64,000 nt of DNA from Rhodoferax sp. (GTDB lineage: Bacteria; Pseudomonadota; Gammaproteobacteria; Burkholderiales; Burkholderiaceae_C): assembly GCA_046348185.1 (NCBI GenBank), contig JAXMER010000015.1:13834-77833 (forward strand), written 5' to 3'. The translations under genes were made by a program, and so were the position numbers. This document shows, piece after piece, positions 1 to 64,000 of this stretch. A model generated the notes under the pieces. It was not told the DNA's origin. It was given only the letters and a program-made list of their open reading frames with translations, and searched no databases. Positions within the stretch are counted from its first letter, which is position 1. Each line of letters starts with the position of its first letter.

Positions 1-156
1 GGTGTCCATGAGCCCGAGCACGTGCAAGGCGCGCAGGCTGATGTCGGCCAGGTTGCCGATGGGCGTGGCCACTACGTACAGCGCACCCTGCGGATAATGC
101 TGGCCAGACGCCGCTGCTTCGGCAGCGGCTCGGGCCAAGGAGAAATGAGCGCTCAC
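1..156 (-). CDS. rsmI: 16S rRNA (cytidine1402-2'-O)-methyltransferase RsmI, N-terminal fragment running off the window
   Basis: My own minus-strand translation gives ...QGALYVVATPIGNLADISLRALHVLGLMDT, the conserved RsmI N-terminus. It is divergent from yraN, as in the common rsmI/yraN/SIS/BON neighbourhood. Start uncertain (GTG at 156 or TTG at 138). Too short for the ORF track. Confidence 0.7.
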   Translation of the reverse strand, partial: MSAHFSLARAAAEAAASGQHYPQGALYVVATPIGNLADISLRALHVLGLMDT

Positions 157-543
157 GTGGGAATCCTTCCATCCAATTCAGCCAAGCCCACCACCAAGCT
201 TGTGGGCGACGCCGCCGAGGCACAGGCCTTGCAGTTCCTGCAGGCGCGGGGCTTGCGCTTGTTGCAGCGCAATTATCGAACGCCGGGGCGCGGCGGCGGC
301 GAAATCGATCTGGTCATGCGCGAGCACGATGGCACCGTGGTCTTTGTGGAGGTGCGCAAACGCGTTTCCACCGACTTTGGCGGCGCAGCAGGCAGCATTG
401 GTGCAACCAAACGCCGACGCATCATCTTTGCCGCACGGCATTACCTGTTGCGTGTGGCGACCCTGCCGCCATGCCGCTTCGATGTGGTGGTGGTCGAACC
501 CAGCGGGCTGCAATGGTTGCAGGCTGCGTTTGACGCATCCTGA
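145..543 (+). CDS. yraN: YraN family (UPF0102) endonuclease-like protein
   Basis: ORF 22..543 contains GEIDLVMREHDGTVVFVEVRKR and RFDVVVV, typical of YraN. ATG 145 chosen; GTG 157 is possible. Confidence 0.85.
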   Translation: MSAHVGILPSNSAKPTTKLVGDAAEAQALQFLQARGLRLLQRNYRTPGRGGGEIDLVMREHDGTVVFVEVRKRVSTDFGGAAGSIGATKRRRIIFAARHYLLRVATLPPCRFDVVVVEPSGLQWLQAAFDAS

Positions 544-629
544 GACCTTGCAGGGCAGGCCACGCGCGTAGCGATGTGCTCTGACCCCAATGCTTTCAAT
601 GAATTGGCAGCGCGGTATCATCGCCCCCC

Positions 630-1229
630 ATGCTGGAACAACGAATCGAACAACACTTCATTGACAGCGCCGACTTGAAATACCAGGCCGCGCAGATGCT
701 CTCCAAGCCCATCGCGGCAGCCGTTCAAGCCATCCTGGCCTGCGTTACCAATGGCGGCAAGGTGCTGGTCTGCGGCAACGGCGGATCGGCGGCCGATGCG
801 CAGCATTTCGCTGCGGAATTTGTGGGACGCTTCGAGCGTGAGCGTCCCGAACTGGGTGCGATTGCGCTCACCACCGACACTTCCATCCTGACGGCCATCG
901 CCAACGACTACGATTTCAACAGCGTTTTCTCGCGCCAGGTGCGCGCGCTGGGCGTTGCCGGCGATGTGCTGGTGGCCATTACCACCAGCGGCAATTCGGT
1001 CAACGTGCTGGCCGCGGTCGAGGCCGCACATGCACGCGAGATGGTGGTGGTGGGGTTAACCGGGCGCAACGGCGGCAAGATGGGACAGGTGCTGCGCGAG
1101 ACCGATGTGCACATCTGCGTGCCCCATGAGCGTACCGCCCGGATCCAGGAGGTCCACATCCTGGCCTTGCACTGTATTTGTGATGCGGTCGATGCCCACT
1201 TGCTGGGCGACCAGGAGGTTCATTCATGA
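630..1229 (+). CDS. SIS-domain protein, phosphoheptose isomerase GmhA / DiaA family
   Basis: GGKVLVCGNGGSAADAQHFAAEFVGRF, TTSGNS and ERTARIQEVHILALH motifs. Follows yraN as diaA does in E. coli. Confidence 0.9.
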   Translation: MLEQRIEQHFIDSADLKYQAAQMLSKPIAAAVQAILACVTNGGKVLVCGNGGSAADAQHFAAEFVGRFERERPELGAIALTTDTSILTAIANDYDFNSVFSRQVRALGVAGDVLVAITTSGNSVNVLAAVEAAHAREMVVVGLTGRNGGKMGQVLRETDVHICVPHERTARIQEVHILALHCICDAVDAHLLGDQEVHS

Positions 1230-1891
1230 AAAAAATTCTGCAACGTACCACGCTGGCCTTGGCGGCCGCGGGGGCTATCGCCACCGGGTTGACCGGTTGT
1301 TTTCCGCTGGCAGTGGGCGGTGCCGTGGTGACCGGCATGGTGGCCACCGACCGTCGCACCACCGGCGCCGTGGTGGAAGACGAGGGCATTGAATTACGCG
1401 CAGGCAACCGCATTCGCGAAGTGCTGGGTGAACGCGGCCATGTCGATGTCACCAGCTACAACCGCCAAGTATTGTTGACCGGTGAAGTACCCAGTGCGCA
1501 AGACCGCGCCCAGGTCGAGCAGATCGTGGCGGGCGTGGACAATGTGCGCCACATCATCAACGAACTGGCCGTGCTGGGTAATTCCACCTTTAACCAGCGG
1601 TCTTCGGATGCGCTGGTCTCCGGGCGTGTCAAGGCCTCATTGGTAGACGCGCAGGATCTCTCGGCCAATGCATTCAAAATCGTCACCGAGCGCGGCACGG
1701 TCTATGTGATGGGCCGCGTGACTGCGCGCGAAGCCAAGCGCGCCACGGAAGTGATTGCTGGCGTGTCGGGTGTGCAAAAAGTGGTGCGCATCCTGGAAAC
1801 GGTGACCGAAGAAGAGCTGGCCCGCATGGTGACACCACCGGCCAAGACTTCGGAGGACAAGCAGCGCGGTGAGCGCTCCAAGGGCGACTAA
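1226..1891 (+). CDS. BON-domain lipoprotein (DolP/YraP/OsmY-like)
   Basis: Lipobox LTGC. Two BON-like segments (VDVTSYNRQVLLTGEV, KIVTERGTVYVMGRV). ATGA overlap with the upstream SIS gene. Confidence 0.85.
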   Translation: MKKILQRTTLALAAAGAIATGLTGCFPLAVGGAVVTGMVATDRRTTGAVVEDEGIELRAGNRIREVLGERGHVDVTSYNRQVLLTGEVPSAQDRAQVEQIVAGVDNVRHIINELAVLGNSTFNQRSSDALVSGRVKASLVDAQDLSANAFKIVTERGTVYVMGRVTAREAKRATEVIAGVSGVQKVVRILETVTEEELARMVTPPAKTSEDKQRGERSKGD

Positions 1892-1914
1892 GGCCCCAGG
1901 GTGCGCTCAGCGCC

Positions 1915-2856
1915 TCAGCGCAGGCGCTTGATCAGGCTGCTGGTATCCCAGCGGTTGCCGCCCATGCGCTGCACATCGGCGTAGAACTGGTCGACCAAGG
2001 CTGTCACCGGCAGGCGTGCGCCGTTGCGCTTGGCTTCCTCCAGCACCAGGCCCAAGTCCTTGCGCATCCAGTCCACGGCAAAGCCGAAGTTGAACTGGTC
2101 GGCCACCATGGTCTTGCCGCGGTTGTCCATTTGCCAGCTTTGTGCGGCACCCTTGCCAATCACGTCCAGCACTTGCAGCATGTCCAGGTTGGCGGCCTGG
2201 CCAAAAGCAATCGCTTCCGACAAGCCCTGCACCAGGCCGGCGATGCAGATCTGGTTGACCATTTTGGCCAACTGGCCCGAACCACTTTCGCCCAGCAGGG
2301 TGAATGCGCGTGAAAACGCCATGGCCACCGGCTTGACTGCATCAAATGCTGGCGCATCGCCGCCGCACATCACCGTGAGTTGCCCGTTTTGCGCCCCCGC
2401 TTGCCCACCCGACACCGGGGCATCAATGAAGTGAAGTCCTTCCTGGCGTGCCAGGTCGCTCAATTCGCGCGCCACATGGGCTGAGGCGGTAGTGTGGTCC
2501 ACGAAGATGGCACCGGGCTTCATGCCAGCATAGGCTCCGTCAGGGCCAATGGTGACCGCGCGCAGGTCGTCGTCATTGCCCACGCAGCAAAACACTATGT
2601 CTGCGCCCAGCGCTGCTTGTCGCGGTGTGGGTGCATGTGAGACATTCGTGGTGTTAGCCCCCGAAAACTCTGTACACCATGCTATTGATTTGGTAGCGGT
2701 GCGGTTGTAGACGGTGACGGCATGGCCCGCCTGCGCCAGATGGCCGGCCATGGGGTAGCCCATGACGCCCAGGCCCAGGAAGGCGACGGTGGCAACGGGA
2801 CAGGGCGTGTAGTCCTTGGGGTTGATCGAGGCAGTGGTCATGCGGGAGGGATGCAT
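1915..2856 (-). CDS. NAD(P)-dependent beta-hydroxyacid dehydrogenase (3-hydroxyisobutyrate dehydrogenase family)
   Basis: Rossmann N-terminus VAFLGLGVMGYPMAGHLAQAGHAVTVYNRT and family-typical GSGQLAKMVNQ. Its ATG overlaps the pilU stop (TGATG on the minus strand). Hosts type-1 repeat copy A. Confidence 0.9.
   Translation of the reverse strand: MHPSRMTTASINPKDYTPCPVATVAFLGLGVMGYPMAGHLAQAGHAVTVYNRTATKSIAWCTEFSGANTTNVSHAPTPRQAALGADIVFCCVGNDDDLRAVTIGPDGAYAGMKPGAIFVDHTTASAHVARELSDLARQEGLHFIDAPVSGGQAGAQNGQLTVMCGGDAPAFDAVKPVAMAFSRAFTLLGESGSGQLAKMVNQICIAGLVQGLSEAIAFGQAANLDMLQVLDVIGKGAAQSWQMDNRGKTMVADQFNFGFAVDWMRKDLGLVLEEAKRNGARLPVTALVDQFYADVQRMGGNRWDTSSLIKRLR
2655..2697 (+). repeat. Type-1 43-nt repeat, copy A (inside the dehydrogenase CDS)
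   Basis: TAGCCCCCG AAAACTCTGTACACCAT GCTATTGATTTGGTAGC. Read on the gene strand as ATKSIAWCTEFSGA. Confidence 0.85.
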
Positions 2857-4004
2857 CAGTTCACAGGTGCCAGGCCAGCGCTGGCCAGGCCGCCGGTGTC
2901 GGAAATGTCAGCCTTGCTGCGCTGGCTGTTGAGCTTGATCTGCAGGCGCAGGTCGTTCATGGAATCGGCATTGCGCAGCGCGTCTTCGTAGGTGATGGCG
3001 TTCTTTTCGTAAAGGTCGAACAAGGCTTGATCGAAGGTCTGCATGCCGCCTTGGCGGCTCTTCTTCATGATTTCCTTGATGCCTGCCACCTCTCCCTTGA
3101 AGATCAGATCGGAAATGAGCGGTGAATTGAGCATCACCTCCACCGCCGCTACACGGCCCTTGCCGTCCTGCTTGGGGATTAGACGTTGCGAAATCATGGC
3201 GCGCAGGTTCAGCGACAGGTCCATCAGCAACTGGGCACGGCGCTCCTCGGGGAAGAAGTTGATGATGCGGTCCAGCGCCTGGTTGGCACTGTTGGCGTGC
3301 AACGTGGCCAGGCACAGGTGGCCAGTTTCTGCAAAGGCTACGGCGTGTTCCATGGTCTCGCGGTCGCGGATTTCGCCCATCAGGATCACATCGGGCGCCT
3401 GGCGCAAGGTGTTCTTCAGGGCTGCTTCCCAGCTGTCGGTATCCAGTCCCACTTCGCGCTGGGTGACCACGCAGTTCTTGTGCGCATGCACGAACTCCAC
3501 CGGGTCTTCCACGGTGATGATGTGGCCGTACGAGTTGTCGTTGCGCCAGTCCACCATGGCCGCCAACGTGGTGGACTTGCCCGAACCCGTAGCACCCACC
3601 AGGATGCACAGGCCGCGCTTGGTCATGGATACTTCCTTCAGGATCTGGGGCACGCCCAAACCGTCAATCGTCGGCAAGGTAGTGGGAATCACCCGTGCCA
3701 CCATGCCGACCTTGCCCTGCTGGATGAAGGCGTTGACCCGGAACCGCCCGATGCCCGGCGGCGAGATGGCGAAGTTGCATTCCTTGGTGCGTTCGAACTC
3801 GGCCACCTGTTTGTCGCTCATGACCGAGCGTGCCAGCGACAGGGTGTGCGTGGCGTTCAGGGGTTGGGGAGAAACCTTGGTAACCTTGCCATCGACCTTG
3901 ATCGCTGGCGGAAAGTCGGCTGTGATGAAGAGGTCGCTGCCATTGCGCCCGACCATCAGCTTGAGTAGGTCGTTGATGAATTTGGTGGCTTGATCGCGCT
4001 CCAT
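2856..4004 (-). CDS. pilU: Type IVa pilus retraction ATPase PilU
   Basis: PilT/PilU family with Walker A GATGSGKST. N-terminus MERDQATKFINDLLKLMVGRNGSDLFIT. ATG at 4004 chosen inside ORF 2856..4091. Lies downstream of pilT. Confidence 0.9.
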   Translation of the reverse strand: MERDQATKFINDLLKLMVGRNGSDLFITADFPPAIKVDGKVTKVSPQPLNATHTLSLARSVMSDKQVAEFERTKECNFAISPPGIGRFRVNAFIQQGKVGMVARVIPTTLPTIDGLGVPQILKEVSMTKRGLCILVGATGSGKSTTLAAMVDWRNDNSYGHIITVEDPVEFVHAHKNCVVTQREVGLDTDSWEAALKNTLRQAPDVILMGEIRDRETMEHAVAFAETGHLCLATLHANSANQALDRIINFFPEERRAQLLMDLSLNLRAMISQRLIPKQDGKGRVAAVEVMLNSPLISDLIFKGEVAGIKEIMKKSRQGGMQTFDQALFDLYEKNAITYEDALRNADSMNDLRLQIKLNSQRSKADISDTGGLASAGLAPVN

Positions 4005-4041
4005 GAGAGCACCTACCTTTCTTTGAAAGCAATTTTCCGCA

Positions 4042-4100
4042 GGGCCGCCCCAAGGAAAATTAGCCCCCTTGGGGGGCAGCGACCCGTGCAACGGTGGAGC
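4042..4100 (+). repeat. Type-2 GC-rich hairpin repeat, copy T2a (pilT-pilU intercistronic)
   Basis: GGGCCGCCCCAAGGAAAATTAGCCCCCTTGGGGGGCAGCGACCCGTGCAACGGTGGAGC. Contains the CCCCC-TT-GGGGG and CCCCAAGG/CCTTGGGG inverted repeats. Confidence 0.8.
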
Positions 4101-4112
4101 TTGGGGGTCATA

Positions 4113-5156
4113 TTACCCGGGGAAATTCTCGGGAATCTTCGCCTTGCCGCGCGCCTCGGCGGCGCTGATGACGTTGCGCCGCACCAGGTCGGTCAGGTTC
4201 TGGTCCAATGTTTGCATGCCCATGCTGTTGCCGGTCTGGATGGCCGAGTACATCTGGGCCACCTTGGCCTCGCGGATCAGGTTACGGATGGCGCTGGTGC
4301 CCAGCATGATCTCGTGCGCCGCCACGCGGCCCTGACCGTCCTTGGTCTTGCACAGGGTTTGCGAAATCACGGCCTGCAGCGACTCGGACAGCATGGCGCG
4401 CACCATTTCCTTTTCTTCGGCGGGGAACACGTCGATGATCCGGTCGATGGTCTTGGCGGCGCTGCTGGTGTGCAGGGTGCCGAACACGAGGTGGCCGGTT
4501 TCGGCCGCTGTCATGGCCAGACGGATGGTTTCCAGGTCGCGCATTTCGCCCACCAGAATGGCGTCGGGGTCTTCCCGCAGGGCGGACTTCAGGGCGGCAG
4601 CAAAGCTCAGGGTGTGTGGACCAACTTCGCGCTGGTTGATCAGGCACTTCTTGGACTCATGCACGAATTCGATGGGGTCTTCCACCGTGAGGATGTGGCC
4701 GAACTCGGTTTCGTTGAGGTAGTTGACCATGGCCGCTAGCGTGGTGGACTTGCCCGAACCTGTGGGCCCGGTCACCAGCACCAGACCACGGGGTTTCAAG
4801 GCGAGGTCGCCAAAGATCTTGGGTGCGTTGAGTTGCTCTAGCGTGAGGATCTTGCTCGGAATGGTCCGGAACACGGCCCCGGCGCCGCGGTTGTGGTTGA
4901 AGGCATTGACGCGAAAACGCGCCAAGCCATCGATCTCGAACGAAAAGTCGATTTCCAGAAACTCTTCGTAGTGCTTGCGCTGGGTGTCGTTCATGATGTC
5001 ATACACCATGGCATGCACCTGCTTGTGGTCCAGGGCCTCGACGTTGATGCGGCGCACGTCGCCGTGCACGCGAATCATGGGCGGCAGTCCTGCGGAAAGG
5101 TGGAGATCGGAAGCCTTGTTCTTGACGCTGAACGCCAGCAATTGGGTAATGTCCAC
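4113..5156 (-). CDS. pilT: Type IVa pilus twitching motility ATPase PilT
   Basis: (V)DITQLLAFSVKNKASDLHLSAGLPPMIRVHGDVRRI and Walker A GPTGSGKST. GTG at 5156 gives the canonical 347-aa PilT. The ORF-track start at 5228 adds a non-homologous extension. Confidence 0.93.
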   Translation of the reverse strand: MDITQLLAFSVKNKASDLHLSAGLPPMIRVHGDVRRINVEALDHKQVHAMVYDIMNDTQRKHYEEFLEIDFSFEIDGLARFRVNAFNHNRGAGAVFRTIPSKILTLEQLNAPKIFGDLALKPRGLVLVTGPTGSGKSTTLAAMVNYLNETEFGHILTVEDPIEFVHESKKCLINQREVGPHTLSFAAALKSALREDPDAILVGEMRDLETIRLAMTAAETGHLVFGTLHTSSAAKTIDRIIDVFPAEEKEMVRAMLSESLQAVISQTLCKTKDGQGRVAAHEIMLGTSAIRNLIREAKVAQMYSAIQTGNSMGMQTLDQNLTDLVRRNVISAAEARGKAKIPENFPG

Positions 5157-5201
5157 GAAAGTCCCTTTGCAATGGTGCGGGTTTGGTACGCTTGGAACAT
5201 T

Positions 5202-5912
5202 ATGACCACGATTGCCGAGAATCTCCACTGCGTCCGTCAGCGGATCGCATCAGCCTGTGCCCAGGCACAACGTGCACCGTCGGCGGTGGCCTTGCTGGCG
5301 GTGTCCAAGACCTTTGATGCCGATGCCGTTTTGCAGGCCTATCAGGCCGGGCAGACGGCATTTGGGGAAAACTACATCCAGGAAGCGGTCGACAAGATCG
5401 CCCAGCTGCGCCAGCTGCCGCTGCAATGGCATTGCATCGGCCCGATCCAGAGCAACAAGACACGTTTGGTGGCGCAGCATTTCGACTGGGTGCATACCGT
5501 GGACCGCCTCAAGATCGCGCAGCGCCTGAGCGAGCAGCGCCCCACCGAGTTGCCTGCGCTGCAAGTTTGCATTCAGGTCAACATCGATGGCGGCCCCACC
5601 AAGTCCGGTGTGGCACCTGCACAGGCGCTGGAGTTGGCCCGGGCCGTCGCATCACTGCCGCGGTTGCGGTTGCGCGGGCTAATGTGCATCCCGGAGCCTG
5701 CTCCTGATTTCGTAGCGGCTTGTGCAGTATTTGCAGGGGCTAAAGCCCTATTTGATCAATGCAATCAGGCTGGACTGGAGCTGGATACCCTGTCCATGGG
5801 CATGAGCGACGACCTGGAGGCGGCCATCGCATCGGGCTCCACCCTGGTGCGGGTGGGTAGCGCCATCTTTGGCAAGCGCAGCTACGCGCCGACCTTGGCT
5901 GTCGACGCGTAG
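5202..5912 (+). CDS. yggS: YggS family pyridoxal-phosphate homeostasis protein
   Basis: MTTIAENLHCVRQRI...LLAVSKTF...LSMGMSDDLEAAIASGSTLVRVGSAIFG. Divergent from pilT, as is usual. Hosts type-1 copy I. Confidence 0.92.
   Translation: MTTIAENLHCVRQRIASACAQAQRAPSAVALLAVSKTFDADAVLQAYQAGQTAFGENYIQEAVDKIAQLRQLPLQWHCIGPIQSNKTRLVAQHFDWVHTVDRLKIAQRLSEQRPTELPALQVCIQVNIDGGPTKSGVAPAQALELARAVASLPRLRLRGLMCIPEPAPDFVAACAVFAGAKALFDQCNQAGLELDTLSMGMSDDLEAAIASGSTLVRVGSAIFGKRSYAPTLAVDA
5700..5742 (-). repeat. Type-1 43-nt repeat, copy I (inside yggS), diverged
   Basis: Reverse complement: TAGCCCCTG CAAATACTGCACAAGCC GCTACGAAATCAGGAGC. Read as APDFVAACAVFAGA. Confidence 0.7.
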
Positions 5913-5918
5913 GCCCGG

Positions 5919-6479
5919 TTACTTCTTGGGGATGCTGATTGGCTTGATGTTGCCGCAGTCGCCGCCCAGCCAGCGACCGGAACTCTGCATTTCCATCTTT
6001 TCGGCCTGACCGCGTACCGTCGAGGTGGTCTGCATCTTCACCGCATAGGACTCGGGGCTGTTGTAAGTGACCGTGCCTTCACCCGAACTGGGCGGTTGCG
6101 TGCAGACGAACGAGAATTTCATGGTGTTGCCGCTGCGCGCGCTGTTGGTGTGCGTGCAGTCGCCCTTGTGGGAGGCAACTTCGTTGCGGTCGATCATTTC
6201 CTGCGTCATGCAAATCTTGATCGCCATGCCCGAGCCGCCGCTGGGACTCATTTGCACGCCCTGGCGCGCCATCATGTCCTGCATCATCTTGCGTTGCTCC
6301 GGGGGCATACTTTCAATGGCCTTGCGTGCTTCGGCCATGGCATCGTTCATTTCCTTGGAGCCCTGCATCTGGGACGTGATTTCCCACAGGCCGGGTTTGA
6401 TGGATTGGGCCGATACCCCGGCACTGCAGGCCACGAGAGCCAGACTGGTCAAGGCGATTCTTGCGTAGTGCATGGTCAT
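5919..6479 (-). CDS. DUF3617-like secreted/lipoprotein
   Basis: Signal peptide (LALVACSAGVSAQ) followed by the KPGLWEITSQMQG motif typical of DUF3617. Confidence 0.7.
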   Translation of the reverse strand: MTMHYARIALTSLALVACSAGVSAQSIKPGLWEITSQMQGSKEMNDAMAEARKAIESMPPEQRKMMQDMMARQGVQMSPSGGSGMAIKICMTQEMIDRNEVASHKGDCTHTNSARSGNTMKFSFVCTQPPSSGEGTVTYNSPESYAVKMQTTSTVRGQAEKMEMQSSGRWLGGDCGNIKPISIPKK

Positions 6480-6576
6480 GGAAGTCCCCCGAAAAAAGGC
6501 GATTGTGGCATCCCCGAAACAGGGGCGCTACCCGTGTTGGCGCTTTGCAACGCTGTCTATAGAATGGTCGATCGCT

Positions 6577-7509
6577 ATGGATGCTGCGCCCACTTCCACC
6601 GATTCCCTGTCGCCGATCGCGGCACGGGTGGAAATTTCCATGGCGGTCCTGTTTGCCGATGTAGCGGGCAGCACCCGCCTGTACGAAGCGCTGGGCGATG
6701 CCCTGGCCAAGCGCCTGATCGACGAGTGCCTGGGCGTCATGCAGTCCGTGGTGCAACGCTATGGCGGGCGCGTGGTCAAGACCATTGGCGACGAGATCAT
6801 GGCCGTATTGCCCAGTGCCGACAACGCCTGCCTGGCGGCCACCGATATCCAGCACAAGATCCTGGCCTTGCCGGTGGTGGAGCACAGCAAGCGCGCCGTA
6901 CGCGTGGGGTTTCACTTCGGCCCGGTGATCGAAGAGGGCGGCGATGTATTTGGCGACACCGTCAATGTTGCTGCGCGCATGGCGGCCCTGGCCAAGGGCA
7001 TGCAGATCATCACCACCACGCAAACCGTGCAGGGCCTCTCGCCCATGCTGCAACTGTCCACGCGGGCCATTGCGGCACTGACCGTCAAAGGCAAGGGCGA
7101 TGACGTGCCCGTGAGCGAGGTGATCTGGCAAGGTGGTGAGGAACTGACCATGTCCACCGCCTCCATCTCCAACCAGACCCGCGCGGCCACGCTGCACCTG
7201 GAAGGGCAGGGCCGCAGCTGGAGCCTGGAGGTGGCACCGAGCAGCCTGCTGATGGGGCGCGATGCGCAGTGCGATGTGGTGGTGACCGACCGCAACGCCT
7301 CGCGCCAGCATGCCCGCATCGAGCGCCGACGCGACAAGTTCTTTCTGGTGGACCAAAGCACCAATGGCACCTACGTGGCGTTTGCCAACGAACCCGAGGT
7401 GATCTTGCGTCGCGAGGAACTAATGCTGCGCGGCAAGGGCCGCCTGGCCCTGGGCCAATCGGTGGAGAACGGCGCAGCAGATGTGCTGCACTTCACGGTG
7501 CGGGACTGA
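6577..7509 (+). CDS. Class III adenylate/guanylate cyclase with C-terminal FHA domain
   Basis: VLFADVAGSTRLYE, GDEIMAVL and GDTVNVAARMAALA (cyclase), then LLMGRDAQCDVVVTDRNASRQHARIERRRDKFFLVDQSTNGTYV (FHA). ATG 6577 chosen inside ORF 6472..7509. Confidence 0.88.
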   Translation: MDAAPTSTDSLSPIAARVEISMAVLFADVAGSTRLYEALGDALAKRLIDECLGVMQSVVQRYGGRVVKTIGDEIMAVLPSADNACLAATDIQHKILALPVVEHSKRAVRVGFHFGPVIEEGGDVFGDTVNVAARMAALAKGMQIITTTQTVQGLSPMLQLSTRAIAALTVKGKGDDVPVSEVIWQGGEELTMSTASISNQTRAATLHLEGQGRSWSLEVAPSSLLMGRDAQCDVVVTDRNASRQHARIERRRDKFFLVDQSTNGTYVAFANEPEVILRREELMLRGKGRLALGQSVENGAADVLHFTVRD

Positions 7510-7533
7510 GGCGCCCCACACCGCGGACCGGTT

Positions 7534-9954
7534 TCAGGTTGTGGGCCGCTGCGCCAGTTTGCCCCGTTCGCCCGCTGCCCCTTGCAAACCCGCCGGCGGC
7601 AGGCGGGCCCACTTACCCTGGGCGGCATCGGCATTGCAGGCGCTGGCAAAGGCCACCTGCACCGCATTGCCGGTGGCGCCGGCCAGGCTCAGGCAGTTCT
7701 GTCCCAGCTTGGCATTGAGCGGCTTGAGCACGCTGTCATTGAGTAAATCGGCGGCATTGCCCTCGGCCATGCGCAGCTGGTACGTGCCTGCTTCGGCGTC
7801 GGGCTGAGCGTCCAGTACCGCGCGCAGCGAACGCAGCTCGCGCAGCAGCCACTGGCCACTGGCAGCATCGGGCAGACCGGTGATTCGCAGCGCGACATTC
7901 TGGGCGCCGTAGGCAAAGTGTTCGAGGAAGAAGTTTTTGGAGAACTCATCGCCCACCAGCTTGCCGATCTCCATCAGGGCCTGGTCCTCCGTGGCCCAGC
8001 TCTTGCCGCTGGGCGTGACGGTGTTGAGGTACACCTCTTCGCCGCTGGCGCGGTCGGTGGCTTTCAGCGTCCAGGAGGTCAGGGCCGTCTTGGTGATGGT
8101 CAGGCCCGAGCTCGGCAGGCGCGCGGACAAGGGCTTGAGCTTGACTTCGCCATCGATCTGGAAGTCTGGCGCCTGGGCATTGGCAGCTGCGGCGGTATCG
8201 CCCTGCGCGGACCAGACCCGAAAGCCGAAGGACTTGATACGGTCCTTGAGCACGTTTTCAGCCACCATGGAGCGGTCTGGTGGAAAGGGTTGGGCACTGT
8301 CGGCATTGCGGATGCTGATGCGGATGGCCACCTTGGGGTCGCCATTGGCACGGATGAAGTCAATGCGCTCTTCCTTGGAGAGCTGGTTGAGGGACTTCTG
8401 CACGTCACGCACTTTCACCACGGCACGCGCTTCGGTTTGCACCAGGCCATCGGGTCCGGCGGAGGGCGCGCCCTCCTGGATCACGGTCTTGATGTACGCG
8501 CCGGGCTGCGCCAGCAGCTTGCGTTCCAGTACGGTGTAGTTCTTGGCGATGGAATCCTTGTCCACGTACAGGGCCACGGCTTTTTCCACCAGCTGGCGCA
8601 TGGCGTCGCTGCGCGACTCGGCTTGTGCGTCCTGGGCATTGGCGAAGCGCGCGTCTTTCGGGTTGGCCAAGCCTAGTGCGCTGATGACCAAGGTGCCGGG
8701 TTCGGGTGCGGGCTCGTTGGCGGCGATTGCCACGGGTGTAGGGGATGTCGTGGCCTGCGCAGCGGTGGCGTTGCTGGCCGCGGGTGCGGCCGGTGCAGTC
8801 GCACTGGAATCGGGTGCCTTGGAGCGACCGCCGTACCACAGGCCGGCGCCACCCAGCACGGCTACCGCAATGCCTGCAGCCATGGCTACGGCGGGAAACT
8901 TCTTCGGGCTCTGCGCTGCAGCTGCGGCTGCAGGCGCTGGTGATTGCGGTGCGCGTTGCGCGGCGCCCTGTGGCAAGGGGGCGGGTGTCGGTGCGGCACT
9001 GGCAGCGGGCTTGGGCGCCGGGGGCGCAGGGTTCACCTGGCTCACGGCGGTACGATTCGGATCGTCGGCGGGTGCAGCCGGTGCAGACAGCGCTTGAGCA
9101 AGGGCCTCGGAAAACTCGCGCGCGGTCTGGTAGCGCTCCTGCGGGTTCTTGGCCATGGCCTTCTTCACCACGGCGTCCAGTGCGGGCGGCAGGGCCACGT
9201 TCAGCATGGACGGGGCCAGTGGCTCCTCGTGCAGCACCTTGAACATGATGGTGGTCGAGTTGCCGGTAAAGGGCTTCTCGCCGGTGAGAAACTGGTACAG
9301 CACGACGCCGCACGAGAACAGGTCGCTGCGTGCATCCACGGGTTGCCCCATGAACTGCTCGGGCGACATGTAGGCCGGCGTGCCCAGCACGGTGCCTACC
9401 TGGGTCAGCTCGGATTTTTCGATGCGCGCAATCCCGAAGTCGGCCACCTTGACCCTGCCATCGGGCAGCACGATCAGGTTGGCGGGCTTGATGTCGCGGT
9501 GCACCACGCCGTGGCGGTGCGCGTGGTCCAGCGCATCCAGGATGTCGCCCATCAGGCGCTGCACATCGGGCAGGGCAAAGCGTTCGTTGGCTTCGAAGTA
9601 GTCGCGCAGCTCCTTGCCCTGCACGAACTCCATGGCAATGTAGGCAATGGGCTGGCGCGCTTGCATCGCCGCCTCGCCTGCGACCATGGTGTGGTCGTCG
9701 TCGGCCACCTCTTCGCCATAGTCGTACACCGCCACGATGCCGGGGTGGTTCAGGCGCCCGGCGGCCTGCGCCTCGCGTTTGAAGCGCGCCATCACCTGGC
9801 TGGCTTCCTCACCCTTGAGTTGCTGGGGCAAGATGGTCTTGATGGCGACGGTGCGCTCGATCAGCGGATCGAAGCCCTCATAGACCACCCCCATGGCGCC
9901 CTTGCCCAGTTCGCGACGGATGGAATATTTGCCTAAGTGCGTGATCGTTGCCAT
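7534..9954 (-). CDS. Hanks-type Ser/Thr protein kinase with Pro/Ala-rich linker, one TM helix and a ~420-aa periplasmic region
   Basis: GKGAMGVVYEG, HRDIKPANLIV, DFGIA and GTPAYMSPEQ. TM helix [22 protein letters not shown]. The C-terminal region resembles the two upstream secreted proteins. Confidence 0.92.
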   Translation of the reverse strand: MATITHLGKYSIRRELGKGAMGVVYEGFDPLIERTVAIKTILPQQLKGEEASQVMARFKREAQAAGRLNHPGIVAVYDYGEEVADDDHTMVAGEAAMQARQPIAYIAMEFVQGKELRDYFEANERFALPDVQRLMGDILDALDHAHRHGVVHRDIKPANLIVLPDGRVKVADFGIARIEKSELTQVGTVLGTPAYMSPEQFMGQPVDARSDLFSCGVVLYQFLTGEKPFTGNSTTIMFKVLHEEPLAPSMLNVALPPALDAVVKKAMAKNPQERYQTAREFSEALAQALSAPAAPADDPNRTAVSQVNPAPPAPKPAASAAPTPAPLPQGAAQRAPQSPAPAAAAAAQSPKKFPAVAMAAGIAVAVLGGAGLWYGGRSKAPDSSATAPAAPAASNATAAQATTSPTPVAIAANEPAPEPGTLVISALGLANPKDARFANAQDAQAESRSDAMRQLVEKAVALYVDKDSIAKNYTVLERKLLAQPGAYIKTVIQEGAPSAGPDGLVQTEARAVVKVRDVQKSLNQLSKEERIDFIRANGDPKVAIRISIRNADSAQPFPPDRSMVAENVLKDRIKSFGFRVWSAQGDTAAAANAQAPDFQIDGEVKLKPLSARLPSSGLTITKTALTSWTLKATDRASGEEVYLNTVTPSGKSWATEDQALMEIGKLVGDEFSKNFFLEHFAYGAQNVALRITGLPDAASGQWLLRELRSLRAVLDAQPDAEAGTYQLRMAEGNAADLLNDSVLKPLNAKLGQNCLSLAGATGNAVQVAFASACNADAAQGKWARLPPAGLQGAAGERGKLAQRPTT

Positions 9955-9980
9955 AGCTTGAGCGCCGACAGATCGTCGAA

Positions 9981-10787
9981 CTATTTGTATTTGGAATCAA
10001 TGTCCCAAACCAGCGTCTGCACCAGGCGCTGCACCATGGTGTCCAGGCCCACGCCGCCTTTGGCAGATTCCGAAACGCCCATCACCGAGGTGCCAGTGGC
10101 GCCTACTTCCATCTTCAGGTCCTTGTAGCCCTGGGCCACCTGCTCGGTGGTGTTGGCGTCCATGATCTTGTAGCGCATGCCGATGAGCCAGACACCGGTG
10201 CTGTCGGCGGTCTGCACCGATCCGGCCACCGTGCTGGCGGCCTGGCCCGCCATGCTGCCGCCACCGAAAATGCCCAGCAGGCCCCCGACAGCGCGGCCAT
10301 CGAAGCCTTTCTTGTTTTCGGCGATCTGCTCGGCCTTAAGGATGTCGAACTTCACGACCCACTTGGTGGTCTTGAGCTTGCCCATCTGCATGGTCTTGCG
10401 TGCGGCGTTGGGATCGCCCAGGTTGTAGGCCAGCGAGATCTCATTGAGCAGCGGGCCGATGTTGGTGCGCTCCAACACGGGGAAGTTGGCCTGCGACAAC
10501 TCCAGCTCGGCAAAGTCGGCGATGTTGTTGGGCAGGAAGCGCTGGGTGAAGCTGGCGTTGTTGCTCTTGATCTCGCCGGGGATGACGATCAGCGCCGGTC
10601 CACGCTTGGCCCGGTTGGTGTACGAAATTTCCTGGTACGCCGCAGCATCGGCCGCGGCATTGGCCTTCTCGGAGGTGGAGGTGCCTGCTGTGGGCGAGGG
10701 GTTGCCGAACGTGGGCTGGGCCTGTGCGGCCAGGCCGGTCAGGGCCAGAGCCAGTGCGGCGGCCCGATGAAAGGTGGTGATGCGCAT
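9981..10787 (-). CDS. Secreted CsgG-like (curli-assembly-component fold) protein
   Basis: Signal peptide. FPVLERTNIGPLLNE, WVVKFDILKAE and GVWLIGMRYKIMDANTTEQV resemble CsgG/LpoB-type modules. Assigned from motif memory only. Confidence 0.55.
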   Translation of the reverse strand: MRITTFHRAAALALALTGLAAQAQPTFGNPSPTAGTSTSEKANAAADAAAYQEISYTNRAKRGPALIVIPGEIKSNNASFTQRFLPNNIADFAELELSQANFPVLERTNIGPLLNEISLAYNLGDPNAARKTMQMGKLKTTKWVVKFDILKAEQIAENKKGFDGRAVGGLLGIFGGGSMAGQAASTVAGSVQTADSTGVWLIGMRYKIMDANTTEQVAQGYKDLKMEVGATGTSVMGVSESAKGGVGLDTMVQRLVQTLVWDIDSKYK

Positions 10788-10842
10788 CGTCTTGCTCCCA
10801 AAAAGATGGTTATTGGATGGATGAAAACAAAATACCTGAAAC

Positions 10843-11490
10843 TCAGCCGCCCGCCTTGCTGCAGTAGTCGCTGTACAGCTGTGCCACCACTTCGTCGGCC
10901 TTCTCCTGCACCAGGGTCAGAGCCAGGCCGGTGGTGTCGGGGCCGGAGTAGCTGGCGTTGTCGGCGCTGGTTTGGGACAGCACCCGGCCCTTGGCGTCGG
11001 TCAACGTGAACTGCATGCGCACCGAGACCTGGTTTACGCGCGCAATGGTGTTGTAGGCCGCCTGGCTGGAGATGAGCCCGCGCAGGATGTACTGTGCCGC
11101 ATGCTTCTTCGAAGCCGCCAGCGCGCCGTCGGGGTCATTCTTGAAGTAGGCGTCGATCTCGGCCTGAGCAACCTGCGCGCGAATCTGTTCTTGCGTAAAG
11201 GTCTTCAGCCCCAGCGCCTGCAGGCGGGCGTTGAGTGCGTCGAAGTGGCCGCCGTAGCGGGATTGCGCGGTTTGCAGTAGGCCGTTGGTGCTGTCGGCTA
11301 TCAGCACCATGATCTTCTGGTTCTTGATCTTGGCTTTGCAGGGGCTGGCCAGCAGCGCCTGCACACGGGCCTGCGTTTCCAGCTCGCGCGCCTTGTCGGC
11401 GTTGTCGTCGTTGGAGAACTTGAATCCCTGCGCCAGGCTGACGCTGGCCCACAAGCCAAAGGTGATCGCAGCGGCAGTAGCAAGGCGCAT
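10843..11490 (-). CDS. Secreted hypothetical protein, first gene of the kinase operon
   Basis: Signal peptide MRLATAAAITFGLWASVSLAQG. Same strand as, and closely spaced with, the two downstream genes. No family recognised. Confidence 0.6.
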   Translation of the reverse strand: MRLATAAAITFGLWASVSLAQGFKFSNDDNADKARELETQARVQALLASPCKAKIKNQKIMVLIADSTNGLLQTAQSRYGGHFDALNARLQALGLKTFTQEQIRAQVAQAEIDAYFKNDPDGALAASKKHAAQYILRGLISSQAAYNTIARVNQVSVRMQFTLTDAKGRVLSQTSADNASYSGPDTTGLALTLVQEKADEVVAQLYSDYCSKAGG

Positions 11491-11592
11491 GAATGGGTTC
11501 CCGTAGGGATGGACGCGCGATTATAGGAAGCGGGTTTTGCGTCGCCTATGCGGGTTCCCACGGGGTTGTAAGCACTTGTATCGGGTCCGGAT

Positions 11593-12072
11593 TTAACGCA
11601 GTGGCAGCCGCGTCGTGCTTTTAACCTCTTCCATCACGGCGTAGGTGCGGGTTTCGCGCACGCCCGGCAATTGCCACAGCACCGTGCCGGCAAAAGCGCG
11701 GTAGGCCTCCATGTCGGCCATGCGGGTCTTGAGCAGGTAGTCAAAGCCGCCGGCCACCATATGGCATTCCGTGATGGCATCGTGCACCTGCACCGCCGCT
11801 TTGAAGGCCTCGAACACGTTGGGCGTGGTCTTGTCCAGCAGCACTTCCACAAACACCATCATGCCCGCACCCAGTTTCAAGGGATTGAGCCGCGCCTCGT
11901 AGCCCAGGATGTAGCCCTCCTTGCTCAGGCGCTGCACGCGCGCCAGTACGGCGGTGGGGGACAGGGCCACCGCCTCGGCCAGCTTGAGGTTGGAGATGCG
12001 CCCATCTTCCTGCAGGCAGTGCAGGATCTTGAGGTCGATGCGGTCCAGCGGTAGATGATGGGCAGAAGACAT
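11593..12072 (-). CDS. Lrp/AsnC family transcriptional regulator (PutR-like by position)
   Basis: LDRIDLKILHCLQEDGRISNLKLAEAVALSPTAVLARVQRLSKEGYILGY. Divergent from putA. Confidence 0.9.
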   Translation of the reverse strand: MSSAHHLPLDRIDLKILHCLQEDGRISNLKLAEAVALSPTAVLARVQRLSKEGYILGYEARLNPLKLGAGMMVFVEVLLDKTTPNVFEAFKAAVQVHDAITECHMVAGGFDYLLKTRMADMEAYRAFAGTVLWQLPGVRETRTYAVMEEVKSTTRLPLR

Positions 12073-12114
12073 GGCAGGTTTGGTGAATATTTGACTAGAA
12101 AATGGCCAAAATTA

Positions 12115-12129
12115 AGTGAAAAATTCACT
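12115..12129. promoter_or_regulatory. Inverted repeat AGTGAA-AAA-TTCACT in the divergent lrp-type/putA intergenic region (candidate regulator site)
   Basis: 6-bp arms with a 3-nt spacer, inside the A/T-rich 118-nt divergent promoter region. Confidence 0.35.
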
Positions 12130-12190
12130 GCGGTTTCCAAGAATATAGCGACTTCGTGAAAACACACCCAGCTATTTCGGAGACACCGCC

Positions 12191-15100
12191 ATGACCGTCG
12201 CGCAACGCCTGCCCTTTCCTTATCGACCCGAATCCGAAGTCGTAGCCCAGCGTCTGCAGAGCCTGCACCACAGCCTGGACTGGGCCGCCGCAGCCCGCGT
12301 GGCCGCACCCTGGGTGCAGGCCGTGCGGGACAACCCGCCGCCTTTCTGGGCCATGGAAAGTCTGCTCAAGGAATACCCCATCTCCAGTGCAGAAGGCCTT
12401 GCCCTGATGCGCCTGGCCGAGGCCCTCTTGCGTGTGCCCGATGCCGAAACCGCCATTGCCCTCACCGCCGACCAGCTGGGCCGGGCCGACTTTGACGGCG
12501 CGGGCGACAAGGTGCTGGCGCGCCTTTCCAGCACGGCCATTGCCATGAGCAAGCACTTCTTGCCGCACCCGCAGACTGGCGCGGGCGCACCCGAAGAGCC
12601 CGGGCTGATGGCCAAGCTCGGCGCGCGCACCGTGGTGGCCGCCACCCTGCGCGCGGTGCAGTTGCTGGGGCGCCAGTTCGTGCTGGGCCAAACCATGAAG
12701 GAAGCGCAGCACGAGGCTGCCAGCGCCCGCAAACATGCATCCGTGCGGTTCTCGTACGACATGCTGGGCGAAGGCGCGCGCACCGATGAAGATGCCTTGC
12801 GCTACCTGAAGGCCTATGCCGATGCTATTGAATCCATAGCTGAAAAAGCAGATTTCACGGGGGCTACCGAACAAAATGATGGTATCTCCATCAAACTCAG
12901 CGCTCTGCACTCGCGCTACGAGGACGCGCAAAGCCAGCGCGTCATGGACGAGCTGGTGCCCCGTGTCTGGGGCCTGTGCCAGCAAGCGGCCAAGGCCAAC
13001 ATCAACCTCACCATCGACGCCGAGGAGGTGGACCGCCTGGAACTGTCGCTGGAGGTGTTCGAGGCCCTGCTGGCGCGTGTGGCCGAGCACTGCCCGCAGT
13101 GGCGGGGCTTTGGCCTGGCCATGCAGGCCTACCAGACCCGTGCGCTGGAACTGATCGAGCACCTCACCGCCCTGGCGCGGCGCTACCGCGTGCGCCTGAT
13201 GTGCCGCCTGGTCAAAGGCGCATATTGGGACGCCGAGGTCAAGCGCGCGCAAGAGCTGGGCCTGCCCGGCTACCCAGTGTTCACCCACAAGCACCATACC
13301 GATATCTCCTACCTGGCCTGTGCACGCGCACTGCTGGACGCGCCCGACGCCATCTACCCCCAATTTGCCACGCACAACGCGGGCACCATTGCCGCCATCC
13401 TGCAAATGGGCGCCAAGACGGGGGCCGCATTTGAATTGCAGCGCCTGCACGGCATGGGCGAAGGCGTGTACCGCGAGGTGCTGAAGAACCCCCTGGTGTC
13501 CTGTCGCGTCTACGCGCCGGTGGGCGCCCACCGCGACCTGCTGGCCTACCTGGTGCGTCGCTTGCTGGAGAACGGCGCCAACTCGTCCTTTGTGCACCAA
13601 CTGGCCGACGAAAGCGTGGGCATGGAAGAGCTGCTGATTTCGCCGTTGCGCCTGGAGCACCACGCCAGCCTGCCGCTACCCGCGCACCTGTTCGGCGAGC
13701 ATGCCGGTGCGCGCAAGAACAGCGTGGGCGTGGACCTGACCGTGCCCTCCATGCGCGAGCCGCTCATGGCGGCCCTGGCCAGCGTCGAGGTACCCGTGGT
13801 GCCCGAGGCCGATCTGGCCACCATTGCGCCAGCCTTTGCCCGCGCCGAGGCGGCGGGTTGGGGCTGGCGCAACACCGACGTGGCCCAGCGCAGCGCCATG
13901 CTGCGCGCGGCGGCCGACGCTTTGAGCGAGCGCACCCCGCAGTTCTGCGCCTTGCTGGTGAAAGAGGCGCACAAGACCTGGGGCGACGCCGTTTCTGAGG
14001 TGCGCGAGGCGGTGGACTTCCTGCGCTACTACGCCGATGAGGCCCAGCGCATCATGCAGCCGCTGGCGCAGCCGCAGGTGCATGGCGTGCCCGCTGGTGC
14101 GCAGCCCTGGGGCGTGACGGGTGAGACCAACACGCTCACCCTGACGGCGCGCGGTGTGTGGGTATGCATCAGCCCCTGGAACTTTCCGCTGGCCATCTTC
14201 ATGGGCCAGGTTGCCGCAGCGCTGGCCACCGGCAATACCGTGTTGGCCAAGCCTGCCGAGCAGACGCCGGGCGTGGCACTGGAAGCCGTGAAGCTGATGC
14301 ACGCCGCAGGTATCCCGGTGGATGCGTTGCAACTGCTGCATGGCGCGGGCGAAACCGTGGGTGCCGCCCTGGTGGCGCAGCCGCGTGTGGCCGGTGTGGT
14401 GTTTACCGGCTCCACCCAGGTGGCCAAGATCATCCAGCGCGCCCTGGCCGCCAAGGATGGCCCCATCGTGCCGCTGATCGCCGAAACCGGTGGTATCAAC
14501 GCCATGCTGGTCGACAGCAGCGCGCTGCCCGAGCAGGTGGTCGATGCCGTGGTGCAAAGTGCGTTCCGCTCCGCCGGCCAGCGCTGCTCGGCCCTGCGTC
14601 TTCTGTGTGTGCATGAGAGCATTGCCGACGGCGTCATCGCCATGCTGCAAGGGGCTGCGCAAGAACTGGCGGTGGGCGATACCGCCGACCTGGCCACCGA
14701 CGTGGGGCCGGTCATCGACCGCGAGGCCTACGACAACATCCAGCGCCACCTGCAGCGCCTGCATGCACAGGCAAAAGTACTAGTAGCCCCCGGCAATACT
14801 GGTTACAAAGCTACCAAAACCATAGCAAATCTGGTGCCGCCCCACGCCTTCGAGGTCAGCGGCATTGCCGACGTCAGCGCAGAAATCTTCGGCCCGGTGC
14901 TGCAAGTGGTGCGCTGGGGGGGCGACCCGGCCGATGTGATCGCCCAGGTCAACGCATTGGGCTACGGCCTGACGCTGGGCATTCAGACCCGCATCGACTC
15001 CCGCGCCCAGGCGCTGGCGCGGGCCGCCCATGTGGGTAACGTGTACATCAACCGCAACATGATCGGGGCCGTGGTGGGCGTGCAGCCCTTTGGTGGCGAG

Positions 15101-15229
15101 GGCTTGTCCGGCACCGGCCCCAAGGCCGGTGGCCCGCACTATCTGTACCGCTTCTGCGCCGAGCAGACCGTCAGCATCAATACCACCGCTGCGGGGGGCA
15201 ACGCCACGCTGCTGGCGGGAATGCACTGA
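12191..15229 (+). CDS. putA: Bifunctional proline dehydrogenase / L-glutamate-gamma-semialdehyde dehydrogenase PutA
   Basis: 1012 aa. GISIKLSALHSRY (PRODH domain) and FGGEGLSGTGPKAGGPHYL (aldehyde dehydrogenase end). Hosts type-1 copies B and C. Confidence 0.95.
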   Translation: MTVAQRLPFPYRPESEVVAQRLQSLHHSLDWAAAARVAAPWVQAVRDNPPPFWAMESLLKEYPISSAEGLALMRLAEALLRVPDAETAIALTADQLGRADFDGAGDKVLARLSSTAIAMSKHFLPHPQTGAGAPEEPGLMAKLGARTVVAATLRAVQLLGRQFVLGQTMKEAQHEAASARKHASVRFSYDMLGEGARTDEDALRYLKAYADAIESIAEKADFTGATEQNDGISIKLSALHSRYEDAQSQRVMDELVPRVWGLCQQAAKANINLTIDAEEVDRLELSLEVFEALLARVAEHCPQWRGFGLAMQAYQTRALELIEHLTALARRYRVRLMCRLVKGAYWDAEVKRAQELGLPGYPVFTHKHHTDISYLACARALLDAPDAIYPQFATHNAGTIAAILQMGAKTGAAFELQRLHGMGEGVYREVLKNPLVSCRVYAPVGAHRDLLAYLVRRLLENGANSSFVHQLADESVGMEELLISPLRLEHHASLPLPAHLFGEHAGARKNSVGVDLTVPSMREPLMAALASVEVPVVPEADLATIAPAFARAEAAGWGWRNTDVAQRSAMLRAAADALSERTPQFCALLVKEAHKTWGDAVSEVREAVDFLRYYADEAQRIMQPLAQPQVHGVPAGAQPWGVTGETNTLTLTARGVWVCISPWNFPLAIFMGQVAAALATGNTVLAKPAEQTPGVALEAVKLMHAAGIPVDALQLLHGAGETVGAALVAQPRVAGVVFTGSTQVAKIIQRALAAKDGPIVPLIAETGGINAMLVDSSALPEQVVDAVVQSAFRSAGQRCSALRLLCVHESIADGVIAMLQGAAQELAVGDTADLATDVGPVIDREAYDNIQRHLQRLHAQAKVLVAPGNTGYKATKTIANLVPPHAFEVSGIADVSAEIFGPVLQVVRWGGDPADVIAQVNALGYGLTLGIQTRIDSRAQALARAAHVGNVYINRNMIGAVVGVQPFGGEGLSGTGPKAGGPHYLYRFCAEQTVSINTTAAGGNATLLAGMH
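12834..12876 (-). repeat. Type-1 43-nt repeat, copy B (inside putA)
   Basis: Reverse complement: TAGCCCCCG TGAAATCTGCTTTTTCA GCTATGGATTCAATAGC. Read as AIESIAEKADFTGA. Confidence 0.85.
14784..14826 (+). repeat. Type-1 43-nt repeat, copy C (inside putA, opposite orientation to copy B)
   Basis: TAGCCCCCG GCAATACTGGTTACAAA GCTACCAAAACCATAGC. Read as VAPGNTGYKATKTIA. Confidence 0.85.
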
Positions 15230-15460
15230 GGCTCGAGACGATGATCGACGTCTCAAACCGGACCTTGACAAGCTGGCGTTTTTGACGTTTTCGGATTGTT
15301 TTGGGTGTGGGCGTTTCAGGCGAAAGTTGGCGTGGTTGCTTTGGCGTAAAGTACCCAGCTAGCTTTTGAAAGACACGTCCCTATGGTTCGCGCACCCACC
15401 ACCAAACCCCCTAAAGAAGCACTGCTGGAATTCCGAGGATGAACCTGCAGGAGTAGAAGC

Positions 15461-17128
15461 ATGAGCGTTGACATGGATGTAAAGTTGTCTTCCTTGCTCT
15501 CGTTGCCTGCTGAGAACGAAGTCGTCGAATTCAAAGAGGCCAAGAATGGCTACGATTTCACCAAGCTGGGCAAGTATTTCTCGGCCCTATGCAATGAAGC
15601 CAACTTGAAACACCAGCGCACAGCGTGGCTGGTGTTCGGCGTAAACAACGGTCGTCAGGTGGTGGGAACCGGCTTTCGCGTAATGCGCAAGGACTTGGAT
15701 AGCCTGAAAGAAGAGATTGCCAACAAAACTACCAACCGCATCACCTTCATCGAAATCCATGAGGCTGCGCACGCAGATGGGCGAGTAGTTCTGTTTGAGA
15801 TTCCCGCTGCGCCCAAAGGCCTGCCAGTGGCGTTTGAAGGGCATTACTACGGGCGCGATGGAGAGGCACTGTCGCCGTTGAACTTGGAAGAAATCGAACG
15901 CATCCGTGCCCAGTCCACCGTGGACGACTGGAGTGCGGCCGTCGTGCCCGATGCCGGTGTGACCGATCTGGATGAGGACGCCTTGGCAGTGGCGCGGCAC
16001 AACTTCAAAAGCAAGTTCCCGGACAAGGCCTCCGATGTGGATGGCTGGGACACGGTAACCTTCTTGAACAAAGCCAAGCTCACCATCAAGGGGCGGATGA
16101 CCCGCACGGCTCTGTTGTTGTTGGGTCGTGAAGAGGCGGAACATTTCCTGTCGCCCGCCGAAGCCAAGATTCGCTGGCTGCTCAAGGACCACCTGGGCAA
16201 TGACCGGGATTACGCACTATTTGGTATGCCCCTGCTGCTGGCCGTGGACAAGGTGTACGCCAAGATTAGAAACCTGAAGTACCGCTACATCCGCGAAGGC
16301 ACGCTGTTCCCTGACGAGATAGACCAGTACGAGCCGTATGCAATTCGCGAAGCCCTGAATAACTGTATTGCGCACCAGGACTACACCTTGGCGGGTCGCA
16401 TCAACGTGGTCGAGCGGGAAGAAAGCCTGAGCTTCACTAACAAGGGCAGCTTTGTGCCCGGCGACGTGCGCCGGGTGGTGATGGAGGATGCGCCCGAAGA
16501 GCATTACCGCAACCGTTTCTTGGCCACCGCCATGTTCAACCTGAAGATGGTGGACACAGCGGGTGGCGGCATACGCAAGCTGTTTCTGTATCAGAAGCAG
16601 CGCTTCTTCCCCATGCCGGATTTCGATTTTTCTGACAACCGGGTGCAGTTGACGCTGACGGGCAAGGTGCTGGACATGGACTACGCTCGCATGCTGGCCC
16701 GCGATGGTGACCTGACCTTGCAAGAAATCATGGCACTGGACAAAGTGCAGAAACGCTTGGCGCTTGATGCTGGTGAAGAAAAGCTGCTGAAGGCCAAGGG
16801 ACTGATAGAAGGACGCAAGCCCAACTACTTTGTGGCCAAGTCGCTGGCGCAGCAAACCGGGCAGAAGGCGCGCTACAGCAAGAACCTCGCGTTTGACAAA
16901 CAGTATTACCTTGACCTGATTTGCAAGTCCGCAAAAGAACACGGCTCGTTGTCGCGCAAGGATATTGATGAGTTGCTGTGGAACAAGTTGCCGGACTGGA
17001 TGAACGAAAAGCAGCGCAAGACCAAAGTTGGGAATTTGTTGGCTGAACTGCGCCGGGCCAACAAAATTGCAAACCAAGGCAGCGACACACGCCCAGTCTG
17101 GGCTCTCGTGCAGTCTGCGGATTTATGA
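15461..17128 (+). CDS. AlbA_2 (Schlafen-like, 'divergent AAA') domain protein with a C-terminal HATPase_c_4/RecG-C-like region (COG2865 type)
   Basis: ENEVVEFKEAKNGYDFTKLGKYFSALCNEANL...WLVFGV, later IREALNNCIAHQDYTLAGRINVVE. The gene and its flanks are visibly lower in GC than putA and folB. Confidence 0.75.
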   Translation: MSVDMDVKLSSLLSLPAENEVVEFKEAKNGYDFTKLGKYFSALCNEANLKHQRTAWLVFGVNNGRQVVGTGFRVMRKDLDSLKEEIANKTTNRITFIEIHEAAHADGRVVLFEIPAAPKGLPVAFEGHYYGRDGEALSPLNLEEIERIRAQSTVDDWSAAVVPDAGVTDLDEDALAVARHNFKSKFPDKASDVDGWDTVTFLNKAKLTIKGRMTRTALLLLGREEAEHFLSPAEAKIRWLLKDHLGNDRDYALFGMPLLLAVDKVYAKIRNLKYRYIREGTLFPDEIDQYEPYAIREALNNCIAHQDYTLAGRINVVEREESLSFTNKGSFVPGDVRRVVMEDAPEEHYRNRFLATAMFNLKMVDTAGGGIRKLFLYQKQRFFPMPDFDFSDNRVQLTLTGKVLDMDYARMLARDGDLTLQEIMALDKVQKRLALDAGEEKLLKAKGLIEGRKPNYFVAKSLAQQTGQKARYSKNLAFDKQYYLDLICKSAKEHGSLSRKDIDELLWNKLPDWMNEKQRKTKVGNLLAELRRANKIANQGSDTRPVWALVQSADL

Positions 17129-17292
17129 GAGCTTACGAGAGAATTTTGAGGGATAACCTCCATTAGGTTATATAAATCAATAACTTAGGCTCAAATAAGT
17201 TCCGTTGGGGAACCCCGCATGCTCACAGGTCCAGTGCCACCAAAAGACTCTCAACCTCTATTTCTTGAATGGATCAGGAATTCGAAGGGGCT

Positions 17293-17673
17293 TTAGGGCC
17301 ACTGCCCGGCCTCCATGCGGATGGCCACTTCGCAGTCGTCAAAGATCTCCAGCTTGGCGATCTGCACCCGCACCCCCACCACGCCGGGCAGCAGCATCAG
17401 GCGGTGGGCCAGCTTGCCGATCAGGGTCTCCAACAGATTCACGTGCTCGGCGGTGCATTCGTCGATGATGATGCGCCGGACCTTGCGGTAGTCGAGCACG
17501 TGGTTGATGTCGTCATCGTGGGGCAGCAGCGGCTGCGTGCCCAGGCACAGCTCGGCATCGACCTGGATGGGCTGGGGCGCGGTCTTTTCCGACTCCAGGA
17601 TGCCGAGGTTGGCGTCAAAGCGCAGGCCCGTGAGGGTGAGGATCTGGGTGCCGGTTTGGGGTTGCTGGGCCAT
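17293..17673 (-). CDS. folB: Dihydroneopterin aldolase
   Basis: ILTLTGLRFDANLGILESEKTAPQPIQVDAELCLG is a typical FolB N-terminus. 126 aa. Confidence 0.88.
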   Translation of the reverse strand: MAQQPQTGTQILTLTGLRFDANLGILESEKTAPQPIQVDAELCLGTQPLLPHDDDINHVLDYRKVRRIIIDECTAEHVNLLETLIGKLAHRLMLLPGVVGVRVQIAKLEIFDDCEVAIRMEAGQWP

Positions 17674-17676
17674 GGC

Positions 17677-18531
17677 TTACATCAGGGAAAAATCGCGCTC
17701 AAAGCGCATCAGGTGCTGGCCGCCGTCGACCAGTAGGGTGGTGCCGGTCAGCGACTGGTTGGTCAGCGCGAACAGCACGGCGCTGGCCACATCCTGCGCG
17801 GTGCTGGAGCGCCCCAGAGGCGAGAGCCGGTGCAGCGCTTCGAACTTGTCTTGCGAGAGCAGGTGGCTGGTGAGCGTGAGGCCCGGCGCCACACCCACCA
17901 CGCGCATGCGCGGAGCCAGCGCCAGCGCCAGCATGGTGGTGGCGGCTTCCAGCGCCGCCTTGGACAGGGTGTAGCTGAAAAAGTCAGGATTCTGGTTCCA
18001 CAGCTTCTGGTCCAGCAGGTTCACGACGACACCGGGTCCTCGCGCTCCACCGTTGCACGGATCGCTGCCCTCCGAGGGGGCGGACTCTCCTTGGGTCGGC
18101 CCGGCGGGGAGTTGCTCGCGTCCAGCGAGATGGTTGTGCAGGGCCTGCGCCAGCAGGATGGGTGCGGCCGTGTTGGTATGCAGGTGCTGGTTCAGCGTGG
18201 CAAAGCTAAAGCCATCCACCGTGTCATGCTCAAAAACCGAGGCGCTGTTGACCACGGCGTCCAGATGCCCGAACTGTTGTACCACCTGCGGCACCAGGGC
18301 GCGTACCGCCGCCTCGTCGGCCAGGTTGGCACAAAATGCGGCGCTAGCCCCCGATAAAGCTGAACATGCTGCTACGGTATCCATAGCATCAACTTCGGAA
18401 TGGCGGTAGTGCACGGCCACGCGCCAGCCGGCGCGCGCCAGCGTGAGCGCGATCTCGCGGCCCAGGCGCTTGGCCGCGCCGGTGACCAGCACGGTGGGGG
18501 GCGTTGAGACAGACGGTTGTGGGGTTGGCAT
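17677..18531 (-). CDS. SDR family oxidoreductase, pteridine/dihydromonapterin reductase-like
   Basis: VLVTGAAKRLGREIALTLARAGWRVAVHYRHS. Adjacent to folB. ATG 18531 preferred over the TTG at 18540. Hosts type-1 copy D and type-2 copy T2b. Confidence 0.85.
   Translation of the reverse strand: MPTPQPSVSTPPTVLVTGAAKRLGREIALTLARAGWRVAVHYRHSEVDAMDTVAACSALSGASAAFCANLADEAAVRALVPQVVQQFGHLDAVVNSASVFEHDTVDGFSFATLNQHLHTNTAAPILLAQALHNHLAGREQLPAGPTQGESAPSEGSDPCNGGARGPGVVVNLLDQKLWNQNPDFFSYTLSKAALEAATTMLALALAPRMRVVGVAPGLTLTSHLLSQDKFEALHRLSPLGRSSTAQDVASAVLFALTNQSLTGTTLLVDGGQHLMRFERDFSLM
18044..18102 (-). repeat. Type-2 GC-rich hairpin repeat, copy T2b (in frame inside the SDR CDS)
   Basis: The reverse complement matches T2a at 51 of 59 positions in an ungapped alignment (hand count). 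Translated within the gene as AGPTQGESAPSEGSDPCNGGA. Confidence 0.85.
18345..18387 (+). repeat. Type-1 43-nt repeat, copy D (inside the SDR CDS)
   Basis: TAGCCCCCG ATAAAGCTGAACATGCT GCTACGGTATCCATAGC. Read on the gene strand as AMDTVAACSALSGA. Confidence 0.85.
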
Positions 18532-18539
18532 GGGAGACA

Positions 18540-19688
18540 ATGCGGGCCCTGATGAGCAATTCCCCCATCTTACCGCCCACCCCCGCCGAGCCAGGCGCGG
18601 GCGCTGAACTGTTGGCCTTGCTGCGCGCGCGCTTGCACGCTGCGGGCGGCTGGCTCGGTTTTGACGACTTCATGGCCCTGGCCCTGTACGCGCCGGGCCT
18701 GGGCTACTACACGCGCGGCGCTGCGGTGTTTGGCACGCTGCCGGGGCGCGATGGCAGCGACTTCGTCACCGCGCCGGAGCTCTCGGCGCTGTTTGGCCGG
18801 GCGCTGGCGCGGCAGGTGGCGCAGGCGCTACAGGCCACCGGCACCGACGAAGTGTGGGAGTTTGGCGCGGGCAGCGGGGCGCTGGCGCGCCAACTGCTCG
18901 ATGCCCTGCGCGAGCAAGGCGTGGGTTTGCGCCGCTACACCATCGTGGACCTGTCGGCCACGCTCAAGGCGCGCCAGCAGGCCGCCCTGGTTGCACATGC
19001 CGACGTGGTGCACTGGGCCAGCGCGTTGCCTGCGCAGATGCAGGGCGTGGTGGTGGGCAACGAGGTGCTGGACGCCATGCCGGTGAAGCTGCTGGCCCGC
19101 GTGCAGGGCGTATGGCATGAACGCGGCGTGGCCTGGGACGCGACGACCGGCGCCCTGACCTGGGCCGACCGTGCCACCGACCTGCGCCCCCCCACTGACG
19201 TGGACGGCAGCCACGACTACCTGACCGAACTGCACCAGCAGGGCGAGGCCTTTGTGCGCACCCTGGGCGCGCGACTGGTGCGCGGCGCGGCCTTCCTGAT
19301 CGATTACGGTTTTCCCGAGCACGAGTACTACCACGTGCAGCGCCACATGGGCACGGTGATGTGCCACCGCGCCCACCAGGCCGATGCCGATCCGCTGGTG
19401 GAAGTGGGGCAGAAAGACATCACCGCCCACGTCAACTTCACTGGGGTGGCCGTGGCCGCGCAGGATGCGGGGCTGGAGGTGCTGGGCTACACCAGCCAAG
19501 CGCATTTCCTCATCAACTGTGGCCTGCCCGCGCTTATGGAGGCGGCCGACCTGCCCACGCGCGTGGCCGCGCACAAGCTGCTGGCCGAGCACGAAATGGG
19601 CGAACTCTTCAAGGTGATCGGCCTGACGCAAGGGCCGTACTGGGATGCGATGGGTTTTGCCCATGGCGATCGCACGCACCGGCTGTAG
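18540..19688 (+). CDS. Class I SAM-dependent methyltransferase, DUF185/COG1565 (NDUFAF7-like)
   Basis: YYTRGAAVFG...GDFVTAPELSALFGRALA...VWEFGAGSGALARQLL. Start uncertain (18540 or 18552). Confidence 0.85.
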   Translation: MRALMSNSPILPPTPAEPGAGAELLALLRARLHAAGGWLGFDDFMALALYAPGLGYYTRGAAVFGTLPGRDGSDFVTAPELSALFGRALARQVAQALQATGTDEVWEFGAGSGALARQLLDALREQGVGLRRYTIVDLSATLKARQQAALVAHADVVHWASALPAQMQGVVVGNEVLDAMPVKLLARVQGVWHERGVAWDATTGALTWADRATDLRPPTDVDGSHDYLTELHQQGEAFVRTLGARLVRGAAFLIDYGFPEHEYYHVQRHMGTVMCHRAHQADADPLVEVGQKDITAHVNFTGVAVAAQDAGLEVLGYTSQAHFLINCGLPALMEAADLPTRVAAHKLLAEHEMGELFKVIGLTQGPYWDAMGFAHGDRTHRL

Positions 19689-19709
19689 TATTTTTTTGGA
19701 ACCTGGCTG

Positions 19710-20288
19710 ATGGAATCTCTTTTGGTATCAATGGGCGTGGTCGCCCTGGCGGAAATTGGCGACAAAACGCAACTGCTGGCCTTCATCCTGGCGGCGCGCT
19801 TCAAGAAGCCGCTGCCCATCATCCTGGGTATCCTGGTGGCCACCATCGTCAACCACGGCCTGGCCGGGGCGTTGGGCGCGTGGATCACCGCCAGCGTCAG
19901 CCCCGAGGTGCTGCGCTGGGTACTGGGGCTGTCGTTCATTGGTATGGCCATCTGGACCCTGATACCCGACAAGATCGAGGAAGAGGAAGCCCAGGTCGCG
20001 CAGCGCTTTGGTGTGTTTGGCGCCACGCTCATCACTTTCTTTCTGGCTGAAATGGGCGACAAAACCCAGATCGCCACCGTGGCCATGGCCGCCCACTATG
20101 CGTCGCCGCTGTGGGTGGTGGTGGGCACCACACTGGGCATGCTGATTGCTGACGTACCGGCGGTGTTCGTGGGTGACAAGCTCGCCAGCAAGATCCCGAT
20201 GAAGCTGGTGCATGGCATCGCAGCGGCCATCTTTGCCCTGTTGGGTGCGGCCACGCTGCTGGGTGCGGGTTCGCGATTCGGGATTTGA
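19710..20288 (+). CDS. TMEM165/GDT1 (UPF0016) family cation transporter
   Basis: Two E-x-GDKTQ motifs (AEIGDKTQLLA, AEMGDKTQIAT). Confidence 0.88.
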   Translation: MESLLVSMGVVALAEIGDKTQLLAFILAARFKKPLPIILGILVATIVNHGLAGALGAWITASVSPEVLRWVLGLSFIGMAIWTLIPDKIEEEEAQVAQRFGVFGATLITFFLAEMGDKTQIATVAMAAHYASPLWVVVGTTLGMLIADVPAVFVGDKLASKIPMKLVHGIAAAIFALLGAATLLGAGSRFGI

Positions 20289-20292
20289 CGCC

Positions 20293-21267
20293 ATGCACAC
20301 AGAAGACCTTTCGCGTTGGGTTCACGACCACGTATTCCATACCAGCAGCGAAGCCGCCGAGCGCAGCACGCGGGTGGTCATGTGGATCACGGGCCTGACG
20401 ATGGTGATCGAGATTGCCGCGGGCTGGTGGTTCAACTCGATGGCCTTGCTGGCAGATGGCTGGCACATGAGTTCGCACGCCGTGGCCATTGGTCTGTCGG
20501 CGTTTGCCTATGCCACGGCGCGGCGCTACGCGCAGGACCCGCGCTTTGCCTTTGGTACCTGGAAGATCGAAATCCTGGGCGGCTTTGCCAGCGCAATCTT
20601 TCTGGTGGGTGTGGCGGTGATGATGCTGGTGGGGTCGGTGGAACGCATGGTTTCGCCGCAGCCCATCCAGTACCGCGAAGCGATTGTGATCGCCATTCTC
20701 GGTCTGGTGGTGAACCTGGTGTGCGCGCTGATTCTGGGAAACGCACATCATCACGGCCATGACCACGCCCATGACCACGGGCACCACCACGACGACCATC
20801 ACCACCACCATGACCTCAACCTCAAGTCGGCCTATATCCATGTGATTGCCGACGCCGCCACTTCGGTGCTGGCCATTGCGGCACTGTTCGGGGGCTGGAT
20901 GCTGGGCTGGTCATGGCTGGACCCGGCCATGGGTGCGGTTGGTGCCGTGCTCGTGGCTGTCTGGGCCAAGGGCCTGGTCGCCGATACGGGCAAGATCCTG
21001 CTGGATCGGGAAATGGACCATCCCGTGGTTGACGAAATTCGCGAAGTCGTTGAAACCGGCGCTGATGCTGGGGATACGCGCATCGCCGACTTGCACGTCT
21101 GGCGTGTGGGCAAGCAGGTGTATGCCTACGCCATGACCGTGGTCACCCACGACGATGCACTGACCCCGGACGCGGTGCGCAAGCGCCTGTCGGTGCACGA
21201 GGAAATCGTGCATTCCACCATCGAAATCCACCACTGCCGCGCCGGGGCTCCAGACCCCGTGCGGTAG
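20293..21267 (+). CDS. Cation diffusion facilitator (CDF) metal efflux transporter with His-rich loop
   Basis: MHTEDLSRWVHDHVF... LLADGWHMSSHAVAIG. Loop HHHGHDHAHDHGHHHDDHHHHHD. ATG 20293 chosen inside ORF 20212..21267. Confidence 0.88.
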   Translation: MHTEDLSRWVHDHVFHTSSEAAERSTRVVMWITGLTMVIEIAAGWWFNSMALLADGWHMSSHAVAIGLSAFAYATARRYAQDPRFAFGTWKIEILGGFASAIFLVGVAVMMLVGSVERMVSPQPIQYREAIVIAILGLVVNLVCALILGNAHHHGHDHAHDHGHHHDDHHHHHDLNLKSAYIHVIADAATSVLAIAALFGGWMLGWSWLDPAMGAVGAVLVAVWAKGLVADTGKILLDREMDHPVVDEIREVVETGADAGDTRIADLHVWRVGKQVYAYAMTVVTHDDALTPDAVRKRLSVHEEIVHSTIEIHHCRAGAPDPVR

Positions 21268-21275
21268 CGGCAGAC

Positions 21276-22043
21276 CTACCAGTACGGGGCAAAGAACGGC
21301 TCCAGCTCCACCAGGGCGTCGTCGATCATCTCGGGCAGGGCCTGGGCAAAGCAGTCCAGCAGCACCACGGCATTGGGGCTGGAGTCGCTGGCGGCGGCTT
21401 CGCGCAGGCGTTTGCTCAGTCCCAGGTTGACCTGGTGCAGGCCGCGGTAGCGCTGGCGCAGGCCGTCCAGGTCGTAATCGGCAACCCCGCCCTTGCGTTC
21501 TACGAAAAACTGTGCCAGCAAGTACATGGAGGCGGCGCGGTAGGCGGTTTCGGTCTCGTTGGCCAGCGGCAGGTGAAAGCGTGCCATGGGGCGCAAGAAC
21601 GCGGTCTGCGGGCAGCCCGAGGTGGCGATGAGCAGGCCCATCAGGCTGCTGATGGCGCGCTGCGCGCTGGTGCGGGCGGTGGTGGTGCGCTCGCCGGTGA
21701 TAACGGTCAGCTCCACCTGCTCAAAGGAGCTCAGGCTGGCGCTCCAGTCCAGCAAGTCGGCCATGCGCAGGGCGGCCGGGCACTGCGCGGTTTGCGCAGC
21801 CTGCAGCGGACAGTGCGTGCATTGGTGGCGGCCCAGCGCAGCCCAAGCGGGCGTGTCGGTGCGCTGCGTATCCAGCGGTTGCAGGGTCTGCGCGTCGAAT
21901 GCAAGCGCAAACGCCGTCGTGGTGCCGTCGCCGGCGGTAAAGCGGTATTCGATATGCCAGGTGTTCATGCCCGCCAGATGCGCTGCTTGCTGTGGTGGGT
22001 GGTGCGCCAGTATGGCACGCCAGCGACTGTAGTCCATGCGCAA
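21276..22043 (-). CDS. Conserved hypothetical protein (Cys motif CTHCPL...QCP)
   Basis: Long ORF downstream of, and co-oriented with, the LysR gene. No family recognised. Alternative start at 21968 (MNTWHIEYRF). Confidence 0.55.
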   Translation of the reverse strand: MRMDYSRWRAILAHHPPQQAAHLAGMNTWHIEYRFTAGDGTTTAFALAFDAQTLQPLDTQRTDTPAWAALGRHQCTHCPLQAAQTAQCPAALRMADLLDWSASLSSFEQVELTVITGERTTTARTSAQRAISSLMGLLIATSGCPQTAFLRPMARFHLPLANETETAYRAASMYLLAQFFVERKGGVADYDLDGLRQRYRGLHQVNLGLSKRLREAAASDSSPNAVVLLDCFAQALPEMIDDALVELEPFFAPYW

Positions 22044-22057
22044 GGAAAATCAGCCAG

Positions 22058-22100
22058 TAGCCCCCGTAAATACGCATGATGTTGCTACAGAAATTGTAGC
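22058..22100 (+). repeat. Type-1 43-nt repeat, copy E (intercistronic)
   Basis: TAGCCCCCG TAAATACGCATGATGTT GCTACAGAAATTGTAGC. The palindrome is perfect. Lies between the LysR stop and the next gene's start. Confidence 0.9.
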
Positions 22101-22108
22101 TATGGCAT

Positions 22109-23038
22109 TCACGCGTAAGGCGCCTGGGCAATGCCGCCCTGGGCCAGTGCGCTGTCCCGGAAGTCCAGGAACGCCCGCACCGCCGGGATCAGCCCCCGTC
22201 GGGACGGAAACACCGCATGGAAGATTCCCGGCTTGGGCGCCCAGCCCGGCAGCACCAGTTCCAACTGGCCAGCGCGCAGTTCGTTGGCGCACAGGTAATC
22301 GGGCAGGCAGGCCATGCCAGAGCCGCCGAGCACGGCGAATTTCAGGGTCAGCAGGTCGTCGGCCAGATAGCGCGGCGTGTGCTGCAGGGTGAAGCTGCCG
22401 CCGTCCGGGCCATCCGGACCGTCCAGGAGCCAGGTGCAGCGCCCGGCAGCCGCGTTCATGGCCACGGTGTCCAGTTTCTGCAGGTCCGCCGGTTGCGTGG
22501 GGCGGCCCTGGCGGGCCAGCAGTGCGGGGCTGGCTACCAGCAGGGTGTACGTGGGGCCAAAGTTCTTGACGACCAGGGAGCCGCTGTCGTCCAGCGTGGG
22601 GCGCACGCGCAGGGCCACGTCAAGGCCCTCCTCCACCAAATCGACGGCGCGGTTGCTTACCCGCATGTCCACGTTGACCAGGGGGTAGCGCTCCAGAAAG
22701 CGCGGCAAGATGGGCCCCAGCGTGGTTTGCGCCAGCGTCACTGCGCAGGCCACGCGGATGGTGCCGCGCGGCGCGTTACGGGCCTGGGCCACCGCGTCTT
22801 CGGCGGCCAGGGCATCTTCACGCATGGCCACGCAGTGGCGGTGGAATTGCTCGCCCACGGCAGTGAGCGAGAGCTTGCGCGTGGTGCGATGCAACAGGCG
22901 CACGCCCAGGCGGGCCTCTAGCTCGGCCACCCGGCGCGAGATGCGTGATTTGGGCAGGCCCAGGCTGCGCCCGGCGGCGGCAAAGCCACCCCGGTCCACC
23001 ACTTCGGCAAAGTACATCAGGTCGTTCAGGTCTTGCAT
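22109..23038 (-). CDS. LysR family transcriptional regulator
   Basis: [54 protein letters not shown]. Confidence 0.93.
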
Positions 23039-23051
23039 GGTGTGTTTTTAG

Positions 23052-23081
23052 CTTTGATTGTCCTGCCAGTAGAACAATCAA
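23052..23081. promoter_or_regulatory. Dyad TTTGATTGT-N12-ACAATCAAA (candidate LysR-type binding site)
   Basis: Perfect 9-bp arms in the divergent region between the LysR gene (start 23038) and azoR (start 23173). Confidence 0.45.
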
Positions 23082-23172
23082 ACCCGATTTTGCCGTCTTA
23101 TCAAATGTTTGTCCCGCCCAGATACTTCATCCATCGCCGCGTTGTGCGGTTCACCTGCTCAAAGGACCAACC

Positions 23173-23832
23173 ATGAAACTGCTCCACATCGACTCCAGCA
23201 TCCTCGCCGCCAACTCTGCCTCGCGCGCCCTGACAGCCCACACCGTGGCCCAGTGGCAAGCCGCCCACCCCGCCACCACGGTCGACTACCTGGATCTGGC
23301 CGTCAGCGCGCCCAGCCACCTGTCTGCCGATTCCCTGGGCTTTCGCATGCCCGCCGGTGCCGATGTCAGCGACATCCAGCGCCAGGAGAACGCCGTGTCC
23401 GAGGCCCTGGTCAGCCAGTTCCTCGCCGCCGACGTGGTGGTGGTGGGTGCGCCCCTGTACAACTTCTCCGTGCCCAGCCAACTCAAGGCCTGGATCGACC
23501 GCATCGCCCAGCCGGGCCGCACCTTCAAGTACACCGAGAAGGGCCCCCAGGGCCTGGCCGGAGGCAAGACCGTGATCGTGGTGTCCACCCGCGGTGGCAT
23601 GTACTCCACCAGCGACATGGGCCGCGCCATGGAGCACCAGGAAAGCTACCTGCAAACCGTGTTTGGCTTCCTGGGCATCACCGACGTGCGCTTTGTTCGC
23701 GCTGAAGGTCTGGGCATGGGCGACGCTATCAAGGCCCAGGCCCTGGAGCAAGCCCGTGCCGCCGGCGAGCGTGAAGCCCGCCAGTACGGAAAGACGGCTG
23801 CCAACGCCCCTGCCGTAGCCGTAGCAGCCTAA
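23173..23832 (+). CDS. azoR: FMN-dependent NADH-azoreductase
   Basis: [21 protein letters not shown]...[26 protein letters not shown] 23173 chosen inside ORF 22945..23832. Confidence 0.9.
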
Positions 23833-23898
23833 GGAATTCGCGCCGCCCAGCGCAGCGCGCAGGTCCGATTCACAATCGCCTCACGTTTGGAGAAAACC

Positions 23899-24693
23899 AT
23901 GTCTGCCACTACCCAAGCTCCCGTGCTGTTCGTGTCCCACGGAGCGCCCACCTTCGCACTGGAGCCCGGCCTGCTGGGGCCGCAGTTGCGGGCCATTGGC
24001 CAGCAGCAGGAGGGCATCCGTGCCGTGCTGGTGGTGTCGCCCCACTGGCAGACGCGTGGCGAGGTGCGCGTGATGGCCACCGCCCAACCCGAGACCATCC
24101 ACGACTTTGGCGGCTTCCCGGCCGAGCTCTACACCTTGCAATACCCCGCACCGGGTGCGCCCGATGTGGCGCAACAGGCCTATCAGTTGCTCAACGCTGC
24201 GGGCTTTCCCACCACGGTGGACGCCCGCCGTGGCCTGGACCATGGGGCCTGGGTGCCGCTGTATCACTTGCTGCCCGCTGCCAAGGTGCCGGTGTTCCAG
24301 GTATCGCTGCCGTTTGCCATTACCGCGGAGCAGTCGCTGGCGCTGGGCCAGGCACTGGCTCCCTTGCGCGAGCAGGGTGTGCTCATCATCGGTTCGGGCA
24401 GCATGACGCACAACCTGTACGAACTGGCTGCGCCGGGCTCCCCCATCGAAGCCTATGCTCAGGAGTTCGCCACCTGGGTGCGCACCGCCGTGCAGGCCCG
24501 CGCCATGGCCGCCCTGAGCCGCTACCGTGCTGAAGCACCCCACGCCCAGCGTGCCCACCCCACCGAAGAGCATTTCCTGCCGCTGCTGGTGGCCCTGGGT
24601 GCCACCGGTGAAAACGAGGCCGTGCGCGTGCTGGAGGGCGGCATCGACTATGGCGTGCTGTCCATGGAGTCTTACGCTTGGGGTGTGCAATGA
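23899..24693 (+). CDS. ygiD: Class III extradiol dioxygenase (4,5-DOPA dioxygenase extradiol, YgiD-like)
   Basis: APVLFVSHGAPTFALEP...VVSPHWQT...IIGSGSMTHNL. Confidence 0.85.
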   Translation: MSATTQAPVLFVSHGAPTFALEPGLLGPQLRAIGQQQEGIRAVLVVSPHWQTRGEVRVMATAQPETIHDFGGFPAELYTLQYPAPGAPDVAQQAYQLLNAAGFPTTVDARRGLDHGAWVPLYHLLPAAKVPVFQVSLPFAITAEQSLALGQALAPLREQGVLIIGSGSMTHNLYELAAPGSPIEAYAQEFATWVRTAVQARAMAALSRYRAEAPHAQRAHPTEEHFLPLLVALGATGENEAVRVLEGGIDYGVLSMESYAWGVQ

Positions 24694-25400
24694 CGGCCGC
24701 GCCTTTCACGCTGGGGCCGGTGGTGGCGGATGCCAGCTCCGGGCTCTCCTACCGACTGCGCCAACCGGTGGCGCAGCGTGCGGATCGCTGTGTGGTGCTG
24801 CTACACGGCGTGGGTAGCAACGAGTCCACGCTGCTGGACCTGGCCACGGGGCTGGGTGCCGAAACCCTGGTGGTCTTTGCCCGTGGCCCGCTGGCGATAG
24901 GGCCGCAGCAGTTTGCCTGGTTTCAGGTGCAGTTCACGCCGCAAGGGCCCCGCATTGCCCCCGAACAGGCCGAACACAGCCGCCGCGCGCTGATAGAACT
25001 GCTGGCCGGACTGCGCAGCCGCTATGGCGTTGGCGCCCAGTCGACCGTGATCGCCGGCTTCAGCCAGGGTGGCATTCTGAGCGCCAGTGTGGGCCTGTCC
25101 GCGCCCGACAGCGTGGCGGGCTTTGCCGTGCTGTCCGGCCGCATCCTGCCTGAGCTTGAGCCCGCCATCGCCCCGCGCGCGCAGTTGGCGCGGCTGCAGG
25201 CCTTTGTCGGCCACGGCCAGTTCGACAGCAAGCTGCCCGTGGATTGGGCCCACCGTGCCGACACCTGGTTATGTGACCTGGGTGTGCCGCACACTGTGCA
25301 GTTGTACCCCATCGATCACACCGTCAGCTCCGCCATGCAGGCCGACTTTGTGGCCTGGGTGCATGCCGTGCTCCCGGTTACGCCTGCGGTGTCGCAGTGA
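24690..25400 (+). CDS. Alpha/beta hydrolase (phospholipase/carboxylesterase family)
   Basis: VVLLHGVGSNESTLLDLA and nucleophile elbow GFSQGG. ATGA overlap with ygiD. Confidence 0.85.
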   Translation: MTAAPFTLGPVVADASSGLSYRLRQPVAQRADRCVVLLHGVGSNESTLLDLATGLGAETLVVFARGPLAIGPQQFAWFQVQFTPQGPRIAPEQAEHSRRALIELLAGLRSRYGVGAQSTVIAGFSQGGILSASVGLSAPDSVAGFAVLSGRILPELEPAIAPRAQLARLQAFVGHGQFDSKLPVDWAHRADTWLCDLGVPHTVQLYPIDHTVSSAMQADFVAWVHAVLPVTPAVSQ

Positions 25401-25894
25401 TTTCTACACCGGTCGCCATCCCATCACCGGTACGGGTGGAGTTGCAGCTGGGCGATGGCGCGTCCAGCTTGCACATCCATTTGCCGGACGGTGCGAACCA
25501 TCGGCGCGAATTGGCACTGGGCGTGACCGACCTGGTCAGTCGCTACCTACGCCACAGCCCGCCGAGTCCGCTGGAGATGGAATCCGCCATCACCGTGGTG
25601 GAGGATGTGGTCATGCCCGTGTACCGCGAATTGCCAGCGCACGCTAGGCTGGAAACCGCCGACGCTGCGCTGCATGGCCTTGCGCTGGCTTGTGGCGTGC
25701 CGCCGGCAGAATCCATGGTCTGGACACGTGACGCGCTGGAGGCCAGCTTCAACCGCCTCGCCAGCGTGGTGATGGGCAGCCCCGCCGCGCAGGCCGGTGT
25801 GCCGCTTGACGGCACTTCGGTGGCGCGCCTGCTGATCTTGCGCGAGTGCTTGCACCACTGGGGTTTTGATGCGCTGACCGTGCACACGCCTTGA
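25397..25894 (+). CDS. Hypothetical protein
   Basis: GTG start overlaps the upstream stop (GTGA). GC-rich codon usage like its neighbours. No family recognised. Confidence 0.5.
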   Translation: MISTPVAIPSPVRVELQLGDGASSLHIHLPDGANHRRELALGVTDLVSRYLRHSPPSPLEMESAITVVEDVVMPVYRELPAHARLETADAALHGLALACGVPPAESMVWTRDALEASFNRLASVVMGSPAAQAGVPLDGTSVARLLILRECLHHWGFDALTVHTP

Positions 25895-25938
25895 AACCCA
25901 TCGGGCTGGCCCCACGTGTCCGTTAGAAAGGCACCATC

Positions 25939-26382
25939 ATGACCCAGGCTGCGCATATCGTTTGTCCCCACTGTCACACCACCAACCGTGTGCAAGCCAC
26001 TGACCTGGCGCGCGCGCCGGACTGCGGTCGCTGCCATCAGCCGCTATTCACCGCCCACACCACAGCACTGGATGCTGCGCAGTTTGAGCGTCACATCCAG
26101 CGCAACCAAATTCCCGTATTGGTGGACTTTTGGGCGCCTTGGTGCGGCCCGTGTCGACAGATGGCGCCAGCGCTAGAGCAAGCCACTGCACAACTGGAAC
26201 CACAGGTGCGCGTGGCCAAGGTCAATACCGATGAAGCCCAGGAACTGGGCGCACGCTTCAACATCCGCAGCATTCCCACGTTGGCGCTGTTCGTTGGCGG
26301 GCGCGAAGTGGCGCGCCAGGCGGGCGCCATGGGTGCGGCGGACATCGTACGTTGGACACGGGCGCATCTGGGCGGGGGATAA
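25939..26382 (+). CDS. trxC: Thioredoxin 2 (TrxC) with N-terminal zinc finger
   Basis: CPHCHTTNRV...CGRCHQPLF followed by FWAPWCGPCRQMAP. Confidence 0.92.
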   Translation: MTQAAHIVCPHCHTTNRVQATDLARAPDCGRCHQPLFTAHTTALDAAQFERHIQRNQIPVLVDFWAPWCGPCRQMAPALEQATAQLEPQVRVAKVNTDEAQELGARFNIRSIPTLALFVGGREVARQAGAMGAADIVRWTRAHLGGG

Positions 26383-26453
26383 GGGGCGCTGGTTTTTCCG
26401 GAGCAAGTGCCGTGTGTGAATCCTCTACAGTTGGGGCCGGTATTACCCCAGGA

Positions 26454-28019
26454 ATGACCATGCACCACGCCCCGAATTTTGTGCGTTGGCTAACGCCCTT
26501 CGCTGCCAGCGCTTTGTTTGCCACAGTCAGCGGTTGCGCCACCTCTGCCGGAACCGTATCGCAAGCGAGCACCACACAGAAGCTCGACCGTATCCGCCAC
26601 GTGGTGGTGATCTACGCCGAGAACCATAGCTTTGACAACATGTACGGCTTGTTTCCTGGCGCCAACGGCATCAAGAACGCGACGCCGGAGCAATATACCC
26701 AGCTCGATCACGATGGCACACCGCTCAAAGAACTGATCACGTTTGGCTCCAATGGCAAGCCCGACGATCGGTTCCCACGCATGCCCAATGCGCCCTTTCG
26801 CATCGATGCGCCTCCTGTGAACCGTCCTCCGACCACCGTGGTGCCAAGCCCAATTCACAACTTTTACCATAACCAGGAGCAGATCAACGGGGGCAAGAAC
26901 AACATGTTCGCCGCCGTCTCCAACGTGGGTGGCTGGGTCATGGGGCATTACGACGGCAGCCAGTTCAAGATGTGGCAATGGGCCAAGGAATACACCCTGG
27001 CTGACAACTTTTTCATGGGGGCATTTGGTGGCTCCTACCTGAATCACCAGTACCTGATCTGTGCCTGCGCGCCGCGCCACGAATCTGCACCAGCCACGAT
27101 GCGCAACCAACTTGACCCCCATGGCAAGCTGGTGAAGCTGCCCGATTCACCGTCGGCCAACGTTGGGGCGGTCAAGGTGGTGAGTAGTGGGCTGGGTGGT
27201 CAAGTCACGCCCGATGGCTACTCGGTCAATACCGCACAACCGCCCTACCAGCCCAGCGGCATTCCCCCCGCGCCTGACGACGCTAGCCGCACGGGCGCCA
27301 ACCCACGCAGTGTCAAGGTGTGGGGCTATGACACCGGTGAGCCCGTGCCGCCGCAGACCAACACCACCATTGGCGACACCCTATCGGCCAAGGGCGTGAG
27401 CTGGACCTGGTACGCGCAGGGTTACAACCAGGCCGTGGTCGATGGCAGGCAGGCGCCCGACGCCAAGCGCAAGGTGATCTACCACCGCGGCGATGGTTCG
27501 CCCAATTTCCAGGCCCACCATCAGCCTTTCAACTATTTCAGTCGCTACGCGCCAGGCACGGCGGCGCGCGCCGAGCATCTGCGTGATGGCACCGAGTTCC
27601 TGCGCGACATCGAGAAGGGAACATTGCCTTCGGTGAGCTTCTACAAGCCATCCGGCGTGGACAACCAGCATCCGGCCTACACCGACATCATGACGGGCGA
27701 TGCCCATATTGCCAGCCTGCTGGAAAAGCTCAAGGCAAGTCCCCAGTGGAAAGACATGCTCGTGATCGTGACCTATGATGAAAACGGCGGCTACTGGGAT
27801 CACGTGTCCCCGCCTACAGGTCCGGGCTGGGGTGATCGGTTTGGTCCGGGGAGCCGCATTCCCACCATTCTGGTGGGGCCGCACGTGAAAAAGGGCGCCA
27901 TCGACTCCACGCCCATGGACACGACCTCCATCATCAAGTTCATCACGCGCCGCTTTGGCCTGCAGCCGCTGCCTGGCGTGCGTGAAAAGATGGGGGATCT
28001 GACCTCGGCGCTGAACTGA
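26454..28019 (+). CDS. Acid phosphatase / phospholipase C family phosphoesterase (AcpA-like) lipoprotein
   Basis: Lipobox FATVSGC. IRHVVVIYAENHSFDNMYGLFPGANG and YDENGGYWDHV are typical of the phosphoesterase family. ATG 26454 chosen. Confidence 0.85.
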   Translation: MTMHHAPNFVRWLTPFAASALFATVSGCATSAGTVSQASTTQKLDRIRHVVVIYAENHSFDNMYGLFPGANGIKNATPEQYTQLDHDGTPLKELITFGSNGKPDDRFPRMPNAPFRIDAPPVNRPPTTVVPSPIHNFYHNQEQINGGKNNMFAAVSNVGGWVMGHYDGSQFKMWQWAKEYTLADNFFMGAFGGSYLNHQYLICACAPRHESAPATMRNQLDPHGKLVKLPDSPSANVGAVKVVSSGLGGQVTPDGYSVNTAQPPYQPSGIPPAPDDASRTGANPRSVKVWGYDTGEPVPPQTNTTIGDTLSAKGVSWTWYAQGYNQAVVDGRQAPDAKRKVIYHRGDGSPNFQAHHQPFNYFSRYAPGTAARAEHLRDGTEFLRDIEKGTLPSVSFYKPSGVDNQHPAYTDIMTGDAHIASLLEKLKASPQWKDMLVIVTYDENGGYWDHVSPPTGPGWGDRFGPGSRIPTILVGPHVKKGAIDSTPMDTTSIIKFITRRFGLQPLPGVREKMGDLTSALN

Positions 28020-28040
28020 CCGGCACCGTACACTGCAGCC

Positions 28041-28385
28041 ATGCCATCCGCCTCTTCACCCCAACCCCAGCCACCCGGGCACTGGCCCGAAGTCGGCCAT
28101 GGCGTATGGACGCGTTGGTGGGGCTATCTGGTGCGCTGGCTGGCGTTTGGGCTGGTGGTGCACCTGTTCCAGCCAGTGGCCGAGGACGGCGGCGTGCGCT
28201 GGCTGGAAAAGATCCAGCAAGCCCTGATGGGGCTGGGCTTTGGCTTCGTCTGCGCAGTGGTGTTCACCGTGGCTGACAACAAGTTCAATGTTGCAAGGCA
28301 ATCATGGAAGACCTGGACGCTGATCGTGCTGACCTGGCTGTTGGTGAAGGTGGTGTTCGTCAGCGCGTTAGCGCTATGGGCGTGA
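28041..28385 (+). CDS. Small hypothetical membrane protein
   Basis: Three hydrophobic helices. No family recognised. Confidence 0.5.
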   Translation: MPSASSPQPQPPGHWPEVGHGVWTRWWGYLVRWLAFGLVVHLFQPVAEDGGVRWLEKIQQALMGLGFGFVCAVVFTVADNKFNVARQSWKTWTLIVLTWLLVKVVFVSALALWA

Positions 28386-28403
28386 GGGGATCAACCCCGT
28401 CCG

Positions 28404-28937
28404 TCAGGGCCGCCGGAATGCCACCGCCTGGCGCGACCAATAGCCCGCGGTCAGCGTATCCAGTCGCACATCGCCGCCTGTGGAGGGGGCATGCACAAAG
28501 CGCCCATCGCCCACGTAGATGCCGGCATGCGAAGTAACGCCGCCCAGCGTGAACACCACCAGATCGCCACTGCGTAAGGTGTCGCCGTCCACGGCCTGGC
28601 CCCAATCCGAGAGCTGTGCCACGGTGCGCGGCGCCAGCACACCAGCGCTGTTGCGGTAGACGTATCCGATCAGACCACTGCAATCAAACCCGGTGTCGGG
28701 CGTATTGCCGCCGCGCCGGTAGCGCGTGCCCACCAGGCTGATGGCGTGCAGCGTGACGTCGCGCGCCTGCTCGTCCGAGACGCGGCTGGCCATAGGGGTG
28801 GATGCATGTAGGGGTGCTTCGCTTCGCTTGGGCGCGCTGGAGCAGCCCGCCAGCAGCGCGACCGCCACCAGCGCCCAAGCCAGTGCGATGCGCGGGTGGC
28901 TGCGTGGGGGCAAAACGGATTCAGCGATGAAGGCCAT
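28404..28937 (-). CDS. NlpC/P60 (C40) family peptidoglycan peptidase lipoprotein
   Basis: Lipobox LLAGCSS. RYRRGGNTPDTGFDCSGLIGYVY and SHAGIYVGDGRFVHAPSTG. ATG 28937 chosen. Confidence 0.9.
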   Translation of the reverse strand: MAFIAESVLPPRSHPRIALAWALVAVALLAGCSSAPKRSEAPLHASTPMASRVSDEQARDVTLHAISLVGTRYRRGGNTPDTGFDCSGLIGYVYRNSAGVLAPRTVAQLSDWGQAVDGDTLRSGDLVVFTLGGVTSHAGIYVGDGRFVHAPSTGGDVRLDTLTAGYWSRQAVAFRRP

Positions 28938-29068
28938 GCCCGCATTGTGCCCGCCAGCGCCAAGGCCCCGCAACAAAACTTTACGGCGCAGTGTCGGCGT
29001 CCCGCTTGAACTTTGCGGCTGGGATCGCATCTACCTGCCGTGTTCACCTTTCCGACAAAGGACGGTTT

Positions 29069-29971
29069 ATGACATTGACACAGGGTTTGCAGCGCACACT
29101 GCGCGGCGTGGTTCTAGCGGCCTGCCTGGCCGGGGCGGGCGCTGCCATGGCGCAGCCCGAGCCGACCATGGCGCAAATCTATGCCACGGCCCAGGCCGGG
29201 CAACTGGAACAGGCGCAGGTGATGGTGCAGCAGGTGCTGGTGGCGCATCCCAACAGCGCCAAGGCCTTCTTTGTGCAGGCGGAGCTGTACGCCCGACAGG
29301 GCAATCTGGAGCGTGCCCGTGCCGCGTTGGCGCAAGCCGAGCGCATTGCGCCGGGGTTGCCGTTTGCCAAGGTCGAGGCGGTGCAAGCCTTGCGCAGCCA
29401 GCTGGCGGCTCATGCCGCTGCGGTGGCGCGTAGTCAGGCCGCAGCGCCGAACTATGCGCCAGCTGCCGCTGAGCACGGTAGCAGCATGGCGTCGTGGGGG
29501 CTGCCGGTTTTGTTGCTCGGTGGCGTGCTGGTGGTGGGCTATCTGGTATTTCGACGCAATCCCCCCGTGCAGCCGGTGGCTGCAGGCGGCGGCTATGGCG
29601 GCAGTGTGGGCGGTGGCCTGTCTGGCCCGCAGCAGTTTGGACAGCCTGCGCCTGCGGGTTACGGTCCGGCTGGATATGGACCCGGTGGCGTACCCGTGCA
29701 AGACAGCTTGGGCAGCCGCATCATGGGTGGCGTGGCGACCGGCCTGGCCGTGGGTGCAGGCGTGATGGCTGCGGAGGCGATTGGGCGCAAGTTCATGGGA
29801 TCGGGCGAACACGACCGCTCCAGCATAGGCTCGTCAGGCAGCTATGCCGACAACAGCTACCAACCCATCATCGACAGCAATGTCGACATGGGCGGTCAGA
29901 ACTTCGGCATTGCGGACGCGTCTTGGGACGACGGGGGCTCGGCTGGCGGCGGCTCCGACTGGGACAACTGA
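29069..29971 (+). CDS. TPR-containing membrane protein with Gly-rich C-terminal region
   Basis: Signal peptide, then a TPR-like segment (AKAFFVQAELYARQGNLERARAALAQAERIAP), a TM helix (GLPVLLLGGVLVVGYLVF) and a Gly/Tyr-rich tail. Confidence 0.7.
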   Translation: MTLTQGLQRTLRGVVLAACLAGAGAAMAQPEPTMAQIYATAQAGQLEQAQVMVQQVLVAHPNSAKAFFVQAELYARQGNLERARAALAQAERIAPGLPFAKVEAVQALRSQLAAHAAAVARSQAAAPNYAPAAAEHGSSMASWGLPVLLLGGVLVVGYLVFRRNPPVQPVAAGGGYGGSVGGGLSGPQQFGQPAPAGYGPAGYGPGGVPVQDSLGSRIMGGVATGLAVGAGVMAAEAIGRKFMGSGEHDRSSIGSSGSYADNSYQPIIDSNVDMGGQNFGIADASWDDGGSAGGGSDWDN

Positions 29972-31206
29972 TCAGCCATCGCGGCAAGCCGCGCCGCGCG
30001 GATTCGCTTGCCAATGTCTGGGCCACTAGCCCCCGTGGATTGGGCTAGTGCAGCTATCGAATCAGTAGCAACCCGTAGCGTGGTGTGCAAGGCTTGCAGT
30101 AGCCGCGGGCGTTGCGGGTACGGTGCGTCTTGCTGGCCCAGGCGGCCGCGCGCATCGCACTCGCAAGCCAGCAACACCTCGGCAAAGCGATCCGGCTTGC
30201 GGATGGCGTCGCAGCGCTCCAGCAAACGCAGCACGGCATCCGCCCCAAATTCCAGGCTGCGGTGAATGTTGCCGTGTTCGCGTGCCACCACCTCGGCTAG
30301 CTCACGGCAGTCGTTAGGGATGCGCAGGGGAATCTTTTTCAGCGAGCGCACGCTGCGTTCCTCGTGTCCGATATGGCGTGGCAGCACATCAACGGGGGTC
30401 GTGCCCTTGCCCAGGTCGTGGGTCAGGCAGGCAAACCGTACCGGCAGGCTGGCTCCCAGCCGTGCGGCCATGTCCAGCACCAGCATCACATGCACGCCGG
30501 TGTCAATCTCGGGGTGGTAGTCCGGGCGCTGGGGTACGCCCCACAGGCGGTCCAGGTCGGGCAACAGATGCGCCAGAGCGCCGCAGTCGCGCAGGACGGC
30601 GAACATGCGCGATGGTTGCTTCTCCATCAGGCCGCGCGCGAGTTCCTGCCAGACGCGCTCGGGCACCAGGTGGTCGGTCTCGCCAGCGTCCACCATGGCG
30701 CGCATCAAGGCCAGGGTTTCGGGGGCCACGGTAAAGTCGGCAAAGCGCGCAGCAAAACGGGCCAGGCGCAGGATGCGCACCGGGTCTTCCCGAAAGGCGG
30801 GGGTGACGTGGCGTAGCACTTTGGCCGCGATGTCGCGCTGTCCTCCATAGGGGTCTACCACGTCTTTTTGGGAAAACTGCCCGGTAGCCCCCGTTAAGTC
30901 TGCATGTATTGCTATTGAATTGATAGTAAGATCGCGTCGGGCCAGATCCGCTTCCAGGGTAACGTCGGGTGCGGCGTGCACGGCAAAACCGCGGTAGCCA
31001 CCCGCTGTGTTGCGCTCGGTGCGTGCCAGAGCGTATTCCTCGTGCGTTTGTGGGTGCAGGAAGACGGGAAAGTCGCGCCCCACCGGGGTGAAACCCTGCG
31101 CCAGCAGTTGCGCGGGCGTGGCCCCCACGACCACCCAGTCGCGGTCTTGCATGGGCAAGCCCATCAGGGCGTCGCGCACCGCACCACCGACCAGGTACAC
31201 CTCCAT
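29896..31206 (-). CDS. cca: Multifunctional CCA-adding enzyme (tRNA nucleotidyltransferase with HD domain)
   Basis: MEVYLVGGAVRDALMGLPMQDRDWVVVG, RRDLTIN and HDLGK. Hosts type-1 copies F and G. Its 3' end overlaps the convergent TPR gene by 76 nt. Confidence 0.93.
   Translation of the reverse strand: MEVYLVGGAVRDALMGLPMQDRDWVVVGATPAQLLAQGFTPVGRDFPVFLHPQTHEEYALARTERNTAGGYRGFAVHAAPDVTLEADLARRDLTINSIAIHADLTGATGQFSQKDVVDPYGGQRDIAAKVLRHVTPAFREDPVRILRLARFAARFADFTVAPETLALMRAMVDAGETDHLVPERVWQELARGLMEKQPSRMFAVLRDCGALAHLLPDLDRLWGVPQRPDYHPEIDTGVHVMLVLDMAARLGASLPVRFACLTHDLGKGTTPVDVLPRHIGHEERSVRSLKKIPLRIPNDCRELAEVVAREHGNIHRSLEFGADAVLRLLERCDAIRKPDRFAEVLLACECDARGRLGQQDAPYPQRPRLLQALHTTLRVATDSIAALAQSTGASGPDIGKRIRAARLAAMADQLSQSEPPPAEPPSSQDASAMPKF
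30027..30069 (+). repeat. Type-1 43-nt repeat, copy G (inside cca, 3' part)
   Basis: TAGCCCCCG TGGATTGGGCTAGTGCA GCTATCGAATCAGTAGC. Read as ATDSIAALAQSTGA. Confidence 0.85.
30885..30927 (+). repeat. Type-1 43-nt repeat, copy F (inside cca, at the RRDLTIN motif)
   Basis: TAGCCCCCG TTAAGTCTGCATGTATT GCTATTGAATTGATAGT. Read as TINSIAIHADLTGA. Confidence 0.85.
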
Positions 31207-31227
31207 CTCAGTTCACCGAGCGCCGAT

Positions 31228-31911
31228 TCAAGGGGCGCATCGGTACGGTTCTTCAAAGTCGAGGAAGTCTTTTTCGGCCAGGGCTGCGCTGACCCAGGCG
31301 TGGACACCGGGCAGGGCGCCGACGCGGCCCACATAGGCGGCCACGTCGGCAGGCAGGGGCAGGGCGTAGGTCTGCATGCGCATGCAGATGGGGGCGAAGT
31401 AGGCGTCGGCGATGGTGAAGTCGCCAAACAGCATCGGCCCGCCGTGGGATCGCAGCAGTTCGCTCCACATGTTGCACAGGCGCTGCACGTCGGCGCGTAC
31501 GCCGGGTTTGTCGCGCCAGACCAGCGCCCCCACGGTGGGCAGGTGGGCTTCGATGTTCATGGGGCAGGCGCTGCGCAACGCGGTAAAGCCGCTGTGCATT
31601 TCGGCGCAGACGCTGCGTGCGCGGGCGCGCATGGCCTTGTCAGCGGGCCACAGGTGTTTGTCCGCAAACTGTTCGGCCAGGTATTCGGCAATGGCCAGGG
31701 TGTCCCACACCGCCAGGTCACCGTCCACCAGCAGCGGCACCTTGCCGGTGGGCGTGAGGTCTTGCAAGGTGGCCTTGAACTGTGAGCCCACATCGAACGA
31801 GTCAAAGCGCACCATCACCTCCTTGAAGGCAATGTCTGCCTGGCGCATCAGCACCCAAGGCCGCATGGACCAAGACGAGTAGTTCTTGTTGCCGATGTAG
31901 AGGGTGAGCAT
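31228..31911 (-). CDS. Glutathione S-transferase family protein
   Basis: MLTLYIGNKNYSSWSMRPWVLM...VPLLVDGDLAVWDTLAIAEYL. ATG 31911 chosen. Confidence 0.85.
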   Translation of the reverse strand: MLTLYIGNKNYSSWSMRPWVLMRQADIAFKEVMVRFDSFDVGSQFKATLQDLTPTGKVPLLVDGDLAVWDTLAIAEYLAEQFADKHLWPADKAMRARARSVCAEMHSGFTALRSACPMNIEAHLPTVGALVWRDKPGVRADVQRLCNMWSELLRSHGGPMLFGDFTIADAYFAPICMRMQTYALPLPADVAAYVGRVGALPGVHAWVSAALAEKDFLDFEEPYRCAP

Positions 31912-31941
31912 GGTCGGTCCTTGGCAGTGGGGAATGTGCAA

Positions 31942-33945
31942 TCAGGGCAGTTCTTCGTCGGCGTTGCTCAGCGGGGCATTGCGCGGCCCCACCTGGCCCA
32001 GGCGGGCTTTGAGCGACTGGGGCTGGCCGGTGATGAGCGCGGCGTAGCCGGTGGTGTTGGCCAGCACCTTCTTGACGTAGTCGCGGGTTTCGTTGAACGG
32101 GATGTTCTCGGCCCAGATGGCGGCCTCTAGCACAGGGCCGCCGCTCTGGCCGCGCCACAGGCGCGAGCGACCGGGTCCGGCGTTGTAGGCGGCGGCCGTC
32201 AGCGCCATGGAGCCATCAAAGCTGTCCAGTACCAGCTTGAGATAGCCGGTGCCGATGGCGATGTTGGTATCGCGGTCGGTGATCTGGTGCGGCTGGAATC
32301 CCGCCAGGCCAATCTTCTTGGCCGTCCATCTCGCGGTGGCTGGCATCACCTGCATCAAACCCGACGCTCCCACACCCGAGCGCGCATCCATGATGAAGCG
32401 GCTCTCCTGGCGGATCAGGCCATACACATACGCCGGGTCCAGGCCGATCTGGGTACAGCGTGCCACCACGGCAGCCTTGAACGGCAGGGGAAAACGTTGC
32501 TCCATGTCGACAAAGGACTTCGTGCGTTCGCTGGTGTTGATGCAGCGATCCCACACCTCGTTCTGGCACGCCAAATCGGCCGCAGCCAACAGGGCGCGGT
32601 CATCCATGCCCCCTTTGGCGTGCAGATTCGTGGTGTAGTTCCATTCGCGCACGCCCTCTGCGCGCAAACCGATGCGGATGGCATACAGCGCGCGTTGCAA
32701 GCCGGGGTTGGTGGCGGCGGCCTCCTTCTCGGCCGCATTGGGCGCCAAGGGTTTGGGTGGAACGGTTATGCGCTGGCCCAGCTCTTCCAGGGCCAGCTGT
32801 TCGTAGAAGCCGCGTACGCTGGCGATGCTTTCCAGCAGTTGCAGTGCCTGGGTACGCAGCCCCTCGCTGCTGGGCTGCAGCAACAGGGCGCGTGCGCGCC
32901 AGTAGACCCAGGCGGGGTCGTTGCGCTGCGAATCGCCCATGGCGCCAATTGCGCTGAGTACCTGCGACCAACGCCCCGCGCGCAGGGCCGCGCGGGCCTG
33001 CCAAGCCAGGTGCTCTTCGGGCAGGTAGGTGTTCTGCGCCCGGGCAAAGTAGTCCGGTGCCTCGGGCAGCAGCTTCTGGGCGGCCCGTTTGCCGATCACG
33101 CCCCATACCCAGCTGCGTTCCTCCTGCGTGAGCTGGGTCTTCCAGCGCAGCTTGTCCAGTTCTTTCGCGGCACCAGCGGGGTCGAGGTAGGCCTGGCGGA
33201 TCAGCGCCAGCACCACCAGCTCGCGTGTCTTGGACTGCAAGGCGGTGAGCTTGTCGCCCAGGAACTGGGTGGGATGCAGGTAGACCGCGTTGACCGCTTT
33301 CACCGAGGCCGGGCTGACAATGCCCACTGCCTGCGTGACCACTTTGAGCCGGTCGTTCTCCATACCCATGCGGGCACGCTGCCACACCATCAGGCTGGAC
33401 GTGGTGTGGTCTCTCACCAGTTGCTCGGCAGCGGCGGCACAGCCTTCGTCGGCTTCCTTGACGGGAAGCCAGGTGTCCTTGACCTGGGCGGTGTTGTCCT
33501 GGCCACTGGCCAAATGTTCCGCCAGCAAGGCGTAGCAGCGAACGGAGCGGTCGTCGCCCATGCGGTAGCGGGGGTATTCGCGGTTGAAGGCGCTCCAGTC
33601 GCGGTTGCGGCCCAGCTGCAGCAGCCATTCGGCACGCAGGCGGTCTTCCTGGTAAGTGCCGCTGTATCGGCTCAAGAAGTCCTGGATGTCGGTCGCGCTG
33701 GCTTCGTCCAGCCGGGCGGACAAGGCCCAGTACGCTGCCCAGGGTTCGAGCATATGGCCGCGTGCCTGCGGGAGCAGGGCTGCAAGTTGGCGGCGGTCGC
33801 GCTGCTTGTAGGCCTGGGCCATGTCCAGAAAAACCGCGTCGGCGCGGGCAAGATCGGAGGCGCTAGGGCGGGCCGCCTGGGCCAGGGGCGCGGTGCTGGT
33901 CAACCAAACGCCAGCAAGCAATGTCAGAATCGCAGAAAAACGCAT
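31942..33945 (-). CDS. slt: Soluble lytic murein transglycosylase (Slt70-like)
   Basis: Signal peptide, long superhelical N-terminal region, catalytic region IRQESRFIMDARSGVGASGLMQVMPATA...AAYNAGPGR. ATG 33945 chosen. Confidence 0.9.
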   Translation of the reverse strand: MRFSAILTLLAGVWLTSTAPLAQAARPSASDLARADAVFLDMAQAYKQRDRRQLAALLPQARGHMLEPWAAYWALSARLDEASATDIQDFLSRYSGTYQEDRLRAEWLLQLGRNRDWSAFNREYPRYRMGDDRSVRCYALLAEHLASGQDNTAQVKDTWLPVKEADEGCAAAAEQLVRDHTTSSLMVWQRARMGMENDRLKVVTQAVGIVSPASVKAVNAVYLHPTQFLGDKLTALQSKTRELVVLALIRQAYLDPAGAAKELDKLRWKTQLTQEERSWVWGVIGKRAAQKLLPEAPDYFARAQNTYLPEEHLAWQARAALRAGRWSQVLSAIGAMGDSQRNDPAWVYWRARALLLQPSSEGLRTQALQLLESIASVRGFYEQLALEELGQRITVPPKPLAPNAAEKEAAATNPGLQRALYAIRIGLRAEGVREWNYTTNLHAKGGMDDRALLAAADLACQNEVWDRCINTSERTKSFVDMEQRFPLPFKAAVVARCTQIGLDPAYVYGLIRQESRFIMDARSGVGASGLMQVMPATARWTAKKIGLAGFQPHQITDRDTNIAIGTGYLKLVLDSFDGSMALTAAAYNAGPGRSRLWRGQSGGPVLEAAIWAENIPFNETRDYVKKVLANTTGYAALITGQPQSLKARLGQVGPRNAPLSNADEELP

Positions 33946-33954
33946 GTGGAGATT

Positions 33955-34557
33955 ATGGACACATCCGACCCTTCCAAAGCCGCTGCCAAGAAGGCACTGC
34001 GCAAAAAGCTGCTGGAGCAGCGTTTGCACCTACCCGACCGCCTGGCTCAGGCCGACGCCTTGCAACAGGTCATGCGCATCTGGCTGGTCGGTCGCCCCGA
34101 CACGGTCATTGGTGCCTACTGGCCTATCAAGGGCGAATTCGATCCCCTGCCGGCCCTGCACCGCTGGAAGGAGGATGGCGAGCTGCTGGACCAGCCCCAG
34201 CTGCGGCGCATCGGCTTGCCGGTGGTAGACAAGGCTCACAAGACGATGACTTTCCATGCCTGGTACCCCGGCTGCCCCATGGAGGATGACGCCTACGGTA
34301 TTCCCAAGCCCAAGGACACCGAACTGCTGCACCCCACGCTGCTGTTTGCGCCCTGCGTGGGCTATGGCCCCGGCGGCTACCGGCTGGGCTATGGCGGGGG
34401 CTTTTACGACCGCATGCTGGCGGCACTCAACCCGAAGCCGTTTGTCGTCGGGCTGGGGTTCGGATCGGGTTTTGTCGATGACCTGGAGCCCGAGCCGCAT
34501 GACCAGCCGCTGGATGCCATTCTCAACAATCACGGCGTGGTCTGGCCTATCGGTTGA
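33955..34557 (+). CDS. 5-formyltetrahydrofolate cyclo-ligase
   Basis: This is the C-terminal 200 aa of the 756-aa track ORF: KKALRKKLLEQR...GYGPGGYRLGYGGGFYDRMLA. The rest of that ORF is antisense to slt. Confidence 0.85.
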   Translation: MDTSDPSKAAAKKALRKKLLEQRLHLPDRLAQADALQQVMRIWLVGRPDTVIGAYWPIKGEFDPLPALHRWKEDGELLDQPQLRRIGLPVVDKAHKTMTFHAWYPGCPMEDDAYGIPKPKDTELLHPTLLFAPCVGYGPGGYRLGYGGGFYDRMLAALNPKPFVVGLGFGSGFVDDLEPEPHDQPLDAILNNHGVVWPIG

Positions 34558-34564
34558 GCGCGCC

Positions 34565-35032
34565 ATGACACCCACCGAATTCGCACAGTTCAAGTACCAG
34601 CACACGGATGCGGCCGTGCGCAGTGTGGCGCGGCTGTGGTTCGTGGGCATCAGCTTGGCGTTGGGCTTGATCCTGCTGTCCATGCGCAGCGTGCCCTTGC
34701 CACTGGCATTGTTTGCCATGGCGGTTCCGGCCGTGGCCTGGTTTTCCGCCAGCCGCCATCTGCTGCTGGGGCCACGCTACCTGCTGTGCGGCCGGACCAT
34801 CGTCTACTACGCCAACGTCAAGCGCCTGACCCTGTCGCGCGCTACCGGCACCCTGCGCGTGCAGTCCAACAGCGGGCAGGACTTTGTGCTGGAGCGCGAC
34901 AAGTTTCCGACCGGTGCGCGCAAGGCCGACAAAATCAAGAAAAACAAGGCCGCCAAGTTCGACAAGGTGGCCGACAAGATCATCGACAAGGTACGCAAGG
35001 CCACCACCAGCGCAGACCTGATCGGCGTGTGA
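34565..35032 (+). CDS. Small membrane protein: two TM helices plus a basic, bPH-like C-terminal domain
   Basis: ATG 34565 inside ORF 34256..35032. TM helices LWFVGISLALGLILL and LALFAMAVPAVAWF. Its stop overlaps the radical SAM start (TGATG). Confidence 0.6.
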   Translation: MTPTEFAQFKYQHTDAAVRSVARLWFVGISLALGLILLSMRSVPLPLALFAMAVPAVAWFSASRHLLLGPRYLLCGRTIVYYANVKRLTLSRATGTLRVQSNSGQDFVLERDKFPTGARKADKIKKNKAAKFDKVADKIIDKVRKATTSADLIGV

Positions 35033-36840
35033 TGAAGTCTGTGATGGATCGCGCCATCCACCTGCTGTACGTGCCCACGCTGTGCTGCAACCTCAGTTGC
35101 AGTTACTGCTACCTGGGCAAGCAGACCACCGAAGCCGCTCTCAAGCTGGACGCCCAACGCGCCGTGCCGACGCTGCGCCACACGCTCGATGCACTCAAAG
35201 CCGCGGGCGTGCTGGCCTTCAATGTGTCGTTGCATGGCGGCGAGGTGACCACGCTGCCGCCCCCCGTGCTGGACGCACTGTTCACGATGATCCGCGCCCA
35301 CTACCTGGAGCACTTCGACGCGCACAATGCACTGGGCCACAAGAAGTCCGCGCCACACATCAAGACCAACCTGTTCAAGTTTGCGCCGCTCTACGAATTG
35401 TTCGACCGGCACAAGGTGTCGATCAGCGCCAGCATCGATTTGCCCTTGTCCTTGCATGCGCGCCACCGCACCACGCGCGGCGGTACCGACTGGCTGCCCC
35501 GCACGCTGGACAACATCCGCCTGCTGGCACGCTACCCGCACGCCAAGAAGATCTCGGCCACGCTTAGCAGTGAACACCTGGCCGACATTCCTGCCTTGGT
35601 GCACGACATCTGGTACCTGCACCGCGAGCTGGGTTTCGACATGAACCAGTTCAACCTCATGTTCGCCTTTGGCTCCGAGCTGAACCGCGCCGCCAAGGGC
35701 GAGGCCGTGCTCACGCCCTGCACGCCCGCCCAACAGCAGGCGCTGTACGACGCGTTGACCGCCGAGTTCATGGGCACCGAACTGGAAGAAGGTCTCAAAC
35801 GCAACTGGTTTGACGAATTCAAGCCCAGCTACTGCACCAATGCACCCAATTGCGGTGAGCGCTTTTATCTGCTGCAAAGCGATGGCGCTGTGTACTCCTG
35901 CGTGCGCGGCCAGGGCATTGAGGCCTTTCGCTACGGCAATGTGTTTGACGACCCTATCCTGGACATTCTTGACAACGGCGCGCGCAAGATCCGCGCCATC
36001 CACCAGGCCCAAGGCTTTGATGCCCACTGCCAGGGTTGCAACCATCTGAGCATCTGCAACACCGGCTGCGCCGTGGTCAAGTACCAGAACCAGAGTGGCA
36101 AGTCTTACACCTGTGGCCTGCAGAAAACCATCTACCAGGACAACCCGCTTTCCTACCCGGTTGACAGCCCTACCGAACAGCGCGAGTACGCCCTGCACTA
36201 CCAGCAGACCACGCACCCCAGCTTGGTGTTTGCACAGCCGCCCGCTGCGCTAACCGAGCCGCAATTCGTGCTGCCCAATGACATCGCCGAGCCCAAGAAC
36301 ACGTTGGCGGCCATCATCGCAGCCGATACGGTGCTGCAAACCCTGTTCAGCGACAGCGCCTTTGTGCTGGATTTTCGCGGCGAGCTGCTGCCCCTGGACT
36401 CCCAATTGCTGAAGACACGTCGCACCCAGCACACCCTGGTGGCCGGTGACCCGCTGGTGTTGCACCTGCGCCGCGACGTGCTGCAGGCCAACTGCCTTGA
36501 AGCCATCCGCAACACGCTGTACCTGCAGCTGCTGCGCGACACACCCGTGGTCTACGGCGACGAGCAGCGTACCAAGCAGGAACACATCTTCACCTACCAG
36601 CTCTACGCCAATTGCCTGCAGCCCAGCGCGCGGCTGGGCGAGGACTTCCTGCAGTGCGATCTGACGGATTTGCTGGCGTTGCACCGCGCGCATTTTCGGC
36701 GTGGCGTGCTCAACAACTTGTTCGTGACCACGCTGTATCTGCGCGAGTACCACTACGGTAAGCAAAAGGCCAACGCCTTCTACCATGTGCAAACAGCCAA
36801 CCTGCCGTTTCAGAATTTCGAATTCCACTACCTGCCCTGA
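35032..36840 (+). CDS. Radical SAM / SPASM-domain enzyme with an unassigned ~190-aa C-terminal extension
   Basis: CNLSCSYC (CxxxCxxC), the GGE motif in SLHGGEVT, and a canonical SPASM cluster CQGCNHLSICNTGC (Cx2Cx5Cx3C). ATG 35032 chosen inside ORF 34636..36840. Confidence 0.88.
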   Translation: MKSVMDRAIHLLYVPTLCCNLSCSYCYLGKQTTEAALKLDAQRAVPTLRHTLDALKAAGVLAFNVSLHGGEVTTLPPPVLDALFTMIRAHYLEHFDAHNALGHKKSAPHIKTNLFKFAPLYELFDRHKVSISASIDLPLSLHARHRTTRGGTDWLPRTLDNIRLLARYPHAKKISATLSSEHLADIPALVHDIWYLHRELGFDMNQFNLMFAFGSELNRAAKGEAVLTPCTPAQQQALYDALTAEFMGTELEEGLKRNWFDEFKPSYCTNAPNCGERFYLLQSDGAVYSCVRGQGIEAFRYGNVFDDPILDILDNGARKIRAIHQAQGFDAHCQGCNHLSICNTGCAVVKYQNQSGKSYTCGLQKTIYQDNPLSYPVDSPTEQREYALHYQQTTHPSLVFAQPPAALTEPQFVLPNDIAEPKNTLAAIIAADTVLQTLFSDSAFVLDFRGELLPLDSQLLKTRRTQHTLVAGDPLVLHLRRDVLQANCLEAIRNTLYLQLLRDTPVVYGDEQRTKQEHIFTYQLYANCLQPSARLGEDFLQCDLTDLLALHRAHFRRGVLNNLFVTTLYLREYHYGKQKANAFYHVQTANLPFQNFEFHYLP

Positions 36841-36851
36841 GAGTGCCCACC

Positions 36852-37289
36852 ATGCCAACCCCAGACCTGCAACGCACCGCCTACACCGTGGAATGCTTCT
36901 TGAACGCCCTGCGTCTGGAAGACGGTCCGAGCCGCACCGAAATTGAAGAAGCGCTGGTGCGCTGGCTGATGGACGGCAAGCGCGGGAAGGACGACCACTT
37001 GCTCTACCAGGATCAGACCATCTCCTGCTATAGCCGCCAACGTGTGGTGCAAAGCATGCCGGTTCCTATGGCGCGGCAAAAGCAGACCATCTGGTGCAAT
37101 GCCGACAAACTGTCCTCCATTGACGGCGCGGCGTTCAGCAGCAGCGGCAAGCTCGTCATGCTGGGTACGGCCGGGCTGCTGCTGGGCATGCCTGGGCTGG
37201 TTGCCGCACAGCAAGACCTCAAGGAAAAAAAGCGCAACAGCAATAACAATAACAACAATAACAATAACAACAATAACAACAACGGCTGA
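36852..37289 (+). CDS. Hypothetical tail-anchored protein ending in a 14-residue poly-Asn tract
   Basis: Soluble N-terminal part, hydrophobic LVMLGTAGLLLGMPGLVAA, basic KEKKR, then S-N14-G and stop. Start ATG 36852 or GTG 36843. Its stop overlaps the DTW gene start (TGATG). Confidence 0.6.
   Translation: MPTPDLQRTAYTVECFLNALRLEDGPSRTEIEEALVRWLMDGKRGKDDHLLYQDQTISCYSRQRVVQSMPVPMARQKQTIWCNADKLSSIDGAAFSSSGKLVMLGTAGLLLGMPGLVAAQQDLKEKKRNSNNNNNNNNNNNNNNG
37242..37283 (+). repeat. AAY trinucleotide microsatellite encoding 14 consecutive Asn
   Basis: AAT AAC AAT AAC AAC AAT AAC AAT AAC AAC AAT AAC AAC AAC, directly before GGC TGA. Extremely A/T-rich for this genome. Confidence 0.95.
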
Positions 37290-38077
37290 TGCGCGATTCC
37301 GCCGTTGAACCATTCCCGCCTTGGGGCGTCGCACACGCCGTATCCCGTCTGCGAACGCAGCGTCTGGCGCGTAGCGCCAAGCCCTTTCTGGCCCGTGGTG
37401 GTCCCCGCGGCGAACGCTGCCCAGGCTGCCGCTTGGTTCCCAGTCACTGCATCTGCGCCCTGCGCACATGCCTGCCCACCCATGCAGGCGTGTGCCTGCT
37501 GATGGCCGACATCGAACCGCTCAAGCCCAGCAACACGGGCTGGCTGATTGCTGACACGGTTCAGGACACCTTTGCGTTTGGCTGGGCGCGCACGGAGGTC
37601 GATCCGGCCTTGCTGGCCCTGCTGACCGACCCGCACTGGCAGCCCTATGTGGTGTTTCCGGGGGAGTTTGTGGCGAGCGAGCGGGTCGTGACGCAGCTAC
37701 CGGTCGCTACCCCCGAGAGTCCAGCCGCCAGGCGACCGCTTTTTGTGCTGCTGGATGCAACTTGGCCGGAGGCGCGCAAGATGTTTCGCAAAAGCCCCTA
37801 CCTGGATCGCTTTCCAGTATTGAGCCTGCAAAGCGAGCAAATCTCGCGCTACCGGCTGCGCCGCTCCCGGCGCGACGATCACTTCTGCACCAGCGAAGTG
37901 GCTGCCCTGTGCCTGGAATTGGCTGGCGATTCGCTGGCGGCGCAGACGCTGGACGCCTATCTGGACGTATTCACCCACCACTACCTGCAGGCCAAACACC
38001 AGCTGCCACCGGACCTGGATAGCCCTGCACATGTGCGTATTCAAGCACTGCGATCCGGGGTGGCCAGTGGGCTATGA
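37289..38077 (+). CDS. DTW-domain protein (tRNA-uridine aminocarboxypropyltransferase TapT/TuaA family)
   Basis: N-terminal Cys cluster RCPGCRLVPSHCICA, KPSNTG, and the DxTW motif in FVLLDATWPEARKMF. Confidence 0.8.
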   Translation: MRDSAVEPFPPWGVAHAVSRLRTQRLARSAKPFLARGGPRGERCPGCRLVPSHCICALRTCLPTHAGVCLLMADIEPLKPSNTGWLIADTVQDTFAFGWARTEVDPALLALLTDPHWQPYVVFPGEFVASERVVTQLPVATPESPAARRPLFVLLDATWPEARKMFRKSPYLDRFPVLSLQSEQISRYRLRRSRRDDHFCTSEVAALCLELAGDSLAAQTLDAYLDVFTHHYLQAKHQLPPDLDSPAHVRIQALRSGVASGL

Positions 38078-38135
38078 CCAGGCTGGACGTACAGAGGTCT
38101 AGAGAGGAAGTCTCCATCAGTAGGGATGCAGCGAG

Positions 38136-39014
38136 CTAGCACCTTCCCTGAAGCGCCGCCATCCCGCGCCCCGATGAGATACGGCGGTGAAACATGGCAA
38201 CCGACGCGATCGCGAGCACTGCAAGAGACACCACCGAGCCTTCAAGGCCGTAGGCTCCACCGGTCAACCAGTCGGGGCCACCCAGTTGGCCAAGGAAAAG
38301 GCCTTCTTTGACCTCATGGCCCGACACAGCGATCGACCAGATCGTCCCGAGCGTGTAGTTCCATCCGATATGGATGCCGATACTCAGCCAGATACGCCCA
38401 GTGCTCATGTAGGCGGCTGTCAATAGGATGCTGGCGACAACGGTGATAAAGATGGAAAGCGATGTGGACGAATCTCCGGGCAAGTGCGCGAGCCCGAACA
38501 ATACGGATGACACAAGCAAAGCCCACCGTTCACCCCAGGCTTGCGCGGCGATTCGAAATAGGATTGCTCGAAACAGCAACTCTTCAAAGGTACCAACCAG
38601 GACCATCAGGCCAAAGGGTTCGATCAGCGCGAGGTCGAAGGCATTCACGCGCTGCAGGTGGTATGCACCGCACGCCGCCAGCACGGCCATCACCGCGCTG
38701 ACCAACATGAAGCCCAAACCCAGGCCAGCACCGAGTTCACTTACGGCGGACCGCGTGGCCACTTCGGTGGCAACGCGATGTTCGACGCGTTGTATGTAGA
38801 GCCGGTAGGAGTAGAAAGCCAGCAACGCAGATACGAGTTCCGGCCAGACTGGTCGCCATGCTTTGGGTACCCAAGAATGAAAGACTGCTTCCGGCAGAAA
38901 CGCGCCGGTGCTAAGCACGAGGGCAGCCAGCAGGATGCGTACTACCGGCATGCGCATGGCGCGTTTTTTCCAGGGCGTTTGTGCTGCTTGTGCAGCATCG
39001 GTAACGATGGTCAC
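38136..39014 (-). CDS. CPBP family intramembrane glutamic endopeptidase (CAAX protease-like)
   Basis: Multi-TM protein with motifs FEELLFRAILF (EExxxR), LFGLAHL (FxxxH) and IHIGWN (HxxxN). Confidence 0.88.
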   Translation of the reverse strand: MTIVTDAAQAAQTPWKKRAMRMPVVRILLAALVLSTGAFLPEAVFHSWVPKAWRPVWPELVSALLAFYSYRLYIQRVEHRVATEVATRSAVSELGAGLGLGFMLVSAVMAVLAACGAYHLQRVNAFDLALIEPFGLMVLVGTFEELLFRAILFRIAAQAWGERWALLVSSVLFGLAHLPGDSSTSLSIFITVVASILLTAAYMSTGRIWLSIGIHIGWNYTLGTIWSIAVSGHEVKEGLFLGQLGGPDWLTGGAYGLEGSVVSLAVLAIASVAMFHRRISSGRGMAALQGRC

Positions 39015-39212
39015 AATGTTTTCCTTTTTTTAGCTTGCGACGCCTTTACGGGTGCGGTCACCGTTCGACCATCCAGTGAGTTTCAACTTTTCACAGGTAA
39101 CAGTGTCCCGTGCTCTTGGTGTTTCCCAACATGTGGAATTCCCTGATAACTCGGGTTGCCCAATGTCTGCATGCGATGGTGCGTCGCTACCTCCATTCGG
39201 GCCTGCGCAGGA

Positions 39213-39230
39213 AATTGATGCGCATCAATT
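39213..39230. promoter_or_regulatory. Perfect 18-bp palindrome AATTGATGCGCATCAATT upstream of ppk2
   Basis: Self-complementary over all 18 nt. Lies 41 nt before GTG 39271 and 74 nt before ATG 39304, in a 290-nt lower-GC intergenic region. Confidence 0.4.
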
Positions 39231-39303
39231 GGTGTTGCATGCCATCGGCGTACGATGACCGGCGGAGTCCGTGCGCACTTGGCTGCGCGAGGAGAAATTG
39301 CCC

Positions 39304-40482
39304 ATGACTGAACCTTTGGAACCTTCGCCCAGGCCTGCAGCCAGCACCACCCCCGCGACCGCACACGGTCGGCGTTCGCCGGTACGCCGCAAGATCAACG
39401 ATGCGCGTTCCATTGACACCGTGCAGGACCCGCAGGCGGTGGCGGATATCGTGACGGCGGAGGCAGTTGCTGCGGCGCAGGGTCAGGCAGTGCAGGCGGC
39501 CCTGAATCTGGTGCGTGACGATGCACCCGGCAGCGCCATTGAGCGCGCCAAGGGCTTGCGCGCCATGCTGGAGGGCGCGTCGCCCGACGACGCCCGCGTG
39601 CTGCGCGAGGCGCTTACCGGGCGGATGAAGACGTTGGGGCGCAAGGGGGAAGTGCACCCCGACGAGGAACTTGCCGACGACTGGCGCGATGGGGGTTACC
39701 CGTACCGCAACCTCATGCGCCGTGCCACCTACGAGGCGCAGAAGTTCCATTTGCAGGTCGAGCTGCTCAAGCTGCAAGCCTGGGTTAAGGAAACCGGCCA
39801 GCGTGTGGTCATTCTGTTTGAAGGGCGCGATGCGGCGGGCAAGGGCGGCACGATCAAACGCTTTATGGAACACCTCAACCCGCGCGGTGCGCGCGTGGTG
39901 GCGCTGGAAAAGCCCAGCGACACCGAGCGCGGGCAATGGTATTTTCAGCGCTACGTGCAACACTTGCCCACGCGTGGCGAGATCGTGCTGTTTGACCGCA
40001 GCTGGTACAACCGCGCCGGGGTCGAACGCGTGATGGGTTTCTGCAGTGACGGTGAATACCAGGAGTTCATGCGCCAGGCCCCCGAGTTCGAGCGCCACCT
40101 GGTGCGCAGCGGCGTGCACCTGATCAAGTTCTGGTTCAGCGTCAGCCGCAAGGAGCAGCGCCGACGCTTCAAGGAACGCGAGAACCACCCCTTGAAGCAG
40201 TGGAAGCTCAGCCCCATCGACATGGCCTCGCTGGACAAGTGGGAAGACTACACCCGTGCCAAAGAATCCATGTTCTTCGAGACCGATACGGCCGATGCAC
40301 CCTGGACCGTGATCAAGAGCGACTGCAAAAAACGCGCGCGCCTCAATGCCATGCGCTATGTGCTGCACAAGCTGCCCTATGCCAACAAGGATCTGGCACA
40401 GATCGGCAAGCTCGACCCGCTGATCGTGGGCCGCGCGCACGTGGTGTACGAGCGCGGTGAGCAGCCGGGCGCCATTCTGTAG
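39304..40482 (+). CDS. ppk2: Polyphosphate kinase 2
   Basis: FEGRDAAGKGGTIKRFMEHLNPRGARVVAL...RGQWYFQRYVQHLPTRGEIVLFDRSWYNRAGVERVMGF. ATG 39304 has GAGGAG 9 nt upstream. The GTG at 39271 is the track start. Confidence 0.9.
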   Translation: MTEPLEPSPRPAASTTPATAHGRRSPVRRKINDARSIDTVQDPQAVADIVTAEAVAAAQGQAVQAALNLVRDDAPGSAIERAKGLRAMLEGASPDDARVLREALTGRMKTLGRKGEVHPDEELADDWRDGGYPYRNLMRRATYEAQKFHLQVELLKLQAWVKETGQRVVILFEGRDAAGKGGTIKRFMEHLNPRGARVVALEKPSDTERGQWYFQRYVQHLPTRGEIVLFDRSWYNRAGVERVMGFCSDGEYQEFMRQAPEFERHLVRSGVHLIKFWFSVSRKEQRRRFKERENHPLKQWKLSPIDMASLDKWEDYTRAKESMFFETDTADAPWTVIKSDCKKRARLNAMRYVLHKLPYANKDLAQIGKLDPLIVGRAHVVYERGEQPGAIL

Positions 40483-40494
40483 TTATTTATACAA

Positions 40495-40535
40495 AGCAAG
40501 CGCTTGCTAAAAATAGCGAGGTTTGGTAACCTCGC
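40495..40535. promoter_or_regulatory. 14-bp perfect palindrome AGCAAGCGCTTGCT plus hairpin GCGAGGTT-tggt-AACCTCGC, directly upstream of the TetR gene
   Basis: Palindrome at 40495..40508. The 8-bp-stem hairpin at 40516..40535 ends 3 nt before ATG 40539. Candidate operator and/or ppk2 terminator and/or RBS-occluding structure. Confidence 0.35.
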
Positions 40536-40538
40536 GGC

Positions 40539-41201
40539 ATGAGTGCAATTGCTATAGACACTGGTGGTATGCCGCCGCCCAAGCGCCCACGCGGGCGCCC
40601 GCGCAAATCGGTTGATGCCCGCGACGATGGCAACCGGCGCAAGGACCTGCTGGCGGCGGCGGCGCGGTTGTTTCGGCGTAAGGGCTTTGCCGCCACTACC
40701 ACGCGTGACATCGCTGGTGCAGCAGGCATGCAAAGCGGCTCGCCCTTTTACCACTTCAAGAACAAGGAAGCCTTGCTCTACGCCGTGATGGAGTCGGGCA
40801 TGCACCACGCGCTTGAACGCCAAAGCACTGTGGTGCACAGCGATGCGTATGCGCAGCTGCCTGCCGCACAGCAACTCCATGCCCTGGTGCGTATGCACTT
40901 TGAGATCTTGCTGGGGCCGGGCAATGACTTCGTACCCGTCATGTTGTACGAATCCCGCTCGTTGCCGCCACGCCAGCGCAAGGCGCTGGCCGAACTGATT
41001 GCGGCCTACGAAGCCACCTGGCTTCCCGTGCTGGAGCGCCTGCACCAGCAGGGCCTGCTTCGCGCGCCGGTACGTCTGGCCCGGCTGCTGATGCTGGGTG
41101 CGTTGAATTGGTCGGTGCAGTGGTTCGATCCGAAAAAGGGTGCTGATCTGGCACCGCTCACCGACGCCGCCGTGGCCCTGTTCTTGAAGGAAAGTGAATG
41201 A
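40539..41201 (+). CDS. TetR/AcrR family transcriptional regulator
   Basis: RKDLLAAAARLFRRKGFAATTTRDIAGAAGMQSGSPFYHFKNKEALL. Confidence 0.9.
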   Translation: MSAIAIDTGGMPPPKRPRGRPRKSVDARDDGNRRKDLLAAAARLFRRKGFAATTTRDIAGAAGMQSGSPFYHFKNKEALLYAVMESGMHHALERQSTVVHSDAYAQLPAAQQLHALVRMHFEILLGPGNDFVPVMLYESRSLPPRQRKALAELIAAYEATWLPVLERLHQQGLLRAPVRLARLLMLGALNWSVQWFDPKKGADLAPLTDAAVALFLKESE

Positions 41202-42091
41202 GTTACCGTTCTGTTTTTGCGCCTGGCCTTTTTGCGCGCCAGGTGATGGTGGTTACAGGGGGCGGTTCGGGCATCGGACGCTGCACCGCGCATGAGCTCG
41301 CCAGCCTGGGCGCCCAGGTGGTCCTGCTCGGGCGCAAGGCCGAGAAGCTGCAAGCCGTTGCCGCCGAGATCCAAGCCGACGGAGGTTCTGCCACCTGGCA
41401 TGCCTGCGACATCCGCCAGGAAGATACCGTCAAGTCGACGGTGGCTGCCATCGTGGCGCAGCACGGGCAAATCGACGGTCTGGTCAACAACGCTGGCGGC
41501 CAGTACATGACCCCGCTGGAATCCATCAGCGCCAAGGGCTGGGAGGCTGTGGTCAACACCAACCTGACTGGGGGCTTTCTGATGGCGCGCGAGTGCTACC
41601 TGCAAAGCATGAGCAAGCGCGGAGGGGCCATCGTCAACATCGTGGCCGACATTTGGGGTTCCATGCCGGGTATGGGGCACAGTGGTGCGGCGCGTGCAGG
41701 TATGGTGAGCCTGACCGAAACCGCCGCGGTGGAGTGGGGTGGTGACGGCGTGCGTGTTAATGCCGTGGCACCGGGTTACATTGCATCGAGCGGTATGGAC
41801 AACTACCCCGTGGAGGCCGCACCCCTGATCCGCGCCATGGCGCAGACGCTGCCGCTGGGGCGCTTTGGCACCGAGGCGGAGGTGGCTGCGGCCATTGTCT
41901 ACCTGCTCAGCCCAGCAGCCTCCTTTGTCAGCGGCACCATCGTGCGGGTGGACGGCGCGCGGCCCCAGGCCCGCATGGGCTATCCCATGAAGGCAGCGGA
42001 CGCCCAGGCGCGCGAACGTAGTGCCATTGCACCCTTCAACGGTTTTCACCGGGCACGATTGCCCAAGGTCTTTGGAGGGGAAGGCGCATGA
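41198..42091 (+). CDS. SDR family oxidoreductase (enoyl/dienoyl-CoA reductase-like)
   Basis: VVTGGGSGIGRCTAHELASLGAQVVLLGR. ATGA overlaps with both neighbouring genes. Confidence 0.85.
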   Translation: MSYRSVFAPGLFARQVMVVTGGGSGIGRCTAHELASLGAQVVLLGRKAEKLQAVAAEIQADGGSATWHACDIRQEDTVKSTVAAIVAQHGQIDGLVNNAGGQYMTPLESISAKGWEAVVNTNLTGGFLMARECYLQSMSKRGGAIVNIVADIWGSMPGMGHSGAARAGMVSLTETAAVEWGGDGVRVNAVAPGYIASSGMDNYPVEAAPLIRAMAQTLPLGRFGTEAEVAAAIVYLLSPAASFVSGTIVRVDGARPQARMGYPMKAADAQARERSAIAPFNGFHRARLPKVFGGEGA

Positions 42092-43344
42092 CCGATGCAG
42101 ACACCACGATCGACGCTGCCGACATCGCCGCATTGCAGGATGCGGCCCGGCGTTTTGCCAAGACGGAAGTGCTGCCGCATCTGGCGCAGTGGGAGGACGC
42201 GGGTGAGTTTCCGCGCACCTTGTACCAACGCGCCGCCGAACTCGGTTGGTTGGAGATGGGTTATCCCGAGGCGCTTGGGGGAACGCCCGCGCCCTGGGCG
42301 CTGCGCAACGCTCTGGCAACCGCCTTGGCGCGCCACGCGGGCAGCGGCGGGCTGATGGCCAGCTTGTTCAGTCACAACATCGGACTGCCGCCCATCGTCC
42401 GGCACGGCAGCCCTGCCTTGCAGGCTGCGGTGGTTCCGGGTGTGCTGCGCGGCGAGCGTATTGCGGCGCTGGCGATTACCGAGCCCGGTGGTGGCACGGA
42501 TGTATCGGCTCTCAAGACCACAGCCCGGCGCGAGGGGGATGAATACGTCATCGACGGTGAAAAGATCTTCATCACTTCGGGCATGCGCGCCGACTGGATC
42601 ACGGTGGCGGTGCGCACCGACCTGCAGAACAAGGGGCCGATGGGCATTTCCATGGTGGTGGTGCCGGGTGATGCTGCCGGGTTGTCGCGCAGCCCGCTGC
42701 AAAAAATGGGCTGGCTATGTTCCGACACTGCACACCTGCGCTTTGACGGCGTGCGCGTGCCAGTAGCCAACCGGGTGGGCGAGGAGGGCGAGGGCTTCAA
42801 GATCATCCTCACCAACTTCAATGGCGAGCGCCTGGGGATGTCGGCGATGGCCCTGGGCTTTTCTGAGTGTTGCTACGACGAAGCTTTGTCCTGGGCGCAG
42901 CAGCGCAAGACCTTCGGGCTGGCGCTGGTGGATCACCAGGTGGTGCGCCACAAGCTCATGGATATGAAGATGCGCATCGAGTCCACGCGTGCCTGGCTCG
43001 ACGCCATCACCGCCCGCGCGGATGCCGGTGCAGTGGCCCCCAACCCTGGCTTCGCCAGGCCCCCCGAGGGGGTGCAGTCGTCCTTGGGGCGGCCCGGCGA
43101 ACGACTGGCGGGTAACAAGTCCGCCAAGGGGCCGGAATGGGTCGCCCAGGTGTGCCTTTTGAAGAATCATGCCACGCAGACCATGCAGTTTTGTGCCGAC
43201 CAGGCCGTGCAGATCCTCGGTGGCATGGGCTTCATGCGTGGCACGGCGGCAGAGCGCATCTACCGCGAGGTCAAGGTCATGACCATTGGCGGTGGGACCG
43301 AAGAAATCATGAAAGAACTGGCGTCCCGTCAGTTAGGCCTGTGA
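42088..43344 (+). CDS. Acyl-CoA dehydrogenase
   Basis: ITEPGGGTDVSALKTTARREGDEYVIDGEKIFITSG and a C-terminal IYREVKVMTIGGGTEEIM. Carries an extra segment that contains type-2 copy T2c. Confidence 0.9.
   Translation: MTDADTTIDAADIAALQDAARRFAKTEVLPHLAQWEDAGEFPRTLYQRAAELGWLEMGYPEALGGTPAPWALRNALATALARHAGSGGLMASLFSHNIGLPPIVRHGSPALQAAVVPGVLRGERIAALAITEPGGGTDVSALKTTARREGDEYVIDGEKIFITSGMRADWITVAVRTDLQNKGPMGISMVVVPGDAAGLSRSPLQKMGWLCSDTAHLRFDGVRVPVANRVGEEGEGFKIILTNFNGERLGMSAMALGFSECCYDEALSWAQQRKTFGLALVDHQVVRHKLMDMKMRIESTRAWLDAITARADAGAVAPNPGFARPPEGVQSSLGRPGERLAGNKSAKGPEWVAQVCLLKNHATQTMQFCADQAVQILGGMGFMRGTAAERIYREVKVMTIGGGTEEIMKELASRQLGL
43059..43095 (-). repeat. Type-2-related repeat, partial copy T2c (in frame inside the acyl-CoA dehydrogenase CDS)
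   Basis: Reverse complement is GGGCCGCCCCAAGGA CGACTG CACCCCCTCGGGGGGC. The first 15 nt are identical to T2a and the C5/G6 hairpin is shared. The 3' module differs (CCTGGC-ttc-GCCAGG hairpin). Confidence 0.6.
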
Positions 43345-43354
43345 GAATGTAGCG

Positions 43355-43858
43355 ATGAACGCCAAAGCCAAGAGTGACAGCGCACCGGATTCAGTGCCCG
43401 TAGTGTTTGAACCCGAGTTTGTGCAAAGCCTCAAAAAGCTCTTTGAGGAAATGATTGTCTTTAACCAGGTGCTGGGCCTGAAGATCAACTCGATTACGCC
43501 CGAACTGGTCTGCGCAGAAATCCAGATGAAACCCGAATTGGTTGGGCATTTCAGCTACAACCGCCTGCACGGCGGCGTCATCAGCGCCAGCCTGGATGCA
43601 CTGGGCGGCCTGGCGGTGATGGCGGCCATCGGTGCGCGCCATATGGACGAGGCGCCCATGCAGCGTCTGCACCGCTTTGCCAAGCTGGGCACCATTGACC
43701 TGCGCATCGACTACCTGCGCCCAGGCATTGGCGAGCGATTCGAGATGCGCGCCGAAACCCTGCGACTAGGGTCACGCGTGGCGTCCACGCGCATGGAGTT
43801 CCTCGGCGCCGACGGCAAGCTGCTGGCCTGCGGTGCGGGGGCGTATATCGTTTCGTGA
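43355..43858 (+). CDS. PaaI/YigI-type hotdog-fold thioesterase
   Basis: NRLHGGVISASLDALGG motif. ~165 aa. Confidence 0.8.
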   Translation: MNAKAKSDSAPDSVPVVFEPEFVQSLKKLFEEMIVFNQVLGLKINSITPELVCAEIQMKPELVGHFSYNRLHGGVISASLDALGGLAVMAAIGARHMDEAPMQRLHRFAKLGTIDLRIDYLRPGIGERFEMRAETLRLGSRVASTRMEFLGADGKLLACGAGAYIVS

Positions 43859-43878
43859 TGCGATTCGTAACGCCGCCG

Positions 43879-44418
43879 TCAAGCCCAACAGCGTACGTCT
43901 GCCGCAGGCACCGCCACAGCACGCGGCCCAAAACTGGTGATGTTGGCTAGCGTCTCATTGTGGTGCGCGGAGATTTGCGCTGCCTTGAGCGTGTCGTTGT
44001 CCAGCGTGGTGTGACCGTCGGCCACCAGCGTAACGGGGTAACCGAGCGCCAGGGCACGTCGGGTGGTGGTGTCCACGCAGAATTCGCTCTGCAAACCACC
44101 GATGATCAGATGGTTCACGCCGTGCTCCTGCAGCAGGGCGTGCAGGGCTGTCTGGTGGAAGGAATCTGTGGCCCGCTTGCGAACGAACACGTCTTTTGAC
44201 TCGGTCAGAAGCCCACGCGCCAGGCGCCAGCCTTCAGAGTCGTACACCAGCGCGCCCGAGGCGGACTCGTGCTGGATGACGACAACCAGGCCGCCAGCCT
44301 CCCGAACGCGCTGCGAGACGAGGTTGATGCGGGCGATGACGCGGTCAGCCTCAAACCCTGCGTATTCGCCATGGCAAAGCGCATGCTGGACGTCGATGAT
44401 GAGAAGTGCAGTGGGCAT
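43879..44418 (-). CDS. Isochorismatase-family cysteine hydrolase
   Basis: MPTALLIIDVQHAL...LIIGGLQSEFCVDTT. ATG 44418 chosen inside ORF 43879..44502. Confidence 0.85.
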   Translation of the reverse strand: MPTALLIIDVQHALCHGEYAGFEADRVIARINLVSQRVREAGGLVVVIQHESASGALVYDSEGWRLARGLLTESKDVFVRKRATDSFHQTALHALLQEHGVNHLIIGGLQSEFCVDTTTRRALALGYPVTLVADGHTTLDNDTLKAAQISAHHNETLANITSFGPRAVAVPAADVRCWA

Positions 44419-44512
44419 GGAATGGTGACTGGGTTTGTTTCGTGGTAGTTGGAATGGCAAGGGGCTGGCTTCTCCATTTTCTGGAACAGCGGCTGTATGC
44501 AAAATGTGCCAG

Positions 44513-44555
44513 TAGCCCCCGTGGAATAATATTCTGTAGCTACGAAATCAGTAGC
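44513..44555 (+). repeat. Type-1 43-nt repeat, copy H (intercistronic)
   Basis: TAGCCCCCG TGGAATAATATTCTGTA GCTACGAAATCAGTAGC. Lies between the thioesterase stop and the isochorismatase-family gene start. Confidence 0.9.
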
Positions 44556-44557
44556 AA

Positions 44558-44968
44558 TCAGCGCTTGGGGATCTCCCGCGGCTGGCCGTTCTGGTCGATG
44601 GCGACATAGGTGAGCGTGGCTTCGGTCACTTTGACGTGGTTGCCCTGGGCGCTCATGCGCTCGGCGAACACCTCCACCTTCACGGTGATGGAGGTGCGCC
44701 CGATCCGGCTCACCTTGGAATAGAAGCTCAGGATGTCGCCCACGCGCACTGGCTGCTTGAAGACGAATTCGTTCACCGCCACGGTGGCAAAGCGCCCGTG
44801 CGTGTACCGCGCAGGCAGCACGGCGCCGGCCAAGTCCACCTGAGCCATGACCCAACCGCCAAAGATGTCGCCGTTGGCGTTGCAATCGGCGGGCATGGGA
44901 ATGACCTTCAGGACCAGTTCTTCATCGGATGGGGGGGTGGCGGTAGCGGGCGGTGTGTCGGGGTTCAT
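44558..44968 (-). CDS. Acyl-CoA thioesterase (YciA-like)
   Basis: DCNANGDIFGGWVMAQVDLAGAV...RIGRTSITVKVEV. ATG 44968 chosen. Confidence 0.88.
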   Translation of the reverse strand: MNPDTPPATATPPSDEELVLKVIPMPADCNANGDIFGGWVMAQVDLAGAVLPARYTHGRFATVAVNEFVFKQPVRVGDILSFYSKVSRIGRTSITVKVEVFAERMSAQGNHVKVTEATLTYVAIDQNGQPREIPKR

Positions 44969-44987
44969 GGGGTGCGGGTTGGGTTGA

Positions 44988-46256
44988 ATGGATGTGACAG
45001 TGCAGCTGACATTCTGGCGTAACAATGGGGCTGTGTCCGATTCCTCTTCCAATGACTACCGCCCCGGCTGGATTCTGGGGCTCTCGCTGGCGCAGCTGAT
45101 CAGCTGGGGAACGCTGTTTTACGTTTTCGCGTTGTTGATCGAGCCCGTGGAACGCGACCTGGGCCTGAACCGCGTGCAGAGTTCACTGGCCTTCAGCCTG
45201 GCCCTGTTGACGGAAGGCATGGCGGCGTATCCGGTGGGGCGCTGGATCGACCGGGGGCTGGAGCGAGCGGTGATGGTGGGTGGTTCGCTGCTGGCCGCGC
45301 TGTGCCTCGGCTTGCACCGCTGGGTGGACACGGCGGCGGGCTTTTATGCGGTGTGGATGGGTGTGGGCGCGGCCATGGCCTGCGTGCTCTACAACCCGGT
45401 TTTTGCCGTGGTGACGCGGCGCTTTCCGTTGCACTTTCGCCGCGGCATCATCACCATGACCTTTCTGGGCGGCTTGGCCAGCACAGTGTTCATCCCGGCG
45501 GGCGACTGGCTCATCCGCCACCTGGGCTGGCGCGAAGCCCTGCAGGTGCTGGCTGGCCTGCATCTGCTGCTGTGCGCGCCGCTACATGCGTGGCTGCTGC
45601 GAGGGGCAACACCCAATGGGGCCGATGCACATGCAGCGCGCGCCGACGCCCCCGCCGACCGCAGCCCGGTGCGCGAACTGTTGCGTTCGACCCCATTCGT
45701 AGGCGTCAGCGCGTTCCTGCTGCTGATGACGGTGGCCACGGCTTCGCTGCCGGTGCACATGATCAGCCTGCTGCGCGAGCACGGGCTGGCGCAGCAATGG
45801 GTGGTGGCGGTGCCAGCACTGATTGGCGTGTTCCAGGTGCTGGGGCGCTTGCTGCTGTACTTCTTCGAACACCGCATGGACATACACGCCGCCAACCGGG
45901 TGATTCCGGCCTTGATTCCATTGGGATTGGCGGCACTGTTGGTGTCACCCTGGCTGGGCGATGCCCACCAGGCAGTGGTGGTGTTGTTCGTTGTGCTGTT
46001 TGGCATCGGCAACGGCATGCTCACGATTGTCAAAGGCACGGCCATGGCCGAGTACGTGAGCGTGCAGCATGTGGCGGTGCTCAATGGGTTGTTGGGTTTG
46101 CCGTTGGCGCTGGTGCGCGCGCTGGCACCGCTGGCGCTGGGCTGGGCCTGGAGCCTCTCGGGCGGCTACGGCGGCGCGCTGGCGGTGATGGTGTGCCTCA
46201 CCTTGGTGGGGGTATGGTCGCTGGTGCAGGCGCAGCGCGGCGGGCGCGCCCCATAA
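44988..46256 (+). CDS. MFS transporter
   Basis: About 12 hydrophobic segments and a YPVGRWIDRG loop motif. Start uncertain. Confidence 0.8.
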   Translation: MDVTVQLTFWRNNGAVSDSSSNDYRPGWILGLSLAQLISWGTLFYVFALLIEPVERDLGLNRVQSSLAFSLALLTEGMAAYPVGRWIDRGLERAVMVGGSLLAALCLGLHRWVDTAAGFYAVWMGVGAAMACVLYNPVFAVVTRRFPLHFRRGIITMTFLGGLASTVFIPAGDWLIRHLGWREALQVLAGLHLLLCAPLHAWLLRGATPNGADAHAARADAPADRSPVRELLRSTPFVGVSAFLLLMTVATASLPVHMISLLREHGLAQQWVVAVPALIGVFQVLGRLLLYFFEHRMDIHAANRVIPALIPLGLAALLVSPWLGDAHQAVVVLFVVLFGIGNGMLTIVKGTAMAEYVSVQHVAVLNGLLGLPLALVRALAPLALGWAWSLSGGYGGALAVMVCLTLVGVWSLVQAQRGGRAP

Positions 46257-46274
46257 TCGGGCTATTTGGCCGCC

Positions 46275-48125
46275 ATGCGCAACCACGGACGTTTCGCTTC
46301 CGACGCTCCTGCGTCGCCCCTCCCTCACGCGCCCCGGTCGGACTGGCAGACGATCCGGCGCCTGTTTCCCTACCTGTGGACCTATAAATGGCGGGTGATG
46401 GGGGCCATCGCCCTTATGGTGGCGGCCAAGCTGGCCAACGTGGGCGTACCGCTGTTGCTCAAGCAGTTGGTGGATGCCATGACGCCAGCGCCCGTGGGCG
46501 TGGCCACTGCCGTGCTGGTCGTGCCAGCGACCCTGCTGCTAGCCTACGGGGCGCTGCGACTGTCGACCACACTCTTTACGGAGCTGCGCGAAGTGGTGTT
46601 TGCCAAGGCCACGCAAGGCGCGGCGCGGCGCATTGCGCTGGAAACCTTCAACCATTTGCACGCGCTGAGCCTGCGTTTTCATCTGGAGCGCCAAACCGGT
46701 GGCATGACGCGCGACATCGAGCGCGGTGTGCGTGGCATCGAATCGCTGCTATCGTTTTCCATGTTCAACGTGGTGGCCACGCTGATCGAAGTAGCCATGG
46801 TGCTGACTATTCTGGCCTTCAAGTTCGATGCGGGGTTTGCCTGGATCACAGTGGGGGCCTTGAGCATCTACATCGCGTTCACAGTGGGCATTACCGAGTG
46901 GCGCACCAAATTTCGCCGCGAGGCCAACGAGTTCGATTCGGCCGCGCATTCCAAGGCCATTGATTCGTTGTTGAACTACGAGACGGTCAAGTACTTCAAC
47001 AACGAAGCTTTCGAGGCCGAACGCTACGACACCAGCCTGGAGCGCCTGCGCCGCGCGCGCCTGAAGTCGCAAACCACGCTGTCGCTACTCAACACCGGCC
47101 AGCAGCTCATCATCGCCACGGGACTGGTGGCCATGCTCTGGCGCGCCACGCAGGGGGTGGTGGATGGGCGCCTGACATTGGGTGACCTGGTCATGGTCAA
47201 CGCCTTCATGATCCAGATCTATATTCCGCTGAACTTCCTGGGCGTGATCTACCGCGAGATCAAGCAAAGCCTGACCGACCTGGACAAGATGTTCACGCTG
47301 ATGGAGCGCGAGCGCGAAGTGGCCGATGCACCTGGTGCCCAGCCGCTGGCGCTACCCCAAGGGCAGGTCAGCGTGCGCTTTGAGAACGTGCGCTTTGCCT
47401 ACGACGCGCAAGGTCCATCGCAGCAAGGGCGCACCATCTTGCATGGCATCAGCTTCGACATTCCGGCGGGCAAGACGGTGGCCGTGGTGGGGCCATCGGG
47501 TGCGGGCAAGTCCACCCTGGCGCGCCTGCTCTACCGCTTCTACGATGTGAGCAACCCCGAAGAGGGCGGCTGCATCCGCATCGCCGGGCAGGACATTCGT
47601 GCGGTGACGCAAGACAGCGTGCGTCGCGCCATCGGTATCGTGCCGCAAGACACCGTGTTGTTCAACGACACGGTGGAATACAACATCGCCTATGGCCGCC
47701 CCGGCGCCAGCACGGAACAGGTGCAGGAGGCCGCGCGCGCCGCCCACATTCACGACTTCATCACCGCCACGCCCAAGGGCTACGCCACCATGGTCGGTGA
47801 ACGCGGCCTCAAGCTCTCCGGCGGCGAGAAGCAACGCGTGGCTATCGCCCGCACCCTGCTCAAGAACCCGCCCATCCTGATCTTCGACGAAGCCACTTCG
47901 GCTCTGGACAGCGCCAACGAGCGCGCCATCCAGGCCGAACTGCAATCCGCCGCGCGCGGCAAGACCACGCTGGTGATTGCGCACCGCCTCTCCACCGTGG
48001 TGGATGCACACGAAATTTTGGTGCTGGAGGGTGGCCACATTGTGGAGCGGGGCACGCACGCCGCGCTGTTGGCCGCTAACGGGCGTTATGCCCAGATGTG
48101 GGCGCTGCAGCAGTCGGGGGAGTAG
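46275..48125 (+). CDS. ABC transporter, fused permease/ATPase (ATM1/HMT1-type exporter)
   Basis: Six-TM domain, Walker [10 protein letters not shown], signature [13 protein letters not shown], Walker [16 protein letters not shown] 46275 preferred over the TTG at 46266. Confidence 0.92.
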
Positions 48126-48145
48126 TTTGCAGGGTTTTTGGCAGT

Positions 48146-48188
48146 TGGCCCGCGAATTGATTGGAAGTGCAGCTATTAGAACGATAGC
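48146..48188 (+). repeat. Type-1 43-nt repeat, copy K (intergenic), diverged head
   Basis: TGGCCCGCG AATTGATTGGAAGTGCA GCTATTAGAACGATAGC. Spacer and palindrome are close to copy G. Confidence 0.7.
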
Positions 48189-48225
48189 ATAGCGGATTCA
48201 TGCAAACGCCGCATAATCCGCTTCC

Positions 48226-49206
48226 ATGGAAACCAAATGGCTTGAGGATTTTGTTTCGTTGGCCGAGACGCGCAGTTTCAGCCGCTCGGCTCAGTTGCGC
48301 CACGTTACGCAACCGGCGTTTTCGCGGCGTATTCAGTCGCTGGAGGCCTGGGCGGGCACCGACCTGGTGGACCGCAGCAGCTATCCCACGCGTCTGACGC
48401 CGGCAGGCGAGACGTTATATGCCCAGTCGCTGGAGATGTTGCAATCGCTGCAGACCACGCGCGCCATGTTGCGCGGGCACACCTCTGCGGCGCAGGACGT
48501 GATCGAATTTGCCGTGCCGCATACCCTGGCCTTTACCTTTTTTCCTGCCTGGGTGTCGAGCTTGCGCGAGACCTTTGGCCCTATCAAAAGCCGCCTGATT
48601 GCACTCAACGTGCATGATGCCGTGATGCGCCTGGTGGAGGGCAGCTGCGACCTGCTCATTGCCTACCACCATCCCTCCCAGCCGTTTCAGCTTGACCCGG
48701 AGCGCTACGAGATGGTGAGCCTGGGCGAGGAGCTGGTGGCGCCGTATGTCAAACCCGACAGCAGCGGCGCACCGCTGTACCAGCTGCCAGGCCGCCCCGG
48801 CCAGCCACTGCCTTACCTGGGCTACGCGCCCGGTGCCTACCTGGGGCAGATGGTGGATCTCATTCTCAAGCAGTCGCAAACGGCCATTCATTTCGACCGT
48901 GTCTATGAAACCGACATGGCCGAGGGCCTGAAGGCCATGGCACTCGAAGGGCACGGCATTGCCTTTCTGCCTTCTAGCGCGGTCAAGAAAGAGCTGCGCG
49001 CCAAGCGCTTGGTGAGTGCGGTTCCATCCCATATCACCGGCTTGCAGATCACCATGGATGTGCGGGTGTACCGCGAAAAACCGGTGCAACGCGAAACCGG
49101 GCGCGCGGTGGCGGTGGTGCCGCGCGGCCACGCAGGGGCGGCCGCGCCCAAGCGCAGTGCGCAAGCCCTGTGGGATTACCTGCTGGCGCAGTCGCAAAAG
49201 GCCTGA
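48226..49206 (+). CDS. LysR family transcriptional regulator
   Basis: METKWLEDFVSLAETRSFSRSAQLRHVTQPAFSRRIQSLEAWAG. Confidence 0.92.
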   Translation: METKWLEDFVSLAETRSFSRSAQLRHVTQPAFSRRIQSLEAWAGTDLVDRSSYPTRLTPAGETLYAQSLEMLQSLQTTRAMLRGHTSAAQDVIEFAVPHTLAFTFFPAWVSSLRETFGPIKSRLIALNVHDAVMRLVEGSCDLLIAYHHPSQPFQLDPERYEMVSLGEELVAPYVKPDSSGAPLYQLPGRPGQPLPYLGYAPGAYLGQMVDLILKQSQTAIHFDRVYETDMAEGLKAMALEGHGIAFLPSSAVKKELRAKRLVSAVPSHITGLQITMDVRVYREKPVQRETGRAVAVVPRGHAGAAAPKRSAQALWDYLLAQSQKA

Positions 49207-49345
49207 TTCCAACTCCAAATCATCCGTGTCGTTGTTGCTTCGCCTTGCCGTACGTCTGTACTGTCTGCGGCCTCGTGCCTAGACACAAATTTGGAATGTC
49301 CGCCCAGAAGCCGGCACCAGACAAGGCATTTGGGACAATACGGGC

Positions 49346-50374
49346 ATGAACACCCTTACCATCACCCGCCCCGACGACTGGCATCTGCACGTACGCGACG
49401 GTGCAGCCCTCTGCACTGTGGTGCCGCACACGGCGGCGCAGTTTGCCCGCGCCATCATCATGCCCAACCTGAAGCCACCGGTCACCACGGCGCAGCAGGC
49501 ACTGGCCTACAAGCAGCGCATCCTGGCGGCGGTGCCTGCTGGAGTTTCGTTCGAACCGCTGATGACGCTGTACCTGACCGACAACCTGCCCCCCAGCGAA
49601 ATCGCTGCGGCCAAGGCCGCCGGTGTGGTGGCATGCAAGCTGTACCCGGCTGGCGCCACCACCAACAGCGATGCCGGCGTGACCGACTTGCGCAAGATCT
49701 ACCCCGTGCTCGAAGCCATGCAACGCGAAGGCCTGTTGCTGCTGGTGCATGGGGAAGTCACCTCGCCCGACATCGACCTGTTCGACCGCGAGGCCGTATT
49801 CATCGACCAACAATTGAAGCCCTTGCGCCGCGATTTCCCCGGCCTGAAGATTGTGATGGAGCACATCACCACCCGCGAAGCCGCCGACTACGTGGCCAGC
49901 GCCGACGCCAACCTGGGCGCCACCATCACCGCGCACCACCTGCTCTACAACCGCAATGCCATCTTCACTGGCGGCATCCGCCCGCACTACTACTGCTTGC
50001 CGGTCTTGAAGCGCGAGGTGCACCGCCAGGCCCTGGTACGTGCTGCCACCGGTGGCAATCCGAAGTTCTTTCTGGGCACGGACAGCGCACCGCATCCGGT
50101 GCATCTGAAGGAGCACGCCACCGGGTGCGCCGGTTGCTACACCGCCCATGCGGCCATGGAGCTGTACGCCCAGGCCTTTGATGCGGCTGGAGCGCTCGAC
50201 CGTCTGGAAGGCTTTGCTTCTCTTTTTGGCGCCGATTTCTACGGCCTGCCACGCAACACCGGCACGCTGACTCTGCGCCGCGAAAGCTGGACGCCGCCCG
50301 AACGCTTTGCCTTTGGCGACGCCGAACTCAAGCCCCTGGCGGCGGGCGAGGCACTGGCGTGGCGAGCCGCATAA
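49346..50374 (+). CDS. pyrC: Dihydroorotase (homodimeric type)
   Basis: [14 protein letters not shown]...AIIMPNL...[11 protein letters not shown]...FLGTDSAPH. Confidence 0.95.
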
Positions 50375-51135
50375 TCGTCCCCCTGCACCATATCAACTGG
50401 ACCGCACCCTGGCTGGCCTGCTGGCGCGATCTGGGCGAGCCCCTGGCGCAGCAGGTGTTGCAGGGCCAGGCGCAACCCGATGCACTCAATACCGCCGCGC
50501 TGGCCCCGGTGCGTTTTGTGCCGCAATTGGAGCTGCCTGAAGGCCGGGCCTACGAGCAGCATATCTTTGCGACCGGCTGTGTACCTACCCGCGAAGGGCT
50601 GCACGATTTCTTCAATGGCCTGGTGTGGATGCGTTTTCCCTTGGCCAAGCGCGCCTTAAACCGCTTGCAGGCCAGCCAAATCGCGCAAGATGGCGTAGGC
50701 GCCAGGCGCGGCGCTGTGCGCGACGCCATCACGGTGTTGGACGAGAACGGCGCTTTGCTGCAGGCGCCCGATGCGCTGTGGAAGGCGCTGGTGCGCAAGG
50801 ACTGGGCGGCCGTGTTTGGGGAACTGCGCCCGATGTGGCAGCAGACCCGTCTGGTCCTGTTTGGTCATGCGCTGATGGAGCAGCTGGTATTCCCCAGAAA
50901 ACCCATTACAGCCCACGTCGTTGCTGTACCTGAAGCTATCGAAACGATAGCGCATTGGGACCAGTGGCTGTCCGACCGGGTCAGTGCACCGTGGCTGGCG
51001 GCCAAGCCCTTTGCCCACCTGCCGGTGCTGGGTGTACCCGGATGGTGGCGCCCCAATGAAGATCCTGCCTTCTACGACGACGCACAGGTTTTCCGGCCCC
51101 TGCGCCCAATCCCCCAGCGGGCAAAGGCACATTGA
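50359..51135 (+). CDS. DUF3025 domain-containing protein
   Basis: [49 protein letters not shown]. Overlaps the pyrC end by 16 nt. Hosts type-1 copy L. Confidence 0.75.
50909..50951 (+). repeat. Type-1 43-nt repeat, copy L (inside the DUF3025 CDS), diverged head
   Basis: CAGCCCACG TCGTTGCTGTACCTGAA GCTATCGAAACGATAGC. Read as [15 protein letters not shown]. Confidence 0.7.
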
Positions 51136-51223
51136 GCGCGGACTTCCTTGAAATTGCACAAATCGCCCTTACCATCTCGGCCTGCCAACGTCGGAAGTTG
51201 GCGTTGACTCCTGAGGAAAGACC

Positions 51224-52102
51224 ATGAAACGCATCATCTTGTTTGTCCTGACCAACGTACTGGTCGTTGCCGTATTGGGCATTGTGGCCAGTCTGCTGGG
51301 GGTCAACCGCTACCTCACTGCCAATGGCCTGAACCTAAGCGCCTTGCTGGGCTACGCGCTCATCATGGGTTTTGGCGGCGCCACGATTTCGCTGCTGATC
51401 AGCAAGCCCATGGCCAAGTGGACCACGCCGGGCCTGCGCGTTATCGAACAACCCCAGAACCAGGATGAAGCCTGGATTGTCAACACGGTGCAAAAGCTGG
51501 CCCAGAAGGCCGGTATCGGCATGCCCGAAGTGGCCATTTTTGAGGGCGAACCCAATGCCTTTGCCACAGGCGCCTTCAAGGACTCGGCCCTGGTGGCTGT
51601 GTCCGATGGTCTGCTGCGCGGCATGACTGCCGAGGAGATCGAGGCCGTGATCGGCCACGAGGTGGCGCACATTGCCAATGGCGACATGGTCACCATGACC
51701 CTGATCCAAGGGGTGATGAACACCTTTGTCGTGTTCCTGAGCCGGGTGGTCGGCTACGCGGTGGACAGCTTCCTGAGCAAGGGCGAGGAGCGCCGGGGCC
51801 CAGGCATCGGCTACATGGTCACAACCTTCGTGCTGGACTTGGTGCTGGGCTTTGCTGCCGCCATGGTGGTGGCCTGGTTCTCGCGCCAGCGCGAATTCCG
51901 CGCCGATGCCGGTTCGACCCAACTGCTGGGCCACCGCCAACCGATGGTGAATGCCCTGGCGCGCCTGGGTGGCATGGTGCCTGGTGAACTGCCCAAGAGC
52001 GTGGCTGCATTTGGCATTACCGGCGGCGTCGGGCAACTGTTTGCAACCCATCCGCCCATTGAAGAGCGTATTGCTGCGCTACAGAATCTGCAGCAAAACT
52101 GA
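51224..52102 (+). CDS. htpX: Zinc metalloprotease HtpX
   Basis: [21 protein letters not shown] and the zinc motif [11 protein letters not shown]. Confidence 0.95.
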
Positions 52103-52112
52103 GGTGCGACGC

Positions 52113-52691
52113 TCAGCCCAGTGGCGCGGGGCCGGTCAGCGGACTGCTGCCGGTTTCGGCCACGGTCTTGGCCACCAGGTCGGCCAGGCGTTCGCTGGAA
52201 ACGTCGAGCCGACTGGCCAGGATGCGTGCGATGTTGCGGTAGATGATGCGCGCGCTGTCGGCATAGGCGTCCACCCGCTCACGGTCGAAACGCAGCGTCA
52301 CGCTGTCGCGCACTGCGCGCACGGTGGCCGTGCGCAGGTGGTTGCCCACCAGGGTCATTTCTCCAAAGCATTCGCCCGCGCCCAGTCGGGCCAATTCCAC
52401 GGCCTGGTTGCCGCGCATCTTTTCGATGGCCACCTCGCCCGCAATCAGCACGTGGAAAGAACTGCCGATATCGTTCTCGTTAAAGACCACGCTCCCGGCC
52501 TTGTGGGGCATGTGTTCGGCCACGGCCAGAGTGCTCATGAGGCAGTCGTGTGTCATGCCCTGAAAAACCTTCACCCGGTCGGCAATCTTTTGCACCAGAT
52601 TGGCGTCAAGGTTGACCCCGGCCGGACGCTGAATGACGTCGGCGCGCACGTTTTCGGCAAAAATCTTGACGACGGCGGGATCTATTTTCAT
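52113..52691 (-). CDS. Cyclic nucleotide-binding domain protein
   Basis: LGAGECFGEMTLV...RTATVRA is a cNMP-binding signature. Confidence 0.8.
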   Translation of the reverse strand: MKIDPAVVKIFAENVRADVIQRPAGVNLDANLVQKIADRVKVFQGMTHDCLMSTLAVAEHMPHKAGSVVFNENDIGSSFHVLIAGEVAIEKMRGNQAVELARLGAGECFGEMTLVGNHLRTATVRAVRDSVTLRFDRERVDAYADSARIIYRNIARILASRLDVSSERLADLVAKTVAETGSSPLTGPAPLG

Positions 52692-52742
52692 CGGGTGTGA
52701 TCCTACACCCCACGATTTCTTTTGTCAGATCTGGAGTTCAAC

Positions 52743-53417
52743 ATGCTGCAATGGATCAAGGCCAACCGGGGCTTCGTCACCTTTTTGATGCTGTTTGGCC
52801 TGTTTCGCACGGCCGTGGCCGACTGGAATCCCATCCCGTCGGGCTCCATGCATCCCAACTTGCTTGAAGGCGATGTGGTGCTTGTCAACCGGCTGGCCTA
52901 CAACGTCAAGGTGCCGCTGACCGACGTGGTGCTGGCCCACACGGGCGAGCCGCGCCGGGGGGATGTGGTCACGTTTTCCTCACCCAGCGACGGCACGCGC
53001 CTTATCAAGCGCCTGGTAGCGCTGCCGGGCGATGTGGTGGAGATGCATGCGAACCGCCTCACCATCAACGGCCAGCCCGCGCAGTACCAAGACCTGGGCG
53101 TGGCTGCCGAGCAGGTTGACGCCCACACCCGCCTCACGGCGCAGCACCTGCAGGAAACCGTGTTGGGCACCACACGGGATGTGCAGTGGCTGCCCCAGGT
53201 GCAGGGGCGTAGCAGTTTTGGCCCCGTCACGGTGCCTGCGGGTCAGTACCTGATGCTGGGTGACAACCGCGACAACAGCGCCGATTCGCGCTACATCGGC
53301 TTTGTTCCGCGCGAGCTGCTCATTGGCCAGGCCGTGCGCGTGCTGGTCTCTGCCGATATCCTGGATTGGTGGCAACCGCGCTGGTCGCGCTTCGGGCACG
53401 CCTTGGGGGCAAGCTGA
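52743..53417 (+). CDS. S26 family signal peptidase I (short LepB/TraF-like form)
   Basis: IPSGSMHPNLLEGDVVLVNRLAY, RLIKRLVALPGD and GDNRDNSADSRYIGFVP. ATG 52743 preferred over the TTG at 52722. Confidence 0.88.
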   Translation: MLQWIKANRGFVTFLMLFGLFRTAVADWNPIPSGSMHPNLLEGDVVLVNRLAYNVKVPLTDVVLAHTGEPRRGDVVTFSSPSDGTRLIKRLVALPGDVVEMHANRLTINGQPAQYQDLGVAAEQVDAHTRLTAQHLQETVLGTTRDVQWLPQVQGRSSFGPVTVPAGQYLMLGDNRDNSADSRYIGFVPRELLIGQAVRVLVSADILDWWQPRWSRFGHALGAS

Positions 53418-54760
53418 TGACGCAGGCCAACGCCGCCGCGCCCGGCAGTACCGCGCAGCAGCAAACTGCCCTGGCGCATGCCCGTTTTGCCGAGGAGCAA
53501 TGCGTCAACATACCCGAGGCTCGCGCCGCTCAGCCGCGCACCATTGGGCAGGTCGGTGTGGTGGGCGGGGGCACCATGGGTGCGGGTATTGCCGTGGCCG
53601 TGCTGCAGGCCGGGCTGCCGGTGGTGATGGTTGAGCGCGACGATGCAGCCCTGGCACGTGGGCGTGACACCATTGAAAAGGTGTTCGATGGCCAGGTGCA
53701 GAAAGGCCGCATGACCGCCGAGGCCAAGGCCGCAGTGATGGCCCGCTGGATCGGTCGTACTGCATTTGACGCCTTGGCTGAGGTGGATCTGGTCATTGAG
53801 GCTGTGTTCGAAGACATGGCGGTCAAGCACGCCGTGTTTGCCGAACTGCACCGCGTCTGCAAGCCCGGCGCCGTACTGGCCACCAACACCTCGTACCTGG
53901 ACATCGACGCCATCGCCGCAGGTGTGCCGCGCGCGCAAGACGTGATTGGTCTGCATTTTTTCTCGCCCGCGCACATCATGAAACTGCTGGAAGTCGTGGT
54001 ACCGCGGCAGGTGGCACCGGATGTGGTGGCTACGGCGTTTGCGCTGGCGCGCACGCTGGGCAAGGTGGCGGTGCGCGCGGGTGTGTGCGACGGCTTCATC
54101 GGCAATCGCATTCTGGCGGTGTACCGCGCAGCGGCCGACCACATGATGGAAGACGGTGCCTCCCCCTACGAAATTGACGCGGCGCTGCGTGCCTTTGGAT
54201 ACCCCATGGGGCCGTTTCAGGTGTCGGACCTGGCTGGTGGTGACATCGGCTGGGCTACGCGCAAGCGCCGCGCTGCCACGCGCGATCCCCGTGCACGCTA
54301 CGTGCAGATTGCCGATCGACTGTGCGAGCGTGGCTGGTTCGGCCAGAAGACCGGGCGGGGCTACTACCGCTACCCCGACGGTGCGCGCACCGGCGTGCCC
54401 GACCCCGAAGTGCTGGCCATCGTAGATGCCGAACGTGTGCGCGCCGGCATCACGCCACGCCCGTTTACGCCGGAGGAAATCATTCGTCGCTACCTGGCTG
54501 CCATGGTGAACGAAGGCGCCAACGTGGTGCATGAGGGCATCGCCCTGCGTCCGCTCGATGTGGATGCCACTTTTTTGTTTGGCTACGGCTTCCCGCGCGA
54601 GCGTGGCGGCCCCATGCACTATGCCGACACCGTGGGCTTGGCCACCATCCTGAACGACATCCGTATGTTTGCTCGCGACGACCCCTTGTTCTGGCAGCCA
54701 TCGCCCCTGTTGGAGGACCTGGTGGCGCGCGGCGTAACATTGGACAGCCTCAACCACTGA
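53417..54760 (+). CDS. 3-hydroxyacyl-CoA dehydrogenase (NAD-binding)
   Basis: [28 protein letters not shown]...[10 protein letters not shown]...[18 protein letters not shown] 53417 overlaps the upstream stop (TGATG). Confidence 0.9.
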
Positions 54761-54774
54761 CCAGGATTGTTTTC

Positions 54775-55956
54775 ATGCGCGAAGCCGTCATCGTTTCCAC
54801 CGCCCGTACGCCCCTGACCAAGGCCCACCGCGGCGAATTCAACATCACCCCCGGCCCCACCCTGGCGGCCTTTGCCGTGCAGGCCGCGGTGCAGCGCGCG
54901 GGTATCGATCCAGCCCTGATCGAAGACACCATCCTGGGCTGCGGCTACCCCGAGGGCACCACCGGGCGCAACGTGGCACGCCAGACCGTGATTCGCGCCG
55001 GGCTGCCGCTGTCCATCGCGGGTACCACGGTCAACCGCTTCTGCGCCTCAGGCCTGCAATCCATCGCCATGGCGGCCGGGCGCATCGTGCTCGATGGTGC
55101 CCCGGCCATGATTGCCGGGGGGGTTGAGAGCATTTCAGGCATTCGCGCCCGCGACGATGCCAACTCCGGCATGGACCCCTGGATCGTGGAACACAAGCCC
55201 GACCTGTACATGGCCATGATCGACACCGCCGACATCGTGGCCCAGCGCTACGGCATTAGCCGCGAGGCGCAGGACCGCTTCTCGGTGGAAAGCCAGCGCA
55301 AGACCGCCGAGGCCCAGGCCGCCGGGCGCTTTGCCGACGAAATCGTGCCCTGCACCACGGTTATGGCCGTAACCGACAAGGCCACCGGCACAGTCAGCCA
55401 GCGCGAGGTAACAGCCACCGCCGACAACTGCAACCGCCCTGGCACCTCGTACGAAAGTCTGGCCAAGCTCGAACCGGTGAAGGGGCCGGACAAGTTCATC
55501 ACCGCTGGCAATGCCTCGCAGTTGTCGGATGGCGCCAGCGCCTGTGTGCTGATGGAGGCGCGCGAAGCCGAACGTCTGGGCCTGTCGCCCCTGGGCGCCT
55601 TCCGGGGTCTGGCCGTGGCCGGCTGCGAGCCCGACGAGATGGGCATCGGCCCCGTGTTCGCGGTGCCGAAGCTGCTGGCCCGCCATGGCCTCACGGTGGA
55701 CGATATCGACCTGTGGGAGCTGAACGAGGCTTTTGCCTCCCAATCCATCTACTGCCAGCAGCGACTGGGTATCCCGGACGAGCGCCTCAACGTCAACGGC
55801 GGCGCCATCTCGGTGGGCCATCCCTTCGGCATGACCGGCGCGCGCCTGGTCGGCCATGTGTTGCTCGAAGGCCGTCGGCGCAAGGCCAAGTACGCGGTGG
55901 TCACCATGTGCATCGCTGCGGGCATGGGCGCGGCGGGGTTGTTCGAGGTGTTTTGA
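54775..55956 (+). CDS. Acetyl-CoA C-acyltransferase (thiolase)
   Basis: [22 protein letters not shown]...[11 protein letters not shown]...[18 protein letters not shown]. Confidence 0.95.
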
Positions 55957-55972
55957 ACAAGAAATGGGACGG

Positions 55973-56015
55973 TAGCCACCGTGAAATATGCCTAGATTGC
56001 TATGACATTCATAGC
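55973..56015 (+). repeat. Type-1 43-nt repeat, copy N (intergenic, downstream of the thiolase gene)
   Basis: TAGCCACCG TGAAATATGCCTAGATT GCTATGACATTCATAGC. Sits at the point where GC content drops. Confidence 0.85.
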
Positions 56016-56065
56016 GTATTGGTGTGCGACCAGTGCCACGACGGCGGTCGCCACCGGAGTGAAGG

Positions 56066-56992
56066 CTATGAGCAGCGAACCGAGTTCACCATCTTTTGGA
56101 TGATTTCGACCCCGTTTTGCGGGGTTTTCTCACTCAAGATCGATCCAAAGCGACGCAGCACCACGACCTGATGCGGCTTGACTTCCTTGGCCGCCTCTAC
56201 AAGATAGAAGTGCCGGTGCATGCGTTCAAAGCGCGCTTGGGCCGCTTGGAAGTCGAGTTGCTGGTTCCGGAGCTTTTCGGTGGCTGCCCGTTCGGCGCGG
56301 CGGTAGGCGTCGCGGTCGGACTGGCTGCGAAAATCATCAACGCCGATCCAAATCCATGGACTCAAGGTTTTATTGGTGTTTGACGCAAGGCCGTACGTTG
56401 GCAATTCTGCGATGATGTCGGTCGGCTCCAGTTTGCTGCGGGGAACTTGTCTGGGATTGACTTGCGCCACGCCATGCGGAGATGCCAGGTACGAAAGGCG
56501 CATTTTCCAACCATCCAGGCTGGCCTCGCTGAGAACTTGCTGATGGTCCTTGAGCACATCGACCTGGCTGGCAAAGGCGTAGTCGAACAGGTACGCAAGG
56601 CGTGTTCGCACGAGTGGATGGGTAACGTCAGCAAAGCTTGCGTTGGTGAAGGCTTGCTCCGGGGTGCTGGATGGTAGAGCGTAGAACTCAGCCCAGGCCT
56701 CTCCTTCCGTGTCGTCATTGGATGTGGCGATTTCCGCACTGTGCCCACGGTAGCTGAACGGATCGTAGCTGGTGACGCGGCGCGCAAAGCCGCTTGGAAA
56801 CCGCACAGAACATGGAAAAGTGGATGCGGTGTAGTCACGCTGGCTTTGCAGCCTCTCGTAGCGTGCTCGCTGTGCATCGGCCTGCGCACGGGCCTTGGAG
56901 TGCTGCATAATCGCGAACGCAATGCCCGCCACGGTCACGACGATTGCAATCCACAGTGCTACAGGTTTGATAGGTTGTTTCGCACTGCCCAT
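56066..56992 (-). CDS. Hypothetical membrane-anchored protein
   Basis: ATG 56992. One N-terminal TM helix (VALWIAIVVTVAGIAFAIM). No family recognised. Lies in lower-GC DNA. Confidence 0.55.
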   Translation of the reverse strand: MGSAKQPIKPVALWIAIVVTVAGIAFAIMQHSKARAQADAQRARYERLQSQRDYTASTFPCSVRFPSGFARRVTSYDPFSYRGHSAEIATSNDDTEGEAWAEFYALPSSTPEQAFTNASFADVTHPLVRTRLAYLFDYAFASQVDVLKDHQQVLSEASLDGWKMRLSYLASPHGVAQVNPRQVPRSKLEPTDIIAELPTYGLASNTNKTLSPWIWIGVDDFRSQSDRDAYRRAERAATEKLRNQQLDFQAAQARFERMHRHFYLVEAAKEVKPHQVVVLRRFGSILSEKTPQNGVEIIQKMVNSVRCS

Positions 56993-57084
56993 GTTCAGCT
57001 TTCTTACTTTGTGGGGCAACAGTCTAGCCAACGGCCGGATGGATTTCCAAACTATTTATGCATCTCCAATGCAAGGGATTAAAC

Positions 57085-58653
57085 ATGCCCCAACCGCAAG
57101 TCTTGATTTCAGAACTTGACGTAGAAGCCGCAAACGGAAATGGCAATTTGCAAACATGGTCGCCGTGGGTGCGTTTTGCACTGCAAGGACCAACCCCGGC
57201 AGGTGGGCAGCTGAGTGTGATTTTTTGCCACCCTGATGGCAGCGACTGGTTTGCGCTGTGGAGCGAAGTGGCGGAAATTGGCGCCGACGACAGCCTGCGC
57301 TTTGACTTGTGGACTGCGCAGGATGAGTACCACAGCACGCAAGCAGGCACCTACCCCTTTCGCATCAAGCTTGAAAGTGAGATTGATGGCGTGAATGAAA
57401 CCTTGTTTCAAGGCGAGTTGGTAGTCTGCGTCGACGAAGGAAAATTCGTCGCCCGGCACGACTGGCTGTTGTCCTGCGGAGCCGTTTGGTTCGAAATGGA
57501 TGATGCGGATGCACCGGAGCTGGCGCTTGCTTGGTGGCTGCCCGGCGGACCGGATAGCAGTCAAGTGTCGGCCTATCTTTTTCACGAGGGTCAGCGTGTG
57601 CTGTCAACAGAGAATAGTGCGCAAGGGTATGTGGAGTTTTCTCGCAGTGTGCGTGCCAGCGACAACGAGACGGTTGTCTGCTCACGCTTTGTGGCCCGCC
57701 TTATCAAAGCTAAAGCCTGGGTTAATGTCGAATATGCGGACATGGAGGGTTGGCAGGTGCTGGCCCAACAACCGGGCCGGTATGAGCTCAAGATCGCGGT
57801 CGATCGCAAGCCGGTGCGCGCCCTGCGGTTTGTGGTCGACCCCAATGGTCGAATTGTGGGTGATGGCGCGTTTCGCGGTGAGCGGGGTACTTGGTGGATG
57901 CCACTGCAAACCGAAGTGATCGCCAAGGGAGAGGGTGCTGGGCCGGTCGCGCCTGACGACCGGGCATGGTACGGAAATCCCAACCTACAGCCCGAGGCGA
58001 CCGTAGATAGGGTCTATGCCCAGCAGAACGTTCAAACGGGCGAGAGCGAAAACGTCCCGACCATGGACGCTGCAGCCGATGCGCTTGTTGATGATGCCGA
58101 AAAGCTCTATCGCTGGTATTACGACGACATGACCCGCGGCACCACGCAAGACGGTGATCCGGTCGATCCCGAGCAGTGCCAGATGGCGATCGAGAGGGTC
58201 GATGCGTTGCTGCCAGACTTCGCGAACTTGGCGCAACGCCTGGGTGAGCCGCTTGAAGTTCCCTTTGCTGATGGGCGGCACGGCTTGCACGAGATCGTGG
58301 GTTGGATGCAGGACATTCGGCAGGGGGCACAGCGTATTCTCAAGGCGCGTAGCCAGGCCAGCGCGGCGGAACTGGCTCCCTACTTGGCGCTGCTGCAGGC
58401 CGACAAACGAAAGATTTTTGAGCAACACCCGGCTGGAGAATACGCCTACTACACGAGCCACAAACGGCCAATCGAATCACCCGAAGAACTTGCAGGTGCA
58501 GAGTGGTGGTACTTCGAAGGTCAGGAAGACGCGGGCTATATCACCCAGAAGTGGATCGTCAAGGGCTGGCGCTTTAACTCCAGCCACGAAACAATCGATC
58601 AGGTCGAAACCAGTGGACATGGGGTGCGGGCGCCATCATCGGCGTTTCAATAG
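57085..58653 (+). CDS. Hypothetical protein, 522 aa, no signal peptide
   Basis: ATG 57085 inside ORF 57058..58653. No motif recognised. Confidence 0.6.
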   Translation: MPQPQVLISELDVEAANGNGNLQTWSPWVRFALQGPTPAGGQLSVIFCHPDGSDWFALWSEVAEIGADDSLRFDLWTAQDEYHSTQAGTYPFRIKLESEIDGVNETLFQGELVVCVDEGKFVARHDWLLSCGAVWFEMDDADAPELALAWWLPGGPDSSQVSAYLFHEGQRVLSTENSAQGYVEFSRSVRASDNETVVCSRFVARLIKAKAWVNVEYADMEGWQVLAQQPGRYELKIAVDRKPVRALRFVVDPNGRIVGDGAFRGERGTWWMPLQTEVIAKGEGAGPVAPDDRAWYGNPNLQPEATVDRVYAQQNVQTGESENVPTMDAAADALVDDAEKLYRWYYDDMTRGTTQDGDPVDPEQCQMAIERVDALLPDFANLAQRLGEPLEVPFADGRHGLHEIVGWMQDIRQGAQRILKARSQASAAELAPYLALLQADKRKIFEQHPAGEYAYYTSHKRPIESPEELAGAEWWYFEGQEDAGYITQKWIVKGWRFNSSHETIDQVETSGHGVRAPSSAFQ

Positions 58654-58670
58654 TCTGCAACGGCGACGCA

Positions 58671-59870
58671 GTGACTACTCCAACTTCCAAGCCGTCAGCG
58701 GCCAACACGAGAAGCGGCGAACCATCGAACGGAACCGTATGGGGCCGAGTGGGGCAGGTTTGTCTAGCTTGTCTGGGGGTATTCGGTTCGTTGTCCGCGC
58801 AAGCCAATGCGGCAACCGATCCGATCTTTCCTCTAACCACGCAACCGGGACTGGTCGCCCGTCCATGGGATCTTGGCGGGGTTCACGAATTGATCGACCA
58901 CGCGATTTCACCCGATGGGCAACGCGTTCTGGTAGTTGTTCGTCCATTGGCCGACGGTCCCATTGAGCTTCGGGTATACGATGATCAAAACCGATACCAA
59001 GGGCGTGCCCCATTGCCCGAAGCCATGGCCAAGCGACATGTGGATATGTTTTTTCTGGAAAACGGGCAACTCGTTCTGGACGACAGTGTGGCGTTTTACT
59101 TCGTGGATTGGGATCGAGACAAAGTCCAGGTTTTCCGTCAATGTCGGCAGGCGGCATATCCGTTGCGGGACTCCCATGCCAGGGAAGCACGCGATGACGC
59201 CGAGCGCTGGCGTGAGGATGAGTTGAAGCGCCTGCAACAACAGTTCAACTTCACGACCGCGCAGGTGAACGCTCCTCCTGAAAAGTGGCCGCCTGCGTAT
59301 CGTACGGCAGCTGCCCCGGTCTACCGAGCCATGGGTGAACGGATTGAGGCGGGCATTCACGCGCGCTATGTCAAGACACTGCAGCCGCTAGTTGCCGCCA
59401 GTGAGCCGTTGCAGGGTTTGCAGCGCATCTATTCAACTGGCGTGGTGCAGCAGTATGCCCGGCTCCCTACCGATGGCGGCATCTGGTATTGCGACGTTCA
59501 CCCACTGCCAGGCGCTGCGTCCGCCAGGTGGCTTCGGATCGTTTCTCGTCAAGGCTTGGAGGTGGAAGCTGATTCACCGCGCGTCGCACGCGAAGGCCAG
59601 TCCGTACGCGATGGGGGTACTACTGTGTCCGTCTTACGACGCAAATCCACCAGCACCTATGAGCAGGATCTTGTGGGGCGTGCTACTGAGGATGTTGTCT
59701 ACGAAGTCTCTACAGCACAGGGTAGCTACCGTACCCTGGTGAAAGATGCACCTTTCAAGATGGCCCGCGATCTTGCCATGCGCCTGGCCAGCAACGAACT
59801 GCTGGTTAGATACCGCGGCGGGCTTCATCTTCTGCCACGCCCAGTGGCGCCGACCTCTGCGCCCAAGTAA
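58671..59870 (+). CDS. Hypothetical secreted protein
   Basis: GTG start. Signal peptide ...VCLACLGVFGSLSAQANA. No family recognised. Confidence 0.55.
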   Translation: MTTPTSKPSAANTRSGEPSNGTVWGRVGQVCLACLGVFGSLSAQANAATDPIFPLTTQPGLVARPWDLGGVHELIDHAISPDGQRVLVVVRPLADGPIELRVYDDQNRYQGRAPLPEAMAKRHVDMFFLENGQLVLDDSVAFYFVDWDRDKVQVFRQCRQAAYPLRDSHAREARDDAERWREDELKRLQQQFNFTTAQVNAPPEKWPPAYRTAAAPVYRAMGERIEAGIHARYVKTLQPLVAASEPLQGLQRIYSTGVVQQYARLPTDGGIWYCDVHPLPGAASARWLRIVSRQGLEVEADSPRVAREGQSVRDGGTTVSVLRRKSTSTYEQDLVGRATEDVVYEVSTAQGSYRTLVKDAPFKMARDLAMRLASNELLVRYRGGLHLLPRPVAPTSAPK

Positions 59871-59905
59871 TGACATCTCCCACGATTTTTCTGGATTAGA
59901 TCTCG

Positions 59906-60277
59906 ATGCTGACACTTCTCATTGTGTTATTCGGGCTATTACTCGCTATCGTCTGTGTCGCACTAGGAGGATTGGCGGTTGCGGTGCTCAATTTGCTGAA
60001 CCGGTTACTTCAGTTAGGGGGATGGGGTATTACGCCGACCGTGCGATGGAGCGTGGGGGCGTTGCTGACCATTGCCCTGGGTGTAACGCTAGCGCGGGTG
60101 CTGGGTGCGCAGTGGGCCCAGACGGAATATGAACAAATCAGTAGTTGGATCATGAGTGCATCGATAGCGCTGGCCGTCATCCTGTATCTGATATTGGCGT
60201 TTTTTTTTGGCGGGCTTTCCTGGCTGTATCGAAAAATCCGGCCTGAGTCGGATACTTCATCAAAAGGTGGTGCATGA
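59906..60277 (+). CDS. Small hypothetical membrane protein (about 3 TM helices)
   Basis: Hydrophobic throughout. Its stop overlaps the next start (ATGA). Confidence 0.55.
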   Translation: MLTLLIVLFGLLLAIVCVALGGLAVAVLNLLNRLLQLGGWGITPTVRWSVGALLTIALGVTLARVLGAQWAQTEYEQISSWIMSASIALAVILYLILAFFFGGLSWLYRKIRPESDTSSKGGA

Positions 60278-61506
60278 AAATCCTTTTCAATGGGCTGGCC
60301 ATTGTTGTTGGGCTAGGGCTGTTGGTCATCGTTGGCTTGATCGGTCTTGCAGCGCGGGCGCCTGAGCCCGTGTCCTTGGCGCAAGCCCTCACCACTTTGT
60401 CGGCTGCGGAGCGTGACGCGCTGGCAACGGCGACGCGTGCCGCTGGGACAACACCCGAAGCGCTACGGCTGGTGTACGACGCGCGTGGCCCCTTGTTCGA
60501 TAACGCCGTCAATGCGCATGCCGTAGTTATAGAGGGCGGGCACGTCATCGGCTTGAGCCTGCAATCGAACGACTGGAATGCCGTACCTGATTTCTCGACT
60601 CTGACGTCGCTGCGCTCGCTGCACTTGGCCGGCAGTGGGCTACCGGGTTGGCCCCGGTTTGATGGGTTGCATGAACTGCAATTTCTCGACCTGAGTGGGC
60701 AACCGCTTGGCGCCTCAACGCCGACGCTACCGCTATCCCTGCAAACCTTGCGCCTGGCCCGTAGCGCGGTGGGCGATCTTGCACCGTTGGCAGGGTTGAG
60801 CGGGTTGAGGTCGCTTGACCTGAGCGCAACCCGTGTCAAGTCGATCGAAGCAATTGTTGGGCTTGCACTGGACAGTCTGCGTTTGGTTGATACGCCGATC
60901 GAGCAGCTGCCCCAGACCCTGCCCACACGGGGAGCATGGAAACTTGATCTGGATGGCACGCGTCTGGTTCAGCCATCGGGCTACGTTGAGCAGTGGCCCT
61001 TCAATGGGATGGTTCAAACCAGTCGTGTTCAAGGTGATCGCGCACATGGCCGGGTGGCACGGGCGGGGATGGATGTGCAGGGGGTTATTGCTGAGCAAAG
61101 TGAGACTCGTGGGCATGACCTTCCAGAAACGATGGACAGTGACGTTGGCACAGTGGTCGTTCGCCTGTCGCTGGAGCAAGGACATGTCCGTGTCTGGTTG
61201 GAGGAACCGCCTGAATTGTTCAGCTCCCCCTGGTTTCGAGAGGGTAAGGTTAAAGGCTTTGGTGCGATGCGTCGAAGGGGTTATGTTTTTGCCGACTTGA
61301 AGGCCGGGCAAACGGTTGAGTTACGCGGAGGGCTTCGTCATGGAACGCGCGATACGTATTACGACCACGCTCGTGAAAATCGAAGGCAGGCGCGCTTGGC
61401 AGATAACCCCTCCGTATACAGCTTCTTTGTCGAACCCCTGGACGGTCCAATCCGTGGCTTGCGCTATCAATTCAGAAACGCCAAAGACACGCGCACGCCA
61501 TCATGA
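60274..61506 (+). CDS. Membrane-anchored leucine-rich repeat (LRR) protein
   Basis: N-terminal TM helix (LAIVVGLGLLVIVGLIGLAA), then about 6 LxxLxLxxxxL units (LTSLRSLHLAGSGL, LHELQFLDLSGQPL, LQTLRLARSAV, LSGLRSLDLSATRV, LDSLRLVDTPI). C-terminal ~170 aa unassigned. Confidence 0.7.
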   Translation: MKILFNGLAIVVGLGLLVIVGLIGLAARAPEPVSLAQALTTLSAAERDALATATRAAGTTPEALRLVYDARGPLFDNAVNAHAVVIEGGHVIGLSLQSNDWNAVPDFSTLTSLRSLHLAGSGLPGWPRFDGLHELQFLDLSGQPLGASTPTLPLSLQTLRLARSAVGDLAPLAGLSGLRSLDLSATRVKSIEAIVGLALDSLRLVDTPIEQLPQTLPTRGAWKLDLDGTRLVQPSGYVEQWPFNGMVQTSRVQGDRAHGRVARAGMDVQGVIAEQSETRGHDLPETMDSDVGTVVVRLSLEQGHVRVWLEEPPELFSSPWFREGKVKGFGAMRRRGYVFADLKAGQTVELRGGLRHGTRDTYYDHARENRRQARLADNPSVYSFFVEPLDGPIRGLRYQFRNAKDTRTPS

Positions 61507-62468
61507 TCGATCGACCTTTGCTTGATCCAGCTTCCTTGTCCGCTGGCGCCTTGATCTGGGCCTGGCGCCACCCTACACAAGGTAGTCTGGCGACTGTATT
61601 TGCACCCGACGGCACCGTCAGTGAGTGGCGTCGACACATCCGGGACGATAGACCCTCGCAGTGCCCAGTCGGAAGCATTGGAACCAATGAACTCGATGCT
61701 TTGTCGGTGGCTGCCGCAGCCCTGATGAGCGCAACGCCAATGGACAGCGTGCCAGACGGAGAGTCGCTGTATGTCGGCCGTGTGAATAACCACGGCGCGT
61801 TGGAAATGCGTGTGGTCGATGCGGCAACCGTTGACCGTGGTGTTCTACCGGCCTGGACGGCGCTACGTGCGCAAGCATTGGCGCTACGCAATCGGGCGGA
61901 GGGGGGACGTTTTCGTTGGCGCAGTCTGGCGGGGCGCTTGTTCTGGATAAGCCTGCTGGTAGGGTTGTATGTGTTGTACCTATGGTTCCAGGGTAACCGC
62001 GAAGCCGCACAAATCGAGCGTGAAGGCTGGCGTGCCACGGCCACCGTCGTGGAGCGTGTGGGTCGTAGCGGCATGGATGAGCACAAGTTCCTCCTGGTCC
62101 GCTTTGCCGACCGTGCTGGTGCCAGCGCCACGTCCCAGATCAGTGAGTACCTGTCAGCGCCCCACTGGGAGGCGGCCACACCGGGCAGTGAAGTACAGGT
62201 TTTGCAACTCCAAGGACGTGGCACCTACCTGGTGGAGGATATCGAGCGCTACCAGCATCAGAAGCAATGGTTCCTGGGCTTTCCGCTGTTGCTGATCGGC
62301 ATGGCCCTGGGGGCTTTGCGTTTGCTGCCGCGCTACCGCATCGGCACTCATGCCGATGGCCAGGAGTACATCGTCGATGGTGACCGCGTGGTCTCAGACG
62401 ATAAGGACACACCGGTCAGCCGCCTGAACATCAACCTTGCACGCATGTTGTGGAGGGTTCTGAAATGA
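61503..62468 (+). CDS. Hypothetical membrane protein with a DUF3592-like core (TM, beta domain, TM)
   Basis: LFWISLLVGLYVLYLWF ... GWRATATVVERVGRSGMDEHKFLLVRF ... WFLGFPLLLIGMALGAL. ATGA overlaps on both sides. Confidence 0.55.
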   Translation: MIDRPLLDPASLSAGALIWAWRHPTQGSLATVFAPDGTVSEWRRHIRDDRPSQCPVGSIGTNELDALSVAAAALMSATPMDSVPDGESLYVGRVNNHGALEMRVVDAATVDRGVLPAWTALRAQALALRNRAEGGRFRWRSLAGRLFWISLLVGLYVLYLWFQGNREAAQIEREGWRATATVVERVGRSGMDEHKFLLVRFADRAGASATSQISEYLSAPHWEAATPGSEVQVLQLQGRGTYLVEDIERYQHQKQWFLGFPLLLIGMALGALRLLPRYRIGTHADGQEYIVDGDRVVSDDKDTPVSRLNINLARMLWRVLK

Positions 62469-63520
62469 ACTGGTCGCGGCGAGCGGCCCTGGCCGTGGGC
62501 GGGCTGAGCCTGGCACGACTGGGCGCTGCGCAAACTGCGGGCAACGTACGGCATTGGCGCCAGGGCACCCCCTGGCTGGAGACCGATAACCCGCGCGTAG
62601 TGGCCGCCGACGCTACCAATCTGGTGGTGCTGGTGGCACCACACGTGCGGGGCGTACAAGATGGCACCTGCGGTTTCGTATCCATCGACAAGCGCAGTCG
62701 AGCCGTGCGTCGCATCCTGCGCTGCGGCCTGGACCTGTTGCCTCAACAATTGGCCGACGTGCAATCCGATGGCCAGGCTCTGTTCTGGGTCCAGGGTTCA
62801 CGACTGATGCGCACCCATATCGCCAGCGGTGAAACCCGTGAACTCACAGCACGCGGTGCACTGAGGCTGGCGCTGCACGACGGCCGCGTCCATGTGCTCA
62901 ACCACAACAACCACCAGAAGCTGGAGGCCTTTGATGTCCTTACCGGCCAAGCTCTGGGCTTTGTGCCCGTCCCCCCAGGTGGCACGCACTTGGCGTTGGA
63001 CGGTCAGGCGGCCTGGCTGTTGACCAGCGTGGGGCCAAAGGAGCCGTCGGTATTGCATCGTATCGACCTGGTGCGTGGCGAGCGTGCTGAGGTATTGCGC
63101 ACTGGGGCGGGCACGCTGCGGTTTGACGCCATGGCGGCCTACACGCGACCCGAGGACGCTGCCCAGGGACGCATCAGCGGTTTGTATCTGGTGGAGCACG
63201 ACTTCCGGCGGGTGACCACTCGGCTCCTGCATGTCCGCGCATCGGATGGTCACCCAACCGAATGGCCTCTGGGCGCCATTGATGCGGGGCGCCCTTTTTA
63301 CGCTGATGCAAACGCGCTGTACTTTGTTGCATCTACCAACGGCAGCTTGCGCGGGTTGGACACAACGGCGGGCTTGTACCGACTGGGGCATGGTCACGCC
63401 ACGCCGCGTTTGCTGGATCAGGATGTTTTTGCTCCGGCCAGCTTGCTGGCGGATGGTGACGGACTGTATTGGTCTGATCCGCGCACGGTGTACCAACTGC
63501 CGTCACGCGCCTGGTGGTAA
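62465..63520 (+). CDS. Hypothetical exported protein with twin-arginine-like signal and YWTD-like propeller motifs
   Basis: MNWSRRAALAVGGLSLARLGAAQ, plus repeated LFWVQG, LYFVAS and LYWSD motifs. Confidence 0.55.
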   Translation: MNWSRRAALAVGGLSLARLGAAQTAGNVRHWRQGTPWLETDNPRVVAADATNLVVLVAPHVRGVQDGTCGFVSIDKRSRAVRRILRCGLDLLPQQLADVQSDGQALFWVQGSRLMRTHIASGETRELTARGALRLALHDGRVHVLNHNNHQKLEAFDVLTGQALGFVPVPPGGTHLALDGQAAWLLTSVGPKEPSVLHRIDLVRGERAEVLRTGAGTLRFDAMAAYTRPEDAAQGRISGLYLVEHDFRRVTTRLLHVRASDGHPTEWPLGAIDAGRPFYADANALYFVASTNGSLRGLDTTAGLYRLGHGHATPRLLDQDVFAPASLLADGDGLYWSDPRTVYQLPSRAWW

Positions 63521-63670
63521 TATGGCGAACCACCTGGCCTGGCGATGCCCGTGACCGCAGTCTCTTTGTGGATCGTGCCAACCAGATCGCTCGCAGCATC
63601 GACAGACCGTTGGCTCACCTTACATTCGAATTCGTCATTCAGCGCTACACCCTCTGCCAAGGATTTCCCG

Positions 63671-64000
63671 ATGTCAGCAACCCAAAAAACATTCAAAGCC
63701 GTTTTGACCGCAATGAGCATCATGGCCGTCAGTATCAGCTTCGCCCAAACGCCGGTGGAAGTCATATTGACTGAAGGTGTTGTCACCTCGAAAGAACTTC
63801 AAGGCCCGATAAAACCGACCAAAGTCACCAGTACTTTCAGCGCGGCCGGAACAAACAACAACGTCCACGCGATTTTTAAGTTCAAACCCTTTGGAAAGTC
63901 CGTGGGTTTGAGAGCCGTAGTGACCCAAGACACCCCGGATGGTCGCTTCGAACAGGACAGAGTTTTGTCAGTGAAGTCCACTGAATTCAACGTAACCACC
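63671..64000 (+). CDS. Hypothetical secreted protein, 5' part (open to the window end)
   Basis: My own translation gives MSATQKTFKAVLTAMSIMAVSISFAQTPVEVILTEG... with no stop before position 64000. Signal-peptide-like N-terminus. Absent from the ORF track because it is unterminated. Confidence 0.5.
   Translation, partial: MSATQKTFKAVLTAMSIMAVSISFAQTPVEVILTEGVVTSKELQGPIKPTKVTSTFSAAGTNNNVHAIFKFKPFGKSVGLRAVVTQDTPDGRFEQDRVLSVKSTEFNVTT

Follow-up and report, generated by a model that had tools for sequence, protein, structure and literature searches.

A recurrent 65-bp composite DNA motif in Rhodoferax and related betaproteobacteria: a possible uptake-like recognition signal in genes and spacers

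A window of 64,000 nucleotides from a contig of Rhodoferax sp. (JAXMER010000015.1, positions 13,834 to 77,833) raises the question of what kind of element is represented by a short low-GC sequence of fixed layout that recurs along it. The composite pattern TAGCCCCCG-N17-GCTAY-N7-RTAGC, comprising a 9-nt head, a spacer and a tail, is present in 12 copies in the window and absent from shuffled sequences. A degenerate version of the pattern proposed by a sequence-only reading yielded 11 exact matches, compared with none in 100 dinucleotide-preserving shuffles, and the twelfth copy, with the head CAGCCCACG at position 50909 and the tail at 50935-50951, was recovered by a profile built from these matches. 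The postulated family of twelve copies and its abundance above shuffled-sequence expectation were thereby confirmed, as was the fixed layout, the 17-nt and 7-nt spacings being invariant in 12 of 12 copies. The head 9-mer by itself occurs nine times in the window (0.49 expected), the only occurrence without a tail being located on the minus strand at 1269-1277, and the tail by itself ten times (0.06 expected), in each case preceded at a distance of 17 nt by a head or a variant of it. Since both counts exceed expectation and the two parts almost always occur together, the motif represents one composite unit. The scores of a position weight matrix are strongly bimodal: 12 window sites reach at least 25 bits, and the range from 5 to 25 bits is empty. 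The density is about 0.19 per kb, i.e. approximately one copy per 5 kb, and the motif has a low GC content within GC-rich DNA, as had been claimed. Ten of the twelve copies are on the plus strand; eight lie inside ORFs and four are intergenic, which supports for the window the earlier view that the copies are mostly located in core genes. The Pfam domains of the ORFs concerned (3-hydroxyisobutyrate-type dehydrogenase, YggS-like Ala_racemase_N, PutA with two copies, SDR, CCA with two copies and DUF3025) agree with the gene names given by that reading. It had recognised no known family, and no description was found in Rfam or the searchable literature; accordingly, the motif is real and apparently undescribed in this group of freshwater and wastewater betaproteobacteria.

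Copy 1 (2635..2699, plus strand; head at 2655) is located in antisense orientation within the gene of an NAD-binding dehydrogenase (1915-2856, minus strand) and encodes TATKSIAWCTEFSGANTTNVSH, and copy 2 (5698..5762, minus strand; head TAGCCCCTG, from 5742 downwards) is antisense within the yggS-like gene (5220-5912, plus strand), where it encodes PAPDFVAACAVFAGAKALFDQC. The putA gene (12191-15229, plus strand) carries copy 3 (12822..12886, minus strand) in antisense, encoding DAIESIAEKADFTGATEQNDGI, and copy 4 (14764..14828, plus strand) in sense within a variable loop, encoding AKVLVAPGNTGYKATKTIAN; the orthologous position of the latter is occupied in the loci L002 and L228. Copy 5 (18325..18389, plus strand) lies antisense within the SDR gene (17677-18540, minus strand) and encodes DAMDTVAACSALSGASAAFCAN. 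The cca gene (29896-31206, minus strand) contains two antisense copies: copy 7 at site 2 (30007..30071, plus strand), encoding VATDSIAALAQSTGASGPDIGK, has orthologous copies in L024, L225, L226 and L227, and copy 8 at site 1 (30865..30929, plus strand), encoding LTINSIAIHADLTGATGQFSQK, has orthologous copies in L004, L024, L225, L226 and L227 and is decayed in L224. In copy 8, the tail variant ATAGT is imposed by the Thr codon conserved in the RRDLTIN motif. The weakest copy, copy 11 (50889..50953, plus strand; head CAGCCCACG), is in sense within the DUF3025 gene (50359-51135). Among the intergenic copies, copy 6 (22038..22102, plus strand), whose tail is a perfect palindrome, occupies the whole 65-nt spacer between a DUF6901 gene (21276-22043, minus strand) and a LysR gene (22109-23038, minus strand). 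Copy 9 (44493..44557, plus strand) is placed between an isochorismatase gene (43879-44502, minus strand) and a 4HBT thioesterase gene (44558-45052, minus strand), the latter being adjoined by a weak relic in L224, and copy 10 (48126..48190, plus strand; head TGGCCCGCG) between an ABC transporter gene (46266-48125) and a LysR gene (48226-49206), with copies at the same place in L151 and L156. The 43-nt core of copy 12 (55953..56017, plus strand; head TAGCCACCG) starts 17 nt past the thiolase gene (54775-55956), whose last four bases are covered by the 5' flank of the 65-bp span. Copy 12 also borders a low-GC block, which itself contains no copies.

Counted from the head, conservation spans about -20 to +45, where it ends without inverted termini, so that the full unit measures about 65 bp; of the 43-nt unit proposed earlier the layout was retained but the length was not. 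The 43-nt core contains three separated invariant blocks, and specific G/C blocks (GGCC, TAGCCCCCG, TGC, AGCTA and TAGC) follow each other at fixed spacing, separated by A/T tracts that are phased at roughly 10.7 bp (period peak of the W tracts at 10.5-11 bp). By our count, the consensus has a GC content of about 45%. The A-tract noted previously upstream of about half of the copies does exist, but by eye an A- or T-tract is present in about 10 of 12, and among the larger set of copies the upstream tract reads AAA in 113 and TTT in 48. This interchangeability suggests that DNA shape is read out by a protein, and the recurrence of A/T tracts every 10.7 bp or so suggests a bent or wrapped site; we therefore infer that a single protein or complex probably recognises the motif in a bent or wrapped state. 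A hairpin is not apparent: no covariation was detected in 183 copies, the closing pair 31/39 of the 5-bp 'stem' is non-Watson-Crick in 33% of them, and the pairs 17/26, 18/25 and 19/24 are Watson-Crick in merely 53-62% of the copies without compensation. Folding of single-stranded DNA was no better than that of shuffled sequences, with z-scores of -0.6 to +0.4 for some copies and -1.3 at most, i.e. no excess single-strand stability. The base preceding TAG (position -1) is G in 31% and C in 53% of the copies. The copies listed in the window and the loci are isolated units that form neither tandem arrays nor adjacent inverted doublets. Their orientation follows neither GC skew nor gene direction, as 52% are co-oriented with the local skew and the flanking-gene arrangements are balanced over four classes (14/18/15/19); of 71 pairs of neighbours, 44 have both copies in the same orientation.

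The genic copies add no element-sized length to their host proteins, which align residue for residue with motif-free homologues of PutA, CCA and DUF3025. At PutA site 1 (copy 3), such an alignment is obtained with the Bradyrhizobium PutA (AIETIGKAA-GNHALPDRPGI), the sequence differing from that protein (PDB 3HAZ) by one residue (AIESIA vs AIETIG), and the length is equal in all 120 close PutA homologues. Equal length in 120 homologues was likewise found for CCA site 2, where the codons GTT GCT ACT GAT TCG ATA GCT of the window are replaced in the Polaromonas MAG L224 by the GC-rich series GTG GCG ACC GAC GCG GTG GCG without the motif. PutA site 2, at which only small indels occur (8 residues relative to 3HAZ), and CCA site 1 are loops of variable length that exist also without the motif, and most motif-free orthologues match the length of the window protein at the DUF3025 site. 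The motif thus overlays native conserved residues, namely TIN[AS]IA in CCA and AIE[ST]I[AG] in PutA. Codon usage inside the elements deviates strongly: ATA accounts for 7 of 13 Ile codons (54%) inside compared with 29 of 669 (4%) outside, GCT for 47% compared with 8% of the Ala codons, and GC3 is 0.38 compared with 0.79. Core motif bases at third codon positions show 76% identity among six species, compared with 57% at flanking third positions (p = 7e-9), and essentially two reading frames are used. These data indicate that a DNA-level constraint overrides coding, and they point to genic copies that approach the consensus through substitutions in codons that were already present and already compatible with it in part. 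Such convergence, together with the AAA/TTT interchangeability, speaks, for the genic copies, against the suggestion that the 43 nt share a common origin instead of being half-sites of a protein.

The motif is common to Rhodoferax, Polaromonas, Ramlibacter and related MAGs, strict matches being present for instance in Rhodoferax sp. TS-BS-61-7 and Polaromonas sp. P2-4, and other species have copies at orthologous sites. At non-core positions, copies from one genome share 42.5% identity and copies from different genomes 42.1% (p = 0.22), and the copies are not the product of recent bursts. In the 118 other loci, about 28% of the copies lie entirely within a gene and about 19% extend across a gene end; overall, 30-67% lie within coding sequences, on either strand. 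Incidentally, competence-type genes are present in two loci (TfoX_N in L225, PilM in L227). The distribution is patchy: only 8 matches of at least 15 bits were obtained in 80 orthologous metagenome loci (762 kb), several of them at the orthologous counterparts of window sites (in the DUF3025 gene and in the ABC-LysR spacer), and many relatives are motif-free or contain decayed relics only, even where the anchor protein is 85-88% identical to that of the window, and no replacement was seen. Direct decay is visible at cca site 1 of L224, where the head is gone and the tail and spacer are kept.

Because point changes, not insertion, write the motif into housekeeping genes, it resembles the 'self-DNA tags' of naturally transformable bacteria. 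The explanation that we favour, although only tentatively, is a site in double-stranded DNA that a protein recognises in a bend-dependent manner and whose copies build up in place through molecular drive, like those of the uptake sequences USS and DUS. New copies would arise where a stretch of the genome, including housekeeping genes, already resembles the signal, and substitutions toward the consensus would become fixed even where they entail rare codons and some altered residues. The force behind this would most likely be a drive of the USS/DUS kind, in which motif-bearing DNA from relatives is preferentially taken up or processed and then enters homologous recombination, and the copies would decay in lineages that lose the recogniser. 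The data establish the anatomy of the motif, its origin in place, the constraint at the DNA level, the absence of strand and gene polarity and the patchy phylogeny with relics, whereas recognition by a protein and uptake bias as the drive are inferences. Several observations speak against this explanation. In length and information content, the signal far exceeds every known uptake sequence, and a gradual drive might leave more intermediates than the bimodal scores and the near-absence of head-only and tail-only sites reveal. The spacer consensus GCTGCTTGCGCA, which encodes AACA and recurs in several genic copies, hints at templated copying, and the sole intergenic filled/empty comparison, at copy 10, reveals about 75-85 nt of extra DNA.

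The USS of Pasteurellaceae and the DUS of Neisseriaceae, together termed DUES, are taken up preferentially by competent cells via a specific receptor (ComP or a predicted minor pilin). Like the motif, they are over-represented genome-wide and equally on both strands, with the caveat for the present case that 10 of the 12 window copies are on the plus strand; neither polarity of replication nor of transcription is evident. To our knowledge, no uptake specificity has been described for the Comamonadaceae. DUS and USS occur in genes and spacers, in permissive protein regions and in biased frames (bioRxiv 10.1101/2025.10.24.684340), and the genomic behaviour of the motif matches this description. 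Both are enriched in spacers, arise by substitution and are common to related genera, and USS also share a G/C-rich core between helically phased A/T tracts. In contrast to the USS/DUS cores of 9-12 bp, the motif has a 43-nt composite core with three separated invariant blocks within some 65 bp overall and, unlike them, an internal 5-N7-5 palindrome. Its density is about five times lower than the approximately 1 per kb of USS/DUS, and whereas inverted pairs in terminators are frequent among the latter, the motif copies are singletons whose consensus is devoid of a T-run. It is a possible, though rather doubtful, proposition that a third, independently evolved DUES family exists in environmental Comamonadaceae (the Rhodoferax / Polaromonas / 'Ca. 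Aalborgicola' group) in the form of a 65-bp bent composite.

An unlikely alternative is that the motif is a docking site of a nucleoid-associated protein, a topoisomerase (a strong gyrase-type site) or a chromosome-organising factor around which about 65 bp would be wrapped, and that selection retains every copy since the whole array serves chromosome structure. The A/T phasing across 65 bp, the rigid spacing and the AAA/TTT equivalence suggest wrapped DNA, and the occurrence at about one copy per 5 kb in genes and spacers alike, regardless of promoters, and the conservation of core bases beyond the third codon positions of the flanking gene are consistent with such a site. The very high information content would even suit a large nucleoprotein complex better than a pilus-associated receptor. 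However, many relatives have lost the motif or keep relics, which is odd for an important chromosome function; selection per site is expected to be very weak with about 1000 sites, yet codon bias is overridden and enzyme residues are changed; and no candidate protein was identified.

A distinctly improbable origin is that of an ancient non-autonomous mobile or templated repeat of the REP/REPIN, MITE or RPE type, spread by transposition or ectopic gene conversion and now immobile, with genic copies derived from short-patch conversion of partly similar sequence. REPINs are reported to decay after loss of their RAYT, and the relics observed in lineages possibly devoid of a partner enzyme would fit this behaviour, as would the all-or-none composite with its bimodal scores and the spacer consensus even in genic copies (IAACA in yggS, SDR and CCA). 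Some short spacers consist almost wholly of the element, L048 having one copy in each of three consecutive spacers, and the intergenic copy at 48146 corresponds to about 75-85 nt that are missing from the relatives L120, L121 and L160. REP/REPIN sequences (RAYT, IS200/IS605-type Y1) resemble the motif in being short and numerous, in often filling intergenic spacers, in a TAG(C)-type head beside a palindrome, and in orthologous persistence with decay in some lineages. Unlike them, the motif is low in GC, intragenic in a third to two thirds of its copies (8 of 12 in the window) and singular rather than arranged in inverted doublets, and it forms neither a stable hairpin with compensatory changes nor near-identical populations within genomes. 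The analogy to REP/RAYT drawn by the sequence-only reading was not borne out, given the 33% non-Watson-Crick closing pairs, the shuffle-level folding (z +0.4 to -1.3) and the GTAG in merely 31% of copies; a tblastn search with E. coli RayT across the 1.8 Mb of window and loci brought up no homologue (best E = 1.6). RPEs and other in-frame MITEs (Correia/NEMIS) share with the motif the location inside intact protein-coding genes, but an RPE adds an inserted peptide segment, whereas the motif-bearing proteins keep the length of their motif-free homologues, as at PutA site 1, CCA site 2 and the DUF3025 site. The comparison with Rickettsia RPEs therefore fails, because the genic copies are not in-frame insertions; they coincide with native residues conserved out to Bradyrhizobium. 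Furthermore, terminal inverted repeats are absent, no target-site duplication was found at the one filled/empty site examined, near 48146, and only 23 viral contigs have a strict match.

A structured RNA or transcription signal (small RNA, terminator, promoter or attenuator) is hardly credible and already largely refuted: in the intergenic consensus, TGC-GCAA-GCA might form a GNRA hairpin, and a 7-nt loop is framed by a 5-bp stem, but Rfam covariance models gave no match to the window at the gathering threshold and none to eight loci at E<=1, the pairs lack compensation, folding is at shuffle level, copies are randomly oriented to genes with 30-67% inside coding sequences on either strand, and a T-run is absent.

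Two further repeats bear on the classification. HIP1 (GCGATCGC) of cyanobacteria is, like the motif, an over-represented palindromic signal that has come to permeate coding sequences through substitution and is more strongly conserved than the codons would require; however, HIP1 is a simple 8-bp palindrome linked to methyltransferases and the motif a long asymmetric composite. The beta-proteobacterial repeat elements (BRE) of Bordetella and of the Comamonadaceae Polaromonas JS666 and Rhodoferax ferrireducens, mostly intergenic with some in coding sequences, are about 90 bp long with 69% GC, often in tandem (VNTR) and present in tens of copies (Hot et al. 2011, PMC3110155). By this description they are set apart from the motif, which measures about 65 bp with about 45% GC, forms no tandem array among the copies listed and is much commoner.

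Descriptions of sequence-biased DNA uptake are confined to two bacterial families, both of which are host-associated (bioRxiv 10.1101/2025.10.24.684340). If the uptake-like recognition signal holds true, a third case would be found in abundant freshwater, glacier and wastewater bacteria, in which the origin and cost of 'self tags' could be tested anew. It would point to a new receptor of a different kind from ComP, to an unprecedented architecture, and to a drive strong enough to rewrite the loops and codons of housekeeping enzymes. Even if the recogniser were an architectural protein or a topoisomerase, the motif exemplifies a non-coding signal that overrides codon usage and protein sequence at many positions of core genes. 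It is moreover a ready phylogenetic marker of the lineages that carry it, and for annotation and selection analyses it serves as a warning that low-GC islands of rare codons in the housekeeping genes of these bacteria are neither foreign DNA nor assembly errors.

Exact matches to the degenerate pattern proposed in the sequence-only reading were obtained at 11 positions of the window versus none in 100 dinucleotide-preserving shuffles, and a profile built on these 11 matches yielded a 12th, weaker copy with the head CAGCCCACG at 50909 and the tail at 50935-50951. The proposed repeat family is therefore real, and its fixed layout was confirmed by the 17-nt and 7-nt spacer lengths, which are constant in the window copies. 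According to the position weight matrix, 12 sites in the window score at least 25 bits and none scores between 5 and 25 bits. The tail occurs ten times (0.06 expected), each time with the head or a head variant located 17 nt upstream, and the head 9-mer, counted alone, nine times (0.49 expected), lacking a tail in only one case. Since head and tail co-occur almost completely at this distance, they constitute one unit, as had been suggested. The lone head TAGCCCCCG, positioned at 1269-1277 on the minus strand without a tail 17 nt downstream, is about at chance level. Eight copies are located in ORFs, the Pfam domains of which agree with the host-gene names assigned previously, and four are intergenic, in a window with a GC content of 57-67%.

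Likely accessory sequence, amounting to about 10 kb, contains no motif copy where about two would be expected, a depletion that is not significant. A lower-GC stretch (0.58) at 15461-17128 (+) encodes a protein of 555 aa in which Schlafen/AlbA_2 and HATPase_c_4 domains are combined. The surrounding segment (about 15229-17293, about 2 kb) is devoid of motif copies, is missing from L228, a close relative with about 88% nucleotide identity in both flanks, and has the appearance of an accessory insertion. The region 56066-64000, which is bordered by the last copy (55973), also has a lower GC content (0.57-0.61), no motif copies and long ORFs without Pfam domains except for a leucine-rich-repeat protein (60274-61506), and may represent an island.

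A scan for the strict form TAGCCCCCG-N17-GCTAY-N7-RTAGC, with one genome per GTDB species, revealed at least 118 matching stretches; the closed genome of Polaromonas sp. P2-4 (CP087965.1) is one example with strict matches. Among the matches listed, all genus-named records belong to the Comamonadaceae or close relatives (Rhodoferax, Polaromonas, Ramlibacter and 'Ca. Egaibacter'), and the remaining ones, all MAGs, have labels no finer than Burkholderiales, Pseudomonadota, beta- or Gammaproteobacteria. Judged by PutA similarity, the window is most closely related, among named organisms, to 'Ca. Aalborgicola defluviihabitans' and Rhodoferax, with 84% amino-acid identity. The strict motif is present in only 23 viral contigs, which is uninformative. 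A profile search of the window and the loci from the strict-form scan provided 183 in-register copies, in which conservation spans about -20 to +45 relative to the head. The resulting consensus, TTTATAAGnCAAATnGGCCTC-TAGCCCCCG-TggAAtacTGCGCAAGCA-GCTATtaAATtaATAGC-Aa, comprises about 65 bp with about 45% GC, as counted on the consensus itself. The earlier view that this is not a recognised family was upheld, as no description of the motif was found in the literature searched and the Rfam search gave no match to the element. The head 9-mer appeared only in unrelated contexts among the literature matches listed, and nothing relevant turned up in searches on Comamonadaceae (uptake sequences, repeats) or on RAYT in Polaromonas. 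The only betaproteobacterial repeat found reported from these genera is BRE (Hot et al. 2011, PMC3110155), which is set apart by its description as a GC-rich, tandem repeat of about 90 bp, in contrast to the shorter, low-GC element; identity with BRE was thus rejected.

Of 171 copies, 52% have a positive local GC skew on the strand of the element, and this independence of orientation from skew rules out a polar motif resembling KOPS or Chi. The intergenic copies are evenly distributed over the four flanking-gene arrangements (14/18/15/19), and in genomes other than the window about 28% of the copies are fully intragenic, with further ones overlapping gene ends. Taken together, this speaks against a role as promoter, terminator, small RNA or KOPS- or Chi-like site; a promoter, terminator or operator is ruled out by the missing tie to gene starts, ends or direction. 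An explanation as a peptide motif is likewise ruled out, since four copies of the window, and the majority of those elsewhere, lie between genes and the genic copies occur in both orientations. Neither GC skew nor gene direction explains that 10 of the 12 window copies are located on the plus strand or that neighbouring copies within the motif-scan loci L001-L118 are mildly co-oriented (44 of 71 pairs). Some short spacers consist almost entirely of the element. In the motif-scan locus L048 (1500-3300), three consecutive short spacers carry one copy each in the same orientation, amid housekeeping genes for a 239-aa ORF, a 363-aa ORF resembling DAHP synthase when read by eye, a 115-aa ORF and a large membrane protein.

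Within genes, copies of the element arise in situ, as an overlay on native codons. PutA site 1 (DAIESIAEKADFTGATEQNDGISIKLSALH) can be aligned to the Bradyrhizobium PutA sequence AIETIGKAA-GNHALPDRPGISVKLSALH with one single-residue gap, and its length is identical in all 120 close homologues. The length of site 2 in CCA (cca, 29896-31206, minus strand) is likewise identical in 120 homologues. At this site, the Polaromonas MAG L224 reads GTG GCG ACC GAC GCG GTG GCG GCA CGG GCC TTG GCG GCC GGC CAG AGC, and motif-bearing species read GTT GCT ACT GAT TCG ATA GCT ... ACG GGG GCT AGT. CCA site 1 coincides with the RRDLTIN[AS][IM]A motif, which is universally conserved and whose Thr codon accounts for the fixed tail variant ATAGT; the rest of this site falls within a loop that exceeds the commonest form by 10 residues, and loops of this length also occur without the motif peptides. 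The DUF3025 site has the length of most motif-free orthologues. Moreover, a GlmU-type NTP_transferase/hexapeptide gene, which is not among the genes of the window, carries the element at apparently the same position in three genomes (L225:1596-1663, L226:2569-2633, L227:5347-5423). Essentially two reading frames are used, the antisense frame encoding A-[IT]-x-x-[IV]-A ... [TSA]-G-A-[TS] .... The element is also constrained at the DNA level. Codon usage inside it differs from that elsewhere, with ATA in 7 of 13 versus 29 of 669 Ile codons, GCT in 47% versus 8% of Ala codons, and a GC3 of 0.38 versus 0.79. At the two CCA sites of six species, third-position core bases are 76% pairwise identical, versus 57% at flanking third positions where the residue is the same (p = 7e-9, the pairs not being independent); for third positions of the element outside the core, the value is 41%. 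Copies occupy orthologous positions in species that share about 75% nucleotide identity.

The single-stranded structure suggested by the tail palindrome was not supported. In 33% of the copies, positions 31/39, which would close the 5-bp 'stem', do not form a Watson-Crick pair, the bases of a putative TGC-GNRA-GCA hairpin can pair in only 53-62% without compensation, and the consensus and four window copies showed no excess ssDNA folding versus shuffles (z +0.4 to -1.3). The RNA or ssDNA hairpin model was dropped for want of covariation or excess stability; the data exclude an RNA element as they do a polar motif. The strongest statistical couplings among copies connect adjacent bases. The tract upstream of the head reads AAA in 113 cases and TTT in 48, so that what is conserved is a run of A or of T and not one particular sequence. 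Positions rich in W peak at about -19, -9.5, +1.5, +14, +23, +35 and +45, with a Fourier maximum at 10.5-11 bp. Tract interchange, W phasing and rigid spacing together suggest double-stranded, shape-dependent recognition, with the DNA of the element bent or wrapped on a putative protein, of which the G/C blocks would represent base-specific contacts. The consensus, checked by eye, provided no convincing match to the IHF consensus or sigma-70 hexamers.

In 80 orthologous metagenome loci, which total 762 kb and have an anchor-protein identity of 71-88%, only eight hits of at least 15 bits were detected versus 12 in the 64-kb window, several of them at sites orthologous to window copies. Sites scoring between 5 and 50 bits number about 21 per Mb in motif-poor loci and are absent from shuffles, and CCA site 1 of L224 is decayed, having lost the head and retained tail and spacer. 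These data indicate that the signal was maintained in some lineages and decayed in others. Three other CCA-bearing loci harbor 3-4 copies per 21 kb. The competence-related TfoX_N and PilM are encoded near cca in motif-rich genomes (L225:2813-3205; L227:1-220); as common genes, they are not evidence in themselves. At the one intergenic site examined, 48146, the element is present in the window and two other loci (L151, L156), and the spacers of L120, L121 and L160 are about 75-85 nt shorter; the element is extra DNA relative to these three, and no target duplication was seen at this filled and empty site. Downstream of this copy, an inverted repeat GCGGATT...AATCCGC (48189-48225) shortly before the start of the LysR gene, the CATAATC(C/G)C part of which is kept in the three element-free loci, is probably a native LysR promoter or operator and not part of the element. 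Non-core identity among copies is 42.5% within genomes versus 42.1% between genomes (p = 0.22), and copies within a genome being no more alike, there is no evidence of recent amplification. This lack of clustering and the length-neutral genic copies led to rejection of a MITE burst. The suggested analogy to REP/RAYT systems is weakened by the lack of a stable hairpin and of RAYT homologues in the 1.8 Mb of window and loci searched with E. coli RayT, and that to Rickettsia RPEs by the unchanged protein lengths at CCA site 2 and PutA site 1; accordingly, mobility of the REP, MITE or RPE type is unlikely for the genic copies.

By analogy, the element may tentatively be regarded as an uptake-signal-like recognition site, at odds somewhat short of even. 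In a 2025 survey, USS/DUS, also called uptake-enhancing sequences, are treated as a feature of Neisseriaceae and Pasteurellaceae; they occur in genes and spacers, with a preference for certain frames and for permissive parts of proteins, and are common to related genera (bioRxiv 10.1101/2025.10.24.684340). The element likewise occurs in genes and spacers, with biased frames and in related genera. USS are flanked by helically phased A/T, and such tracts are also present in the element. Unlike USS/DUS, it is longer, richer in information and five-fold less dense; its length and information content, its low density, the absence of intermediates and half-sites, and the spacer consensus found even in genic copies are serious objections. 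A selectively maintained architectural or topoisomerase site would account well for the wrapping signature but less well for repeated loss and the cost per site, and is considered rather unlikely. An ancient templated repeat appears improbable: it would account for copies being all-or-none, but not for native residues being overlaid without a change in length. The uptake-signal-like reading is favoured because the molecular drive of USS/DUS is a known precedent for a force that would direct pre-existing sequence toward a long consensus across the core genome and on both strands. Such a force would act against codon bias and sometimes even against the protein sequence, and it could be lost.

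Follow-up and report, generated by a model that had tools for sequence, protein, structure and literature searches.

A recurrent 43-nt pattern in a 64,000-nt stretch of a Rhodoferax contig (the window) marks the core of a larger unit which, on balance, we regard as a recognition motif of about 67 bp that acts at the DNA level and belongs to a group of Comamonadaceae, and as neither a recently mobile insertion nor a peptide motif. The narrower statement that it is a DNA-level motif overprinted in place can be made with considerable confidence. Overprinting on pre-existing codons was shown for five of the eight intragenic copies, and we infer that it is the general rule. No published description of this motif was found in the literature.

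Anatomy and distribution of the motif

In the window, the pattern reads TAGCCCCCG-N17-GCTA-N9-TAGC and is present in 12 real copies. When up to three mismatches were allowed, the full 43-nt pattern was matched 13 times, compared with 0.15 matches expected from shuffled sequences, while GCTA-N9-TAGC alone was matched 10 times in the window against 0.24 expected. The 13th match to the full pattern (34361-34403), which is GC-rich and carries three mismatches, looks like a chance occurrence and was rejected as a copy. Conservation continues beyond the core, the consensus adding a head-proximal flank (AAAT..GGCC.c) and a short tail, which gives a conserved unit of about 67 nt from -20 to +47. From the outer end, a T-rich end with an AAAT tract is followed by GGCC.c, the head box TAGCCCCCG, a 17-bp spacer carrying T..A...TGC......A, the dyad box GCTA-N9-TAGC with an A/T-rich centre and finally a short A-rich tail. 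The A/T content along the motif is periodic at about 10.5-11 bp (p ~0.01). Other genomes carry variant heads, for example TAGCCCTTA.

A wider sample, among the matches listed, comprised 168 copies from more than 60 genomes, of which 58 were called coding and 110 non-coding or unclear; the call was based on ORF length and GC3, a crude measure, so that copies close to ORF starts may in some cases have been called coding wrongly. The logo carries about 65 bits in each of three sets, namely the 110 non-coding copies, the 35 copies read in frame P0 and the 22 read in frame H2, and the three logos match position by position. Since the logo is equal in coding and non-coding copies, the motif is one of DNA and not of peptide. 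The conservation of the core in these genome loci is partly circular because the loci were ascertained with an exact 17-base pattern; the non-circular evidence comes from the Cca, PutA, YggS, SDR and DUF3025 comparisons described below.

A structured RNA or hairpin was considered and rejected. No Rfam family was found for the motif, and no base-pair covariation across the palindrome was found among the copies. Variation in one half of the palindrome is independent of that in the other, which indicates that the palindrome is not maintained as a hairpin. Folding is also weak: of six strands, four gave z between -0.75 and -1.5, and one intergenic copy reached about -3.

The motif occurs about once per 5 kb. 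Among the matches listed, the named ones belong mainly to Rhodoferax, Polaromonas and Ramlibacter, and all come from Burkholderiales-type bacteria except one Chloroflexi MAG. Four matches are on plasmids, all of Comamonadaceae, and no phage matches to the motif were found. About two thirds of the copies lie in the small non-coding fraction, often adjoining gene 3' ends, and the flanking gene pairs are more often convergent (24) than divergent (11). Orientation showed no link with GC skew (85 vs 71) or, between co-directional genes, with transcription (21 vs 19). Even species with only about 70% identity in the flanks share copies at orthologous positions. Detected elements contain 135 of the 151 exact heads, so the boxes are nearly all-or-none. 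Spacer positions beside these invariant boxes are near random, non-coding copies included, and mean pairwise spacer identity is about 0.45.

Twelve window copies and their reading frames

Host genes were identified by Pfam and PDB matches and peptides by six-frame translation; the coordinates below give the 67-nt span of each copy, followed by its 43-nt core. Eight of the 12 copies are intragenic, with hosts encoding a HIBADH-like dehydrogenase, YggS, PutA (two copies), a FolM/pteridine-reductase-type SDR, Cca (two copies) and a DUF3025 protein. Copy A (2635..2701, core 2655-2697, + strand) lies in the dehydrogenase gene at 1915-2856(-) and is read palindrome-first in frame P0 as ATKSIAWCTEFSGA. 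The same frame is used by copy I (5696..5762, core 5700-5742, - strand), which has the head TAGCCCCTG and the right box GGAGC and is read as APDFVAACAVFAGA in yggS on the + strand, within the ORF 4893-5912, whose YggS homology begins at residue 104. It is likewise used by copy B (12820..12886, core 12824-12866, - strand; AIESIAEKADFTGA) in putA at 12191-15229(+), and by copy D (18325..18391, core 18345-18387, + strand; AMDTVAACSALSGA) in the SDR gene at 17677-18540(-). Two further P0 copies share cca at 29896-31206(-), namely copy G (30007..30073, core 30027-30069, + strand; ATDSIAALAQSTGA) and copy F (30865..30931, core 30885-30927, + strand; right box TAGT), the latter read as (L)TINSIAIHADLTGA. 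In contrast, copy C (14764..14830, core 14784-14826, + strand) is read head-first in frame H2 as VAPGNTGYKATKTIA, also in putA. Copy L (50889..50955, core 50909-50951, + strand), with the degenerate head CAGCCCACG and a perfect palindrome, occupies H2 in the DUF3025 gene at 50359-51135(+).

The four intergenic copies are all on the + strand. The first (22038..22104, core 22058-22100) fills the gap between a DUF6901 gene (21276-22043(-)) and a LysR-type gene (22109-23038(-)), while the second (44493..44559, core 44513-44555) overlaps the ends of both its neighbours, an isochorismatase-family gene (43879-44502(-)) and a thioesterase gene (44558-45052(-)). The third (48126..48192, core 48146-48188), with the degenerate head TGGCCCGCG, is located between an ABC transporter gene (46266-48125(+)) and a LysR-type gene (48226-49206(+)). 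The fourth (55953..56019, core 55973-56015; head TAGCCACCG), which is outside the range covered by the sequence-only reading, begins at the stop codon of a thiolase gene (54775-55956(+)).

An earlier reading of the letters had assigned six palindrome-first copies to one frame and two head-first copies to one other, and six-frame translation returned exactly the peptides it quoted. For the window alone, finding eight of eight intragenic copies in two frames is of modest significance (~0.63^8 = 0.025, from the measured frame openness). The same two frames are, however, kept by copies from many genomes: among the matches listed, the 58 coding copies comprise 35 in P0, 22 in H2 and one in H1. A stop filter alone predicts 22 P0, 14.8 H2, 14.4 H1 and 6.8 P2 (chi-square p ~1e-6). 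The suggestion that TAG triplets act as a survival filter thus holds in part. They always close two frames, but two other frames, stop-free in 31% and 15% of the non-coding copies, are used in only 1/58 and 0/58 cases.

P0 and H2 represent one phase read from either strand and are mirror images about the palindrome dyad. In both, the palindrome is read as GCT-Axx-xxx-xxx-xTA-GCx, giving Ala-[Ile/Thr/Met]-x-x-[Ile/Val/Leu]-Ala. The head is translated as [Thr/Ala/Ser]-Gly-Ala in one of these frames and as [Leu/Ile/Val]-Ala-Pro in the other. The two phases left are often open, but they specify segments of the Ser-Pro-Arg or Gly-Gly-Tyr type and are hardly ever tolerated.

Insertion or overwriting in host proteins

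Two routes had been proposed by which the motif could lie in frame within genes, namely overwriting of existing codons without a change in length, or a mobile unit longer than 43 nt. The host proteins support the first, as at five of the eight intragenic sites the host is collinear with motif-free homologues (0 or +1 codon). The segment of copy I aligns without gaps with E. coli YggS (1w8g), and copy D is collinear with T. cruzi PTR2 (1mxf) save one residue just past the copy. Copy G leaves the length unchanged in comparison with ~60 motif-free Cca orthologues, whose DNA at this site is ordinary GC-rich coding sequence. With copy B, the protein is one residue longer than Bradyrhizobium PutA (3haz), the region measuring 34 residues against a PutA family mode of 33-34, and 118 of 120 DUF3025 homologues match the copy L segment in length. 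The remaining three copies add 3 to 10 codons: the copy C region has three residues more than the PutA family mode and four more than the relative P0121, the copy A segment has seven more than the PDB homologue 3w6u, and copy F has ten more than short-loop Cca orthologues and equals long-loop orthologues without the motif. An insertion-sized gap of 14 or 22 codons, corresponding to 43 or 67 nt, was found at none of the eight sites. The second route was right in that the unit is longer, about 67 nt; however, 67 is not a multiple of three either, and a longer unit therefore does not rescue a simple insertion model.

These comparisons bear directly on a classical non-autonomous mobile element (MITE, REP or RPE-like), inserted into genes in frame and observed only in the frames of the survivors. 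This reading is already disfavoured, and we consider it improbable. It would account for a dispersed repeat that is specific to a family and concentrated between genes and at their 3' ends, for the consensus-like subpopulation and for the residues added by three intragenic copies, and the in-frame palindromic elements of Rickettsia provide a precedent. Yet collinearity at five sites, the lack of a 14- or 22-codon gap and the indivisibility of both 43 and 67 by three all oppose it. Moreover, terminal inverted repeats and target duplications are not apparent in the consensus, and conservation follows boxes and spacers instead of a uniform decay. Conserved host residues, as had been pointed out before, abut or overlap several copies, which is a further difficulty for an inserted element: the palindrome of copy F encodes the conserved Cca motif RRDLTINxxA, and that of copy B falls on the family-wide AIxxIG helix of PutA, directly upstream of GISIKLSAL.

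The codons overprinted by the intragenic copies would be those of a helix and of the Gly-containing turn after it. In the AlphaFold2 model, copy G indeed covers a helix (381-390), a turn (391-394) and a second helix (395-416), with block-mean pLDDT mostly 94-96 over residues 371-410. At the corresponding places, A..I[AG]...G-like patterns are present in motif-free homologues as well, and copy L overlaps the strongly conserved DUF3025 peptide LVFPRKxITAHV. All three observations could be expected of ordinary conserved coding sequence or chance, where the shared peptide is only a structural motif of helix, Gly and Ala. This explanation is hardly credible. It is refuted by the non-coding copies, since the same logo is found in 4/12 window copies and in 110/168 sampled copies that are non-coding or unclear among the matches listed, and it does not fit the excess of matches in the window. 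Distant motif-free homologues also lack the nucleotide motif. Furthermore, in orthologues found by protein similarity, the box codons GCT, ATA, GGG and GCT are kept, even though in sampled genes GCT makes up 7.6% of Ala, ATA 4.2% of Ile and GGG 13% of Gly codons. For copy G, 15 to 17 of 17 core bases are kept in L120, L134, L123, L126 and L122. For copy C, the orthologue in L002 retains 17/17 core bases while the spacer peptide PGNTGYKATKT is replaced by PVQIAQEAMNS. Rare-codon boxes that are kept next to peptides that drift suggest that selection acts on the DNA and not on the peptide.

How the motif came to be written is a harder question for gradual overprinting, because some 65 bits over 67 bp are hard to build by point mutation. 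Templated patch replacement, in which a complete copy of the element overwrites the DNA already present over a similar length and the element is thus "mobile by overwriting", was weighed as a rather unlikely alternative. It could proceed by short-tract gene conversion between dispersed copies or by annealing of single strands at the replication fork; microhomology would set the end-points, and the survivors would be those with the frame kept and a tolerable peptide. An "empty site" can be seen directly in the DNA, where a GC-rich stretch of L105 aligns to the element of L013 and L031; compared with this stretch, the L013 copy is 3 nt longer and the L031 copy 15 nt longer. Differences between L013 and L105 are far more numerous in the element patch than in the flanks; a patch of ~67 nt that is far more diverged than its surroundings at nearly equal length is what such replacement would leave. 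At Cca site G, L136 has an eight-residue addition, GTFSIKNA, which resembles the head-proximal flank of the element read in P0 and would not readily arise by point mutation. Net length changes that are small and variable (0, +1, +3/4, +7 and +10 codons) and never amount to a whole element also agree with it. The all-or-none boxes and the L013/L105 divergence fit creation as a unit better than a gradual build-up, as do the extra codons in three intragenic copies and the excess of non-orthologous pairs that are near-identical, and near consensus, at variable positions (37 vs 0.8 expected). In contrast, the near-random spacers beside invariant boxes, even in non-coding copies, are not expected from copying of a complete element. 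There are no recent near-identical copies within one genome, the 12 window copies all differing strongly, and neither an enzyme nor a template source is known or was encountered. The ancient orthologous copy at Cca site F in L026, still 81% identical to the consensus, fits continuing selection as well as copying.

Relation to known repeats and uptake signals

Like the RPEs of Rickettsia and in-frame MITEs, the motif is a short dispersed palindrome-containing repeat inside functional protein-coding genes, and, as with RPEs, a recurring peptide is added or encoded on the protein surface. An RPE, however, is a genuine insertion and makes the host protein longer by its own full length, whereas with five of eight motif copies the difference is 0 or 1 codon, and with none is it the length of the element. 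HIP1 of cyanobacteria (GCGATCGC) spreads through in-place substitution and is retained at orthologous sites. It shares with the motif the character of an over-represented palindromic DNA word in coding and non-coding DNA, but it spans 8 bp, compared with ~67 bp and three boxes at fixed spacing. REP/BIME repeats are similarly family-specific, placed mostly just past gene 3' ends, favoured in convergent pairs and found in either orientation. REPs are nevertheless GC-rich hairpins and strictly extragenic, while the motif has a higher A/T content than the genome, folds weakly without covariation and is about one third intragenic. The beta-proteobacterial repeat element (BRE) is known from Polaromonas, Rhodoferax, Delftia and Acidovorax, with some copies wholly inside coding sequences, and is ~90 bp long, 69% GC and often arranged in tandem arrays (PMC3110155). 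The motif, in contrast, is single-copy, A/T-rich and built of boxes. A separate GC-rich repeat in the window (4028-4100, 18044-18116 and 43061-43099) is a better BRE candidate.

In its behaviour, the motif appears closest to DNA uptake signals. Like the USS of Pasteurellaceae and the DUS of Neisseriaceae, it occurs in hundreds of copies per genome in both orientations, its intragenic copies use preferred frames and give recurring peptides, and it has lineage-specific variants ("dialects"), seen here as variant heads. A GC-rich 9-bp core combined with helically phased A/T tracts is a further feature that the motif shares with the Haemophilus USS. On the other hand, the motif is tripartite, with ~67 bp and ~65 bits compared with 10-30 bp, its size and information being two to three times those of known uptake signals. 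Its density is ~1 per 5 kb instead of ~1 per kb, it is not arranged as inverted terminator pairs, and its boxes are nearly all-or-none instead of a continuum of partial matches. Among the matches listed, 35% of motif copies are coding, so that, as for uptake signals, enrichment outside genes goes together with a common presence inside them; of the uptake sequences in three species, 34.5% to 65% are in ORFs (PMC2817400). Uptake sequences are also described as arising in place at poorly constrained residues with length unchanged (PMC2817400), a further likeness to the motif.

As it lies both between genes and on working codons with protein length unchanged, the motif behaves as a recognition signal and not as a jumping element. 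Each copy would be kept by selection or molecular drive on the DNA, the most probable reason being that it is bound and bent by a protein specific to the lineage. By analogy, biased uptake followed by homologous replacement could spread motif-bearing alleles while leaving gene length unchanged, and this specific uptake-signal mechanism is put forward as a tentative possibility for these bacteria.

The conserved unit and its reading frames

With the pattern TAGCCCCCG-N17-GCTA-N9-TAGC at up to 3 mismatches, the window yielded 13 matches compared with 0.15 expected from dinucleotide shuffles, and the palindrome GCTA-N9-TAGC on its own yielded 10 compared with 0.24. A profile built from the copies supports 12 convincing copies in the window; the 13th pattern match (34361-34403, GC-rich, 3 mismatches) looks like chance. 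The host genes were identified from Pfam and PDB matches. Copy A lies in a HIBADH-like dehydrogenase, copy I in YggS, copies B and C in PutA, copy D in an SDR of the FolM/pteridine-reductase type, copies F and G in the CCA-adding enzyme Cca and copy L in a DUF3025 protein, and the other four copies are intergenic. Two adjacent paralogous T2SSE (type II/IV secretion-family) ATPase genes, at 2856-4091 (-) and 4113-5228 (-), adjoin yggS and explain the direct repeat D1 (3352-3590 and 4525-4763, 76% identical). We read these ATPases as PilT/PilU-like; machinery of this type is widespread and is no evidence of competence.

In a sample of 168 copies, comprising the window copies and those at loci scanned in other genomes, information exceeds background between about -20 and +47, counted from the head, and drops to zero beyond. 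The conserved unit is therefore about 67 nt long and not 43 nt, as the sequence-only reading had assumed; TAGC is present at positions 1-4 and 40-43 of the shorter core, and conservation runs on past both. The consensus is tTTt..G..AAAT.GGCCTc TAGCCCCCG T..Aa..TGCGcAagcA GCTA T.aAAt..A TAGC Aa.t, with an information content of about 65 bits, a figure partly fixed by the manner in which the copies were retrieved. The element is A/T-rich and single-copy rather than tandem, and its A/T-rich tracts show a periodicity of 10.5-11 bp (p ~0.01).

The palindrome does not behave as an RNA hairpin. Its two halves vary independently, with pair counts at positions 31/39 close to independence and no covariation between the halves, and the predicted fold consists of only a 5-bp A/T-rich stem. 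Folding z-scores lie between -0.75 and -1.5 for four of six strands, near the shuffled controls, and reach about -3 for one intergenic copy. REP/BIME repeats are GC-rich imperfect hairpins and strictly extragenic, and this model was rejected in view of the weak A/T-rich stem, the missing covariation and the 58 of 168 copies that were called coding. A structured RNA or tRNA-like origin was likewise set aside, as Rfam returned no match at the gathering threshold across the whole window and none at E <= 1 around one intergenic copy, and no tRNA genes were found.

Copies were called coding when spanned by an ORF of 300 nt or more with a GC3 of 0.72 or more, a crude but uniform criterion that is heuristic outside the window. 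By this call, 35 copies are read in frame P0 (palindrome first), 22 in frame H2 (head first) and 1 in another head-first frame, with none elsewhere and 110 non-coding or unclear. In the window itself, six-frame translation reproduced all the peptides listed earlier, and the restriction to two frames holds there, with six intragenic copies in P0 and two in H2. This restriction had been tentatively ascribed to a survival filter acting through the TAG triplets of the element. The filter accounts for two of the six phases, in which TAG is always present, but not for two further unused phases, which lack stops in 31% and 15% of the non-coding copies. From the stop filter alone, about 14 and 7 coding copies would be predicted in these phases, compared with 1 and 0 observed (chi-square p ~1e-6); selection for an acceptable peptide is thus superimposed on the stop filter. 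Exactly two frames are used because the 17-nt palindrome is symmetric and gives a single phase relative to its dyad, which P0 and H2 view from opposite strands. In both frames the palindrome begins with a GCT codon and ends with a GCn codon, giving Ala-[Ile/Thr/Met]-x-x-[Ile/Val/Leu]-Ala, and by the codon tables the head encodes [Thr/Ala/Ser]-Gly-Ala when read in P0 and [Leu/Ile/Val]-Ala-Pro when read in H2.

Non-coding, P0 and H2 copies share the same logo at every position, so the encoded peptide is not the source of the conservation. Orthologous sites were compared in 80 Cca loci retrieved by protein similarity alone, independently of the motif search. At the site of copy G (site G), the nearest lineages keep GCT..ATA GC...CG GGG GCT A, and 15 to 17 of the 17 core bases are retained in loci L120, L134, L123, L126 and L122. 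In the sampled genes the share of GCT among Ala codons is 7.6%, that of ATA among Ile codons 4.2% and that of GGG among Gly codons 13%. At the site of copy C in PutA, a comparison likewise independent of the motif search, the orthologue in locus L002 (about 75% DNA identity) keeps 17 of 17 core bases, and the spacer peptide reads PVQIAQEAMNS there and PGNTGYKATKT in the window. Many further orthologous pairs, which are partly ascertainment-biased, combine perfect cores with flanks about 70% identical.

Length comparisons at the host genes

The sequence-only reading had asked whether the intragenic copies are insertions or were written over existing codons without a change in length. Five of the eight differ from their homologues by 0 or +1 codon, in support of overwriting, and the remaining three add 3-10 codons. 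The copy I segment aligns gap-free with E. coli YggS (1w8g) and copy D aligns with T. cruzi PTR2 (1mxf; HYRHSEVDAMDTVAACSALSGASAAFC vs HYRHSEGAAQRLVAELNAARAGSAVLC), both with a net length of 0. Copy G is equally collinear with about 60 motif-free Cca orthologues written in ordinary GC-rich codons (e.g., SVDTAAIAAQAQAAGLKGPAIGE). The copy L segment of the DUF3025 protein has the length found in 118 of 120 homologues, some of which lack the SIA signature. In a related Rhodoferax contig (L010, 4682-4893), about 210 nt between two syntenic flanks correspond to the 777-nt DUF3025 gene of the window (50359-51135), and L010 appears either to lack the gene or to have something else in its place. L010 also has an intergenic copy, which was rejected as an orthologue of the window copy at 48146 because the alignment is too shifted.

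Copy B adds one codon compared with Bradyrhizobium PutA, its region having 34 residues vs a family mode of 33-34 among 150 diverse PutAs, and its palindrome encodes AIESIA at the exact place of the family AIxxIG. Copy C is longer by 3 codons than the PutA family mode and by 4 than the relative P0121, and copy A by 7 than the PDB homologue 3w6u. Copy F adds 10 codons compared with short-loop Cca orthologues, with zero difference from motif-free long-loop orthologues (LPAQALRADGSFD), and its palindrome encodes, in rare codons, the TINSIA of the conserved RRDLTINxxA motif. At the DNA level, loci L013 and L031 share an element whose aligned counterpart in L105 is ordinary GC-rich sequence, an empty site shorter by 3 nt than the L013 copy and by 15 nt than the L031 copy. 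None of the compared sites has gained the 14 or 22 codons that a 43- or 67-nt insertion would add. Comparison with homologues this distant leaves room for an insertion offset by a compensating deletion, which the five independent collinear cases make unlikely.

These lengths also bear on RPE-type elements and MITEs, which are present or absent as blocks of fixed length and carry terminal inverted repeats and target-site duplications. Differences of 0, 0, 0, 0, +1, +3/4, +7 and +10 codons, together with the 3 nt that separate the L105 site from the L013 copy, do not describe such a block. Furthermore, no terminal inverted repeat occurs in the consensus from -20 to +47 and no duplicated flank outside this span.

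The segments had also been proposed for mapping onto predicted structures. In the AlphaFold2 model of Cca, which is of mixed quality, site G is confident (block-mean pLDDT mostly 94-96, residues 371-410): the palindrome residues are predicted to form a helix (381-390), the head S-T-G-A a turn (391-394), and a second helix follows. The site of copy F (site F) has low confidence (block-mean pLDDT about 50-60) and is given no structural reading.

Distribution and comparison with known repeats and signals

Scanning one genome per species for the exact pattern recovered at least 119 loci; as an exact core was required, the taxonomic range and core conservation drawn from it are lower-bound, biased estimates. 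Among the matches listed, the named organisms are mainly Rhodoferax, Polaromonas and Ramlibacter, and Burkholderiales-type bacteria occur throughout save one Chloroflexi MAG. The Cca proteins nearest to that of the window (about 78% identity) likewise belong to Rhodoferax and Polaromonas. A consensus query gave four plasmid matches, all from Comamonadaceae, and no phage match; the element is essentially chromosomal. One near-consensus plasmid copy (L200), at 107812-107878 of the Diaphorobacter sp. HDW4A plasmid NZ_CP049911.1, spans the junction of cobN with the gene for a TonB-dependent receptor. The end of cobN, 30 nt with its stop codon, is supplied by this copy, which extends to the start of the next gene, and the record has no repeat annotation there. 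Overlap with stop or start codons is frequent for the element in general.

Outside the profile-detected elements, 36 palindromes have the 9-base gap, compared with 2 and 4 with an 8- or 10-base gap, and several of these profile-missed palindromes carry variant heads such as TAGCCCTTA. The variants TAGCCCTTA/G, CAGCCCTTA and TAGTCCTTT occur at L040, L045, L027, L048, L074, L075 and other loci with palindrome and spacing unchanged, which suggests lineage-specific 'dialects' of the motif.

In 10 of the 12 window copies the head lies on the + strand, the G-rich one here. This prompted consideration of a replication-oriented motif of the Chi or KOPS type, which was rejected since the head strand of 156 copies outside the window is G-rich in 85 and C-rich in 71 (p = 0.3). 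The + strand excess is thus probably chance. A transcription-oriented element was likewise rejected, the two orientations numbering 21 vs 19 between co-directional genes. A sigma-54 or sigma-70 promoter was rejected on inspection by eye: in CTGGCACATTTTGCA the GG and GC of GG...GC stand two bases closer together than in the sigma-54 consensus, and no properly spaced -35/-10 pair of a sigma-70 promoter was seen. The positions favor the 3' ends of genes, with 24 copies between convergent and 11 between divergent pairs.

Uptake sequences (USS/DUS) are short motifs of about 10-30 bp, with partial matches forming a continuum, and competent cells prefer DNA bearing them via a specific receptor. The element resembles them in its strong over-representation in both orientations (13 vs 0.15 in the window, at least 119 loci) and in its intragenic copies, which lie in place and in preferred frames (35, 22 and 1 of 58), five of eight window copies being collinear and the other three adding 3 to 10 codons. 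According to one study, 34.5% to 65% of uptake-sequence copies lie in ORFs, in preferred frames and at poorly conserved residues (PMC2817400). The element differs in its tripartite architecture of about 67 bp and 65 bits, in its lower density, and in the absence of a continuum, 135 of 151 exact heads falling within detected elements. Because it shares with USS/DUS the orientation-free, 3'-end-biased, chromosomal and frame-biased occurrence as well as the in-place copies, we classify it as signal-like: it would work like an uptake or recognition signal, and we do not file it as a member of the USS/DUS family. A nucleoid-architectural binding site would be an equal alternative within the same class of explanation.

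The BRE repeats of Bordetella and Comamonadaceae are about 90 bp long, about 69% GC and often tandem (PMC3110155). Given this GC-rich and tandem description, the A/T-rich, single-copy element is not BRE, from which it is set apart by composition and organization. A second, unrelated GC-rich repeat of the window, CCGCnGGGCCGnCCCAAGGA...CCCCCTyGGrGGGCAGCGAyCCGTGCAACGGTGGAGC at 4028-4100 (+), 18044-18116 (-) and 43061-43099 (-), resembles BRE in size and composition, a likeness by description. Its copy at 18044-18116, inside the SDR gene, corresponds to a stretch of about 30 residues (~138-168) missing from PDB 5tgd and 5bt9, and looks like a true in-frame insertion. Separately, a 12-nt periodic CAC/CAT-rich repeat (20739-20823) in a cation-efflux family gene at 20212-21267 (+) is predicted to encode a His-rich stretch. 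No published description of the element was found in the literature on its sequence, on Comamonadaceae repeats or on Burkholderiales uptake sequences.

Origin of the copies and significance of the motif

Two in-place origins remain that are not cleanly separable. The first is selection or molecular drive acting on point changes. It is consistent with the conservation pattern of boxes and spacers, with host peptides that were pre-adapted, with the long persistence of copies at orthologous sites, and with some orthologues that, at 12-13 of 17 core bases, represent intermediate states. The second is the creation of each copy as a unit through templated patch replacement. Here, the boxes are near all-or-none, as the exact heads inside detected elements indicate, and the element patch diverges far more than its flanks (L013/L031 vs L105). 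In addition, near-consensus pairs at non-orthologous sites with unrelated flanks number 37 compared with 0.8 expected, and small element-like indels occur. One of these is a run of 8 extra residues, GTFSIKNA, located precisely at the motif position of Cca site G in locus L136. Its similarity to the head-proximal flank of the element in frame P0 (G-x-F-x-x-K-N) is a hint that sequence derived from the element can arrive as a block. Apart from these two lists, an evidently old copy at Cca site F in locus L026 is still 81% identical to the consensus, which favors ongoing pressure toward the consensus over age-dependent decay.

Two stronger proposals go beyond this, and we consider it rather unlikely that one or the other applies. 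Either a cassette of about 67 bp spreads by replacing similar lengths of resident DNA with copies of itself, essential genes included, or the Comamonadaceae have in this element their first uptake or recognition signal. Overwriting would proceed by templated patch replacement, that is, by short-tract conversion or by annealing of a single-stranded copy, and to our knowledge no described repeat family spreads in this way. As a signal, the element would have a tripartite, DNA-bending 67-bp architecture without precedent.

As a dispersed DNA motif that overprints genes, the element is new in being far longer and more composite than known examples; previously known overprinted words, such as uptake sequences and HIP1, span 8-12 bp. 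If this reading holds, a signal worth about 65 bits is superimposed on the working codons of conserved enzymes, extends to the catalytic RRDLTIN motif of Cca and the AIxxIG helix of PutA, and is held in enzyme genes over genus-level time spans. The element explains local A/T-rich, rare-codon patches that may be mistaken for foreign DNA or alignment insertions. As a lineage marker of Rhodoferax, Polaromonas, Ramlibacter and relatives, it could aid the binning and classification of metagenomic contigs, and the 67-bp consensus could serve as bait for a putative reader protein, with an uptake receptor, a nucleoid-organizing protein or a recombination factor among the candidates. If either stronger proposal is true, a long DNA signal would shape protein-coding sequences across the family, imposing on enzymes both rare codons and the peptide Ala-Ile...Ile-Ala...Gly-Ala.

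Follow-up and report, generated by a model that had tools for sequence, protein, structure and literature searches.

Organization of the locus

The window, i.e. the whole stretch of 64,000 nucleotides that was analysed (Rhodoferax sp., contig JAXMER010000015.1), carries four co-oriented genes at positions 34565-38077 and a convergent gene downstream. The features of the locus are as follows.

34565-35032, plus strand: gene 1, membrane protein of 155 aa whose N-terminal part has two hydrophobic helices
35032-36840, plus strand: gene 2, 602-aa radical SAM/SPASM enzyme, identified by cluster motifs, SPASM model and phrog_1802
35086-35109, plus strand: CX3CX2C radical SAM cluster motif of gene 2 (C19, C23, C26), invariant in alignment A1
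35833-36114, plus strand: SPASM region of gene 2 with eight invariant Cys in the alignment (C268, C274, C290, C333, C336, C342, C346, C361), aligning to the auxiliary-cluster region of anSME (4k36)
36184-36837, plus strand: family-specific C-terminal domain of gene 2 (residues 385-602), no Pfam match, beta-rich in the AlphaFold2 model
36852-37289, plus strand: gene 3, 145-aa Asn-tailed partner in which residues 1-110 form a folded alpha/beta N-domain and the tail is disordered
37236-37286, plus strand: C-terminal tail of gene 3, N-S-N14-G (...KKRNS-N14-G), the feature common to partners of every clade
37289-38077, plus strand: gene 4, 262-aa DTW-domain protein (Pfam DTW, E=2.4e-54)
38136-39014, minus strand: CPBP/Rce1-like protease gene, downstream of and convergent to the cluster

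This gene anatomy was observed directly and agrees with the initial annotation in the position and orientation of all four genes, in the TGATG overlaps at 35030-35034 and 37287-37291, and in the 11-nt gap at 36841-36851 between genes 2 and 3. The start of gene 3 is the ATG at 36852, as backed by the alignment of homologues. A promoter and terminator scan of 33800-39200 gave no signal exceeding shuffled expectation. The CPBP protease was considered as a system component and rejected, being confined to the window locus.

Gene 1 further contains the conserved domain GPRYLxCG...ERDKFPTGARK and, at its C-terminus, a helix rich in Lys; it has no Pfam, NCBIfam or PHROG match. Its homologues lie directly upstream of the radical SAM gene in 8/8 other betaproteobacterial, gammaproteobacterial (Maricurvus) and Archangium loci; it is a clade-specific membrane accessory, limited to proteobacterial and myxobacterial loci. 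A membrane accessory common to all clades was rejected, as hhalign comparison of gene 1 with the neighbours in Bacillota, Thiomargarita/Beggiatoa and phages yielded probabilities of at most 1.6%.

The radical SAM/SPASM enzyme

In gene 2, a linker joins an anSME-like catalytic core (approximately residues 1-375) to a C-terminal beta-sandwich domain; the protein matches phrog_1802 over its full length. The CxxxCxxC, GGE and SPASM Cx2Cx5Cx3C motifs reported earlier for this enzyme were all confirmed: besides C19, C23 and C26, the SAM-binding motif H68-G69-(G)-E71 (HGGE, residues 68-71) is invariant in alignment A1, and the SPASM cysteines are spaced as C333x2C336x5C342x3C346, with G285 also invariant. 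The SPASM model TIGR04085 scores 41.9 bits (cut-off 27), and the match to Pfam Radical_SAM is weak (19.7 bits, under the cut-off of 29.5). Judged by their number, the eight invariant SPASM cysteines would provide enough ligands for two auxiliary [4Fe-4S] clusters in full. Since cluster ligation takes up all eight invariant cysteines that lie beyond the CX3CX2C motif, there is no obvious hydrogen-donor Cys for an epimerase. The proposed assignment to the peptide- or protein-modifying class is borne out, the enzyme being of the three-cluster radical SAM/SPASM type.

The earlier proposal had been made conditional on the enzyme lying outside the characterised radical SAM families; no such family was found to contain it, and the best NCBIfam model gives 67 bits against a cut-off of 300. 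With the anaerobic sulfatase maturase model TIGR03942, gene 2 scores 65.7 bits against 349.45, and at the annotated loci no sulfatase adjoins the cassette. None of the models for DynA, DarE/W, GrrM/OscB, AmcB, YhhB, XyeB, FxsB, PapB, HxsB, QhpD, MftC, CbpB and TIGR04083 reaches its curated cut-off; scores with named RiPP radical SAM maturases do not exceed 67 bits for gene 2 or 87 bits for members from Bacillota and phages, for cut-offs of 265-650.

The C-terminal domain had been described as an unassigned region of about 190 aa. It is indeed unassigned and spans about 215 aa here, with no Pfam match and no informative family in NCBIfam or PHROG. AlphaFold2 models it as a beta-rich sandwich (pLDDT 84), for which Foldseek found nothing in the PDB below E=1e-3, only a generic beta-sandwich likeness with a query-normalised TM-score of at most 0.29. 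The architecture of about 580-620 aa and the motifs YGDExRxKQEH and NAFYHIQxxNLPF are found in gene 2 and in all full-length members aligned, and the invariant, largely polar residues of the domain are N494, Y508, G509, K515, H518, T567, H574, N581, Y584, H585, Q587, N590 and P592. Together with the Ser-polyAsn-tailed partner, this layout marks a proposed new enzyme family, of which gene 2 is the defining member. The domain is a putative binding module for the Asn tail.

The Asn-tailed partner

The model of gene 3 has no match below E=1e-3 in the PDB or BFVD (Foldseek), and its sequence has no informative family in Pfam, NCBIfam or PHROG. The C-terminal transmembrane anchor formerly assigned to it (KLVMLGTAGLLLGMPG) had to be abandoned: the segment is weakly hydrophobic and AlphaFold2 places it confidently in the globular domain. 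Conservation of this part is undetectable in the Bacillota partners.

Partners were defined by a C-terminal end of S/T/C-(Asn)>=4 followed by 0-2 residues, as is found in gene 3, and across loci the signature is Ser-(Asn)4-15-Gly/Arg. Among 85 unique tails the median run is 11 Asn, 89% of the runs are uninterrupted, Ser precedes the run in 73 and Gly follows it in 72. Ser, Cys or Thr precedes the run in 77/85; two partners (P0436 and P0460) are without Ser, Thr or Cys in the five residues upstream. The residue after the run varies with clade: proteobacterial tails have Gly there, most Bacillota tails Arg, and those of Campylobacter phages Tyr. AAC and AAT codons are interleaved within the run, in a pattern that varies among orthologues. 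The Asn tail is under protein-level selection; its conservation is a direct observation.

Comparison of the N-domains gave an hhalign probability of 95.6% between the beta- and gamma-type and of 0.7% between the beta-type and the Bacillota type. Since the N-domains are unrelated between clades and the tail alone is in common, the tail is the probable site of recognition and modification.

Co-occurrence of the enzyme and the tail

The window and every one of the 19 other bacterial loci whose sequence extends past the radical SAM gene have exactly one ORF ending in at least four Asn, 2-40 nt after that gene; at one incomplete locus, the distance is 652 nt. The pair is found in Beta- and Gammaproteobacteria, in an Archangium (myxobacterial) MAG and in gut Bacillota. 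With the phage loci and the window included, an Asn-tailed gene is present at 28 of the 30 loci compared, in decayed form at one of them (L020). The exceptions are L014, where the contig ends, and the phage locus L085, where the enzyme is present and no Asn run occurs in any frame within 6 kb. No peptidase, exporter or extra tailoring enzyme was found to be conserved with the pair.

The suggestion that the 145-aa protein is a substrate or partner of the enzyme is backed by this near-perfect, directly observed co-occurrence across phyla, and co-occurrence is the one line of evidence by which the tail is taken as a putative substrate of gene 2. No NCBIfam model, solved-structure relative or paper was found for the pairing of a radical SAM enzyme with an Asn tail, and literature searches on radical SAM/SPASM enzymes with poly-Asn, Asn-rich or tail-fibre targets returned nothing relevant; the pairing appears to be undescribed.

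Phage versions

In Campylobacter and Helicobacter prophages and in uncultured phages, the Asn-tailed gene lies just upstream of the radical SAM gene and encodes a tail fibre or tail-module protein. The upstream genes of three prophage or phage versions and of Campylobacter phage CAM-P21 end in SSNNNNY, SCNNNNGG, SSNNNNNNRG or STNNNNY, i.e. S/T/C-N4-6. Structural tail fibres (316 and 368 aa) and a 435-aa tail-module protein are among these phage partners; the Helicobacter partner is identified as a tail fibre by its matches to Pfam Phage_tail_fib (E=1.3e-38) and to tail-fibre PHROGs, and the Asn-tailed gene of CAM-P21 is annotated as one.

Related Campylobacter and Helicobacter phage fibres, which served as negative controls, have the N-terminal collar in common with these partners and end in other C-termini without an Asn tail. 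Of these control phages, at least the Campylobacter one gave no match to the radical SAM gene. CAM-P21 is the only phage in the isolated-phage database with a member of the enzyme family, and no other Campylobacter phage record matched the family; the radical SAM genes carried by Campylobacter phages CP220 and CPt10 (PMC2853527) seem to belong to another set. The phage-encoded enzyme probably matures the fibre tip.

Gene 4 and alternative interpretations

The identification of gene 4 as a DTW-domain protein stands. Pfam DTW (PF03942) matches at 184.5 bits (cut-off 33.7) over 194/195 profile positions, the match to the tRNA-uridine aminocarboxypropyltransferase structure 9kyt has E=4.7e-53, and the motif LLDATW (D-A-T-W) and an N-terminal CxxC...CxC are present. 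Gene 4 is predicted from its sequence to be an ordinary TapT-type tRNA-uridine aminocarboxypropyltransferase, i.e. a housekeeping acp3U gene, and compared with TapT/YfiP and DTWD1/2 nothing notably differs except its position against gene 3.

The initial annotation had tentatively joined the radical SAM enzyme and the DTW protein in one RNA- or protein-modification module of four genes acting on a common substrate, by analogy with TYW1/TYW2, and had named neighbourhood analysis as a test of this link. The co-orientation of the genes, the TGATG overlap of genes 3 and 4 and the recurrence of the arrangement in contigs of the same species are in its favour. Nevertheless, a DTW gene is absent from all 24 other radical SAM loci (approximately 6 kb searched where the contig allowed), including relatives whose enzyme is 87% and 90% identical; in the reverse direction, among 48 DTW orthologue loci with sufficient upstream sequence, the cassette lies near the gene at one, with a minus-strand GGDEF gene in between. 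These direct observations, and the close match of gene 4 to the solved stand-alone TapT, make a single module scarcely credible: the four genes are not conserved together as one system, the TYW1/TYW2 analogy falls with the DTW link, and the operon gives no ground for a radical SAM-TapT pathway, which removes a false lead. Gene 4 is a chance neighbour, placed against gene 3 by a lineage-specific rearrangement. It overlaps the stop codon of gene 3, and therefore co-expression of the cassette with TapT is possible in this genome; gene 4 is probably co-transcribed with the cassette here yet functionally unrelated. We consider it likely that the locus is a composite, in which genes 1-3 form a mobile cassette with the radical SAM enzyme and the Ser-polyAsn-tailed partner as its universal core, the tail is the probable target of the enzyme, and gene 4 has no functional part.

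Two other readings keep the pair together and assign the tail another role. The tail might be a docking tag or scaffold and the real target might lie elsewhere: in a different residue of the carrier, in a second protein, or in a small molecule that is assembled on the C-terminus and then released, as with pearlins or mycofactocin. In favour of this are the disordered, homopolymeric nature of the tail, the clade-dependent residue behind the run (Gly, Arg or Tyr) and the extra enzyme domain, which could serve purely for binding; however, the carriers have only the tail in common, so that any common modification site would lie in or beside it, and the lack of a conserved peptidase, exporter or further tailoring enzyme also counts against this reading, which we judge unlikely. 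Still less probable is a classical RiPP, in which the N-domain of gene 3 would be a leader, the Asn-rich core would be cleaved and exported, and the CPBP/Rce1-like gene would serve processing or immunity. Most radical SAM/SPASM enzymes of the clan mature RiPPs, and the CPBP gene is convergent to the cluster in the window. Against this, the CPBP gene occurs at 0/24 other loci, no transporter or protease is conserved, the supposed leader is a well folded 110-aa domain in the AlphaFold2 model, and the phage partners include the tail-fibre and tail-module proteins of 316-435 aa described above.

Proposed modification and comparison with known systems

Under the composite reading, we infer both the substrate role of the tail and the following chemistry. 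The gene 2 enzyme would bind the disordered Ser-polyAsn tail, probably via its C-terminal domain, and a 5'-deoxyadenosyl radical would then take hydrogen from a tail residue. Since neither a protease nor an exporter is conserved alongside the pair, the carrier protein would retain the modification. The likeliest products would be an intramolecular cross-link (O/S-to-carbon or carbon-carbon) or an oxidation at the Ser, Cys or Thr before the Asn run, with epimerisation of Asn ranked as less likely. In anSME, the third auxiliary-cluster Cys is followed by an Asp, which we take to be the catalytic base; in the gene 2 family, V, H or P stands there and an invariant Arg comes next, which speaks against an oxidation of the strictly anSME-like kind.

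Among solved and curated enzymes, anSME (PDB 4k36/4k37; TIGR03942) is the nearest relative, with a profile match of E=2.7e-19 over residues 10-365, although family members score 66-91 bits with TIGR03942, far under its cut-off of 349. Both are three-cluster radical SAM/SPASM enzymes, anSME acting on a protein Ser or Cys and the present family on a putative target. Unlike anSME, the family has the additional C-terminal domain of about 215 aa and lacks a sulfatase or C/S-x-P/A-x-R motif. The maturases HxsB (His-Xaa-Ser), GrrM/OscB, the CXXX-repeat enzyme, PapB, DynA/DarE and QhpD are likewise radical SAM/SPASM enzymes beside a ribosomal target with a short repeat, and their HMM matches to the family are weak yet significant (44-87 bits), far under cut-off. 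In contrast to these, the candidate target here is a homopolymeric run of Asn with which a folded protein or a tail fibre ends at its C-terminus; the enzyme has the C-terminal beta-sandwich and no N-terminal RRE/PqqD-like domain, and is without a partner radical SAM enzyme, protease or exporter.

In the proteusin system of polytheonamide, the PoyD epimerase and the PoyC C-methyltransferase act on Asn-rich cores, which is a radical SAM precedent for the modification of many Asn per peptide. It differs from the present system in the enzyme family and in that no conserved Cys is free as a hydrogen donor here; moreover, neither a nitrile-hydratase-type leader nor a B12-binding domain was matched by the proteins of the locus, and genes for them were not seen in the annotated related loci.

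Radical SAM/SPASM maturases are a main source of new peptide chemistry, and new enzyme-substrate pairings have tended up to now to bring new bond types. As a tentative proposal, somewhat short of an even chance, the pair may carry out an undescribed radical modification of poly-Asn or of the Ser-Asn junction (for example, serial cross-linking or epimerisation giving a rigid, protease-resistant tail) on the receptor-binding tips of phage fibres and on small carriers with membrane partners in at least three bacterial phyla. If true, a virion structural protein would for the first time be seen to undergo radical SAM maturation, and poly-Asn cores would define a new class of ribosomal product. That Campylobacter and Helicobacter phages have the enzyme gene within their tail-fibre module suggests that virion proteins may be matured by radical chemistry, which bears on host range and phage engineering. 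The candidate substrate is very simple (Ser and 4-15 Asn with a free C-terminus), so that the chemistry is directly testable. Gut Bacillota of humans and animals are rich in the enzyme family, with 2,176 clusters at E<1e-20, and Betaproteobacteria from freshwater and wastewater commonly have it too.

Gene organization around the cassette

The sequence of the window, which has a high GC content of 63%, matches a contig of assembly GCA_041904845.1. The four gene positions proposed in the initial annotation were confirmed on the window sequence, as were the 11-nt gap and both TGATG overlaps (35030-35034 and 37287-37291). Genes 1-3 are referred to below as the cassette. A promoter and terminator scan gave no signal above chance.

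Genes and features of the cassette and its flanks in the window
31942-34557, Slt lytic transglycosylase and 5-formyltetrahydrofolate cyclo-ligase pair, immediately upstream of the cassette
34565-35032, + strand, gene 1, membrane protein, 155 aa
35032-36840, + strand, gene 2, radical SAM (rSAM)/SPASM enzyme, 602 aa
36852-37289, + strand, gene 3, Asn-tailed protein, 145 aa, C-terminus KKRNS-N14-G
37236-37286, + strand, tail of gene 3, AAC and AAT irregularly mixed
37289-38077, + strand, gene 4, DTW-domain protein, 262 aa
38136-39014, - strand, CPBP/Rce1-like intramembrane protease, convergent with the DTW gene and 58 nt from it

A 756-aa ORF at 32287-34557 (+) is a high-GC artefact; the real gene is its last ~200 codons (the cyclo-ligase), and the remainder overlaps the minus-strand Slt gene. 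In Propionivibrio, the Slt/cyclo-ligase pair (locus L001, 1-1221) lies ~6 kb upstream of the cassette, and the cassette flanks differ in the three other relatives looked at (L004, L005 and L088).

Twenty-nine further loci with a member of the gene 2 family were compared with the window: exact-protein look-ups supplied three, scanning GTDB species representatives 23 and IMG/VR viral contigs three; the Campylobacter phage CAM-P21 was added separately. The CPBP gene is kept with the cassette in no other locus.

The DTW gene is not part of the system

The initial annotation had suggested that all four genes could form one RNA- or protein-modification module, a reading to be given up if neighbourhood analysis showed that the genes are not conserved together. 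Gene 4 encodes a full-length DTW domain (E=2.4e-54) and matches a solved tRNA-uridine aminocarboxypropyltransferase (E=4.7e-53). When gene 4 was compared by phmmer with all ORFs of the window locus and of 24 related rSAM loci, the sole match was in the window; relatives with 87% and 90% identical rSAM proteins retain genes 1-3 and lack the DTW gene. In the reverse direction, 80 DTW orthologues (71-83% identical) were collected, 48 of which had at least 1.5 kb of upstream sequence, and the rSAM and Asn-tail genes were found upstream in only one of these 48 loci (L117), where a minus-strand GGDEF gene stands between the Asn-tail gene and the DTW gene (L117 1780-4774). Owing to the absence of DTW from 24/24 other rSAM loci, the outcome of the reverse test and the aminocarboxypropyltransferase match, the four-gene module is refuted, and the neighbourhood analysis removes the rSAM-DTW link as well. 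Gene 4 is a housekeeping TapT, and a recent rearrangement brought it next to gene 3; the window and L117 have different versions of its first ~14 codons, which is consistent with such a history. Loss of the GGDEF gene from the L117 arrangement would yield the overlap found in the window, and in L088 a minus-strand GGDEF gene also follows the cassette immediately.

Gene 2 defines a compact rSAM/SPASM family

Gene 2 is an rSAM/SPASM enzyme of the protein- and peptide-modifying clan. The motifs noticed at first reading are confirmed (C19x3C23x2C26, HGGE at 68-71 and C333x2C336x5C342x3C346), and the protein passes the curated SPASM model TIGR04085 with 41.9 bits (cut-off 27). It falls short of every named family; TIGR04083, anSME, DynA and GrrM come closest, with 64-67 bits versus cut-offs of 300-450. 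With the family profile, the closest solved relative is anSME (4k36/4k37; E=2.7e-19, residues 10-365). The family alignment contains eight invariant Cys beyond the CX3CX2C motif; thus, two fully ligated auxiliary clusters are possible. Residues ~385-602 have no Pfam match, and two motifs in this region, YGDExRxKQEH and NAFYHIQxxNLPF, contain invariant polar residues. The AlphaFold2 model of the region is a beta-rich domain (pLDDT 84) with no significant neighbour in the PDB.

The full-length architecture defines a compact family, with about eight full-length representatives of 50%-identity clusters and many clusters at 90% identity (1,681 and 2,176 hits). The nearest homologues are from Rhodoferax and Ca. 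Aalborgicola, and gene 2 matches phrog_1802 ('radical SAM domain-containing protein') over its full length. Gut metagenomes are very rich in family members (2,176 clusters).

An Asn-tailed protein accompanies the enzyme in bacteria

We searched both strands for ORFs of at least 40 aa with a run of at least four Asn within the last 30 residues. The window and all 19 of the 19 other bacterial loci with downstream sequence have one sole such ORF each, located 2-40 nt 3' of the rSAM gene, or 652 nt in the incomplete locus L024. This pairing spans genomes from 70% GC (an Archangium MAG, Rhodocyclaceae) to 22% GC (gut Bacilli MAGs), with tails such as RNS-N14-G in the window, QS-N15-G in L007, NT-N12-G in Maricurvus, SSS-N15-R in L022 and SSS-N10-G in L028. 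In L020 (Clostridium sp. CAG:465, 4200-6300), the rSAM gene is split into two ORFs and the partner gene has an in-frame stop right before SNNNNNNNNNNNNNR; either the locus is decaying or the AAT repeat is misassembled, or there is possibly programmed read-through.

A search with gene 3 returned 91 homologues, every one labelled hypothetical or unnamed, and the complete ones terminate in S-N(n)-G. Across 85 unique tails from all clades, the run holds 4-15 Asn (median 11) and is pure Asn in 89% of cases; it is preceded by Ser in 73, Cys in two and Thr in two, and followed by Gly in 72 and Arg in six. AAC and AAT are interleaved within the tails in patterns that differ between orthologues (the window, L001, L004, L005, L007, L008 and L025), and therefore Asn has been conserved through synonymous change. 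In high-GC genomes the tails over-use AAT compared with the remaining parts of the genes; in one 70% GC genome the rSAM gene has 21 AAC and no AAT, whereas the tail has 11 AAC and four AAT. This codon mixing looks like selection that keeps Asn while avoiding a slippery pure repeat, and the tail, as the element shared by the carriers, is under protein-level selection.

Outside the tail, the carriers are unrelated. The betaproteobacterial type of N-domain is homologous to that of Maricurvus, Thiomargarita and Beggiatoa (hhalign 95.6%) and has no detectable homology to the Bacillota type (hhalign 0.7%). AlphaFold2 predicts a confident alpha/beta domain for residues 1-110 of gene 3 (pLDDT >90), followed by a disordered tail, and this domain has no similar structure in the PDB or BFVD. 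The C-terminal transmembrane anchor suggested previously finds no support, as the hydrophobic stretch sits inside the modelled folded domain.

Accessory genes are clade-specific

Homologues of gene 1 lie 5' of the rSAM gene in 8/8 other betaproteobacterial, Maricurvus and Archangium loci. The Bacillota loci examined (gut MAGs; L015, L017, L018, L020, L021, L022 and L028) have a four-gene cassette in which the rSAM and Asn-tailed genes are preceded by a Zn-ribbon/multi-TM/BspA-type LRR protein and followed by a ~340-aa protein with two Zn-ribbons and TM segments. Thiomargarita and Beggiatoa have another, different membrane protein downstream. None of these membrane neighbours is homologous to gene 1, and the rSAM/Asn-tail pair has no conserved protease, exporter or second tailoring enzyme across the loci compared.

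Phage loci place the enzyme in tail modules

Family members also occur within the tail module of Campylobacter and Helicobacter prophages and of uncultured phages, after a tail-fibre or small protein ending in S/T/C-N4-6. Unlike in the bacterial loci, the Asn-tailed gene is upstream of the rSAM gene, with a phrog_10241 protein between the two where tested.

Coordinates of phage-type loci, and the carriers that phage-type loci encode
L023, 4034-7737, phage-type locus
L026, 4419-7743, phage-type locus
L086/L087, 5244-7725, phage-type loci
L089 (phage CAM-P21, MW462221.2), 5250-8758, annotated tail fibre, terminus GSTNNNNY, rSAM gene at 28053-29810 of MW462221.2
C. jejuni 414 prophage, 435-aa carrier, terminus GSSNNNNY
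Helicobacter MAG prophage, 316-aa tail fibre, terminus SCNNNNGG
Two IMG/VR phage contigs (same locus), 93-aa carrier, terminus SSNNNNNNRG

Tail-fibre or tail-module proteins serve as the carriers in phages. The Helicobacter fibre matches Pfam Phage_tail_fib (E=1.3e-38) and tail-fibre PHROGs and comes after baseplate genes; in this prophage, a holin gene follows the module. Campylobacter phage PC10 and a Helicobacter pullorum prophage serve as negative controls, with the same fibre N-terminal collar and different C-termini (...FMELR and ...FIRYS); apart from CAM-P21, no Campylobacter phage record, PC10 included, has an rSAM match. In one phage contig with a family enzyme (L085; IMGVR_UViG_3300010935_000101, 3364-7821), all frames lack an Asn run within 6 kb. 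The protein encoded upstream of this enzyme has 172 aa and a Cys-rich C-terminus (ALCASCSGCPCSYSFPAC), and the L085 branch may have a different substrate.

The enzyme is thus positionally coupled, across phyla and phages, to proteins that share just a C-terminal Ser/Thr/Cys-(Asn)n tail. The suggestion that the Asn-tailed protein is the substrate or partner of the enzyme is strongly supported by this comparison, and it extends to a cross-phylum, phage-associated system.

Relation to known systems and proposed reaction

Systems in which the gene for an rSAM/SPASM maturase lies next to that for its ribosomal target are known. What appears to be undescribed is the enzyme family with its C-terminal domain, the putative substrate motif, a homopolymeric Asn run at a free C-terminus, and the placement of this family in phage tail-fibre modules. 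Neither the enzyme nor any of the partners tested is covered by a model in NCBIfam release 20, and the full-text literature searched, with most subscription journals outside its coverage, yielded nothing relevant to the pairing.

We propose that the Asn tail would serve as both recognition element and modification site. The extra beta-sandwich domain would bind the tail, standing in for the RRE domain that is common in RiPP maturases and for which no match was found in gene 2, and the modified product would remain on the carrier protein. A heteroatom-to-carbon cross-link would be in keeping with the Ser, Cys or Thr preference at position -1, and sactionine, ranthionine and rotapeptide-type ether bonds offer precedents. 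The same preference would suit a side-chain oxidation of the anSME type, but the third auxiliary Cys of anSME is followed by Asp, the catalytic base, whereas the gene 2 family has V/H/P followed by an invariant Arg at this place. Epimerisation is the less attractive option, since none of the invariant Cys is left over as an H-donor.
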